Shown here piece by piece: positions 1-32,263 of a stretch of DNA of 32,263 nt. The translations under genes were made by a program, and so were the position numbers. Every line of letters starts with the position of its first letter. Position 1 is the first letter of the stretch. The stretch is taken from positions 1 to 32,263 of the forward strand of contig JAYTYJ010000008.1 in NCBI GenBank assembly GCA_043742445.1, read 5' to 3'. Source of the stretch: Candidatus Tayloriibacteriota bacterium (GTDB lineage Bacteria > Patescibacteriota > Minisyncoccia > Phycocordibacterales > PALSA-1337). The notes under the pieces are model-generated. The model searched no databases. It had not been told where the DNA came from and saw only the letters and a list, made by a program, of their open reading frames with translations.

Positions 1-190
1 AGTATTTTGAAAAAAAGAATACAGTAGAACAAAGAATAATTATGAGAAAAGTTGCAAATATTTTTTCTTTATTACCTTGAGGATAAATTATATTCATCTA
101 TTTTATTTTTGACATTTTTAATGTTCGACTTTACTCAATATTATACCACTAAATTATACTACTAAAAAAATTAATTCAAATATGTCGTAT

Positions 191-220
191 TTGACAAATA
201 TATTAGAATATGGTTATACT
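191..220 (+). promoter_or_regulatory. sigma70-like promoter, TTGACA-18 nt-TATACT
   Basis: TTGACA at 191-196 and TATACT at 215-220 were read directly. No ATG follows within 10 nt. The first long ORF starts at 340, so the transcript would carry a leader of about 110 nt. Confidence 0.45.
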
Positions 221-339
221 TATAGCATAAAGTTCTTTGAAGTTCCGAGCATGGGTTGAGTGCAAAATAAAGGAAATGATTGACTTGCTAGCACTGCGCT
301 AAGCGGATTATCTCCTTTACATGCACTACACACTAAGTT

Positions 340-564
340 ATGATCGTAAGTTTGATGCTCTGGACTCTGTTGGCTTTCCACGTAGTCTTCTATCTTATGG
401 TGACCGCGGTCACTATCAGCAACAAGGACGTCGGCCTCACCGCCATGTTCTTCTCGGGGTTCGCTTTCGTCGGGGGACTGCATTTCGGGAGGTGGACTGC
501 AAAGAAGGACCACCAAGACAACATAGCAGAAATTCTCGAGCGCTACAAGGTTCGGGGTCCATAG
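340..564 (+). CDS. small hypothetical membrane protein (74 aa, two hydrophobic helices)
   Basis: The ORF lies in a GC-richer patch. It has two hydrophobic stretches (LMLWTLLAFHVVFYLMVTAVTI and LTAMFFSGFAFVGGL). The stop is 24 nt before a strong intrinsic terminator. Other frames are also open here, so coding status is uncertain. Confidence 0.4.
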   Translation: MIVSLMLWTLLAFHVVFYLMVTAVTISNKDVGLTAMFFSGFAFVGGLHFGRWTAKKDHQDNIAEILERYKVRGP

Positions 565-588
565 AAGTTCGGCTCACAGCCAACTTTC

Positions 589-625
589 CCACACACTACT
601 TGAGTAGTGTGTGGTTTTCTTTTTG
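589..625 (+). terminator. rho-independent terminator
   Basis: Perfect 11-bp stem CCACACACTAC (589-599) / GTAGTGTGTGG (604-614) with loop TTGA, followed by TTTTCTTTTT. Confidence 0.7.
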
Positions 626-779
626 CTTGGCATAAACTAGAATTGGTCGAGAAACAGCGACTTTTCTATTTCATATTCACTAAAAAATTGGAATATGGAC
701 AGAAAGAAGGTTATCGAACCAAGAAAATACCAAGTTCCGTAAGGCTTTTTGAGGAATTTGCAGGTGCAAATCCCTACGA

Positions 780-799
780 TGTGGAGATGCTGGGAATCG
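780..799 (-). repeat. 20-bp duplicate of the ssrA 3' terminus (att-like)
   Basis: TGTGGAGATGCTGGGAATCG at 780-799 is identical to 955-974. The 955-974 copy covers the T-loop half to the 3' end of the tmRNA gene. Confidence 0.7.
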
Positions 800-914
800 G
801 TCACAGATAATTTCCTCGCCGCCGCTCGGAAATTTCCGCGACCCCGACTCGCGGTTCGCGCTACTGCGCTCACATCGCTCCGTCTTTCTCATCCCACCAT
901 CTCTCCAAAATCAG

Positions 915-950
915 GTAATAAAAAACACCAGCATACGCTGGCATTTTTTA
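915..950 (-). terminator. ssrA terminator (hairpin flanked by A and T runs)
   Basis: On the minus strand, GCCAGC-GTAT-GCTGGT is followed by TTTTTTATT immediately after the tmRNA 3' end. Stem CCAGC 928-932 pairs with GCTGG 937-941. Confidence 0.6.
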
Positions 951-956
951 TTACTG

Positions 957-1372
957 TGGAGATGCTGGGAATCGAACCCAGGTGCAGATGAGATCTCATA
1001 GTGCTTCTACATTGTATAGAAGACTTTATCGGAGTCGCCTCCTTTTAACGTAGACACTTTAAAGTAAACAAAATATGTATACGCGATTCCCGAAGTTTCA
1101 AACTACAAGCAGGGAAACGAATGTAGTTCTAGTCGAAAGTTATATCACTCAAGTATTCATTCCGACGATGAATACCGAGCGCCGTTTAGGGAACAGTATT
1201 AAACTGTTGCGTAAGCGAAAGTGACATCATGTGCCCCAAAATATGGAGACACAGCGGATGCTACCTTTGTTAATGCTGATTTAGCAGGTAACATGTTCTG
1301 TCAGTTTTAAGAGATAACAGCACTCTACAATGCACACTATAAGAACCTCAACTGTCGAGGCCTTTCATCCCC
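957..1372 (-). ncRNA. ssrA: tmRNA (SsrA)
   Basis: The reverse complement begins GGGGATGAAAGGCCTCGAC. It ends CTGGGTTCGATTCCCAGCATCTCCA, which is a T-arm plus acceptor strand CATCTCC pairing with GGGGATG, with discriminator A. CCA is not fully encoded. The gene is 13 nt from smpB. Candidate tag frame: GCA CAT GAT GTC ACT TTC GCT TAC GCA ACA GTT TAA (AHDVTFAYATV), with the stop in the loop of an AACAG/CTGTT hairpin. The tag is inferred only. Confidence 0.9.
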
Positions 1373-1385
1373 AAATTATAAGTTA

Positions 1386-1832
1386 TCAACGATCTTTAAA
1401 TTCTCTTCGAATATCACGATTCACTTCTCGCGTCTTGATGTCCTCTCGTTTATCAAATTTCTTTTTCCCTCGGACAATAGCGATTTGAATCTTAATTTTC
1501 TTACCTTTACTATACATTGAAATAGGCACTATTGTCAAACCGCTTTTTTCTTCAAAAGAAGATAGTTTAGATATTTCTTCTTTATTTAAAAGAATTCTAC
1601 GATTTCTTTTTGGTTCAAAGTCGGCAGGGGTATTTTTAATTTGATAGGGTGGAATATTTGAAGCGATAATAAAAGCTTCGCCACCACGAATTGTGATATG
1701 CGATCCAAGAAGCGAACCTTGTCCATTTTTAATACTTTTTACTTCATGACCTAGAAGCTCAATTCCTGCTTCAAAGGTCTCGAGAATTTCATAATTAACT
1801 TTAGTTTTTTTATTGCGTATAAACTCAGTCAC
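1386..1832 (-). CDS. smpB: SsrA-binding protein SmpB
   Basis: 148 aa with typical SmpB sequence (NYEILETFEAGIELLGHEVKSIK ... GKKKFDKRE), adjacent to ssrA. GTG start, TGA stop. Confidence 0.95.
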   Translation of the reverse strand: MTEFIRNKKTKVNYEILETFEAGIELLGHEVKSIKNGQGSLLGSHITIRGGEAFIIASNIPPYQIKNTPADFEPKRNRRILLNKEEISKLSSFEEKSGLTIVPISMYSKGKKIKIQIAIVRGKKKFDKREDIKTREVNRDIRREFKDR

Positions 1833-1838
1833 AAAAGA

Positions 1839-1870
1839 ATCATAGCATTTTTTGTTATTTTAAGTATAAT
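1839..1870. promoter_or_regulatory. back-to-back divergent -10 boxes for smpB and ftsH
   Basis: Minus-strand TATGAT (rc of 1839-1844) is followed by 6 nt and then the smpB GTG. Plus-strand TATAAT (1865-1870) is followed by 6 nt and then the ftsH ATG at 1877. No Shine-Dalgarno sequence is present in the 44-bp intergenic region. Confidence 0.55.
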
Positions 1871-1876
1871 CAAGAC

Positions 1877-3775
1877 ATGGCTAAAAATGATAAAAAAGTA
1901 AATAAAAAACCAAGTCGTTTCGGTCTTTTAAACTCCATTTCGATAGTACTTGTGGCACTTTTACTTGTTTCAAGCATTTTTTCTTTTATTTCTGATCAAA
2001 ACGCGAATGTTCAGAATATTGCTCTTTCTGATCTTGTTCACGATGTTGGAATGGCTAAGGTATTAGAGATCAAAGTCCAAGGTGATGATCTTATAGCGAC
2101 ATATTCTGATAAGACAATTAAAAAAACTCAAAAAGAAGCTGATTCTTCTATTACGGAAACGTTCATTCGCTACGGTCTAACTCCTGAAAAATTGAACGCT
2201 GTAAAAATAAAAGTTGAAGGACCTAGCGGTTTTATTTTTTGGCTTGTTCAGTTGGCGCCATTCATTGTACCCATTATTTTCCTTGGCCTGCTTATATGGT
2301 TTTTAACAAGACAAGTGCGTGGAGCTGGCATGCAAGCTTTTTCTTTCGGCCAGTCAAAAGCGCGGATTACATTGCCTGATGATAAGAAGCAAAAGGTTAC
2401 TTTTAAAGATGTCGCTGGAGCTAAAGAAGCCAAGCAAGAACTTTTAGAAATTGTAGATTTCTTGAGAAATCCAAAGAAGTTTTTAGAAATTGGAGCTGTT
2501 ATTCCTAAGGGAATTTTACTTATGGGCGCTCCAGGAACTGGAAAGACTTTACTTGCCAGAGCTGTTGCAGGTGAGGCGGGTGTAGCTTTTTTCGCAATCT
2601 CAGGATCGGAATTCGTAGAGATGTTTGTTGGAGTTGGAGCATCTCGAGTTCGCGATCTTTTTAAAATGGCAAAAGAAAATTCACCGGCTATTATTTTTGT
2701 TGATGAAATCGATGCTGTCGGTCGTGTGAGAGGAACTGGAGTTGGCGGAGGAAATGATGAACGTGAACAGACTCTTAACCAGATTCTGGTGGAAATGGAT
2801 GGATTCGAGCCAAATGAAAAAGTAATCGTTATGGCGGCAACAAATCGGCCTGATGTTTTAGATCCTGCTCTATTAAGGCCGGGACGTTTTGATCGAAGAG
2901 TTACGATTGATTTGCCAGACCGAAATGATAGAGAAGATATTTTGAAGATTCATTCAGCAAAGAAGCCTTTTGCAGAGGATGTAGTTTTAAGGGTGATTGC
3001 TGAAAGAACTCCAGGTTTTTCTGGAGCCGATCTGTATTCTTTGATGAATGAAGGAGCTATTCTTGCTGCACGTGAAAATAGAACAAAAGTCTCTCAGTAT
3101 GACCTCATTCGTGCAATCGAGAAGGTGATGCTCGGACCCGAACGGAAAAGTCATTTGCTTTCAAAGAAAGAAAAAGAAATTACGGCGTATCATGAAGCAG
3201 GGCATGCACTTGTAGCCTCAGTTTTACCTTTTGCAGATCCTGTTCACAAGATATCGATAATTTCTCGAGGGAGAGCTGCTGGGTATACTCTGCACTTGCC
3301 ATTAGAGGACCGAAAGATGCAAAGTAAAAAAGAATTTTTAGATGATATAGCTGTGTCGCTTGGAGGATATGTTGTAGAAAAAATAATGTTCGATGACGTT
3401 ACAACTGGTCCATCGAATGATCTTCAGGTTTCTACAGCTCTAGCAAGAGATATGGTAACAAAATACGGTATGTCAGAGAAAATAGGAGTATTAGCTTTAG
3501 AAAGTGCTGGTGGGAGAGCTATGTTTGGAAAGGGGGTAGAAGAAAATAGTATGTCAGAAAAAATTAGTGCGGATGTTGATGGAGAGGTTGCAAGAATAAT
3601 GGATGAAGGATATAAGAAGGCTGAATTTATTGTTAAAACACATAAATCGGCGCTTGACGCTATAGCAAAAAGGTTAATTGAGGTAGAAAACATCGAAAGA
3701 GAAGAATATGAAGCAATCATTGTTGCACACGGTATTCAGCCAAAGAAAAAATTAGATATTGAACATCAAATATGA
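1877..3775 (+). CDS. ftsH: ATP-dependent zinc metalloprotease FtsH
   Basis: 632 aa with an N-terminal TM pair, AAA+ Walker A GAPGTGKT, Walker B IIFVDEID, an SRH region, and the zinc motif HEAGHA. Confidence 0.97.
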
Positions 3776-3806
3776 TATAAATTATGAGTGAATTGATTTC
3801 ATTCAT

Positions 3807-3880
3807 GCGCCTGTAGCTCAGTTGGTTAGAGCATCGAGCTTATACCTCGAGGGTCCCACGTTCGAATCGTGGCAGGCGCA
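3807..3880 (+). tRNA. tRNA-Ile, anticodon UAU
   Basis: Hand-folded cloverleaf: acceptor GCGCCTG/CAGGCGC, D arm GCTC..GAGC, anticodon arm TCGAG-CTTATAC-CTCGA, T arm CCACG-TTCGAAT-CGTGG, discriminator A. CCA is not encoded. Confidence 0.85.
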
Positions 3881-3936
3881 CAAATTTTAATTTGGAAGGA
3901 ATTATTAACCCAGAGAGGTAGAACATAAAGCGGCAC

Positions 3937-6114
3937 CTATTCCCAATGTGTAATAGCAGATTTCCTTTGTTCCAATTCTATTTTAATTTCAGAATATTTT
4001 TTTAGGTTTATATCAGTATCGATGATATTTTTTGCTTCTGTTCTAGCTGCTTCAACCATCTTTAAGTTTTGTAAGGCTTCCATTGCAATATCAGAGACGC
4101 CCCATTGTTTGGCTCCGGAAAGTTCTCCAGCCCCGCGGAATTTTAGATCGTACTCAGCAAGTTCGAAACCATTTTTTGCAGTCTGGAGAGCTTTGAGACG
4201 GGTGATTGTTTTTTCTGATTTAGTTTCGGCAAAGACATAACAATATGCTTGATTATTTGATCTTATAACACGACCACGAAGCTGGTGGAGCTGTGCAAGA
4301 CCAAATCTTTCAGCACCTTCAATTATGATACTGGTAGCGTTTGGAACATTTACCCCCACTTCAACAACAGATGTAGCACATAGAATATGGATTTTACCTG
4401 ATTTAAAATCAAGCATTACTCTATCTTTTTCTGATGGTTTCATTTTGCTGTGTAAAATACCTATCTCATATTCTGGGAAAACTTTTTCTTTTAGACGTTT
4501 TGATTCTTCTTTTACTGATTTTGCGAGAACAGCCATTTCTTTTTCTGGATCAGGTTCATTTATGCGGGGGCAAATGACATATGCTTGGCGGCCAGCTCTT
4601 AACTCTTCATGAATTTTTTCGTATACATTTTTTCGTTTATCGGGTGTCACGATTTCTGTAATTATTGACTTTCGTCCGTGAGGCATTTGATCAAGAATGG
4701 TAATGTCAAGATCGCCATAGATGGTGAGAGCAAGAGTGCGGGGAATAGGAGTCGCTGTCATAGATAGAAGGTGTGGTGCACGAGTCAATCCGTCTGCATC
4801 TTTTTGAACAAGAGAGGCTCTTTGTTTAAGTCCGAAACGATGCTGTTCATCGATGATGACGTAGGCTAGATTTTTAAATTTGACTGCTTTTTGAATTAGA
4901 GCGTGTGTACCGATAAGAATCGGGATTTCTCCATTCGCTACCCATTTTAAAAGCTGAACCCGAGAGATGTTAGTCCAACCTTTCTGATTTATTTTTGAGG
5001 GGAACTTTCTGCATCCACTTCCAGTAATCATTCCCACTTGAATTCCAAGATATGAAAAGTACTGAATAAAAGATTCAAAATGTTGCGTAGCTAGAATCTC
5101 AGTTGGGCACATATAGGCAACTTGGAGATGTCCGAACTTTCGATCTTTTGGTGTAGTTGTTACAACTGCATATGCCGTAGAGGCTGCGACAGCGGTCTTT
5201 CCAGAACCTACATCTCCTTCGAGTAGGCGAGACATAGCCTTACCTCCTTTAAAATCAGAAATGATAGCACGTATTGATTTCTGCTGAGCTTCGGTCGCTT
5301 GAAAAGGGAATCGTTTAATAAATTCTTGAAGGTTTTTCTCGGTAGGCTCTATAAGGAATGTTTCATTTTTCTCGTATTCTTTTCGTGCAATCTGCTTTTC
5401 GAGTTGGATAAAAAATATTTCTTCAAATGCAAAGCGCTTTCTGGCGGCTGTAGCATCCTGAGCTTTCATTGGGGTGTGTATCCAAATGAGAGCCGTCTTT
5501 AATCCTGGTAAATTGTACGTATCTAAAATATCTTTTGGGATCGGATCCTGTAGAGTTTCAAGAATATTATTTCGAAATATTTCGATTATTTTATGATACA
5601 TCCAATTTGAAGTGATACCGTGAGATTCTGGATATACTGGATATAACGTATGGGATTTTCCATCATCACCAAAAAGAGAATCACCAACTCCTGTTGGAAG
5701 TTTGTTAACGACTTCTATTTTAGGATTCGAAAAATAAAGTTCTTGGTTATTTTTCCTCTCTGAAATCTTTCCCTCGATACGGACGAGAGCTCCTTCTGGA
5801 GTCATTTTGGCTAAATATGGTTGATTGAACCAGACGCAATGGATCTTTCCACTTTCGTCTTCTACCCAGGCATCGGCCATAGTTACTTTTGTTTTAAATC
5901 CTTTACGTGCTTTGAGTCCTGATACTTTTCCAAAAATAACTGCCATATCACCTTTACCTAGCGAGGCAATATTCCTTGTTTCGGAGGTATCTCCGTATCG
6001 AGTAGGAAAATGATATAAAAGATCTCGGATAGTATTGATGCCAAGCTTTTTTAATGCCGCTTTTTGTGGGGGAATGAGGCGAGCATACTCAGATATGGGG
6101 GAAGTGTGGTGCAT
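3937..6114 (-). CDS. recG: ATP-dependent DNA helicase RecG
   Basis: 725 aa with an N-terminal wedge/OB region, helicase motif I GDVGSGKT, motif II DEQHRFG, and a C-terminal TRG-like region. TAG stop. Confidence 0.95.
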   Translation of the reverse strand: MHHTSPISEYARLIPPQKAALKKLGINTIRDLLYHFPTRYGDTSETRNIASLGKGDMAVIFGKVSGLKARKGFKTKVTMADAWVEDESGKIHCVWFNQPYLAKMTPEGALVRIEGKISERKNNQELYFSNPKIEVVNKLPTGVGDSLFGDDGKSHTLYPVYPESHGITSNWMYHKIIEIFRNNILETLQDPIPKDILDTYNLPGLKTALIWIHTPMKAQDATAARKRFAFEEIFFIQLEKQIARKEYEKNETFLIEPTEKNLQEFIKRFPFQATEAQQKSIRAIISDFKGGKAMSRLLEGDVGSGKTAVAASTAYAVVTTTPKDRKFGHLQVAYMCPTEILATQHFESFIQYFSYLGIQVGMITGSGCRKFPSKINQKGWTNISRVQLLKWVANGEIPILIGTHALIQKAVKFKNLAYVIIDEQHRFGLKQRASLVQKDADGLTRAPHLLSMTATPIPRTLALTIYGDLDITILDQMPHGRKSIITEIVTPDKRKNVYEKIHEELRAGRQAYVICPRINEPDPEKEMAVLAKSVKEESKRLKEKVFPEYEIGILHSKMKPSEKDRVMLDFKSGKIHILCATSVVEVGVNVPNATSIIIEGAERFGLAQLHQLRGRVIRSNNQAYCYVFAETKSEKTITRLKALQTAKNGFELAEYDLKFRGAGELSGAKQWGVSDIAMEALQNLKMVEAARTEAKNIIDTDINLKKYSEIKIELEQRKSAITHWE

Positions 6115-6120
6115 TATTGT

Positions 6121-6126
6121 ATTATA
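6121..6126 (-). promoter_or_regulatory. -10 box for recG in leaderless geometry
   Basis: The minus strand reads TATAAT-ACAATA-ATG, so the hexamer is exactly 6 nt before the recG start. Confidence 0.5.
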
Positions 6127-6154
6127 CGATAAAAACGTAGCTTGGAGTCTTTAT

Positions 6155-6183
6155 TTGACTATATATTAATAATATTGTAATAT
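6155..6183 (+). promoter_or_regulatory. sigma70-like promoter, TTGACT-17 nt-TAATAT
   Basis: TTGACT at 6155-6160 and TAATAT at 6178-6183. It would give a leader of about 60 nt for the ORF at 6249, unlike the leaderless geometry of neighbouring genes. Confidence 0.45.
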
Positions 6184-6248
6184 ACTAGACAGATTTTCTT
6201 TGATAAACTTGATAACCAAGAACGAAGAAAACATCGGAAGATACTGTT

Positions 6249-7466
6249 ATGTCCGTTACCATCAAAATTCGCGGAAACACTCATGGCGCAGGACAGTCTC
6301 ACAAAGACTTTGTCATTATGTTGGAAACTCTATCGAATAGTTTGGCCACACGTGGACTTACGGGTAACTACCGTATCAAAGTCTCCAGCCGGTCCATAGA
6401 GGCAAGAGAAGCTCGGATGTTTGCAATTCGGAGTGCGAATGACAATCGGCCTAACATCTGTTTCGTGCGAGTAAGCTTGCGCACCCATGACGATGCTTAT
6501 AACTGCTTCGTGTCGGTTGATGGAAAGGGTCAAATCATTAATTTCGAAAATCACATTAGGGCTTTATCCTTAGGAGGTAAGGGTCGGATCTTCTTTTCAG
6601 ATGATTTCAGATCTATCTCGAATCATGCGAGTTCGGCAGTATCAGGAAGTGTTGATAGCAAGCCTTCGATGGTATTCGTTGCGAGTGTTCCAGAAAGAGT
6701 AGTTTCAAGACCAGAAGCTCCAAGCTCAAAGCTCAAAGAAGATGAGATTGCTGGTTTGACTGGTTTCTACGCAGATGAAGAGAAGCGAGCCTTTGCTTTT
6801 CATCTCATCTATATTTTGGGAATAGAGCAGGGAAAAAAACCTGTTCTTGTCTCTGATATTGTGAGTAAGTTGCAAATGGACTGGGGTAAAACCTACAGGA
6901 TCACTTCTCGCGGGATTGGTCGTTCGTTGGGCATCCTTGGAAGTCGCGATGGATTCATTATTCGGACCAAGCCTACGAGGGCTCACTCTGTATGTTACTA
7001 CTTGACTCCAAGGGTTCTGATGTTTTTGGAAAAAACAGGACTCATCAGTCACGAGGATTCAAAGGCTTATAATAGACTTCCTGTGGACTCTATTGATGAT
7101 CAGGTTGTTGAGTTGCCGGCGAACCCTACTCCTCAGGAGAGGCTGGATTTTCTCCAAATTAGGTCAGCAAAATATCTTGCTGCCCAGGCCTTAGCCACTC
7201 AGGTCAAAGATGACCGAGCAGAGAGGGATCGTGAGAAAAATCGGATCGTTGATGAGATCATTCAGAAGAATAAGCTGATTGATGAATTCAAATTGAAGTT
7301 TAGAGCTGTAAGGGGAGAGTTGAAAAGTCTTCAAACTCAACTGGCCGAAATCGAGCTCGAAACCTCTACCGAAGACTATCTCGTCGAGCCGGTAGAGCTT
7401 TCGGACCTCAAAAAGCATCATGAGCAATATGAGAAGCTTGTGGGGATTCTTTCCACTATGGGGTAA
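6249..7466 (+). CDS. hypothetical protein (405 aa) with a C-terminal coiled coil
   Basis: A long ORF, visibly GC-richer than its neighbours. I recognise no family motif. The C-terminal ~100 aa is heptad-like and charged (DRAERDREKNRIVDEIIQKNKLIDEFKLKFRAVRGELKSLQTQLAEIELE). It has its own promoter and a strong terminator. Confidence 0.7.
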   Translation: MSVTIKIRGNTHGAGQSHKDFVIMLETLSNSLATRGLTGNYRIKVSSRSIEAREARMFAIRSANDNRPNICFVRVSLRTHDDAYNCFVSVDGKGQIINFENHIRALSLGGKGRIFFSDDFRSISNHASSAVSGSVDSKPSMVFVASVPERVVSRPEAPSSKLKEDEIAGLTGFYADEEKRAFAFHLIYILGIEQGKKPVLVSDIVSKLQMDWGKTYRITSRGIGRSLGILGSRDGFIIRTKPTRAHSVCYYLTPRVLMFLEKTGLISHEDSKAYNRLPVDSIDDQVVELPANPTPQERLDFLQIRSAKYLAAQALATQVKDDRAERDREKNRIVDEIIQKNKLIDEFKLKFRAVRGELKSLQTQLAEIELETSTEDYLVEPVELSDLKKHHEQYEKLVGILSTMG

Positions 7467-7486
7467 TTGGATCCGCGTTTGTTTGG

Positions 7487-7527
7487 AAAGGGCCGTCGGT
7501 TTAACCGACGGCCCTTTAGTGTTTTTA
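7487..7527 (+). terminator. rho-independent terminator
   Basis: 14-bp stem AAAGGGCCGTCGGT (7487-7500) / ACCGACGGCCCTTT (7505-7518) with loop TTAA, followed by AGTGTTTTT. Confidence 0.7.
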
Positions 7528-8295
7528 TATACCCCCTCTATTCCCAAAATATTTCAAGACTTCGTCTTCATGATTATAAAACTCTTTAGAACGTGGGTCG
7601 CGAGGCCGGGAAAGATCATTTGTTATCACTGACGTTATGGTACCTGGTCGATCAGAAAAAACAGCAATACGGTCAGATAGACTAATAGCTTCGTCAATAT
7701 AATGGCTAACCATGATAACGGTGGTACCTAATTCTTTCCATAAATCAAGAAGTATCTGTCGAAGATTGGTAGCGGTGTAAAAGTCTAATTCAGAAAAAGG
7801 TTCATCAAGAAAAATGACTTCAGGCTTTGAAACAAACGCGCGCGCAAGTCCTACGCGCTGTTTCATACCGCCTGAAAGTTCATGTGGAAAATGATGCTCA
7901 AAATCTAAAAGACCGAAAGGTTTTAGTATTGCATGAACTTCCTTTTCTCTTTCATGTTTCGGAATATTTTTTGCTATGAGGTTCAGTTCCACATTTTGAA
8001 AAACTGAAAGCCAAGGAAGGAGGCCAAAGTTTTGAAAGACAAAACTTATTTTTTCAGGATTAAAATTTTCGCCGTATGCTATTTCGCCGGAAGTTTTATC
8101 TATAAGACCCGCAAGAATGCGTAAAAGGGTAGACTTTCCACATCCAGATGGTCCGAGTAGAACAAGGAATTCACCTTGGTGAATAGTTAGTGATACGTCC
8201 TTTAAAGTTTCAAGTCGTCTGTGACCATCAGCTTTTGGAAAAACTTTACCAATATCTTTTATTTTTATAATAGGAGTAGACATTTTATTGTTCAA
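7525..8295 (-). CDS. ABC transporter ATP-binding protein (NitT/TauT-like)
   Basis: Walker A GPSGCGKST, signature LSGGMKQRV, Walker B VIFLDEPFSELD. Overlaps the upstream permease gene by 11 nt. Confidence 0.9.
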   Translation of the reverse strand: MNNKMSTPIIKIKDIGKVFPKADGHRRLETLKDVSLTIHQGEFLVLLGPSGCGKSTLLRILAGLIDKTSGEIAYGENFNPEKISFVFQNFGLLPWLSVFQNVELNLIAKNIPKHEREKEVHAILKPFGLLDFEHHFPHELSGGMKQRVGLARAFVSKPEVIFLDEPFSELDFYTATNLRQILLDLWKELGTTVIMVSHYIDEAISLSDRIAVFSDRPGTITSVITNDLSRPRDPRSKEFYNHEDEVLKYFGNRGGI

Positions 8296-9007
8296 TAAGG
8301 CGATGACTTTTTTCTAGAAGTGGTAACCAGACAAATTTGTTTATAACAAAGATCATCGATAGGAAAATAATAACACCGAAGAGGGTGGTCGAAGAACTTG
8401 TTGAAAATGTATTAAAAAATGGGCCAAGTCCGCTATTCATCTGTAGTAAAAGTTCTGTAGCAATGAGCGCCTCCCATCCATCGCCAAGGCCTATGATAGC
8501 TCCAGTCACGATCCCTGGAGCAGTCACTGGTAAAAGAAAATAACGAATATAGTCCAGTCCTCCAATCCTGCTTATTTTTACGGCATCATGCCAGTTTTGG
8601 TCGACCTGTTTCAATGAGCTTACGATAGAAAAAATAATAGGCCATATAATGGTGATGATAAGGAATAAAATAATAGTTAATTCTGAAGTGCCGAGATAGT
8701 GAACTGCAATAGGGAGAATGGTGAACGTCGGTAAGCTTTGCATGACATCAAAAACCGCAAGTGAAGCATTTTCAGTTTTACCTCTAATAAGTAGCACGAC
8801 GAGAACCCATGCAATAATAGTCGCAAATATAAAAGCAACACCAAGACGTATTGTCGAAATTAAAATACTTTCAAGAGATAATATAAAAGATAGTTTTGTT
8901 ATTGCAGAAAAAATAATAAGTAAAATAAGTGGTAATAAAAGAATAAAGAATCCAACGAAAAGATGTTTGTGAGATCGATTGAGTGAGAAGTGATGATATG
9001 CACGCAT
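8285..9007 (-). CDS. ABC transporter permease
   Basis: 240 aa, polytopic and hydrophobic, with a BPD-type permease layout. Translationally coupled to the ATPase gene. No substrate-binding protein gene is adjacent. Confidence 0.8.
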   Translation of the reverse strand: MRAYHHFSLNRSHKHLFVGFFILLLPLILLIIFSAITKLSFILSLESILISTIRLGVAFIFATIIAWVLVVLLIRGKTENASLAVFDVMQSLPTFTILPIAVHYLGTSELTIILFLIITIIWPIIFSIVSSLKQVDQNWHDAVKISRIGGLDYIRYFLLPVTAPGIVTGAIIGLGDGWEALIATELLLQMNSGLGPFFNTFSTSSSTTLFGVIIFLSMIFVINKFVWLPLLEKSHRLIEQ

Positions 9008-9024
9008 CGTTTTATTTTAGTTGT

Positions 9025-9711
9025 TTAATTATACCATTCAATTTCTTTCTTACCCCATTTCTTCAGATAATCGTTTGTTTTACTAAATGGTTTTGATCCA
9101 AAGAATCCATCATAAGCCGAAAATGGGGAAGGGTGTGGTGATTCTATAATGAGGTGTCTCGATCGATCGATGGATGATCCTTTTTTCTTTGCATAATTTC
9201 CCCATAGAATAAAAACAATATGCTCACTCTTTTCAGAGAGGGTTCTAATGACTGCATCAGTAAACTGTTCCCAACCTCTACCTTGGTGAGAACCTGGTGA
9301 TGCAGCTTTTACTGTGAGAGTGGCATTTAAAAGTAAAACGCCTTGCTTCGCCCATTGGGAAAGGTCACCACTTTTTATAACTGGTTTTTTAAAATCAGCT
9401 TCGATTTCCTTAAAAATATTTCTAAGAGAGGGTGGAAGAGGAATATTTTCATTAACTGCAAAAGATAGCCCGTTTGCTTGATGTTTGCCATGATATGGAT
9501 CTTGCCCGAGAATCACAACTTTTACCTCATCAAAGTGACAAAGTTCAAATGCTCTGAAGATGTCTTTGGGAGGAGGATAGACAGTAGACTTCGCGCATTC
9601 CTTACGAACAAAATCAGTAAGCTCTTTGAAATAGGGTTTTCCAAATTCATCTTTCAAAACATTCTTCCAAGATTTTTCGATTTTGACTCCACGATCTTTT
9701 ACAATTTCCAT
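9025..9711 (-). CDS. ung: uracil-DNA glycosylase (family 1)
   Basis: Motifs VVILGQDPYHG and HPSPFSA, plus LLLNATLTV; 228 aa. Confidence 0.95.
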   Translation of the reverse strand: MEIVKDRGVKIEKSWKNVLKDEFGKPYFKELTDFVRKECAKSTVYPPPKDIFRAFELCHFDEVKVVILGQDPYHGKHQANGLSFAVNENIPLPPSLRNIFKEIEADFKKPVIKSGDLSQWAKQGVLLLNATLTVKAASPGSHQGRGWEQFTDAVIRTLSEKSEHIVFILWGNYAKKKGSSIDRSRHLIIESPHPSPFSAYDGFFGSKPFSKTNDYLKKWGKKEIEWYN

Positions 9712-9736
9712 AAAGTTCTCTATATCATCAGTTAAA

Positions 9737-10528
9737 TTATAACACGCTGTAATGTTTATTTTTTAAAATAATAAACCCTTCCTTTTGTAGATTAATCAAA
9801 TTGTCAGATATATCTTTCTCGAATATCTTGCGGAGTGAAGGTTCTGTCCCCGGTTTTTTCAAGAGTTCTCTCAAAATCATGGCACGTAACTCACGATTTG
9901 AACCTTTGAATTTCGATTGCTTTACGTGGTGCTTACTTTGTCGTGATGGATTTTTCTTAGTTTTTTTTAAAAAAGATCCATAATCCATTAGAGCGTAATA
10001 CCATTCTCGGGGATTATTTTTATCAAGAGTCTTTTCTATCAGAACTAAAAGATCTTTATCACGTACATCCCTTTTGTCTTTAAAAAAGAAATGTATAAAG
10101 ACGCTGCGAATGTTTGTTTCGATAAAAACAACTGGAATATTAAAAGCAAAAGCTAAAATAGAGCCAGCTGTGTTCGGACCGATACCTGGAAGATCTGCTA
10201 ATTTCTCGTAGTTTTTTGGAAGTCGACCTGTATATATGTCCTCGACAACCTTTGCTATCTTCTGGAGGCTGACTGCACGCCTATTATATCCAAGTCCTTG
10301 CCATTCCTTAAGAACTCTAGAAAGAGGGGCTTTCGTGAGAGATGTAAAATCTGGAAACTTTTTAATAAAACTTTCAAACTTCGGCGCGACCCGTGAAGCT
10401 TGAGTCTGCTGAAGCATGATTTCGGAAACCACGATATTGTACGGAGAAAAATTTTCTCGCCAAGGCATAGAACGAGCATTCTCTTTATAATAGTTCCAGA
10501 TTATTTTCTTGAAAGAGGAATGGTTCAT
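9737..10528 (-). CDS. HhH-GPD base-excision glycosylase, MutY-like, short form
   Basis: PWRENFSPYNIVVSEIMLQQTQASRV and LPGIGPNTAGSILAFAF (HhH) match the MutY/Nth N-terminal domain. The tracked ORF extends to 10555. The ATG at 10528-10526 forms an ATGA overlap with the mscL stop, so I prefer it as the start. Confidence 0.8.
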   Translation of the reverse strand: MNHSSFKKIIWNYYKENARSMPWRENFSPYNIVVSEIMLQQTQASRVAPKFESFIKKFPDFTSLTKAPLSRVLKEWQGLGYNRRAVSLQKIAKVVEDIYTGRLPKNYEKLADLPGIGPNTAGSILAFAFNIPVVFIETNIRSVFIHFFFKDKRDVRDKDLLVLIEKTLDKNNPREWYYALMDYGSFLKKTKKNPSRQSKHHVKQSKFKGSNRELRAMILRELLKKPGTEPSLRKIFEKDISDNLINLQKEGFIILKNKHYSVL

Positions 10529-10929
10529 ACGACTGCTTGTGTGCAGTGTGAGCAACGCTTTGCTTCGCGAGGGATTTCACTCAGACATTCTGGGCATTTC
10601 TTTGTGGTTGGGTCGACAGGAGCCTCTTTACTTTTTGATTTTGAAATAATGATATTGATTGGCTTAATAATAAAGAAAAAAATTGTTGTTGCGACCAGAA
10701 TAAAAGAAATTAGGGCATTAATAAAATGTCCGTACATGAATTTACTTTCATTGATCGTAAAAGTAAGTGTGCTGAAGTCTGGGACTTTAGCAATCGCTGC
10801 GATGAATGGGGTAATAATGTCACCAACAAGTGCTGTCACTACCGCACCAAAAGCCCCTCCGATAACCACACCAACAGCCAGATCGACAACATTACCTCTA
10901 AGTAAAAATTGTTTAAATTCTTTTAACAC
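10525..10929 (-). CDS. mscL: large-conductance mechanosensitive channel MscL with a C-terminal zinc-ribbon tail
   Basis: The N-terminus MLKEFKQFLLRGNVVDLAVGVVIGGAFGAVV is canonical MscL. The C-terminus carries CPEC-x10-CSHC. Confidence 0.9.
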   Translation of the reverse strand: MLKEFKQFLLRGNVVDLAVGVVIGGAFGAVVTALVGDIITPFIAAIAKVPDFSTLTFTINESKFMYGHFINALISFILVATTIFFFIIKPINIIISKSKSKEAPVDPTTKKCPECLSEIPREAKRCSHCTQAVV

Positions 10930-10938
10930 TTTAGTGCT

Positions 10939-11295
10939 TTAGACTGCCACAGTTACATTCTTTGGGTTTGATCCGTATTCATTATCTCCTGGCTGACTAT
11001 CAAGGGCAAAGTAAACGATAAGGACGATGATTCCAATAATCGGGATAAGACCGATGAGTAACCACCAAGCACTTCGATTTGTATCATGAAGGCGTCGTGC
11101 AGCTACTGCAATGCTTGGTATTAATACCAAGAGGGAATAGATTCCAGATATAAAGTTGAGATGCAGTTGGGTCTCAATCAATGCAGCGAGTATAGAAATA
11201 ATAAAGTTTATAAGAACGAACATCCAATACTCTTTTCGTGATGCTCTTCCGCTAAAGACTAAATACTTTTTTAAAACATCTGTGTAATAATTCAT
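10939..11295 (-). CDS. DUF805 family inner membrane protein
   Basis: FSGRASRKEYWMF and AVAARRLHDTNRSAWWLL are hallmark DUF805 (YhaH/YhaI-like) motifs; 118 aa. Confidence 0.85.
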   Translation of the reverse strand: MNYYTDVLKKYLVFSGRASRKEYWMFVLINFIISILAALIETQLHLNFISGIYSLLVLIPSIAVAARRLHDTNRSAWWLLIGLIPIIGIIVLIVYFALDSQPGDNEYGSNPKNVTVAV

Positions 11296-11440
11296 ACTTT
11301 TATTTTTTTATATTCTTGAATAGTGCCATTATAGTAGCATATTTTTGTATTTGGGGTGGGGATTGAGAGTTAAGTACCCTATGGGTGAAGCACCCCAGTT
11401 TCCTGATGTGGGGATATAACACACTAAACCTAGACATATA

Positions 11441-11469
11441 TTGACTTTCGTGTTATGGTATGCTATACT
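11441..11469 (+). promoter_or_regulatory. near-consensus promoter, TTGACT-17 nt-TATACT
   Basis: TTGACT at 11441-11446 and TATACT at 11464-11469. The ATG at 11479 is 9 nt downstream. The upstream ATG at 11455 lies inside the promoter spacer, so it is unlikely to be the start. Confidence 0.55.
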
Positions 11470-11478
11470 CTATGGCAG

Positions 11479-11688
11479 ATGAACGCTTTACTATCTCAGC
11501 TCTTTGGCTTTGTTCTTGTTATTCTCATCATGTCCTTCGGAATGGGTATGATAGTAGGAGGGTCGGACAAGGGCAAAAAAATCGTCTCATGGGAGCTCAA
11601 GCAGCTTACCAAATTCGGGCGGTGGATCCTGAAGCAACTACTTCAACTCATCGCGGATGTGTGCAAATGGGCACACAAGAAACTGTAA
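11479..11688 (+). CDS. small hypothetical membrane protein (69 aa)
   Basis: One N-terminal hydrophobic helix (LFGFVLVILIMSFGMGMIVGG) followed by a basic amphipathic tail. It is bracketed by a strong promoter and a hairpin terminator. An alternative frame (11460-11837) is also open. Confidence 0.45.
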   Translation: MNALLSQLFGFVLVILIMSFGMGMIVGGSDKGKKIVSWELKQLTKFGRWILKQLLQLIADVCKWAHKKL

Positions 11689-11690
11689 CC

Positions 11691-11728
11691 AAAGGCGAGC
11701 AGTCACAACTGCCCGCCTTTAACCTTTT
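11691..11728 (+). terminator. hairpin terminator candidate
   Basis: AAAGGCGAGCAG (11691-11702) pairs with CTGCCCGCCTTT (11709-11720) with one mismatch. It is followed by AACCTTTT, a weak U tract. Confidence 0.4.
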
Positions 11729-11922
11729 ACCTCAGCCACTTCCGTGCCCTCCAGCTTTCTCGTCCCTCCAATTCTCGATATCAATACTCGCCGAATATAT
11801 TTGGCTCATATTGCTCTTGGCGGGACATTCGGGTTAAGTACCAGAGTAGTGATACACCGTAAGGGTATTTTAGCATTTTTGGACTAGCTAGTCTGAGGCA
11901 GCAATGACTCAAACTATAGACA

Positions 11923-11951
11923 TTTACAGGTAAATGTTGTAACGTTATTAA
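11923..11951 (+). promoter_or_regulatory. promoter candidate, TTTACA-17 nt-TATTAA
   Basis: Hexamers were read directly. The leader contains GAGGAAA at about 11961, an SD-like element that is rare in this window. Confidence 0.35.
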
Positions 11952-11984
11952 ACCTCACTCGAGGAAACTGAACCCGCTCTTTAC

Positions 11985-12986
11985 ATGAACACTGAAATAC
12001 TCAATCAAATCGGAAACACTCCGTTGATTGAGTTCAATGGACCCGTTCCAAATCAAAACCGCATCTGGATCAAACTGGAATGCAACAATCCTTTTGGAAG
12101 TCATTATGATCGCGTCTATCTGGCACTTTTTAGGCACTTTGAAACACAAGGCCTAATCAAACCAGGTGACACTGTTATCGAGACAACTTCTGGATCGGCT
12201 GGAGTTTCTTTTGCAGGGATAGGAAGATTGCTTGGCTATAAATGCCTCGTCGCCATTCCTGAGGGTGGAGAAAAAGCTCGCGAAGACGCAATCAAACGCG
12301 AAGGAGCTGAGCTTATATTCACTCCTGCTGATTCCTATGTCAGTGGATTCCCGCGTTTCATCAAGAAGTTTCTTGTTACACATCGTGATATCTTTTTCCT
12401 AAACCATTCAATGGGACCGCGGAATACAGAAAACACGGTGGTGACAAGCGCCCTCGGTGGAATTGCCAAAGAACTTCAACAACAGCTAGACCCTCTCGAC
12501 TACTTCATTGCTGCGGTTGGCAACGGTTCAAGCATCCTCGGTCCTGGAAGAATTCTTCGGAACAAAACCAGAATCGTGACGTTTGAACCTTTTCAATCCG
12601 CTGTAGCTTTTGAGCTTATGTATCCTAATCGATACGAAGAAATGTATGGGATTAAACCCGGAACCCTTCCTCGACATCGGATGCCTGGCACAAGTTATCA
12701 AGGTATTGATTTTCCACATATCCGCATTGCTTTCAAAGATGAGTGTCTGGTTTCAGAAACCCATCTCGTAAGCGACGCTAAAATGGACGAACAATACTTG
12801 GCAGTGACTAGAAGGGATGATGCCCAAGGTCTTCCACATTGGGACTCCATCCAACTTCCATACGGTCGAACCACACAAGCAGGACTCGTTGTCGCACTTC
12901 GGGTCGCAGAAACAGTTATGAACAAAAACTTCGTGATTGTTGCCTACGACAAACCAGATCGCTATGATCAAACAACCCACCCTTAA
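11985..12986 (+). CDS. PALP-fold (cysteine synthase/CBS-like) protein lacking the canonical PLP lysine
   Basis: IGNTPLIEF..IKLECNNPFGSHYDR..PGDTVIETTSGSAGVSFA..GAELIFT aligns by eye to CysK (NPSFSVKCR, TSGNTG). The Schiff-base Lys position reads Tyr. The gene is GC-richer than its neighbours. Confidence 0.8.
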   Translation: MNTEILNQIGNTPLIEFNGPVPNQNRIWIKLECNNPFGSHYDRVYLALFRHFETQGLIKPGDTVIETTSGSAGVSFAGIGRLLGYKCLVAIPEGGEKAREDAIKREGAELIFTPADSYVSGFPRFIKKFLVTHRDIFFLNHSMGPRNTENTVVTSALGGIAKELQQQLDPLDYFIAAVGNGSSILGPGRILRNKTRIVTFEPFQSAVAFELMYPNRYEEMYGIKPGTLPRHRMPGTSYQGIDFPHIRIAFKDECLVSETHLVSDAKMDEQYLAVTRRDDAQGLPHWDSIQLPYGRTTQAGLVVALRVAETVMNKNFVIVAYDKPDRYDQTTHP

Positions 12987-13028
12987 CCAGAGAATCTATC
13001 TCGTTTTGGGGTGGGTTTTCTGTTTTTT
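12974..13028 (+). terminator. terminator candidate (9-bp stem, large loop, T run)
   Basis: AACCCACCC (12974-12982) pairs with GGGTGGGTT (13009-13017), followed by TTCTGTTTTTT. Confidence 0.35.
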
Positions 13029-13088
13029 AATTAACTGGGTCGCACTGCCTTCATAGGCATATGAGTTGACTCCGATACTTTATTTTCT

Positions 13089-13179
13089 TGGCGGAACCGG
13101 AGGGATTCGAACCCTCGAGACCTTTAAAGGGCCTGCCTCTTTAGCAAAGAGGTATGTTAGACCACTCCACCACGGTTCC
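13089..13179 (-). tRNA. tRNA-Ser, anticodon GCU, class II, CCA encoded
   Basis: Reverse complement: GGAACCG-TG-GTG..CAT-A-CCTCT-TTGCTAA-AGAGG-long variable arm-GAGGG-TTCGAAT-CCCTC-CGGTTCC-G-CCA. Confidence 0.9.
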
Positions 13180-13226
13180 AGTCAAAATCATTCTTGCATG
13201 AAATGAGTATTTAATCAAAACTGGAA

Positions 13227-14324
13227 TTATTTAAATCGCAAAGGATCAATAACTTCTTGTGCATCAAAAAATTCATTCAAAAGATGCGGTGTTTTTATGA
13301 GTCTTATCCCATCGATATTTGCTCGATCCATCATCATATAGTTCGGGAAGTACCTTAGAAATAAATCCATCCCTACACCAAATAAGACTTTGAATCCTTT
13401 TGATACTAGATAATTCCTTCGAGCATCATTTGGTTGAAAGACTTGTCCAAAAGGTCCAATAAAAATATCAGTATCTCCGACAAGCGGTCTAACATCCCTA
13501 TCCCAGAGTTCCGTATCTCGAGTCAGTTCGGCAAGTTTGATCGTATCATTTCTAAAAGAAGGTTCATGAGAATAACTGTGACTAGAAAATATCCAGCCAG
13601 TTTCTTTTAATCTCTTTACTATAGCTTTTGCTCCAGCGACCTCATGTAAATATGTTGGAGATTGTTTGAGGTGAGTGTCATATCCAAGTATTCCTTGATA
13701 CCCTGTAACCGCAATAATTCCTTTTGCTCCTTTCCATGAAAAATCAGGGTGAAGTTTGATAAAATCATCAATGATTGGAATAGTGTCACCATTTCGTGTT
13801 ACAACCGTCTGTTTTTCAGGAGTAGTTACTTCTGTTGCTACATTTCCATCAGCATCCAATACCAGTTTATTAGCAAAACCGTGTAGTCTTTTTGCTGTAT
13901 AGTAATTTACATCATCAAGAGAAAGGATAAGTGGCTTTTTACCCACTGGAATGTATAAATCTTTTTTCGTGATTGTACCATCAGCATTTGTTGTAAAAAG
14001 GGAATGTGCATTAATTAAAATAAAATTGTTTTTATAAAGTATGGGAAGGATTTTTTCAAACTCGCTTTTTGTAACCATGTAGTCTTGATACCCTTGGCTA
14101 TCTGAACCGGAATGAAAGGCTAATTCTGGATAAATGATGAGGCTATGGAAAAATACATGATATATTTTTCCAGTATAGAGTGCTGTTTTGATTACTGGAG
14201 GTGGTGGGGGAGGTGGCGCAATCGGCTCGGGTTTTTTAAAAGAAAAAGCGTGAATTATTCCAAAATAGATAGCACAAAAACATAAAAGAGTGATAATTGA
14301 GATTAGGTTTTTATTGTTTTTCAT
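13227..14324 (-). CDS. membrane-anchored polysaccharide deacetylase (NodB-like)
   Basis: N-terminal signal anchor, a PPPPPPP linker, LSLDDVNYY (Asp-Asp motif) and HSYSH (H-x-x-x-H motif). Confidence 0.75.
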   Translation of the reverse strand: MKNNKNLISIITLLCFCAIYFGIIHAFSFKKPEPIAPPPPPPPVIKTALYTGKIYHVFFHSLIIYPELAFHSGSDSQGYQDYMVTKSEFEKILPILYKNNFILINAHSLFTTNADGTITKKDLYIPVGKKPLILSLDDVNYYTAKRLHGFANKLVLDADGNVATEVTTPEKQTVVTRNGDTIPIIDDFIKLHPDFSWKGAKGIIAVTGYQGILGYDTHLKQSPTYLHEVAGAKAIVKRLKETGWIFSSHSYSHEPSFRNDTIKLAELTRDTELWDRDVRPLVGDTDIFIGPFGQVFQPNDARRNYLVSKGFKVLFGVGMDLFLRYFPNYMMMDRANIDGIRLIKTPHLLNEFFDAQEVIDPLRFK

Positions 14325-14345
14325 GCCGTTTGCTGTAATATATCA

Positions 14346-15965
14346 CTAATTTTTTTTAATAGCATTTTTTATATCTTCAAATGTTCCGCCGACTTTTTTA
14401 CCTGGATTAAATATAGTGTCAGGATCGAAGATGTTTTTTGTCTCTTTAAAAAAGCCTACGATTTCATCACCAAATTGCTGTCGTAGATACGGAGTGCGGA
14501 TTATTCCATCATTATGTTCTGCTGTGATTGATCCTTTATAGTGTTTTACTAAAGAATATATTTTTTCTGAGAGTTTGAGGATAGTGTCTGATGAAAAAGG
14601 GGACTTTAGATCCATAAGAGGTATGATGTGAAAATTTCCATTTCCCAAATGACCCGCGACAGTATAGTCAAGTTTATAATCATCAAGGAGAGCTTTCACT
14701 TTGGGTAGAAATTCAGGAAGATATTCTGGCTTCACGATTATGTCGTCAATAAACGGTGCTGTTCTTTTTCCTCCAGAATGTTTTCTTAAAAGATTGAAAC
14801 TTTCATGTCGTATACTCCAATATTTATTGGCTTCAGCGCTTGAATGAGCTATATGCATGTGGAATCCAAAATGTTTGATCTTATCTCTAACTTCGACGAG
14901 TTTATTTTTAACTTCATTTTCACTTTGGCCTGCAAACTCTATCATTAAAATAAGTTTTGGAATTCCACCTAGAGTAACCATCCATGTTTCAGGAATAAAT
15001 TGGAAGCCGAGTTTAATAGCCCCCCAAAATCCCAATTGCTTGAAAAAATCAAAAAAGAATCGAACAGCAAGGAACATACTTTTATCGTCATAGGTTTCGA
15101 GACTGTCTGGTCTAAAAGGAAGAATTTCTGTTACGAGTTTACTTACATCATCAAGAGAGGGAAGGAAAACAGCGAGAATGTTTGAATATTTTTCAAAAGG
15201 GACGAGTTTGAAATTTATTTCCGTGATGATTCCCAATGTCCCTTGTGATCCAACAATGAGCTGACAAAGATCAAACATTTCTGTTTGTTTATCATAAACG
15301 TTCCAGAGATAGTAACCCGCGGAATTTTTTGAAACGTCGGGCTTGGCAGCTTTTATTGTTTCATAGTGTGAATTTATTAAATTAAAAACGTCTTTATAAT
15401 ATGGATTTGAGATCTCATTTTTTTTTATTGGTTTTATTTCATATTCATTCCCATCATCAAGAATTATTTTAAGATAATTAATATAATTTTCAGTCTTACC
15501 GTATTTTATAGCTTTTTCCCCGCCACTATTATTTCCGACCATTCCACCAACAGCGTTTATTTCTCTTGAAGCAGTAAAAGCCGGCATATACGATCCAACT
15601 TCTTTGGTGGCTTTGTCAAAGTCTCTATAAAAACAGCCAGGTTCAACTATGGCATAAGCTGTATCTACTTTGATAATTTTATTCATATATCTAGTGGTGT
15701 CGAGAATAATAGAATTTCCGATTGCGGCCCCTGACATATCAGTTCCTGCTGCACGGGCAGTGATGGAAAGAGTGGGGTACTTTAATCGATTGTTGTGTAC
15801 CCATTTTACGAGTGTTTGAATGTCACTAGAATCCTTTGGGTACATGACAACTTCGGGTTTGATTTCGAAAAGACTTGCATCATGGGAATATGTGATAAGT
15901 GTTTCTTCTAGGAGATCAATATCACCTTTAAAAAGTGGTCTTAAAGAGTCGAATTTATTATTCAT
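14346..15965 (-). CDS. FAD-linked oxidase (GlcD / D-lactate dehydrogenase family)
   Basis: 539 aa with an N-terminal PCMH-type FAD-binding domain (VVMYPKDSSDIQTLVKW, ITARAAGTDMSGAAIG, GGMVGNNSGG) and a C-terminal FAD-oxidase_C-like region. Confidence 0.88.
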   Translation of the reverse strand: MNNKFDSLRPLFKGDIDLLEETLITYSHDASLFEIKPEVVMYPKDSSDIQTLVKWVHNNRLKYPTLSITARAAGTDMSGAAIGNSIILDTTRYMNKIIKVDTAYAIVEPGCFYRDFDKATKEVGSYMPAFTASREINAVGGMVGNNSGGEKAIKYGKTENYINYLKIILDDGNEYEIKPIKKNEISNPYYKDVFNLINSHYETIKAAKPDVSKNSAGYYLWNVYDKQTEMFDLCQLIVGSQGTLGIITEINFKLVPFEKYSNILAVFLPSLDDVSKLVTEILPFRPDSLETYDDKSMFLAVRFFFDFFKQLGFWGAIKLGFQFIPETWMVTLGGIPKLILMIEFAGQSENEVKNKLVEVRDKIKHFGFHMHIAHSSAEANKYWSIRHESFNLLRKHSGGKRTAPFIDDIIVKPEYLPEFLPKVKALLDDYKLDYTVAGHLGNGNFHIIPLMDLKSPFSSDTILKLSEKIYSLVKHYKGSITAEHNDGIIRTPYLRQQFGDEIVGFFKETKNIFDPDTIFNPGKKVGGTFEDIKNAIKKN

Positions 15966-15972
15966 GGATATG

Positions 15973-15978
15973 ATTATA
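15973..15978 (-). promoter_or_regulatory. -10 box for the FAD-oxidase operon in leaderless geometry
   Basis: The minus strand reads TATAAT-CATATCC-ATG, so the hexamer is 7 nt before the start. Confidence 0.5.
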
Positions 15979-16023
15979 GCAATATTTGTAAAAGCGACAT
16001 AATTTACGTATAGTAGTGTGATT

Positions 16024-16110
16024 GGAAAGATGGGTGAGTGGTTTAAACCAGCGGTTTACTAAACCGCCGTTCCTTAATTGGAACCGCGAGTTCGAATCTC
16101 GCTCTTTCCG
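16024..16110 (+). tRNA. class II Ser-type tRNA with apparent anticodon ACU
   Basis: GGAAAGA-TG-GGT..ACC-A-GCGGT-TTACTAA-ACCGC-C-GTTCC-TTAATT-GGAAC-C-GCGAG-TTCGAAT-CTCGC-TCTTTCC-G. All stems are Watson-Crick. It has a 3-bp D stem, a long variable arm and G73, as in tRNA-Ser. The 7-nt loop places A-C-U at positions 34-36. Confidence 0.75.
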
Positions 16111-16204
16111 CAGATTGAAACTTCGCGGCGGCATTTTCTGCCCGCCCTCTCGCCTTGCCGCTTGTTTCCACTCTGATTTTTTCGCGGGGGAATTCAAAAA
16201 AGGA

Positions 16205-16351
16205 ATGTCGCAAGGGGATATTGCGCGAGCGTTGAAGGTGCTCCGCGCGTACATTAGCGGGATTAAAAATGGTAAGAGAAATCAAACCCTTGCGATAATC
16301 AAAAAATTTTCTGATGCGCTTACTGTGTCAGCTGATGAATTGTTGAGATAA
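16205..16351 (+). CDS. XRE-family helix-turn-helix protein, short or 5'-truncated
   Basis: MSQGDIARALKVLRAYISGIKNGKRNQTLAIIKKFSDALTVSADELL matches HTH_3 helices 2-5. The in-frame upstream sequence (FFAGEFKKG) looks like helix 1 but has no start codon and runs into the tRNA. Confidence 0.55.
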   Translation: MSQGDIARALKVLRAYISGIKNGKRNQTLAIIKKFSDALTVSADELLR

Positions 16352-16372
16352 TTTTAGTATAATTACAATCGT

Positions 16373-16924
16373 ATGGAAAATATGGATAAAAGTATCCCAT
16401 CACCGGAATCAAAAGAAAAAATAAAGTTTGTTCCCGTCAGAATTTTTTCCACGGGCGGAACAATAGATTCTTCTCCCGACTACGACCCAACTAAGAAAAG
16501 TGTTTTTCAAGGAACGTATCTTCCACAAATGTTTTCGCAAGCAAGGTTGCCTGAAGAAGCAATCATTGAACCGCTTATGCAAAAGGAATCCATGGATTTA
16601 ACTGCGGAGGACAGACAAGTAATGCTTGACCACTGCATTCAATCGTCCCAAGACAGAATATTGATTACACATGGGACGGACACGATTGCTGAAACTGCCA
16701 AATTTCTCGGTGAAAAAGGCGTTGGAAATAAGACCGTAGTGTTGGTAGGTTCATTTGTTCCTTTGTCGCAACCAAACTCTGATGCGCATTTCAATCTCGG
16801 ATATTCAATGGCGGCCGCACAATTACTTCCTGCCGGAGTGTGGGTTGCAGTAAATGGAGAAGTATTTGAATGGGACAATGTTCAAAAGAATAGAGATAAA
16901 ATGAGGTTTGAGCAGATAAAGTGA
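16373..16924 (+). CDS. L-asparaginase-family protein, N-terminal catalytic domain only
   Basis: STGGTIDS (catalytic Thr motif) and ITHGTDTIAETA (second Thr motif). At 183 aa it lacks the C-terminal domain of type I/II asparaginases. TATAAT at 16358-16363 lies 9 nt before the ATG. Confidence 0.8.
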   Translation: MENMDKSIPSPESKEKIKFVPVRIFSTGGTIDSSPDYDPTKKSVFQGTYLPQMFSQARLPEEAIIEPLMQKESMDLTAEDRQVMLDHCIQSSQDRILITHGTDTIAETAKFLGEKGVGNKTVVLVGSFVPLSQPNSDAHFNLGYSMAAAQLLPAGVWVAVNGEVFEWDNVQKNRDKMRFEQIK

Positions 16925-17187
16925 GTAGCAGCAGAGGGAGCCATTCCCGTCGTTTTATAATGTCTCCTCAAAACGGCGGGAATGATGTGTGCGCACGGGA
17001 GGGAGGGGCAAGTACAATAGAAATATGATGCGCTTTAGCGCAACCAAATTTTTGTCGGCTTCGGGTAGAAAAGAACACTCTTGTCTTTCGACCTTCTCCA
17101 ATAAGGGGTTCCATACCGGCCGAAAACGATGAGTTCATGTTGCGGCAGGTAATCTTTGTGGCCGATGTCGTCCGTAGACATCCGACC

Positions 17188-17217
17188 TTGGACATCCATC
17201 CGTAGGCAAGGTATACT
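17188..17217 (+). promoter_or_regulatory. promoter TTGGAC-18 nt-TATACT; contains copy 1 of a 21-bp repeat
   Basis: TATACT at 17212-17217 is 6 nt before the ATG at 17224. The -35 box and spacer are formed by TTGGACATCCATCCGTAGGCA (17188-17208). Confidence 0.55.
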
Positions 17218-17223
17218 TTTTGT

Positions 17224-18348
17224 ATGAGCATTAAAAATAAATTATATTTTGTAATCGTTTGTTTATTTGTTTGTGCAGTGCTGGTGGGTACTTTTGTTGT
17301 TTATAATAAATCAGCAATTGTTTCTTCTATCAACAATTCGATTGTTTCTGTAAATAATTTAGCGGACGCTGATAAAGCTGATCCAAATGATCTTAATTCA
17401 GCATACAAACAAGCTTCTCTCGAAGAATATCAGCCTGGTTCAAATGGTACCTTTGGAGTATCGTATATATCACTTCCAGGAAAGCCAGCTTTGCAGGCAC
17501 TTAGTAAGTGTACTCCATCCTACGGTATTACACCTGAAGGCATCAAGTTAGACGAGACCAAAGCTAAAACCCTTATCCCTATAATGGACCTGAACCAAAA
17601 AATAGCTATTGCTCAAGGTTCAGTTTCTTTTGCAGAAAGTAGAATATCTTCGCTTGAAAAAACTATAGAGGCGCTCAATAACGCCATACTTTACAGCTCT
17701 TTTTCTGGATGGCTTGTTCCAACTGGTGTTGTCGAACCAGTACCTTTTGATTCTTTATCTGGAATTCAGACGAAATGTGGCGATGCCCGATGGGGGAAAG
17801 ATCCGGTTATACTTATAGGAAACAATGTGTTGAAAAACTACTCAGGTCTTGTTGATGATCCTAAAGGAAAAAATAAGATCAAAGCCGCACTCGCACTCTG
17901 GAATAAATATTTGGAAAATAATGGTCTTAACCCTATTGATACAGCTAAAGCCTATTTTATGTCGGATGATTTTGACATTCTTGATCCTTCAGACAAAAAA
18001 AGTAATCCAGTTGGATTACCTATATCTATAGGTATATCTATAAGTTTCAATCATGACTGTCTTAAGATCCATGAGCCATCTTCATCAAAAGGCCATGAGG
18101 ATGAGGTTTGTTTCGAAAATGGTAAGAAGGTTGTGGAAAATATGATTGATAGTGTTAAGTCAGCTGTTCTCAAGAAAATAGCTTTCTATGAAGACCAAAA
18201 GAAAACTTTCGAAGATAAGGTAAAATCTCTTACTAAAGAAAGAGACCAACAGGCAGACAAATATCGAACAACGCTCTATCTTAAAGGTCCTTTTGATAAG
18301 TTACCCGCGACCCCATCAAAGCCGGGCAGTTACTCCGGATTGAGGTGA
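17224..18348 (+). CDS. hypothetical membrane-anchored secreted protein (374 aa)
   Basis: N-terminal signal anchor LYFVIVCLFVCAVLVGTFVVY. Four Cys residues in the ectodomain and a coiled-coil-like C-terminus. I recognise no family. Confidence 0.8.
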   Translation: MSIKNKLYFVIVCLFVCAVLVGTFVVYNKSAIVSSINNSIVSVNNLADADKADPNDLNSAYKQASLEEYQPGSNGTFGVSYISLPGKPALQALSKCTPSYGITPEGIKLDETKAKTLIPIMDLNQKIAIAQGSVSFAESRISSLEKTIEALNNAILYSSFSGWLVPTGVVEPVPFDSLSGIQTKCGDARWGKDPVILIGNNVLKNYSGLVDDPKGKNKIKAALALWNKYLENNGLNPIDTAKAYFMSDDFDILDPSDKKSNPVGLPISIGISISFNHDCLKIHEPSSSKGHEDEVCFENGKKVVENMIDSVKSAVLKKIAFYEDQKKTFEDKVKSLTKERDQQADKYRTTLYLKGPFDKLPATPSKPGSYSGLR

Positions 18349-18376
18349 TCGATCATGTGGTCATTATCTTCGGACG

Positions 18377-18397
18377 TTGGACATCCATCCGTAGGCA
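18377..18397 (+). repeat. copy 2 of the 21-bp repeat TTGGACATCCATCCGTAGGCA
   Basis: Identical to 17188-17208. It lies in the intergenic region upstream of the Cys-rich protein gene. Confidence 0.8.
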
Positions 18398-18625
18398 GAA
18401 TTTTAGGGCAGAGACTTCTATTTGTATCCTTATTCAAAGATTATTTACTCACATTTATGGTATTATATGTCCATGGGAGACCTTAAATATCCGGGACATG
18501 TACAGAACCTCCCTGAGCTACCTTCTCAAAATACTGAACTACAGTAAGAGAATAAAAAATTCTGGGTCAGAATAATTTTTTCTCTGATTTTTCTTGTTTT
18601 TATTATTTTCCTTGTATGGCAATTT

Positions 18626-20176
18626 TTGGTTCCAGTTTCACACCAAAAGAACAAAATGATGCAAGACAAGAATTCAATATCCGACACCTCATTAAGTATT
18701 GCCCATATTGATAATCCAAAATCGAACTTTCAATACTTCCAGTTTTTATTGCCGACACCTGAGAAGAACATTATTCAGTGCGAGAAATATAACTCATATG
18801 AATTAAGTTTTCAATGCTACCAGTCATTAGCGGTGCTTCATAAAGATGTAAAATATTGCGAAAGCATCAAACGGAGTTTTGAGACTGGCTCAATGCATAA
18901 AGATCATTGCTATGATCTGGTGGCAAGAGAGTTACAAAATGTCGATTTATGTCAAAATATTGGAAACAAAAATGCTTTATCCGCTCCCTACGCTGATTGT
19001 GTAGCTTCAATTAAAAAAACTGTATTGGCCTGTCCTCCCTTGGAACCGCCTCATTATTATAATGGATCATACTCGTGTTATTTGGAAGCTGCAGTCGCAA
19101 AAATGGATTTATCTGTATGCGATAAATTCGGAAGCGATAATGAATCAAAAATGACATGCTACGAGAGTGTTGCTGAAACAAAAAAAGACGCTTCTATTTG
19201 TGAGCTCGGTTCATCAACGGGCGAACAAAGAGATAGTTGTTATTCAAAGTTATTTTTTTCTTCAGACAATCAGAACGAATCCTTATGCGAGAAAATTACC
19301 AATACTGAACTAAAAAATAGATGCCACAAGGTAAAAAGACGTCAGCTTATAGCTCACAATAACGATATCAAAGCATGTAATGATTTTGCCTCTAAAGAGG
19401 ATAAGGGAGCGTGTTTTTATGAAATTGCAGAAGCTCAAAACAACCCTGCGTTATGCGAACGGATCGAGAGCGACGAGCTCGCGGTAAATCAGTGTGTTAT
19501 CCAGTCGTCTCCAGCGATCTCCAATCCTTCAATTTGTGAGACGTTAAAGGACACTCATTATGATCAATCTGACAGATACCTTTGTTATTTTCAATATGCT
19601 ACTGTAAATCAAAAACCTGAAATTTGTGAGAAAATGAATGTACCTGACTCACTATACGGCTGTCTCGATGCTGTCATAGGGGGAAGACTCCCAAAATTGG
19701 CATCCTTCTTTTCTAAGTATGAATACGTTCCGTTCAACAAGTTTTTTATATCTTCCATAAAAAACTCATCTAGAGTTTCCAGACTATATTTTGGTGCTAC
19801 AGAGGAAAAAGTAGCGAATTCGCCGGGGGTAGCTTTTACTTTATCGGGTAAGTCATTTACAGCAACAGCTACATTTTCAATGGCGCTGTCACCTGAAGCG
19901 ATAGATTATAAGCTCGGCTCGCTACTACAGGACATAAAATTAAAACTTGACCCATATGGATATATTTCGCCTCAGGGCGAAGAAGGTCTCGGTAACAAAT
20001 TCGAAACTAAAAGTAGTCTGTGGTATAAACCAGCATTTTTTGAGAAATCTGATAAAAAAAAGTGGCAGTTTTATCAAATCACTGACCTTTATATTTCTGT
20101 AATAGAGATGGAAGTTTATTATGATTCAATGGTACATGTAGAAGTATTTGAATCTGATCCAATAAAAATCGAATAA
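18626..20176 (+). CDS. cysteine-rich repeat protein (about 11 two-Cys repeats plus a Cys-free C-terminal domain); 5' end problematic
   Basis: The tracked ORF starts at TTG 18626; an in-frame ATG is at 18656. The same frame is open back to a TAA at 18545-18547. There it encodes KKFWVRIIFSLIFLVFIIFLVWQF, a signal anchor, with no canonical start codon. Upstream of that TAA, still in frame, an ATG at 18473 has TATTAT exactly 6 nt before it. Confidence 0.75.
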   Translation: MVPVSHQKNKMMQDKNSISDTSLSIAHIDNPKSNFQYFQFLLPTPEKNIIQCEKYNSYELSFQCYQSLAVLHKDVKYCESIKRSFETGSMHKDHCYDLVARELQNVDLCQNIGNKNALSAPYADCVASIKKTVLACPPLEPPHYYNGSYSCYLEAAVAKMDLSVCDKFGSDNESKMTCYESVAETKKDASICELGSSTGEQRDSCYSKLFFSSDNQNESLCEKITNTELKNRCHKVKRRQLIAHNNDIKACNDFASKEDKGACFYEIAEAQNNPALCERIESDELAVNQCVIQSSPAISNPSICETLKDTHYDQSDRYLCYFQYATVNQKPEICEKMNVPDSLYGCLDAVIGGRLPKLASFFSKYEYVPFNKFFISSIKNSSRVSRLYFGATEEKVANSPGVAFTLSGKSFTATATFSMALSPEAIDYKLGSLLQDIKLKLDPYGYISPQGEEGLGNKFETKSSLWYKPAFFEKSDKKKWQFYQITDLYISVIEMEVYYDSMVHVEVFESDPIKIE

Positions 20177-20268
20177 TTTAAATTGAAAATCTTTATGCTG
20201 GCATTTTTCAATCATGCTCACCCAAAAGTAGTTAACACACAAAAGAAAGAGAAACCCCAGTATTATTT

Positions 20269-21333
20269 TTAGTTATTCAGCAGCGAGACAAAAAAAGTAG
20301 TGCCCATGTTCTCTTTAGATTCAAAACGAAGTTTGCCCCCATGACCTTCTACAATTGCTTTTACTACATATAGTCCGAGACCGGTTCCGTCGGTTTCTTT
20401 GGTTTGAACATTTTCAGCTCTAAAAAACTTCTCAAACATACGCCCCTGATCCTTTGTAGGAATACCAAGACCGGTGTCGGAAATTGAAAAAGTTGTGTAT
20501 TGCTTGTCAGAAGAATCCGCTTTGATGTGTACTTCATCACCTTCATGAGAATATTTAACCGCATTAGAAAGTAAGTTGCCGAAAACCTGCCTGATTTTAT
20601 CAGAATCTACCTGTAAGTTAAGAGTTTTAGGAAAATCTGTATCACGAATGATTTTTACTTTATGTTTTTCAGCAAGTCCGATTAAGTCGGTTGCGAGTGA
20701 ATCGAGTATGGGCGCAATATCTGTTGTCTTTTTTGTAATTATGAATTTCGTGCCTCCAGCTTCAATTCGAGAAACATTCAGAAGATCTTCAACCAGTTTT
20801 ATCATCCGTTCGTTACTATCACTGATCTGAGTCAAGAAATCTTTTTGATCAGCGGTTACTTCTCCCGCTTTGCCGCGAAGCATCAAGTCCACAAACCATT
20901 TGATGCCTGTAAGGGGTGTGCGGAGTTGATGAGAAGCTAGGGAAACGAATTCAGATTTCATCGTATCAATCTCTTCCCGTTCAAGTGTTGCGCTCATCCA
21001 TGCACCCATCAAGCGAACAAAGTCTTTGTCGCTTTCAGTAAATGTTGGGCGATGTGGGTCTGGGTCGAGGAAGGTCAGTGTGCCAAATAATGACCCGTGC
21101 ACTTTAATAGGAACACCTATGTAAGACTCCAGTTTAAATTTTGTATAGCATACATGTGCTTTATATTCTGATATGCTCATGGCACTGATTGCGACAACGT
21201 CATCAGCTTTTACGGTAATATCGCAGTATGTTTCCGCGAGCTTGAACACATCTTCTTCATGCACGGTATCGGGAGGAGTGACAGCATAGAGAACAGTAAA
21301 TGTACCGTCTTCAATATGGTTAAGCATTGCCAT
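20269..21333 (-). CDS. histidine kinase core (partial GAF + HisKA + HATPase_c)
   Basis: H box SHQLRTPLT, N box LLSNAVKYS, G boxes DTGLGI and GTGLGLYVVK. The N-terminal ~120 aa is GAF-like. No TM segment. Confidence 0.9.
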   Translation of the reverse strand: MAMLNHIEDGTFTVLYAVTPPDTVHEEDVFKLAETYCDITVKADDVVAISAMSISEYKAHVCYTKFKLESYIGVPIKVHGSLFGTLTFLDPDPHRPTFTESDKDFVRLMGAWMSATLEREEIDTMKSEFVSLASHQLRTPLTGIKWFVDLMLRGKAGEVTADQKDFLTQISDSNERMIKLVEDLLNVSRIEAGGTKFIITKKTTDIAPILDSLATDLIGLAEKHKVKIIRDTDFPKTLNLQVDSDKIRQVFGNLLSNAVKYSHEGDEVHIKADSSDKQYTTFSISDTGLGIPTKDQGRMFEKFFRAENVQTKETDGTGLGLYVVKAIVEGHGGKLRFESKENMGTTFFVSLLNN

Positions 21334-21381
21334 CTTGGTGTAGAGAGTTTCATTTCCTGTTTTAAGGGCAGCCCTGAATTG

Positions 21382-22167
21382 TTAAGGAATTGTAACTTCT
21401 TTCCGTGTACTGATTTCATAGAGCGAACGGAGGCGATTTCTTTGTTCCTCGGCTTCTTCTTCGCTTGTTTTTATGCGAGCAATGAAGCGATTGGTTTTCT
21501 TTGTAAAATACAGATAGAGAAAAAGAAGCAAAATGGTAGCACCTGCAATTATTGCCGGGACAGCCTTTTCAACAAAAATAATCTGCTTAAAGTGAGAAGC
21601 GGAGATATCTGTACCCACAAGCGCAACAGTTTTCCCAGTTACACGGTCAACAATGGGCGCAAAACCAGAAACCCAAGAGCCGAATGAATCTTTATAGGGT
21701 CCTTCCGTAACCCCTTTTTGATTATGGAAAGCATCGAGTTGGATTTGGTCTGTGTCCTTGTAAATATCACCTGGAGCAGAGTAGCCCGCAGTACCAGGGA
21801 TCTCAGAGTCTACATAGAAAAAGAATTTTTTGTCGTCTCTATTACGGAGACCCATCAAATACACAAATCTTGTATCTGATTCTACTGCCTTAACATCCAC
21901 CATAATCTTCTTAAACTTTTGGTATTGCGAAGAATCGATATCCGCGGGCGTCCCTGTAAGCTGATCTATATCTACCATATCAATAGCGCGTGCTGTAATT
22001 TCTGAATGAGCGAGCAAATCGGCCCGCTCAGTTTCCTCGGCTTGTTTTCCTGTCCACACAGACACACATGTGCCAACAATCGCAACCACAACGATCACGA
22101 ATAGTATCCATTTTGTTTGTATGATTCCTTTCGTCTCCGCTTTTTCTAATAGAGGTTTATTGTCCAT
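21382..22167 (-). CDS. TM-Cache/PDC-like sensor-TM module (N-terminal part of the kinase)
   Basis: A TM helix, then a ~160-aa extracytoplasmic domain ending GSWVSGFAPIVDRVTGKTVALVGTDIS (typical Cache/PDC end), then a second TM helix and a coiled coil. It ends at a TAA that is in frame with the downstream kinase ORF. Confidence 0.8.
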   Translation of the reverse strand: MDNKPLLEKAETKGIIQTKWILFVIVVVAIVGTCVSVWTGKQAEETERADLLAHSEITARAIDMVDIDQLTGTPADIDSSQYQKFKKIMVDVKAVESDTRFVYLMGLRNRDDKKFFFYVDSEIPGTAGYSAPGDIYKDTDQIQLDAFHNQKGVTEGPYKDSFGSWVSGFAPIVDRVTGKTVALVGTDISASHFKQIIFVEKAVPAIIAGATILLLFLYLYFTKKTNRFIARIKTSEEEAEEQRNRLRSLYEISTRKEVTIP

Positions 22168-22176
22168 AACAAATAT

Positions 22177-25100
22177 TTATTGCACCGTCTTTCTTTTCCT
22201 TGTCCCTATGTACAGAGCTCCAAAGATACAAGCGAGAACAGTGAGAAGCGTTGTTGGGAGGTCGACGTATGAGAGAACAACAGCTGCCATATTTTGTTTT
22301 ACTTCAAAAGTTTCAACTAGGGATGGCTTTGATTTTACTTTACTGCCCGGATCATAGGTAACTGCAAAGACACTGTGTTCTCCGGGTGAGAGCTCCACAT
22401 TTTGTTGGTCATGCTTATAATTCCACTCTCCTTTGGAATCCACATCAGTCGTATAGACGACGACTTGATCGGAATGGATAAAAAGCGCAACCTTTGAGCT
22501 TGGAATACCTTTGCCTGTAAACGTAATCGAGCCGCCGGCAACTGATTTATTCACAGCACTAATAACTGGTTTAACTATAACAGCCGATTCGCGAGCCTCC
22601 GAAAGATTTTTAACAGTTGTATTGGTAAACGCAACGGTCGCAGTAATCGGAACAACAGTCGTGACAATAACCTCTTTGGAACCACCTCTACCACCTTCCA
22701 CACTAACGCTTCCGCCACCCGATGATGCCGAAGAAGAAACGGGTGAGGCATTTACCGTAACCGTAGTATCTGAAGGTACCACGGGAAGCACGGGTAACAA
22801 TAGCGCGATACTATCAGAGACCTTACTTGCATTATCGCCAACACCAAAGCTTGTGTAATATTTTACATACACTGTATGTGTACCGTTTTCACATGTAGCA
22901 AGTCCTCCGCAGAGATTCCATGGAGAAGTTGAAGTATACGCCACAAGAGCAGCATCACCGAGATCTGCATGATTGGAAATTGCCATAAGGGCGGTATCGT
23001 CTCCGGCAGTAAGCGTCAATGTCACGTCTCTACTATCAGTGGTTACATTTCCACCATTTATTTTTATTTTAAATCCTCCTACTGGTGCAGTCGTCGGAAG
23101 CGTGCTCGTGTCAGGAAGTGTAAGGGTTATTTCTTCAGAAGTACTTATTGGAACTGAATTATTTACTGTCGTTACATGTGTCTTTGTGTTGAAGAACGCG
23201 ACAGGTGAAGTCATTTCATGTCCGAAGTCATCATACGCAGTTATCTTTGCATAATAGCGCGTGTTTGCTGTGAGTCCGGTAACGATTGTGCGATCCGTGC
23301 CAACGATGCTCATATCAGAATCTCGAAGCGGCCCCCATGTGTACACTGATGCTCCCGTACCAACAGTAACTTCTGCAAGGTTGGTTCCATAGGTGATTAT
23401 ATAGCGTGAGAAATGCAACTCTCCTCCAGCTGGTGACCAGTGCCAGAGAATATCATTTTCGTTTGAAGAAAGTCCTTCAAAATTTGCCAGGCCAAATGGA
23501 ATTCGAGTATCAACGGCAATAGGGTCACTTAAAGAATCATTTTGGGTCACGCTCGTATTTCCAAACGTATCGGTTGCTGTAATGCGGGCTTTTACATTTC
23601 CTTCAAATACGGGGAGATTTGTTCCGGCATTCCAGCTTATGGTATGCGTAGTCACCCCGTCAGCGTTTGTTACTTCTCCCAGGTCTCCTGCTCTGCCTGT
23701 TGTTGGAACAATCCATGTAAGGCCATTGTCACTTGAAAGCTCAAAAGAAATATGAACGGGCGCACTTGCATCTGCCACTTTGTAAGTAATATGAACAGTG
23801 TCAGCAGCACTTTGCTGTGATCCCTCGACTGATGTTACTACTGGTGCTTTTGTATCGATACGGAATGGACCAAAGGTTTCATTCATACTTCCAAGGAGTC
23901 CATCGGTTCCTTTCAAGCGAACATACACATTGCTTGAAGTATGTGGTAGATCAGCTTTGACATCCCAAACGAATGTATGCGGTGTGCCAGATATAGAACC
24001 AGCAAGTCCGCCAGTGCCACTACTGTCAGTATCAATATTTGTTTCGGTCATGGATTGTTCTTCTCCGTTCCATGCCCCTGTTTTTGAATACTCATATTTT
24101 GTCAAAGTTATAAAATTATTTTCTGGATCAGTTACCGTGTAGTTAATATCGACAAAATTATCATCATGTTTTTGAGATGCATTTGTTATATTAATTACCG
24201 GAGCATTATTGCCGCACTCAATATAGTTGGCATTGATCTGTGCCAATGATAGAGCTTCAAGAACGACACCTGCGGATACGCAACCGATAGAAGTAGAAAC
24301 TTGCGCAGGTGGAGCCACTACAATCGGTGCATTCAATGTGGCCGATACCGATCCGTCAATGTACAGTTTCAAATTAGAGCCATCGTACGTAAGAACAACA
24401 ATGTGATCGCCGACGGAAATATTTCCAGATGCTCCACCACTCGTAGTCAAAGTTGTTTGTTCGAGACTTGTATTTGTAACTTTCACTACCAGTCCATTAT
24501 CAGGTCCTTCTTCTAAGCTAAATAGTCCCGGAACAGAATAGAGAGCATGTCCCGGTGTTCCAGTGGTTTTAATAACAGTGTGTACTGAAAATGGAATTGG
24601 TACTACAGCAGGTGTCGTTACTGTTGTATTTGTAGTAAGAGAAGTGTTTTGATTTACATCAATAGAATTGGTGTCCGTGGTGGGTATTGATGGAGCTTCA
24701 ACTGATGTACTGGAAGTGGTGTTAGTCGTTATGGAAGCAATAGAATCTGTTACAGCAATCACCGAGGGGCTTTGCTCTGATGTAGTTGTCTGTATCGGAT
24801 TCGTATTTCCAGGGCTCATAATTGAAGCGATGGTAGTATGCTCTGCATAGTCTGCGGTCAAAGACAGAAGCGTTACATCGTGAGCGCAATCACTGGTAAA
24901 TCGAGCTTGGAAAGAGAGCGTGGCGACTCCTCCCACCGAAAGACTCGTAGGAAGACTGCTGATGTGATTGTTAATATCATGTGCCGTATTGTAATTATTT
25001 ATACTAGCAGTTGCCCAGGCACTTCCATTAAAATACTGCCATGTAATCCCGCTGTCAGTTGAAAGTTGGTATGCTATGTCGCCACCGTTCTTGTTTGCGA

Positions 25101-25884
25101 CTTCAGAAAAGGAAGTCCAGTGATCAAATGTTGCAACGACAAGCGGAGCAATCGGTTCAAGTGTTGCTGAACAAGAATTACCTTGAGCAAACGCGATATT
25201 TGGAGCAAAAATGGATTTCAAAGAATTTAAAATGAGTGGACTTGACGGTGCAACTGGCGCCGGAGTGGGCGCTGGTACTGACACTGGTTCGGGCGCAGGG
25301 ACTGGCGCCGATTCTATAATGGGTGCGGGTGGAGTCGGGGTTGTCGTTTCGGGCGTCGTAGGAGTTACGGTTGTTGAAGATGTATCGGGAGTGCTCACAG
25401 GCGGCACAATAGTATTTACAGGAACTTCTATGGTAGTCTGGGTTGCCTTAAAGACCACTGTTCCATCAACAACCTGAATCTTGGTCGGATCATAATGATA
25501 TGCGAGAGAATTATTGAAATCCCAGCTTGCAGTAGAAGCATAGCTTGCCCCCGGAAAAAGGGTCAGACCAAACAAAGCGATTGCTACCCAGAATACAAAA
25601 GCAAGCACCATTCCGCCGAGCACAGAGAGCGATACGATTCTGCGGAGGCGGTATGTTTTTATCGCGTTTTGGTCACCACCAGCGAAGAATTCCGGTTTGA
25701 TAAAGGCATATGCAGGAAGTGAGATGAAAAAGTTTGCAAGTTCGAGTAATAAAATAAAAAAGCCATAGAGAATTATCTTTGGCCCGTTGGTGTCTACTAG
25801 TTTTAATTTGTAAGAGTTGATAAATGCTGAAAAATGCAGCATGACATTCAGCCACTTTTCCTTCACCTCGTGATTTTTTTTCAT
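22177..25884 (-). CDS. giant surface protein (1235 aa) with Ig/FN3-like and LamG-like domains
   Basis: An N-terminal TM hairpin and a Pro/Thr/Ala-rich linker. A LamG-like stretch (HIVVLTYDGSNLKLYIDGS). An FN3-like stretch (WHWSPAGG..YIITYG..TGLTANTRYYAKITAYDDFGH). Several Ig-like repeats and a C-terminal TM helix with an RKRK tail. TATTTT lies 7 nt before the ATG. Confidence 0.9.
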   Translation of the reverse strand: MKKNHEVKEKWLNVMLHFSAFINSYKLKLVDTNGPKIILYGFFILLLELANFFISLPAYAFIKPEFFAGGDQNAIKTYRLRRIVSLSVLGGMVLAFVFWVAIALFGLTLFPGASYASTASWDFNNSLAYHYDPTKIQVVDGTVVFKATQTTIEVPVNTIVPPVSTPDTSSTTVTPTTPETTTPTPPAPIIESAPVPAPEPVSVPAPTPAPVAPSSPLILNSLKSIFAPNIAFAQGNSCSATLEPIAPLVVATFDHWTSFSEVANKNGGDIAYQLSTDSGITWQYFNGSAWATASINNYNTAHDINNHISSLPTSLSVGGVATLSFQARFTSDCAHDVTLLSLTADYAEHTTIASIMSPGNTNPIQTTTSEQSPSVIAVTDSIASITTNTTSSTSVEAPSIPTTDTNSIDVNQNTSLTTNTTVTTPAVVPIPFSVHTVIKTTGTPGHALYSVPGLFSLEEGPDNGLVVKVTNTSLEQTTLTTSGGASGNISVGDHIVVLTYDGSNLKLYIDGSVSATLNAPIVVAPPAQVSTSIGCVSAGVVLEALSLAQINANYIECGNNAPVINITNASQKHDDNFVDINYTVTDPENNFITLTKYEYSKTGAWNGEEQSMTETNIDTDSSGTGGLAGSISGTPHTFVWDVKADLPHTSSNVYVRLKGTDGLLGSMNETFGPFRIDTKAPVVTSVEGSQQSAADTVHITYKVADASAPVHISFELSSDNGLTWIVPTTGRAGDLGEVTNADGVTTHTISWNAGTNLPVFEGNVKARITATDTFGNTSVTQNDSLSDPIAVDTRIPFGLANFEGLSSNENDILWHWSPAGGELHFSRYIITYGTNLAEVTVGTGASVYTWGPLRDSDMSIVGTDRTIVTGLTANTRYYAKITAYDDFGHEMTSPVAFFNTKTHVTTVNNSVPISTSEEITLTLPDTSTLPTTAPVGGFKIKINGGNVTTDSRDVTLTLTAGDDTALMAISNHADLGDAALVAYTSTSPWNLCGGLATCENGTHTVYVKYYTSFGVGDNASKVSDSIALLLPVLPVVPSDTTVTVNASPVSSSASSGGGSVSVEGGRGGSKEVIVTTVVPITATVAFTNTTVKNLSEARESAVIVKPVISAVNKSVAGGSITFTGKGIPSSKVALFIHSDQVVVYTTDVDSKGEWNYKHDQQNVELSPGEHSVFAVTYDPGSKVKSKPSLVETFEVKQNMAAVVLSYVDLPTTLLTVLACIFGALYIGTRKRKTVQ

Positions 25885-26017
25885 ACTTTTTAAAATAAAA
25901 ATTAGTTCACGCGGGTTCTCGCATCGTCAAAGATCGAATGAAAATAATTTTACTAAATGTAAGTTAATAATGACCTAAGTATAAAACGTTTAGACCATAA
26001 ATGATAGTGTTAGTGTT

Positions 26018-26045
26018 TTGTTGTTGTCTTCATGTCTGTTATACT
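26018..26045 (+). promoter_or_regulatory. promoter candidate TTGTTG-16 nt-TATACT in leaderless geometry
   Basis: TATACT at 26040-26045 is 6 nt before the ATG at 26052. Confidence 0.45.
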
Positions 26046-26051
26046 TATCAC

Positions 26052-26423
26052 ATGAAAAAAATCATCGTGGTGGAAGATGAGCACATTTTACAAAAAGCAT
26101 TGTCGATTGAATTACTCGGTGCAGGTTTTGAAGTGATGAGCGCGTTTGACGGTGTTGCTGGTCTCGTACTTATCCAAAAGGAAATTCCCGCTCTCGTACT
26201 TCTTGATCTCACAATGCCAAAACTAAATGGTTTTGATGTATTAAAAGAGTTACAAGCAAAACCAGAAACAAAATCAATTCCTGTTATAATCCTCTCTAAT
26301 TTAGGACAGGACGAGGACAAAGAAAAAGCTATGTCCCTCGGTGCCACTGATTATTTTATAAAGTCCAACACAGACCTATCTCTCCTTACGCAAAAAATAG
26401 AAAAGATGCTTCAAAATAAATAA
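26052..26423 (+). CDS. single-domain response regulator (CheY-like receiver)
   Basis: MKKIIVVEDE, phospho-acceptor context LVLLDLTMPKLNG, IILSNLG, ATDYFIK. No output domain. The start at 26052 is preferred over the tracked 26001 because of the -10 box and typical receiver N-terminus. Confidence 0.9.
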   Translation: MKKIIVVEDEHILQKALSIELLGAGFEVMSAFDGVAGLVLIQKEIPALVLLDLTMPKLNGFDVLKELQAKPETKSIPVIILSNLGQDEDKEKAMSLGATDYFIKSNTDLSLLTQKIEKMLQNK

Positions 26424-26430
26424 GAAAAAG

Positions 26431-27246
26431 ATGGCAACATTCCGCGACAACTGGTCAAATAAAATTCTCCATCTCAGCTCTTTTATACATACAAAAAAGA
26501 ATGACCTTGTTCTCGCTAACAGCTGGAAAGCCTTTGGTGTTGTTCTTTCCATCATTGTTGCCGAGATTCTCCTCCTTATCCTGTCATTGCCATCTTATCT
26601 TGTTATGCGCGACAGAGATACTACAGGAGATCACTCTGATGTAAGGCAGTACAAACTTCGTCGCGCGCTGACACTTGGCACCATCGCAACACTTTTAATC
26701 ATTTGGGCTATCAAACTGATCCTTATTCTTTTTCTTGTCTGGCATACAAACACCTATGGCACGATAAAAATAAATGAAACAAACAATCAGAACGCTGTGA
26801 TCAATAGTACCGCACACGATATGCTTGTTGCCGGTGTTGATGATAAACTTTCTCCTCCCCATATAGCAGTTGTAGAGAGCAAGCACGGAGAAATCGCTCT
26901 CACTGGAACTGCACAGAGTGGAGAGGCGGTGATTATCCTATTTTCCGAGACAGGAACGAGGGCGAATTTTCCACCAAAGATTTATACCGCATGGACTGAT
27001 ACTAAAGGCGCATTCAGTCTCACCGAAGATAGTTCCGTGTTCAATCTTCCTCCGGGTAATTACAGTGTCTCGGGTATAACTTACGATCCAGCACATAAAA
27101 CAAAAAGCTCTAACAGTACGACTTTTTCTTTTACCGTACATCAAACTCTCACAGAGCGTTTTGTGCATAGTTTCGATGTACTCCTAAATATCCTAGCTCT
27201 TATGGCAATCATCATTGGTTTGTTGGTTACTATTTTGGTCAGCTAG
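26431..27246 (+). CDS. membrane protein paralogous to both ends of the giant surface protein
   Basis: Shares with 22177-25884 the N-terminal module (W-N..LH.S.FI...K..LV ... SLP.Y ... YKLRR/YRLRR ... W.I). It also shares the C-terminal Ig-like module (L.PG..SV...TYDP..K.KS) followed by a terminal TM helix. Confidence 0.8.
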   Translation: MATFRDNWSNKILHLSSFIHTKKNDLVLANSWKAFGVVLSIIVAEILLLILSLPSYLVMRDRDTTGDHSDVRQYKLRRALTLGTIATLLIIWAIKLILILFLVWHTNTYGTIKINETNNQNAVINSTAHDMLVAGVDDKLSPPHIAVVESKHGEIALTGTAQSGEAVIILFSETGTRANFPPKIYTAWTDTKGAFSLTEDSSVFNLPPGNYSVSGITYDPAHKTKSSNSTTFSFTVHQTLTERFVHSFDVLLNILALMAIIIGLLVTILVS

Positions 27247-27478
27247 AAACCGCAGACGATCAATTCTTTCTGCACACGCAGAAATTTAGGTATAATGAGG
27301 TACAGGATCAGATGCGTATTCGAATCCGTAGACAATTATGAATTACGTTAAATTTATTAACAAAGATAATCTACGGATAGGAAATAGGAGAATCTCTACC
27401 GACATGGTCGCAAATAGAAAAGCTGGCGAAACTCTACAATATGCCTGAGCTCATCTTCTAATAAAAATTAATAAAAAT

Positions 27479-27871
27479 ATGTTTATAAAACTTTACTCAA
27501 TCGCCCTGCCACTATTTTTTGCCACTGATATGGTGTGGCTTGGACTTGTGGCTAAAAACTTCTACAAAAGCCAGATCGGTTTTTTGATGAAGCCTGATAT
27601 AAACTGGACGGCGGCTATTCTTTTTTATCTTCTATTTATTGTTGGACTAGTTCTTTACGTCATTATGCCTTCTATGGAAAAAGGCTCGTGGGTCCACGCT
27701 CTTCTCTTAGGTGCTTTTTTTGGATTTATTACATACTCAACATATGACCTCACAAACCTTGCTACACTGCGAGACTGGCCGCTTCTAGTTACGATTGTAG
27801 ATCTAGCATGGGGAACAGTACTTGGGGGACTCGTTTCGGTCCTTACATATTTTATTGCTAGTAAAATATAA
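27479..27871 (+). CDS. DUF2177 family membrane protein
   Basis: 130 aa with four hydrophobic helices. The N-terminus MFIKLYSIALPLFFATDMVWLGLVAKNFY is typical of DUF2177, recognised from memory of the family. Confidence 0.7.
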   Translation: MFIKLYSIALPLFFATDMVWLGLVAKNFYKSQIGFLMKPDINWTAAILFYLLFIVGLVLYVIMPSMEKGSWVHALLLGAFFGFITYSTYDLTNLATLRDWPLLVTIVDLAWGTVLGGLVSVLTYFIASKI

Positions 27872-28644
27872 TGATTAACTATCTTTTGATTCTAGGGTTT
27901 ATACTTTTTTTATATATGAGTCTGTGGTTCGTAGTGTCTTTATTAAAGAAAAGAAATGATGTAGCGGATACTGCTTGGGGTCTTGGATTTATGCTTCTTT
28001 CATGGTTTTCTTTTTTTCTTGGACAGACACATGGTAATCGTGGACTTTTGGCAGGACTCCTCATAAGTATCTGGGGTATACGTCTTGCTTGGCATATACA
28101 TAGAAGAAATAGGGGGAAACTAGAGGATTATCGATATGCGAAATGGCGTGAAGAATGGGGTAAATGGTTTTATGTGCGCTCATATGCGCAGGTCTATCTT
28201 TTACAGGGAGCGCTTTTATTTTTGATTGTATTACCAGTATTATGTATAAATAAAAGTATCGAGCAAACTTTGGGAATCTTAGATTTTATAGGTCTACTAG
28301 TTTGGATTTTGGGATTTGTTTTTGAATCAGTCGGTGATGCACAACTTGCACAGTTTATCAAAGATCCAAATAATAAAGGTAAACTAATGCAGGGCGGTCT
28401 ATGGCACTACACTCGTCATCCGAATTATTTTGGCGAAGTTACGATGTGGTGGGGTATTTGGCTTATTGCACTTTCTGTACCATCTGGGTTTTTAAGTATC
28501 ATCGGGCCAGTTACTATTACCATTTTGATAGTTAAGGTCTCTGGTATCCCGATGTTAGAAAAAAAGATGATAGAGAATCCAGATTTCGGAGAGTACAAAA
28601 GAAAGACAAGTATGTTTATACCTTGGTTTAGGAAAAATATATGA
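27871..28644 (+). CDS. DUF1295 / steroid 5-alpha-reductase-like membrane protein
   Basis: Polytopic, with C-terminal motif GLWHYTRHPNYFGEVTMWWG. Its start overlaps the upstream stop (TAATG). Confidence 0.8.
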   Translation: MINYLLILGFILFLYMSLWFVVSLLKKRNDVADTAWGLGFMLLSWFSFFLGQTHGNRGLLAGLLISIWGIRLAWHIHRRNRGKLEDYRYAKWREEWGKWFYVRSYAQVYLLQGALLFLIVLPVLCINKSIEQTLGILDFIGLLVWILGFVFESVGDAQLAQFIKDPNNKGKLMQGGLWHYTRHPNYFGEVTMWWGIWLIALSVPSGFLSIIGPVTITILIVKVSGIPMLEKKMIENPDFGEYKRKTSMFIPWFRKNI

Positions 28645-28818
28645 AGAAGATAGTTTGGAGGGGTTTATTTTGGCGATAGGCCGTCTGATCTACCTAGGAC
28701 ATGGTTTACTAAAGCTAAACTTTCTCCTGATGGAAAAAGGTATGGCAAGAGAAAGGATGGATTCATCCACAAGACAATCACTCTTACATTGGGCTTATGA
28801 TGTGAGAAATAAAAAACT

Positions 28819-29421
28819 CTAATGTGCCACCGTTAGAGCTATTACATCCACGAAACCCGCTCTTAGTAAAGTCTCCCGAGCTTCTTTCAAAGTGCTTCCA
28901 GTTGTGCTTACATCATCTATGATAAGAATTCTTTCTGAGCCTTTAGACGTTCTGGTGACTTCAAATATATTCTTAGTATTTTCTATTCTCTCATTTCTAT
29001 TTTTAAATGTTTGTTTGTCTATGTCTTTAGATCTGATAAGAAGTGTATAATCTTTTGAAATTTTTGGATTAATTTTACATATTTCGTCAATTATTAATTC
29101 ACACTGATTGTATCCTCGCTCTTTTTTTCTTTTATTTGAAATGGGAATAGGAATTAAAAGAAAATCAGCCGTCACTTTTTTCGATAGAGCCAAAGCCGCA
29201 ATTGCCACTGCATGTTTATTTTTCTTATATTTAATCTGCAAGATCAATTCTCTGGTGAGAGGATATTTATATGAAAAGATCGATAATATAAAAGGAAATT
29301 CGGTTTTTATTGAGCGAGGAGTGGTTTTTAGAAAATTTTCAGGAGAAATAGTTCGAAGTTCTAATTCTTCTGCGTTTGGTGGAAATAAGAAGTCTATTAT
29401 ATAGTGGAAAAAATGCTTCAT
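28819..29421 (-). CDS. comFC: ComF family phosphoribosyltransferase-fold protein
   Basis: ERGYNQCELI and ILIIDDVSTTGSTLKEA (PRT motif). The tracked ORF reaches 29502 but would overlap the pilM start by 41 nt. The ATG at 29421 (MKHFFHYIIDFLFPP) has TATAAG exactly 6 nt upstream. Confidence 0.8.
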   Translation of the reverse strand: MKHFFHYIIDFLFPPNAEELELRTISPENFLKTTPRSIKTEFPFILSIFSYKYPLTRELILQIKYKKNKHAVAIAALALSKKVTADFLLIPIPISNKRKKERGYNQCELIIDEICKINPKISKDYTLLIRSKDIDKQTFKNRNERIENTKNIFEVTRTSKGSERILIIDDVSTTGSTLKEARETLLRAGFVDVIALTVAH

Positions 29422-29427
29422 TATTTG

Positions 29428-29455
29428 CTTATATGTTATTGCACTATGATATAAT
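29428..29455. promoter_or_regulatory. back-to-back divergent -10 boxes for comFC and pilM
   Basis: Minus-strand TATAAG (rc of 29428-29433) is followed by 6 nt and then an ATG. Plus-strand TATAAT (29450-29455) is followed by 6 nt and then the ATG at 29462. Confidence 0.55.
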
Positions 29456-29461
29456 AATCTC

Positions 29462-30592
29462 ATGGATTTCTTTAATAAGATATTTTCTTCTCTTTTTTCC
29501 AAAAAATCTCAAAGTGTTTTGGGTATTGATATTGGTTCTTCAGCTATAAAAGTAGTGCAAATAAAGAAAAAAAGAGGGAGAGCGGTACTGGAAACCTATG
29601 GTGAGCTTGCTTTAGGGCCATATGCAGGTGTAGAAGTTGGTCGATCTACAAGCCTTACAAAGGAGAAGACTATCGAAGCTCTAAAAGATATTCTCAGAGA
29701 GGCAAAGACGACGACAGTCACCTGTGGAGTGGCGCTACCACTTTCTTCTAGTCTTATTACTTTTATCACTATTCCTCACGTCCCAGATAAACAGCTGGCC
29801 GAAGTCATTTCTCTAGAGGCTAGAAAGTATATCCCAGTTCCAATGAACGAAGTAATGTTTGATTATTCAATTATTCCACGGGAAGAAGCTTTTTCTACAG
29901 ATGATAGAGATGTTGCCAGCAAGCAGGTTCTAGTAAATGAAAAACAACCCCTGGATGTTTTAGTGGTGGCTATTCATAATGAATACATAAATAGTTATCA
30001 AGCTATTTCAGCAGGACTTTCTTTGCAACCTTCTTTTTACGAGATAGAACTTTTCTGTTCTATTCGTGCTGTCATCGAACAGGGAATACAAGCGGTAATG
30101 ATCATAGACATGGGAGCACAAGCGACCAAGCTTTATATAGTAGAGAGAGGTCTTCTTCGTGCTTCTCATATTATAAATAGAGGATCACAGGATATCACCT
30201 TAGCTATATCAAAATCACTGAGTCTAACAGTCAACGAAGCAGAAAATATCAAGAGGACTTTTGGTCTGAAGGGTGGTCCTGAATACAAAGAACTTACTGA
30301 AATCATAACTGTAAACTTAGATTATATTTTTTACGAAGCAAATGCAGCACTTTTTAAGTATCAAAAGAAGTATATGAAAAATATTAGTAAGGTTATTTTG
30401 ACAGGCGGTGGCGTTCTTCTAAAAGGATTTACTGATTTAGCAAAAGTTAGTTTCCAAACTGAAGTCATTTATGCAAATCCATTTGCAAAACTAGAAACTC
30501 CTGCTTTTCTCAATGATAAATTCTCAGAAGCTGGTCCAGAGTTTGCAGTCGCCATCGGCTGTGCATTACGTCGATTGTCTGAAATTGATTAA
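29462..30592 (+). CDS. pilM: type IV pilus assembly ATPase-like protein PilM
   Basis: 376 aa with an actin-like fold signature (VLGIDIGSSAIKVVQI, IIDMGAQATKLYIV, ILTGGGVLLKG). Confidence 0.9.
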   Translation: MDFFNKIFSSLFSKKSQSVLGIDIGSSAIKVVQIKKKRGRAVLETYGELALGPYAGVEVGRSTSLTKEKTIEALKDILREAKTTTVTCGVALPLSSSLITFITIPHVPDKQLAEVISLEARKYIPVPMNEVMFDYSIIPREEAFSTDDRDVASKQVLVNEKQPLDVLVVAIHNEYINSYQAISAGLSLQPSFYEIELFCSIRAVIEQGIQAVMIIDMGAQATKLYIVERGLLRASHIINRGSQDITLAISKSLSLTVNEAENIKRTFGLKGGPEYKELTEIITVNLDYIFYEANAALFKYQKKYMKNISKVILTGGGVLLKGFTDLAKVSFQTEVIYANPFAKLETPAFLNDKFSEAGPEFAVAIGCALRRLSEID

Positions 30593-30610
30593 TCAACTAT
30601 AATTAGTGTA

Positions 30611-31246
30611 ATGGATACAAAATTCCAAACATCGTTCATTCCCAAAAAACCGATAGTCATGGATCAAAGGGTAGTAAAGCATAGTGGAGGCACCAGCGTC
30701 CTCATGTTTATAGCTGTAATTATTTTTATAGTCTCTCTTGCTGGTGCCGGTTTCACTTTTGTCTGGAAGGATATACTTTTAAGACAGCAAGATACATACG
30801 TATCTGATTTAAAAAAAGCTCAGAATAGGTTTGATATAGGACTTATTGAAAAATTAAAAAAAGCTAATACAAAGATTGATCTAGGAGCCAAATTATTGAA
30901 AAAACATCTAGCCATTTCAGAAGTTTTTTCGATTATCAGTTCCTTAACTGCTGATAGTGTTCGTTTTACAGATTTTCAATTTGTGGCACCCACAATCGAT
31001 GGTGATGAGGCAAAGATTACCATGAAAGGCTTTGGAAATAGTTATCCTTCCGTCGCTTGGCAGAGTGATGTTTTCGGTCAATCTTCAAAATATGGAAAAA
31101 ATAAGATCTTGAAGAATCTAGTATTGTCAGATCCAGTTGTAGATCTAAATGGAAATGTAGTCTTTACTTTTACTGCAACTTTAAATCCTGATGATATTTC
31201 ATATGAAAAATCATTAGCTTCAGGATTAAATAATCCAACCCAATAA
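30611..31246 (+). CDS. pilN: PilN-like pilus assembly protein
   Basis: A single N-terminal TM helix after a short cytoplasmic tail, followed by a coiled coil. Positioned directly after pilM. Confidence 0.65.
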   Translation: MDTKFQTSFIPKKPIVMDQRVVKHSGGTSVLMFIAVIIFIVSLAGAGFTFVWKDILLRQQDTYVSDLKKAQNRFDIGLIEKLKKANTKIDLGAKLLKKHLAISEVFSIISSLTADSVRFTDFQFVAPTIDGDEAKITMKGFGNSYPSVAWQSDVFGQSSKYGKNKILKNLVLSDPVVDLNGNVVFTFTATLNPDDISYEKSLASGLNNPTQ

Positions 31247-31247
31247 T

Positions 31248-31826
31248 ATGAATAGAAACGTTACACCTTTAATCCTCATTGTTCTAGCCGTTGGTATTTA
31301 TTTTACCTTCACACAATCTAAATACGATGAAGATAAAGGGATTCAAGTTATAAATGGTGGATATCAGCAGGCACTAGATAATTCAGAAAAATTAATAAAA
31401 GTAAGAGATACTGTTCTTGATTCTTACAATAAAATTACTCCTGAAAATCAAGAGCGTCTTAATAAGATACTACCCGATAACGTTGATAATGTTCGACTGA
31501 CTATAGACTTAGGTAGTGTGGCAGCAAGGCACGGTCTAGCTATAAAAAATGTAAAAACATCTGCTGATAAATCTACCAATAACAGCTCGGCATCTGCCGT
31601 AACTAATTCTCAGAATCAGATCCAATCTGGAAGTATGACAAATGAATACAATACCGTCAGCCTTTCTTTTGAAACATCAGGAGATTATCAGACCTTCTTA
31701 GATTTCTTGAAAGATGTTGAGGCAAGTTTACGTATTTTGGAAATCTCAAAGATTTCTCTAAAGGTAAATGATACGGGCTCATATGATTATAATGTAGAGG
31801 TTAAAACCTATTGGTTAAAACAATAA
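31248..31826 (+). CDS. pilO: PilO-like pilus assembly protein
   Basis: N-terminal TM helix, a coiled coil, and a C-terminal ferredoxin-like segment (VSLSFETSGDYQTFLDFLKDVEASLRILEISKISL) typical of PilO. Confidence 0.65.
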   Translation: MNRNVTPLILIVLAVGIYFTFTQSKYDEDKGIQVINGGYQQALDNSEKLIKVRDTVLDSYNKITPENQERLNKILPDNVDNVRLTIDLGSVAARHGLAIKNVKTSADKSTNNSSASAVTNSQNQIQSGSMTNEYNTVSLSFETSGDYQTFLDFLKDVEASLRILEISKISLKVNDTGSYDYNVEVKTYWLKQ

Positions 31827-31827
31827 A

Positions 31828-32184
31828 ATGCAACAAAAATCATCACCATCAAAAGGTACATTTATAGCATTGGTAGTCATCGCAATCGTGACTCTAGGAC
31901 TTTTCTTTTATTATAGAGGTAGTCCAAGTGATGGATCACTTTCTTCTTTACAAACAAGAGTAACACCAGAATCAGCTAAAGCTAAAGCTGATTCTGATAG
32001 GATATTGCTTTTATTAAATCAAATCAATCAGCTTCGTATAGACAGTGCTCTTTTCAAGAGCACTGTATTTAATTCTCTTGTAGATTATTCAATCACGATC
32101 CCAGAGCAGCCAGTTGGCAGAGCAAATCCTTTTGCGCCAGTTGGTGGTTTTCAACAAATAGAAAAAAAGCCAGCAAAAAAATAA
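31828..32184 (+). CDS. small pilus-operon membrane protein (PilP-like position, GRANPF motif)
   Basis: N-terminal TM helix and a C-terminal VGRANPFAP motif. Located between pilO and the pilB start. Confidence 0.55.
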   Translation: MQQKSSPSKGTFIALVVIAIVTLGLFFYYRGSPSDGSLSSLQTRVTPESAKAKADSDRILLLLNQINQLRIDSALFKSTVFNSLVDYSITIPEQPVGRANPFAPVGGFQQIEKKPAKK

Positions 32185-32188
32185 AACT

Positions 32189-32263
32189 ATGAGCGTTATT
32201 GATATTTTATTACAAAAAAATCTTATAGATAAAGATGATATTAACGAGATAAAAAAACTTACC
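32189..32263 (+). CDS. pilB: partial CDS, probable PilB/GspE-type pilus ATPase N-terminus
   Basis: MSVIDILLQKNLIDKDDINEIKKLT resembles the T2SSE N-terminal domain start. It is truncated by the window end. Confidence 0.45.
   Translation, partial: MSVIDILLQKNLIDKDDINEIKKLT

What the first reader, a model, noticed from the sequence alone, without database searches (positions are those of the whole stretch)
1830..30613. A -10-like hexamer sits 6-7 nt upstream of the start codon of almost every first-in-unit gene, implying pervasive leaderless mRNAs
All of the following were read directly from the sequence.
- smpB: TATGAT-N6-GTG
- ftsH: TATAAT-N6-ATG
- recG: TATAAT-N6-ATG
- ABC permease: TAAAAT-N6-ATG
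- FAD oxidase: TATAAT-N7-ATG
- ORF 17224: TATACT-N6-ATG
- ATG 18473: TATTAT-N6-ATG
- giant surface protein: TATTTT-N7-ATG
- response regulator: TATACT-N6-ATG
- comFC internal ATG: TATAAG-N6-ATG
- pilM: TATAAT-N6-ATG
- pilN: TATAAT-N7-ATG
- 11479 and 16373: N9

No GGAGG-type Shine-Dalgarno sequence is seen at these starts. Transcription normally starts about 7 nt after the -10 hexamer, so these mRNAs would begin at or within a few nt of the start codon.

Two divergent pairs (smpB/ftsH with 44 bp between starts, comFC/pilM with 40 bp) place both -10 boxes back to back. Each -35 region then lies inside the opposing gene.

The GC-richer, putatively foreign genes (6249, 11985, 16205) lack this geometry.

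The pattern also resolves several start codons (26052, 29421, 11479, 18473).
Basis: partly seen in the sequence, partly recalled or inferred. Interest (0 to 1): 0.7.

Follow-up and report, generated by a model that had tools for sequence, protein, structure and literature searches.

The report
Leaderless promoters at Parcubacteria gene starts
In this contig from an uncultivated Parcubacteria (CPR) bacterium and in about 80 relatives, the promoter -10 box sits exactly where transcription would begin at the start codon, so many mRNAs probably have no leader; this mode is known from Actinobacteria and Deinococcus, and I found no report of it for this group.

Summary

**In the window:** TATAAT lies 6-7 nt before 5 of 30 naive long-ORF starts, against 3 of 1073 other ATGs (p = 6e-7).

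**In 80 related Parcubacteria loci (1.26 Mb):**
- TATAAT spikes at N6, at 33 per 1000 starts against about 1.
- The hexamer carries an extended -10 (TRTGn) and a weak -35 TTG at 17 bp.
- The same box precedes tRNA genes.
- It is conserved at orthologous smpB (59/71), recG (38/52) and ftsH starts.
- All excess TGnTANNNT lies at N6-13.
- The codon at N6 is ATG or GTG, almost never TTG.

This is the signature of sigma-70 extended -10 promoters firing at the start codon, which gives leaderless mRNAs. Genes at most 5 nt behind the previous stop lack the box and are presumably translationally coupled. Genes 6-30 nt behind often have their own box.

- Only about 10 of 16 units have a strong box.
- Three listed boxes are weak.
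- The -35 positions overlap the opposing -10 box, not the opposing gene.
- ATG 18473 is cut off from its ORF by an in-frame TAA.

No TSS data exist. This is a new member of a known kind.

The parts
1830..1847 (-). smpB leaderless promoter: TGcTATGAT (1839-1847), 6-nt spacer, GTG start (1830-1832). smpB is followed 13 nt later by tmRNA.
   Evidence: PWM p = 0.011. 59 of 71 smpB orthologues have TANNNT at N6-9 before the homology-projected start.
1865..1879 (+). ftsH leaderless promoter: TATAAT (1865-1870), N6, ATG 1877. It lies back to back with the smpB promoter, with 44 bp between the two starts.
   Evidence: 49 of 75 ftsH orthologues have a box at N5-9.
6112..6126 (-). recG leaderless promoter: TATAAT (6121-6126), N6, ATG (6112-6114).
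   Evidence: PWM p = 0.004. 38 of 52 recG orthologues have a box at N6-9.
11441..11481 (+). Full promoter TTGACT-17-TGcTATACT, N9, ATG 11479. It opens a 69-aa membrane-protein-like ORF (11479-11688). The overlapping 125-aa ORF in another frame looks spurious.
   Evidence: (p = 0.0009).
15963..15981 (-). FAD-linked oxidase: TGcTATAAT (15973-15981), N7, ATG (15963-15965).
   Evidence: (p = 0.005). The L004 orthologue has TGaTATAAT at N6.
16358..16375 (+). Asparaginase-domain gene: TATAAT, N9, ATG 16373. This gives a leader of 0-3 nt.
   Evidence: (p = 0.011).
17212..17226 (+). Unknown 374-aa gene: TATACT, N6, ATG 17224. A TGGACA lies 17 bp upstream.
   Evidence: (p = 0.008).
18458..18547 (+). 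TGgTATTAT, N6, ATG 18473. The ORF is stopped by an in-frame TAA (18545-18547). The frame continues into a TM anchor and the 505-aa Cys-rich protein.
   Evidence: (p = 0.002).
26037..26054 (+). Response regulator: TGtTATACT, N6, ATG 26052. The public gene call uses 26001 instead.
   Evidence: (p = 0.007). Orthologues start with MKK at the position of 26052. The Pfam receiver domain starts 3 residues after 26052.
29447..29464 (+). pilM: TGaTATAAT, N6, ATG 29462.
   Evidence: (p = 0.003). 5 of 7 orthologues are boxed.
30598..30613 (+). pilN internal promoter: TATAAT, N7, ATG 30611, only 18 nt after the pilM stop.
   Evidence: (p = 0.015). Orthologues in L004, L022 and L015 have a box at N6-8, and L028 has one at N12.
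29419..29433 (-). comFC: weak box TATAAG (lacks the final T), N6, ATG 29421. The start itself is supported.
   Evidence: p = 0.10. The L004 comFC starts at the homologous position with TAAAAT at N7. The public gene call is also 29421.
9005..9036 (-). ABC permease: weak TAAAAT at N6. A better TGgTATAAT lies at N20, which would give a leader of about 13 nt without an SD.
   Evidence: (p = 0.05).
25882..25897 (-). Giant surface protein: TATTTT at N7. Not distinguishable from chance.
   Evidence: (p = 0.21).
9709..9744 (-). UDG-family gene: TGtTATAAT at N24, giving a short SD-less leader. The leader begins with a 2-codon ATG-ATA-TAG.
   Evidence: The mini-ORF arrangement is not general.
13180..13198 (-). 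Promoter of tRNA-Ser(GCT): TGcAAGAAT, 10 nt before the mature 5' end (13179).
   Evidence: L004 has TGTGtAAGAAT at the same distance.
16009..16023 (+). Promoter of tRNA-Ser(ACT): TATAGT, 9 nt before the mature 5' end (16024).
31244..31830 (+). Coupled junctions without a box: pilN/pilO TAAtATG (31244-31250) and pilO/next gene TAAaATG (31824-31830). Other junctions of this type are 27869-27873 (TAATG), 8283-8287 (TAAaATG, minus strand) and 10525-10528 (ATGA, minus strand).
   Evidence: In the clade, genes at most 5 nt behind the previous stop carry the box at only the background rate of 5-9%.

Best explanation
The hexamers are sigma-70-type -10 elements, about half of them with a TGn/TRTGn extension and with little or no -35. 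They sit so that RNA polymerase starts at the A (or G) of the start codon, or within about 3 nt of it. The resulting mRNAs have no 5' leader and no Shine-Dalgarno sequence, so the ribosome with initiator tRNA must recognise the 5'-terminal AUG or GUG directly.

This is a property of the lineage, a Parcubacteria/Paceibacteria clade near 'Ca. Taylorbacteria', and not of this locus. Genes within about 5 nt of the preceding stop codon lack the box and are presumably translated by termination-reinitiation. Genes only 6-30 nt downstream often have their own leaderless promoter inside the upstream gene, as pilN does. A remaining third of genes in the window (6249, 11985, 27479, HK, UDG and others) have neither box nor SD and must use another route, probably A-rich unstructured leaders.

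**Shown:** the positional coupling, the promoter features, the conservation and the start-codon bias.
**Inferred:** the actual 5' ends and the initiation mechanism.
For: **In the window.**
- TATAAT at N6/7 occurs at 5 of 30 blind starts against 3 of 1073 other ATGs.
- Eleven starts have PWM p <= 0.02.
- No SD was found in 26 uncoupled starts.

**In the clade (80 loci, 1.26 Mb, GC 30-60%).**
- TATAAT at N6 occurs at 33 per 1000 starts, against about 1 at other spacings and 0.3-0.7 at other ATGs. Same-composition control hexamers are flat.
- The logo shows T-5, R-4, T-3, G-2 and a TTG at the 17-bp -35 register. Boxes ahead of internal genes show the same features.
- Of 157 tRNA/tmRNA genes, 34 have TANANT at N8-12 before the mature end, against 1-2 per position elsewhere.
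- At orthologous starts projected by homology, smpB has the box in 59/71, recG in 38/52 and ftsH in 49/75. The hexamer sequence varies but its position is kept.
- TGnTANNNT distance to the next start: N6 94, N7 35, N8 21, N9 24, N10-13 30. From N14 to N200 it equals the reverse-complement control.
- Without any start calling, the codon at N6 after TGnTANNNT is ATG 125 times (94 open for at least 100 codons), GTG 27 times (14 open) and TTG 31 times (1 open). This is as expected if +1 must be a purine.

**Literature.**
- The same signature defines GeneMarkS-2 'group C' genomes, where dRNA-seq confirmed leaderless transcripts (PMC6028130).
- Part of Parcubacteria lacks the anti-SD (PMC9297842; PMC10783764).
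Against: - No 5'-end data exist for this organism or for any close relative.
- N8-N12 cases (asparaginase, 11479 and many orthologues) may carry 1-5 nt leaders rather than none.
- Some relatives show genuine SD-like motifs: L004, L006 and L039, of which L004 is close. The clade is therefore mixed and its anti-SD may be intact. The 16S 3' end could not be examined because no rRNA lies in the window or the loci.
- Reduced 5' RNA structure and a pyrimidine at -1 are not specific to boxed genes.
Confidence: 0.85

Rival explanations
1. The AT-rich box acts in the mRNA as a Shine-Dalgarno-independent ribosome-binding signal. It would pair with an altered 16S 3' tail or bind S1, on transcripts that start further upstream.
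For: - A spacing of 6-9 nt to the start codon is also typical of ribosome-binding sites.
- The box occurs before internal genes only 6-30 nt behind the previous stop.
- The anti-SD is reported lost in part of Parcubacteria.
- The 16S 3' end of this lineage could not be inspected.
Against: - The box carries the TRTGn extension and a -35 TTG at 17 bp, which are DNA-recognition features. They are also present at internal genes.
- The same box precedes tRNA genes, which are not translated.
- There is no excess of promoter-like boxes further upstream that could supply the leadered transcripts.
- TTG is excluded at N6 while GTG is accepted, which fits a purine transcription start.
Confidence: 0.05
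2. The boxes are promoters, but transcripts generally keep a short leader of a few nt to about 10 nt. On this view initiation is 'short-leadered' rather than strictly leaderless.
For: There is a tail of spacings at N8-N13. Orthologues of one gene vary between N6 and N11.
Against: The mode is sharply at N6 (94 of 205 TGn boxes at N6-13), which is the canonical -10-to-+1 distance. ATG and GTG are selected exactly there. Leaders of 5 nt or less are functionally treated as leaderless in the literature (PMC10783764).
Confidence: 0.08
3. The pattern is a compositional or gene-calling artefact. AT-rich, stop-codon-rich upstream regions would produce TANNNT by chance, or starts were chosen to fit the box.
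For: Intergenic DNA is AT-rich. Three listed boxes are within chance.
Against: - With blind start calls, control hexamers of identical composition show no peak.
- The reverse-complement motif control is flat.
- The signal persists in relatives with 52-60% GC, at 34% against a 5% control.
- Homology-projected starts give the same result.
- TAA within TATAAT is out of frame at N6.
Confidence: 0.02

Closest known systems
Leaderless-transcript-rich bacteria (GeneMarkS-2 'group C': Actinobacteria such as Mycobacterium, Streptomyces and Corynebacterium; Deinococcus-Thermus)
   Same: - A Pribnow-type TANNNT box lies about 10 nt before the start codon of first genes in operons.
- These genes have no SD.
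- The 5'-terminal start codon is AUG or GUG.
- Other genes in the clade, at least in some relatives, have an SD (PMC6028130).
   Different: - This is a different phylum (Patescibacteria/CPR, Parcubacteria), with low-GC genomes.
- The promoters are of the TRTGn extended -10 type with almost no -35.
- All detectable excess of the promoter motif lies at N6-13.
- Internal genes 6-30 nt behind a stop frequently have their own box.
- This contig shows no SD at all.
Extended -10 (TGn / 'TRTG -16 region') sigma-70 promoters of Gram-positive bacteria and E. coli
   Same: The motif TRTGnTAnAAT is present, and the -35 is dispensable or degenerate. What is known about such promoters is recalled from general knowledge.
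   Different: Here the promoter is fused to the start codon. Two such promoters fit back to back in 21-49 bp between divergent genes.
Leaderless-dominated archaea (Haloferax, Halobacterium, Sulfolobus; GeneMarkS-2 'group D')
   Same: A high share of transcription units is leaderless, and SD has little role (PMC6028130).
   Different: Archaeal promoters have a TATA/BRE about 26 nt upstream and use the archaeal initiation machinery. Here the promoter is a bacterial -10 at N6.
Translational coupling by termination-reinitiation at overlapping or abutting stop/start codons
   Same: Junctions of the ATGA, TAATG and TAAnATG types occur at pilN/pilO, pilO/next gene, DUF2177/DUF1295, ABC permease/ATPase and MscL/HhH-GPD. 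These genes have neither box nor SD.
   Different: This is only inferred from geometry.

Membership tests
Bacterial leaderless-transcription genome (GeneMarkS-2 group C) | A -10 (Pribnow) motif is localised about 10 nt upstream of start codons of first genes in operons, above a composition-matched null. | tested here: met
   a sharp N6 peak in the window and in 80 related loci, with flat controls.
Bacterial leaderless-transcription genome (GeneMarkS-2 group C) | No Shine-Dalgarno motif is present at those starts. | tested here: met
   0 of 26 uncoupled starts in the window have GGAG, GAGG or AGGA at -16..-5.
Bacterial leaderless-transcription genome (GeneMarkS-2 group C) | The remaining genes (internal or leadered) use an RBS/SD, giving a dual start model. 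| tested here: inconclusive
   No SD was found in the window. SD-like motifs are clear in relatives L004, L006 and L039 and are enriched about 3-fold among unboxed genes of the pooled loci.
Leaderless mRNA | The mapped 5' end is at the start codon, or the 5' UTR is about 5 nt or less. | not testable with these tools
   No transcriptome or 5'-end data are available. The feature is inferred from the -10-to-ATG distance only.
Leaderless mRNA | The 5'-terminal start codon is AUG (or GUG) and +1 is a purine. | tested here: met
   at N6 after TGnTANNNT, ATG occurs 125 times (94 opening long ORFs), GTG 27 times (14) and TTG 31 times (1).
Sigma-70 extended -10 promoter | TG lies one base upstream of the -10 hexamer (TGnTAnnnT), with the -35 weak or dispensable. 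| tested here: met
   G-2 at 0.51-0.57 and T-3 at 0.49-0.58 against 0.26-0.27 background. In the window this holds for smpB, FAD oxidase, 11479, 18473, RR and pilM. The two-hexamer scan is not enriched.
Sigma-70 extended -10 promoter | The same element drives non-coding RNA genes. | tested here: met
   a TANANT peak lies 8-12 nt before mature tRNA 5' ends (34 of 157). In the window the sites are 13190-13198 (minus strand) and 16009-16014 (plus strand).
SD-independent RNA-level ribosome-binding signal | The motif acts in the mRNA independently of promoter features and is complementary to rRNA or bound by S1. | tested here: not met
   Promoter-specific flanks (TRTG, -35 TTG) and occurrence at tRNA genes argue against it. 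rRNA complementarity could not be tested, because no 16S is present.
Anti-SD-less Parcubacteria (Tsurumaki 2022; PMC10783764 class iv) | The 16S rRNA 3' end lacks CCUCC. | not testable with these tools
   No rRNA gene is in the window, which is a whole 32-kb contig, or in the 80 loci.

The most novel reading that the evidence does not exclude
In this Parcubacteria lineage essentially every recognisable promoter is fused to a start codon. Cistrons would then be expressed either from their own leaderless promoter, even when only 6-30 nt behind the previous gene, or by stop-start reinitiation. Shine-Dalgarno-led initiation would be largely or wholly abandoned, matching the reported anti-SD loss and reduced ribosomes of the group. 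That would make it the first bacterial clade with near-obligate leaderless gene expression, comparable to haloarchaea.
Probability: 0.3. Interest if true: 0.75.

Novelty: new member of a known kind. Interest (0 to 1): 0.6.

Why it matters
**Biology.** Leaderless initiation is the one mode of translation initiation shared by all three domains and is often regarded as ancestral. Showing that it dominates in a large, uncultivated, deep-branching radiation with pared-down ribosomes would link two earlier observations about Parcubacteria that have lacked a functional explanation. These are the missing anti-SD and the missing bS21 and uL1 (PMC9297842).

**Gene calling in CPR genomes.** The public call for the response regulator here starts 17 codons too early. 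A 69-aa ORF with a near-consensus promoter is not called at all.

**Use in experiments.** The pattern gives a compact, portable promoter design of about 15 bp (TRTGnTATAAT-N6-ATG) for the emerging genetics of Patescibacteria. It also makes a prediction that existing groundwater metatranscriptomes could test directly.

Tried and rejected
- **16S anti-SD.** No rRNA gene is in the window (Rfam) or in the 80 loci. The window is a complete contig. Exact-protein look-ups of the source contig failed. The supplement of PMC9297842 is not held.
- **Classical -35/-10 two-hexamer scan.** It is not enriched over shuffles (60 vs 51 +/- 6.6). It flags only the 11479 and 17224 promoters, so the -35 contributes little.
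- **Leaderless mini-uORF plus reinitiation.** This was tested as a general route for leadered genes, prompted by the UDG arrangement TGtTATAAT-N7-ATG-ATA-TAG. It was rejected: boxes 11-150 nt upstream of genes show no ATG enrichment at N6/7 (2 and 0 of 215).
- **Low 5' RNA structure as a leaderless-specific feature.** The first 30 nt are less structured in boxed and unboxed genes alike (p = 0.52 for the difference).
- **Pyrimidine at -1.** It is present at about 70% of all starts, so it is not specific.
- **The 125-aa ORF 11460-11837 and the 87-aa ORF 16968-17231.** Both were rejected as genes on low coding score and sequence appearance.
- **Pfam on SD-bearing genes of L004 and L039.** This was uninformative.
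- **Literature.** Searches for leaderless with Patescibacteria, CPR, Saccharibacteria or Parcubacteria, and for SD with Patescibacteria or Parcubacteria, found no report of this pattern.

Full report
**What the window is.**
The 32,263-nt window is a complete public contig. Its GC content is about 39%.

It encodes the following:
- tmRNA, smpB, ftsH, tRNA-Ile(TAT) and recG
- an ABC transporter, two base-excision glycosylases, MscL and a PLP enzyme
- a FAD-linked oxidase, a two-component system and a 1235-aa surface protein
- comFC and pilM, pilN and pilO

FtsH is 64-87% identical to FtsH of 80 genomes labelled Ca. Taylorbacteria, Paceibacterota, Parcubacteria, Kaiserbacteria, Nomurabacteria and Adlerbacteria. 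A homologue of another window protein is annotated as Ca. Taylorbacteria. The organism is therefore a Parcubacteria (CPR/Patescibacteria) bacterium.

**Checking the observation.**

Starts were then called blindly as the first ATG of any ORF of at least 100 codons.
- TATAAT lies at N6/7 before 5 of 30 such starts, against 3 of 1073 other ATGs (p = 5.6e-7).
- TANNNT lies there before 8/30, against 42/1073 (p = 2.8e-5).

A PWM trained only on relatives gives empirical p <= 0.02 for these starts:
- smpB, ftsH and recG
- the 11479 ORF, FAD oxidase and asparaginase
- 17224, 18473 and RR 26052
- pilM and pilN

The boxes listed for the ABC permease (TAAAAT, p 0.05), comFC (TATAAG, p 0.10) and the giant protein (TATTTT, p 0.21) are within chance. 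No SD-like tetramer lies at -16..-5 of any of 26 uncoupled starts.

About 10 of 16 protein-coding transcription units carry a strong box. Three units carry a weak box, and three (6249, 11985, 27479) carry none. 'Almost every' is therefore too strong, but the core observation stands.

**Is it a property of the lineage?**
The same analysis was run on the 80 loci (1.26 Mb, GC 30-60%).
- TATAAT at N6 occurs at 33 per 1000 blind starts. The figures are 9, 11 and 5 at N7-9, about 1 elsewhere, and 0.3-0.7 at other ATGs.
- Seven control hexamers of the same composition are flat, apart from TAATAT, itself a TANNNT, which rises a little at N6 (6 per 1000).
- The signal holds in every GC stratum. In genomes with 52-60% GC it is 34% against a 5% control.

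Homology-projected starts do not depend on the box, and they give the same answer.
- smpB has TANNNT at N6-9 in 59 of 71 orthologues.
- recG has it in 38 of 52.
- ftsH, with naive starts, has it in 49 of 75.

The hexamer sequence drifts (TATAAT, TACAAT, TAGAAT, TAAAAT, TATACT) while its position is kept. This points to functional constraint and not to inherited sequence.

**Promoter or ribosome signal?**
Five results point to a promoter.
1. **Logo.** Aligned on the hexamer, the logo shows T-5, R-4, T-3, G-2. This is the TRTGn extended -10, at 0.5-0.6 against 0.22-0.27 for TANNNT inside genes. It also shows a weak TTG exactly where a -35 with a 17-bp spacer would begin.
2. **tRNA genes.** Of 157 tRNA/tmRNA genes, 34 have TANANT 8-12 nt before the mature 5' end, against 1-2 per position elsewhere. 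In the window these are TGcAAGAAT before tRNA-Ser(GCT) and TATAGT before tRNA-Ser(ACT). A box that serves untranslated genes is a transcription signal.
3. **Distance profile.** TGnTANNNT counted against distance to the next gene start gives 94, 35, 21 and 24 at N6-9, and 30 at N10-13. From N14 to N200 it equals the reverse-complement control. Practically all detectable promoter excess is fused to start codons.
4. **Codon at N6.** With no gene calls at all, the codon at N6 after TGnTANNNT is as follows:
   - ATG 125 times, 94 of them opening at least 100 codons
   - GTG 27 times, 14 of them open
   - TTG 31 times, 1 of them open

   This fits a purine +1 and 5'-terminal AUG or GUG recognition.
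5. **Spacing.** N6 is the canonical distance from the -10 hexamer to +1.

**Operon organisation.**
Among same-strand neighbours, genes at most 5 nt behind the previous stop carry the box at the background rate of 5-9%. Genes 6-15 nt behind carry it at 34% (50% for N6-9), as often as divergent first genes do. Those internal boxes have the same TRTG and -35 features.

In the window, pilN (18 nt behind pilM) has TATAAT at N7, and three of four pilN orthologues have a box at N6-8. Five junctions have neither box nor SD:
- pilO, TAAtATG
- the gene after pilO, TAAaATG
- DUF1295, TAATG
- the ABC ATPase, TAAaATG
- HhH-GPD, ATGA

Several genes fit neither class.
- **Gaps of 7-48 nt:** unk271, unk261, MscL, unk365 and HK.
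- **Short SD-less leaders:** UDG with TGtTATAAT at N24, and the permease with TGgTATAAT at N20.

A third, SD-independent leadered route must therefore exist.

**Start codons.**
- **26052** is supported. Orthologues begin MKK at that position, and the receiver domain begins three residues later. The public call uses 26001.
- **29421** is supported by the L004 orthologue and by the public call.
- **11479** opens a 69-aa ORF that looks like a membrane protein, behind TTGACT-17-TGcTATACT. The overlapping 125-aa ORF looks spurious.
- **18473** has a strong box, but an in-frame TAA follows at 18545-18547. Beyond the TAA, and before any start codon, the frame encodes a TM anchor that aligns with the N-terminal anchor of homologues. 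The gene is probably interrupted, or the base is wrong.

**Corrections to the geometry.**
With a 17-bp spacer the -35 position of ftsH is 1842-1847, which overlaps smpB's TGcTATGAT (1839-1847). That of pilM is 29427-29432, which overlaps comFC's box (29428-29433). In both cases it falls on the opposing promoter and not inside the opposing gene.

In the clade, pairs with boxes on both sides occur with as little as 21-25 bp between the starts. This fits promoters that need only about 15 bp.

**Shine-Dalgarno status.**
The window has no SD. Relatives L004 (close), L006 and L039 have clear AGGAG-type motifs before some genes, and SD tetramers are about 3-fold enriched among unboxed genes of the pooled loci. 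The clade is therefore mixed, like GeneMarkS-2 group C genomes.

The literature reports that about half of Parcubacteria lack the anti-SD (PMC9297842), and that Campbellbacteria and Wolfebacteria are 'SD-scarce' without CCUCC (PMC10783764). Whether this organism belongs to that subgroup could not be tested, because no 16S is available.

**Comparison and novelty.**
The signature is the one that defines bacterial leaderless 'group C' genomes. Those were validated by dRNA-seq in Mycobacterium and Deinococcus (PMC6028130).

Six literature searches found no paper linking leaderless expression, or SD use, to this pattern in CPR, Patescibacteria, Parcubacteria or Saccharibacteria.

I file it as a new member of a known kind, with three distinguishing traits:
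- TRTGn extended -10 promoters with almost no -35
- no detectable excess of leadered promoters
- frequent separate leaderless promoters for internal genes

**Verdict.**
- **Observation:** confirmed, with the corrections above.
- **Interpretation:** supported in silico, and unverified experimentally.
- **Confidence in the leaderless mechanism:** 0.85.
- **Interest:** 0.6.

Noticed in passing
window 18473-20176: The ORF behind the strong leaderless promoter at 18458-18466 is broken by a single in-frame TAA (18545-18547). The frame then encodes KKFWVRIIFSLIFLVFIIFLVWQF with no start codon before TTG 18626. That segment aligns with the N-terminal membrane anchor of homologues. The cause could be a nonsense mutation, a base error or readthrough. 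The public call starts at 18659 and omits the anchor.
   Followed up: partly
window 16024-16111; L002 14871-14960; L004 17246-17335: A tRNA-Ser with anticodon ACT (A at the wobble position) scores 56 bits against Rfam tRNA. It is conserved in two relatives and has its own TATAGT box 9 nt upstream. It exists alongside a normal tRNA-Ser(GCT). A34 outside tRNA-Arg is unusual in bacteria.
   Followed up: partly
window 3807-3881; also L001-L004 and L030: tRNA-Ile with anticodon TAT lies directly after ftsH and behind a hairpin, and is conserved in all close relatives. This suggests AUA is read by a UAU anticodon rather than a lysidine-modified CAU.
   Followed up: no
window 954-1832 (minus strand): The smpB stop lies only 13 nt before the tmRNA 5' end, so tmRNA is probably co-transcribed from the leaderless smpB promoter and then processed. 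The predicted tag peptides are long (23-29 aa, ...SPYFG...FAYATV) and conserved among relatives.
   Followed up: partly
80 loci plus window (157 tRNA/tmRNA genes): tRNA genes carry their -10 box only 8-12 nt before the mature 5' end. Precursor 5' leaders for RNase P would then be only about 1-5 nt long.
   Followed up: partly
window 26001-26423 and 11479-11688: Public gene calls on this contig give the response regulator 17 extra N-terminal residues (MIVLVFCCCLHVCYTYH). They also miss a 69-aa membrane-protein-like ORF that has a near-consensus promoter.
   Followed up: yes
window 9709-9744 (minus strand): Upstream of the UDG-family gene, TGtTATAAT is followed at N7 by a two-codon ORF (ATG ATA TAG). 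The gene's ATG lies 8 nt after that ORF. A similar ATG-TGA follows a TATAAT on the minus strand at 18467. The arrangement is not enriched across the clade.
   Followed up: yes
L004, L006 and L039 (for example L004 3391, L039 4911, 12676 and 17480): Some relatives, including the close one L004, have clear AGGAG-type Shine-Dalgarno motifs before a subset of genes, next to leaderless-type genes. SD use therefore varies within the clade.
   Followed up: partly
window 1-950: No convincing gene lies to the left of tmRNA. Three TATAAT boxes on the minus strand (92, 145, 158) point towards the contig end. Terminator-like hairpins lie at 589-614 and 915-954.
   Followed up: no

Follow-up and report, generated by a model that had tools for sequence, protein, structure and literature searches.

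A giant surface protein and its small paralog encoded next to a sensor kinase and a single-domain receiver in Patescibacteria

The window, i. e. the whole stretch of 32,263 nucleotides that was analysed, contains a cassette of about 7 kb in which four genes form two divergent units (Table 1). On one side, the gene of a sensor histidine kinase adjoins that of a very large membrane/surface protein, hereafter called Big; on the other, the gene of a single-domain response regulator, the receiver, adjoins that of a small protein, Mini. The open reading frames of Big and Mini are as claimed in an earlier note on this DNA, and the same holds for the 9 nt between the stop codon of big and the next open reading frame, the 7 nt between the stop codon of the receiver gene and the start of mini, and the 167 nt between the divergent starts of big and of the receiver gene.

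Table 1. Positions of the cassette genes and their parts in the window
Feature	Position	Strand	Remarks
Sensor histidine-kinase gene	20269..22167	-	633 codons; single-frame translation with one stop only
Kinase 3' fragment	20269..21333	-	354 aa, starting at an internal ATG; HisKA, HATPase_c and a truncated GAF
Nonsense codon TAA	21382..21384	-	inside GAF; GAA (Glu) in relatives
Kinase 5' fragment	21382..22167	-	261 aa: TM, extracytoplasmic sensor, TM, start of GAF
Big membrane/surface protein	22177..25884	-	1235 aa: N-module, Pro/Thr-rich linker, beta-rich ectodomain, C-module
C-module of Big	22177..22593	-	residues 1098-1235
FN3-like domain of Big	23197..23469	-	residues 806-896; Pfam fn3 E=1.6e-4, 22.2 bits, cut-off 25 (sub-threshold)
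N-module of Big	25543..25884	-	residues 1-114
Divergent intergenic region big/receiver	25885..26051	.	167 bp
Single-domain (CheY-like) response regulator	26052..26423	+	123 aa; Pfam Response_reg 4.8e-21
Mini paralog	26431..27246	+	271 aa: N-module 1-106, disordered linker 107-134, C-module 135-271

The match to Response_reg spans 110 of the 123 residues of the receiver, and the catalytic residues E8/D9, D52, S82 and K104 are intact as read from the sequence. Since every ortholog (121-124 aa) begins with MKKII, we place the true start at 26052; the ATG at 26001 is merely the start of the longest open reading frame. There is no output domain, the protein stops after REC, and as the NCBIfam models match this REC part only, a transcription factor of the OmpR, NarL or NtrC type is ruled out. 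None of the cassette genes encodes a DNA-binding protein. In the divergent intergenic region, scans for promoters and terminators returned sites at chance level, and conservation is limited to close relatives, which rules out a common operator.

The kinase region had previously been read as a separate sensor ORF followed by a kinase; it is a single gene in one frame that is split by a single TAA within GAF. In order, it encodes a transmembrane helix, an extracytoplasmic domain, a second transmembrane helix, GAF, HisKA and HATPase_c. At the site of the stop codon the window reads ATTCCTTAACAATT and the closest relative, L014, which has GAA there, reads ATTCCTGAACAATT; glutamate is found at this position in L002, L005 and L006, too. 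The 3' fragment matches HATPase_c (3.5e-28), HisKA (1.4e-17) and positions 47-132 only of the GAF profile, and the H-box SHQLRTPL as well as the N, G1 and G2 boxes of a HisKA-class histidine kinase can be read from it; in the window, no uninterrupted frame links the input domain with this kinase core. Unbroken orthologs have 616 aa (L006) and at least 415 aa (L014). Judged by its sequence, the window gene is a pseudogene or a split gene in this assembly, and the kinase is probably non-functional or truncated. Reassignment or readthrough of TAA is ruled out, since this codon ends 19 of the 27 window genes and is GAA in the closest relative. The sensor had been called Cache-type. It resembles Cache by eye (about 155 aa between two transmembrane helices, C-terminal 'WVSG.AP..D....G..vA..G.D'), and no profile match is significant: Pfam at E<=10 gave sCache_3_2 with E=0.12 in one of five orthologs, and a profile search of the PDB gave none. 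The nonsense codon and the insertions and frameshifts in relatives suggest that the cassette is often switched off, perhaps as part of a variation of the host range or of the phase type.

By all sequence comparisons, Big and Mini are true and ancient paralogs that share both end modules. BLASTP aligned them at the C-terminus (E=2e-11) and at the N-terminus (E=1e-6), and hhalign of the mini family against the big family gave Prob 98.8% and E=1.4e-16 for the N-module and Prob 98.7% and E=2e-16 for the C-module; HMMs built from big proteins alone matched the Mini of the window with 7e-22 (N) and 4e-16 (C). Because these scores lie far beyond chance, the similarity is not one of low complexity or of generic transmembrane helices; the artefact that the earlier note had asked to be checked can thus be dismissed, and all the module motifs quoted there are present. 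In an exhaustive profile search, the N-module was found in 214 clusters (at 50% identity), N-terminal in all of them. The lengths of full-length members are bimodal, about 255-380 aa and 900-5686 aa with none of 400-800 aa, and the small and large classes are separate lineages. Of 176 proteins, 112 end in the C-module, and almost every full-length member is among them. The pairing of the two modules is a family-wide rule: Mini is the bare chassis, and Big is this chassis plus an adhesin-like insert of 1,000 to 5,400 aa. The homologs are named 'hypothetical protein' and have no precomputed Pfam domain, and no curated family for the chassis was found, as no match in Pfam-A 2025 or NCBIfam 20 covers the N-module.

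The N-module of Big consists of an amphipathic helix (W..N..LH.S.FI...K), a hydrophobic helix 1 with an invariant Glu and SLPxY, a loop ending in YRLRR, a hydrophobic helix 2 and FPGASYA↓S, the arrow marking the putative cleavage site. Conservation peaks at the N-terminal helix, the buried Glu, SLPxY and the RR loop. The AlphaFold2 model of Mini from 72 sequences (pLDDT 84.7, pTM 0.63), which supersedes an earlier run with 26 sequences (pLDDT 66.9), has helices at residues 4-28, 31-63, 69-106 and 240-270 and a beta-sandwich at 144-236. The helical N-module has no fold match in the PDB; the beta-sandwich alone does.

This sandwich belongs to the C-module, which in Big consists of an Ig/FN3-like fold (HSDQVVVYTT...GEHSVFAVTYDPGSKVKSKPS), a terminal transmembrane helix and the basic tail RKRK; the C-module of Mini finishes exactly at the helix, and minis have no basic tail after it. 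The assignment to the Ig/FN3-like folds is borne out by the AlphaFold2 model (pLDDT >90 across residues 135-236 of Mini), by Foldseek matches to FN3/Ig-like domains (E=3e-5 to 1e-3) and by fn3 matches in the family. The LamG-like and FN3-like repeats reported for the ectodomain hold at the level of the family, with Pfam fn3 in 11 of 15 relatives of Big (best E=4e-8) and Laminin_G_3 in 6 of 15 (best E=4.3e-8); the protein of the window itself has the sub-threshold fn3 only and no Laminin_G match at E<=0.1. The ectodomain further contains a BNR-like motif, and the cysteine pairs C238/C333 and C992/C998 are invariant in the family. An LPXTG sortase signal is ruled out: LPTTL in the window becomes WPTT, VWTT, LWTT or FTST in relatives and DVLLN in minis.

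We consider it nearly certain, as far as architecture and linkage are concerned, that kinase, bare receiver, Big and Mini form a four-gene signalling cassette specific to Patescibacteria. A survey of related loci seeded with the C-module of Big found the order mini ← receiver, big → kinase repeated in about 15 diverged lineages of Patescibacteria with different flanks each time; the linkage of the modules to two-component genes, for which a neighbourhood survey had been recommended, is thus real. These lineages include Paceibacteria/Taylorbacteria-like bacteria, Magasanikbacteria, Doudnabacteria, UBA6033 and a SAG, and the four orthologous genes are kept together over identities of 37% to 91% and in several candidate phyla. 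Across loci, receiver and mini are separated by 7, 5, 1, 1 or 11 nt or overlap by 11 and 4 nt, and big and kinase are separated by 9, 9, 4 and 21 nt. The receiver is also next to an N/C-module gene in the variant arrangements L013, L031, L033 and L034. Cassette genes of relatives are sometimes split or displaced, with insertions, frameshifts and decay inside the cassette. The flanks abound in genes of restriction-modification and toxin-antitoxin systems, of Fic and Abi proteins and of transposases. An anti-phage defence system was considered for this reason and ruled out, as PADLOC found only generic REC and HATPase similarity and had no match to Big, to Mini or to the sensor. The cassette corresponds to none of the protein families and systems described in Pfam, NCBIfam, PADLOC, PDB folds or the literature searched, where neither cassette nor family was found described; this agrees with the earlier note, which could not match the arrangement to a described system.

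The coupling of extracellular sensing to surface display that had been suggested for the locus is putative. Since there is no DNA-binding output, and since the kinase input is swapped freely between lineages that all keep the same receiver, Mini and Big, we propose that the receiver, once phosphorylated, has the shared N-module as its direct target, on the conserved face that this module turns to the cytoplasm, a proposal that we hold tentatively and at rather less than even likelihood. The kinase would phosphorylate the receiver, which would dock in a CheY-FliM-like manner on the N-module, at the helix with W8, L13-H14, I19 and K23 and/or at the Y-x-L-R-R loop. The surface protein would thereby change in conformation, oligomerisation or turnover, so that a protein in contact with host or substrate would be controlled 'inside-out', and Mini would be a ligand-free regulatory partner. 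The homology of the modules, the N/C pairing, the conserved synteny, the tight spacing, the REC-only receiver, the varied kinase input and the conserved N-module positions speak for this proposal. Against it, helix 1 spanning the membrane together with a cytoplasmic RR loop would put the N-terminal helix outside, unable to meet the receiver; the signal-peptidase-like site of the big class may mean that the N-module is cut off; and the target of the receiver could be encoded elsewhere. Moreover, the broken kinase of the window and the split or displaced genes of relatives may indicate relaxed selection on the signalling link.

The signal might also run in the opposite direction, which we regard as unlikely: the ectodomain of Big would bind a ligand of the host or substrate or bear load, and the signal would pass via the membrane module to the kinase, the receiver and a target outside the cassette, with Mini as co-receptor or decoy. 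The adjacency of the big and kinase genes, often 4-21 nt apart, and the adhesin-type domains of the ectodomain agree with such contact sensing. Kinase input differs among lineages (TM-periplasmic-TM, 4-5 TM, or none), and the kinases without any transmembrane or extracellular part (L005/L008/L021, L002) would need another membrane protein for extracellular input; however, most kinases of the cassette bring an extracytoplasmic or multi-TM input of their own. In addition, the kinase is the component displaced most often by insertions (L002, L006, L011, L021, L028), and the tight pairing of receiver and mini is left unexplained.

The topology of the N-module bears on a further reading, compatible with either direction of signalling. 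The two transmembrane helices and the double anchoring of the earlier note can be called into question, as helix 1 has a net positive charge on both flanks and the large class has a signal-peptidase-I-like site right after helix 2. It is conceivable, if quite unlikely, that the N-module serves as an extended, conserved leader or as a targeting signal rather than as a permanent anchor, with helix 2 as h-region and RR as n-region. Big would then be cut after helix 2, its mature form would be held by the C-terminal helix alone, and the leader of about 115 aa would stay in the membrane, perhaps still bound to that helix. Long motif-bearing signal peptides such as YSIRK, KxYKxGKxW and ESPR are known elsewhere, the twin-arginine motif upstream of helix 2 is invariant and n-region-like, and almost all big members have a cleavage-like motif (a helix breaker, small residues at -3/-1, 'FPGxSxA↓xxSWDFN' or 'GGQxLLA↓ATQDW'). 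On the other hand, the mini class keeps the same N-module without this motif, the NCBIfam models for YSIRK and KxYKxGKxW gave no match at E<=0.01, and the obligatory N/C pairing and the confident helical model suggest a lasting assembly. The RR context, Y-x-L-R-R-[IAK]-[VLI]-[ST]-L, fits the Tat motif S/T-R-R-x-F-L-K loosely, and a hydrophobic helix lies upstream of RR.

That the real target of the receiver lies elsewhere, e. g. in type IV pilus machinery in the manner of PilG/PilH, with Mini and Big as co-regulated cargo or as kinase modulators like SaeP/Q, YycH/I or LiaF, seems improbable to us. The REC-only receiver would fit, and type IV pilus genes are found 2 kb downstream of the cassette (PilM at 29462) and near it in L001, but they are not adjacent in the other loci examined, where flanks vary by lineage. 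Operon-encoded membrane accessories of kinases form a familiar theme (cf. PMC5083920), but Big and Mini have no sequence relation to the known accessory proteins. Linkage without function, i. e. two adhesins and an unrelated kinase-receiver pair co-travelling on a genomic island, would suit the mobile and defence-type genes of the flanks and the frequent insertions and decay, but is very improbable given four orthologs that stay together at all these identities and in several candidate phyla while their surroundings change, with genes a few bases apart or overlapping.

Patescibacteria have tiny genomes, few regulators and a life dependent on attachment to other cells, and their contact sensing and control are largely unknown. 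It is tempting to speculate, although this is somewhat unlikely, that the cassette is an integrin-like device of ultra-small episymbiotic bacteria: a three-helix membrane chassis would carry an adhesin loop that can reach 5,400 residues, and the phosphorylated CheY-like protein would bind the chassis from the inside and switch its state directly, or else the device would report host contact to the kinase. If so, a two-component system would act on a surface protein without recourse to transcription, and through a protein family without known relatives. The cassette, with no transcription-factor output, offers a testable case in which a contact protein may be controlled post-translationally. 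Moreover, the proteins built on the chassis make up a new family of membrane proteins that divides into two subfamilies; curating it could help to annotate many 'hypothetical' giant proteins.

Several known systems share individual features with the cassette. SaePQRS, WalRK-YycHI, LiaFSR and BceRS-AB likewise combine a HisKA/HATPase_c kinase and a REC protein with small membrane proteins that are neither transporters nor enzymes and probably contact the signalling proteins, whereas the regulator of the cassette has no DNA-binding domain, its accessories, one of them a surface protein of 1,200 to 5,700 aa, belong to an undescribed family without sequence or fold match, and the whole system is restricted to Patescibacteria. 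As in CheY-FliM, DivK, CpdR and PilG/PilH, the receiver is made of REC alone (about 121 aa), its phospho-acceptor residues are intact, and its output must be a protein-protein contact; in contrast to these, the cassette has no CheA, Hpt or flagellar partner, the receiver gene is in an operon with that of a membrane protein, and the docking site is putative. With Gram-positive LPXTG/sortase proteins the big class shares the C-terminal hydrophobic helix followed by a basic tail, and the Big of the window also the LPTTL before the helix, and with the YSIRK, KxYKxGKxW and ESPR signals the N-module shares a conserved motif (Y-x-L-R-R) in the n-region ahead of a hydrophobic helix; yet LPxT is unconserved and missing in minis, and upstream the N-module possesses a further conserved helix as well as a hydrophobic one. 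Finally, like LapA/LapG/LapD of Pseudomonas, SiiE and Bap, Big is a surface protein of very large size built of repeated beta-sandwiches, and cytoplasmic signalling could govern its retention ('inside-out'); the fold of the C-module resembles the Ig-like domains of the SiiE/Bap type. Unlike these systems, the cassette has no RTX repeats, T1SS signal or LapD/LapG homologs; anchoring is by the protein's own membrane helices in a monoderm-like envelope, and signalling is by phosphotransfer rather than by c-di-GMP.

The 1235-aa membrane/surface protein of the cassette (big) and its 271-aa paralog (mini) are homologous at both ends. In BLASTP, they align in two co-linear segments, one N-terminal (big 8-105 vs mini 5-101; E=1e-6) and one C-terminal (big 1143-1224 vs mini 184-265; E=2e-11). 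The shared terminal modules proposed in the earlier note are real: 10 mini orthologs (44-73% identity) and 17 relatives of big (32-84% identity) were collected, and comparing the two families gave profile-profile scores, on which the proposal could have foundered, that are significant both for the N-terminal helical membrane module (N-module; Prob 98.8%, E=1.4e-16) and for the C-module, an Ig/FN3-like domain with a terminal TM helix (Prob 98.7%, E=2e-16). Moreover, HMMs built exclusively from bigs recover the window mini (7e-22 with the N-module, 4e-16 with the C-module), and mini 135-271 aligns with big 1098-1235, so that the C-module comprises the entire beta-sandwich and the terminal helix. 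An exhaustive search of 1.84 billion representative proteins with a 20-sequence N-module profile yielded 214 clusters at E<=1e-3 (148 at E<=1e-10), the match being N-terminal in all cases listed. The C-module HMM places this module at the very C-terminus of 112 of the 176 N-module proteins, including practically all proteins of about 255-285 aa and nearly all of more than 900 aa (up to 5686 aa); most of those without it are fragments of about 110 aa, truncated by contig ends. With a stricter threshold for both modules, 109 proteins remained, 72 minis and 37 bigs, none of them between 400 and 800 aa, and for 102 the nearest N-module neighbour belongs to the same size class. Minis and bigs are therefore two old paralogous lineages on one chassis, i.e. 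the two modules common to both. No model in Pfam, NCBIfam or PADLOC covers the chassis, and its homologs are labelled 'hypothetical protein' in the source databases.

Of the residues conserved family-wide in the N-module (mini numbering), W8, L13-H14, I19 and K23 belong to the first helix, E45 lies within the first hydrophobic helix, with S52-L53-P54-x-Y56 at its end, and Y74-x-L76-R77-R78 precedes the second hydrophobic helix. The latter (mini W92, K95) frequently contains a lysine (W..KL) at a depth similar to that of the invariant E45, and the two may be a functional charged pair or be joined by a salt bridge within the membrane. Mini was modelled with AlphaFold2 from 72 mini sequences (mean pLDDT 84.7, pTM 0.63). 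In Foldseek searches against the PDB, the beta-sandwich alone finds matches, all generic FN3/Ig-like domains (E=3e-5 to 1e-3; the Amuc_1438 linker domain, SiiE, Bap, cytokine receptors), and the helical part has no match. The ectodomain of big combines a linker rich in Pro/Thr with a BNR-like SxDxGxTW motif and an fn3 that stays below threshold; in the big family, fn3 occurs in 11 of 15 ectodomains and Laminin_G_3 in 6 of 15. Its invariant Cys pairs would fit an extracytoplasmic location.

Features of the window and of the predicted mini structure (residues where stated)
Feature	Position	Strand	Remarks
tmRNA gene	954-1372	-	Rfam, 105.6 bits
tRNA-Ile (TAT)	3807-3881	+	ARAGORN; passes Rfam tRNA threshold
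tRNA-Ser (GCT)	13089-13179		ARAGORN
tRNA-Ser (ACT)	16024-16111	+	ARAGORN; passes Rfam tRNA threshold
374-aa ORF	17224-18348	+
516-aa ORF	18626-20176	+
354-aa ORF	20269-21333	-	ORF
In-frame TAA	21382-21384		mid-GAF domain of kinase
261-aa ORF	21382-22167	-	ORF
Big, 1235 aa	22177-25884	-	ORF
Signal-peptidase-I-like c-region of big	25543-25600		residues ~95-118; family alignment
Divergent region, 167 bp	25885-26051		between big and receiver
Receiver	start almost certainly 26052; longest ORF from 26001	+	MKKII start in all orthologs
Mini, 271 aa	26431-27246	+	ORF
Probable type IV pilus assembly operon	28819-32184
Mini model, helices	residues 4-28, 31-63, 69-106		AlphaFold2
Mini model, disordered linker	residues 109-122		AlphaFold2
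Mini model, short helix	residues 123-133		AlphaFold2
Mini model, beta-sandwich	residues 144-236		AlphaFold2, pLDDT >90
Mini model, terminal helix	residues 240-270		AlphaFold2

The five ORFs within 20269-27246 lie where the earlier note had placed them, and its 9-nt and 7-nt spacers and divergent region are correct, given a start of the receiver, a REC-only CheY-like protein, at MKKII; the upstream ATG adds 17 residues (26001-26051) that are missing from all orthologs. The 261-aa and 354-aa ORFs had been taken for a sensor gene followed by a kinase gene, but they are one sensor kinase: both share one frame with a single TAA between them (...RKEVTIP*QFRAALKTGNETLYTKMAMLNHIEDG...), and in L014, the closest relative, whose big is 84% identical, the kinase ORF is unbroken and reads GAA in place of this TAA (ATTCCTGAACAATT vs ATTCCTTAACAATT). 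Glu is found at this position also in L002, L005 and L006, and the intact 616-aa kinase of L006 consists of TM, sensor, TM, GAF, HisKA and HATPase_c. Of 27 genes in the window, 19 end in TAA, its usual stop codon. The split could be due to an assembly error or to a nonsense mutation, be it fixed as a pseudogene or variable in the population, and in this genome the kinase has probably lost its activity or exists only as a cytoplasmic fragment. The 'Cache-type' label of the sensor is unproven, as profile searches with the extracytoplasmic domain gave no significant Cache or PDC match.

Elsewhere in the window, the tmRNA has the predicted tag AKSALTKVASAVSPYFGAHDVTFAYATV, and two tRNAs carry unusual anticodons: TAT in tRNA-Ile, and ACT, with A at position 34, in a tRNA-Ser present besides tRNA-Ser(GCT). 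Directly upstream of the cassette lie the 374-aa ORF and the 516-aa ORF, the latter Cys-rich with a recurring C..C spacing; searches of Pfam, NCBIfam and PADLOC gave no match for either, and neither is kept beside the cassette in other loci. The probable pilus operon, 1.6-2 kb downstream of mini, comprises a ComF-like gene, PilM and three more small ORFs; pilus genes lie near the cassette in L001 too and not in more distant loci.

When 36 related loci, drawn from contig look-ups, species-representative genomes and JGI metagenomes, were annotated with purpose-built HMMs (N-module, C-module, REC, kinase core, sensor), the linkage of the module genes to a two-component system proved to be conserved. 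Mini <- receiver / big -> kinase is the gene order in the window, L002-L004, L005/L008, L006, L007, L012, L014, L016, L018, L022, L028 and L030; L009, L010, L017, L026 and L029 show part of it, as far as their contigs extend. Named organisms with it include UBA6033, Paceibacterota, Magasanikiibacteriota and Doudnabacteria; a homolog from Taylorbacteria is named as well. Variants, in which a receiver still adjoins a chassis gene, are REC-REC-mini-big on one strand in the single-cell genome L013 and big -> REC in L031, L033 and L034. In relatives, the cassette is also a hotspot of insertion and decay: L002 (1908-9548) has HicAB and a 200-aa gene between the divergent units and a 180-aa gene in place of the kinase sensor part, L006 (12220-14948) has NUDIX, DUF6922 and AbiEii genes between big and kinase, and in L028 (1470-4831) big is in two ORFs (469 aa and 657 aa). 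Downstream of kinase and receiver, L032 (4313-5542) encodes a protein of 409 aa that opens with ~30 residues resembling a REC start, followed by Ig-like repeats and a C-module without an N-module, probably a rearranged or degenerate variant.

Parts list, homology and conserved linkage are thus direct observations. From them we tentatively favour a transcription-independent output, in which the phospho-receiver would act on the N-module and alter the surface protein, since the receiver is REC-only (D52, S82 and K104 intact) and no DNA-binding output is encoded in the cassette, no other gene is as constantly attached to a chassis gene as that of the receiver (gaps to mini of 7, 5, 1, 1 or 11 nt, or overlaps), the kinase input is interchangeable with receiver, mini and big constant, and chassis conservation is strongest in short motifs outside the ectodomain. 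The kinase would phosphorylate the receiver, which would bind the N-module on its cytoplasmic face and change the state of the surface protein. Some rival readings are compatible with such an inside-out output. That an outside-in contact sensor feeds the kinase seems rather doubtful to us. The big and kinase genes are close neighbours (gaps of 9, 9, 4 and 21 nt). The kinase is the least stable cassette partner, displaced by insertions in L002, L006, L011, L021 and L028. Its input, TM-periplasmic-TM in most loci, consists of 4-5 TM helices in L012, L022 and L029 and is missing from L005/L008/L021 and L002; L011 and L032 have other long domains.

The ectodomain must be outside the cell; an in-to-out course is thus expected for helix 2, which has RR ahead of it, and an out-to-in course for the terminal helix, after which bigs have RKRK. 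The N-terminal tail (+4.6/-1.1) and the loop ahead of helix 2 (+4.7/-2.0) are both net positive, so the charges neither orient helix 1 nor place the conserved N-terminal helix. Right after helix 2, bigs have a helix breaker, with small residues at -3 and -1 (FPGASYA|S in the window, FPGxSxA|.. in the family alignment, GGQxLLA|ATQDW in other lineages), which looks like a signal-peptidase-I site; in the family alignment, minis are without such a motif. That the N-module is a cleaved long leader is unlikely in our opinion. Double anchoring, proposed earlier for both proteins, is plausible for minis; for bigs, this putative site leaves it unproven. Quite improbable is a receiver target elsewhere, e.g. 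type IV pili. Mere co-travel on an island is hardly credible: across loci with the conserved arrangement, big identity drops to 37%, and the flanks change with every lineage (RM systems, KAP NTPase, Fic, HicAB, AbiEii, transposase, housekeeping genes).

A full-text literature search found no description of the cassette or the chassis family. The signalling parts are ordinary; undescribed are the chassis family, the obligatory presence of a module at either end, the big/mini duality and the fixed linkage of the chassis to a REC-only regulator in Patescibacteria. Apart from its membership in the generic HK and REC families, the cassette belongs to none of the known systems that it resembles: with Sae, WalK-YycHI and LiaFSR it shares membrane accessories encoded in the operon of a two-component system, with CheY-FliM the output by a single-domain regulator, and with Lap, in concept, the signal-controlled display of a giant adhesin.
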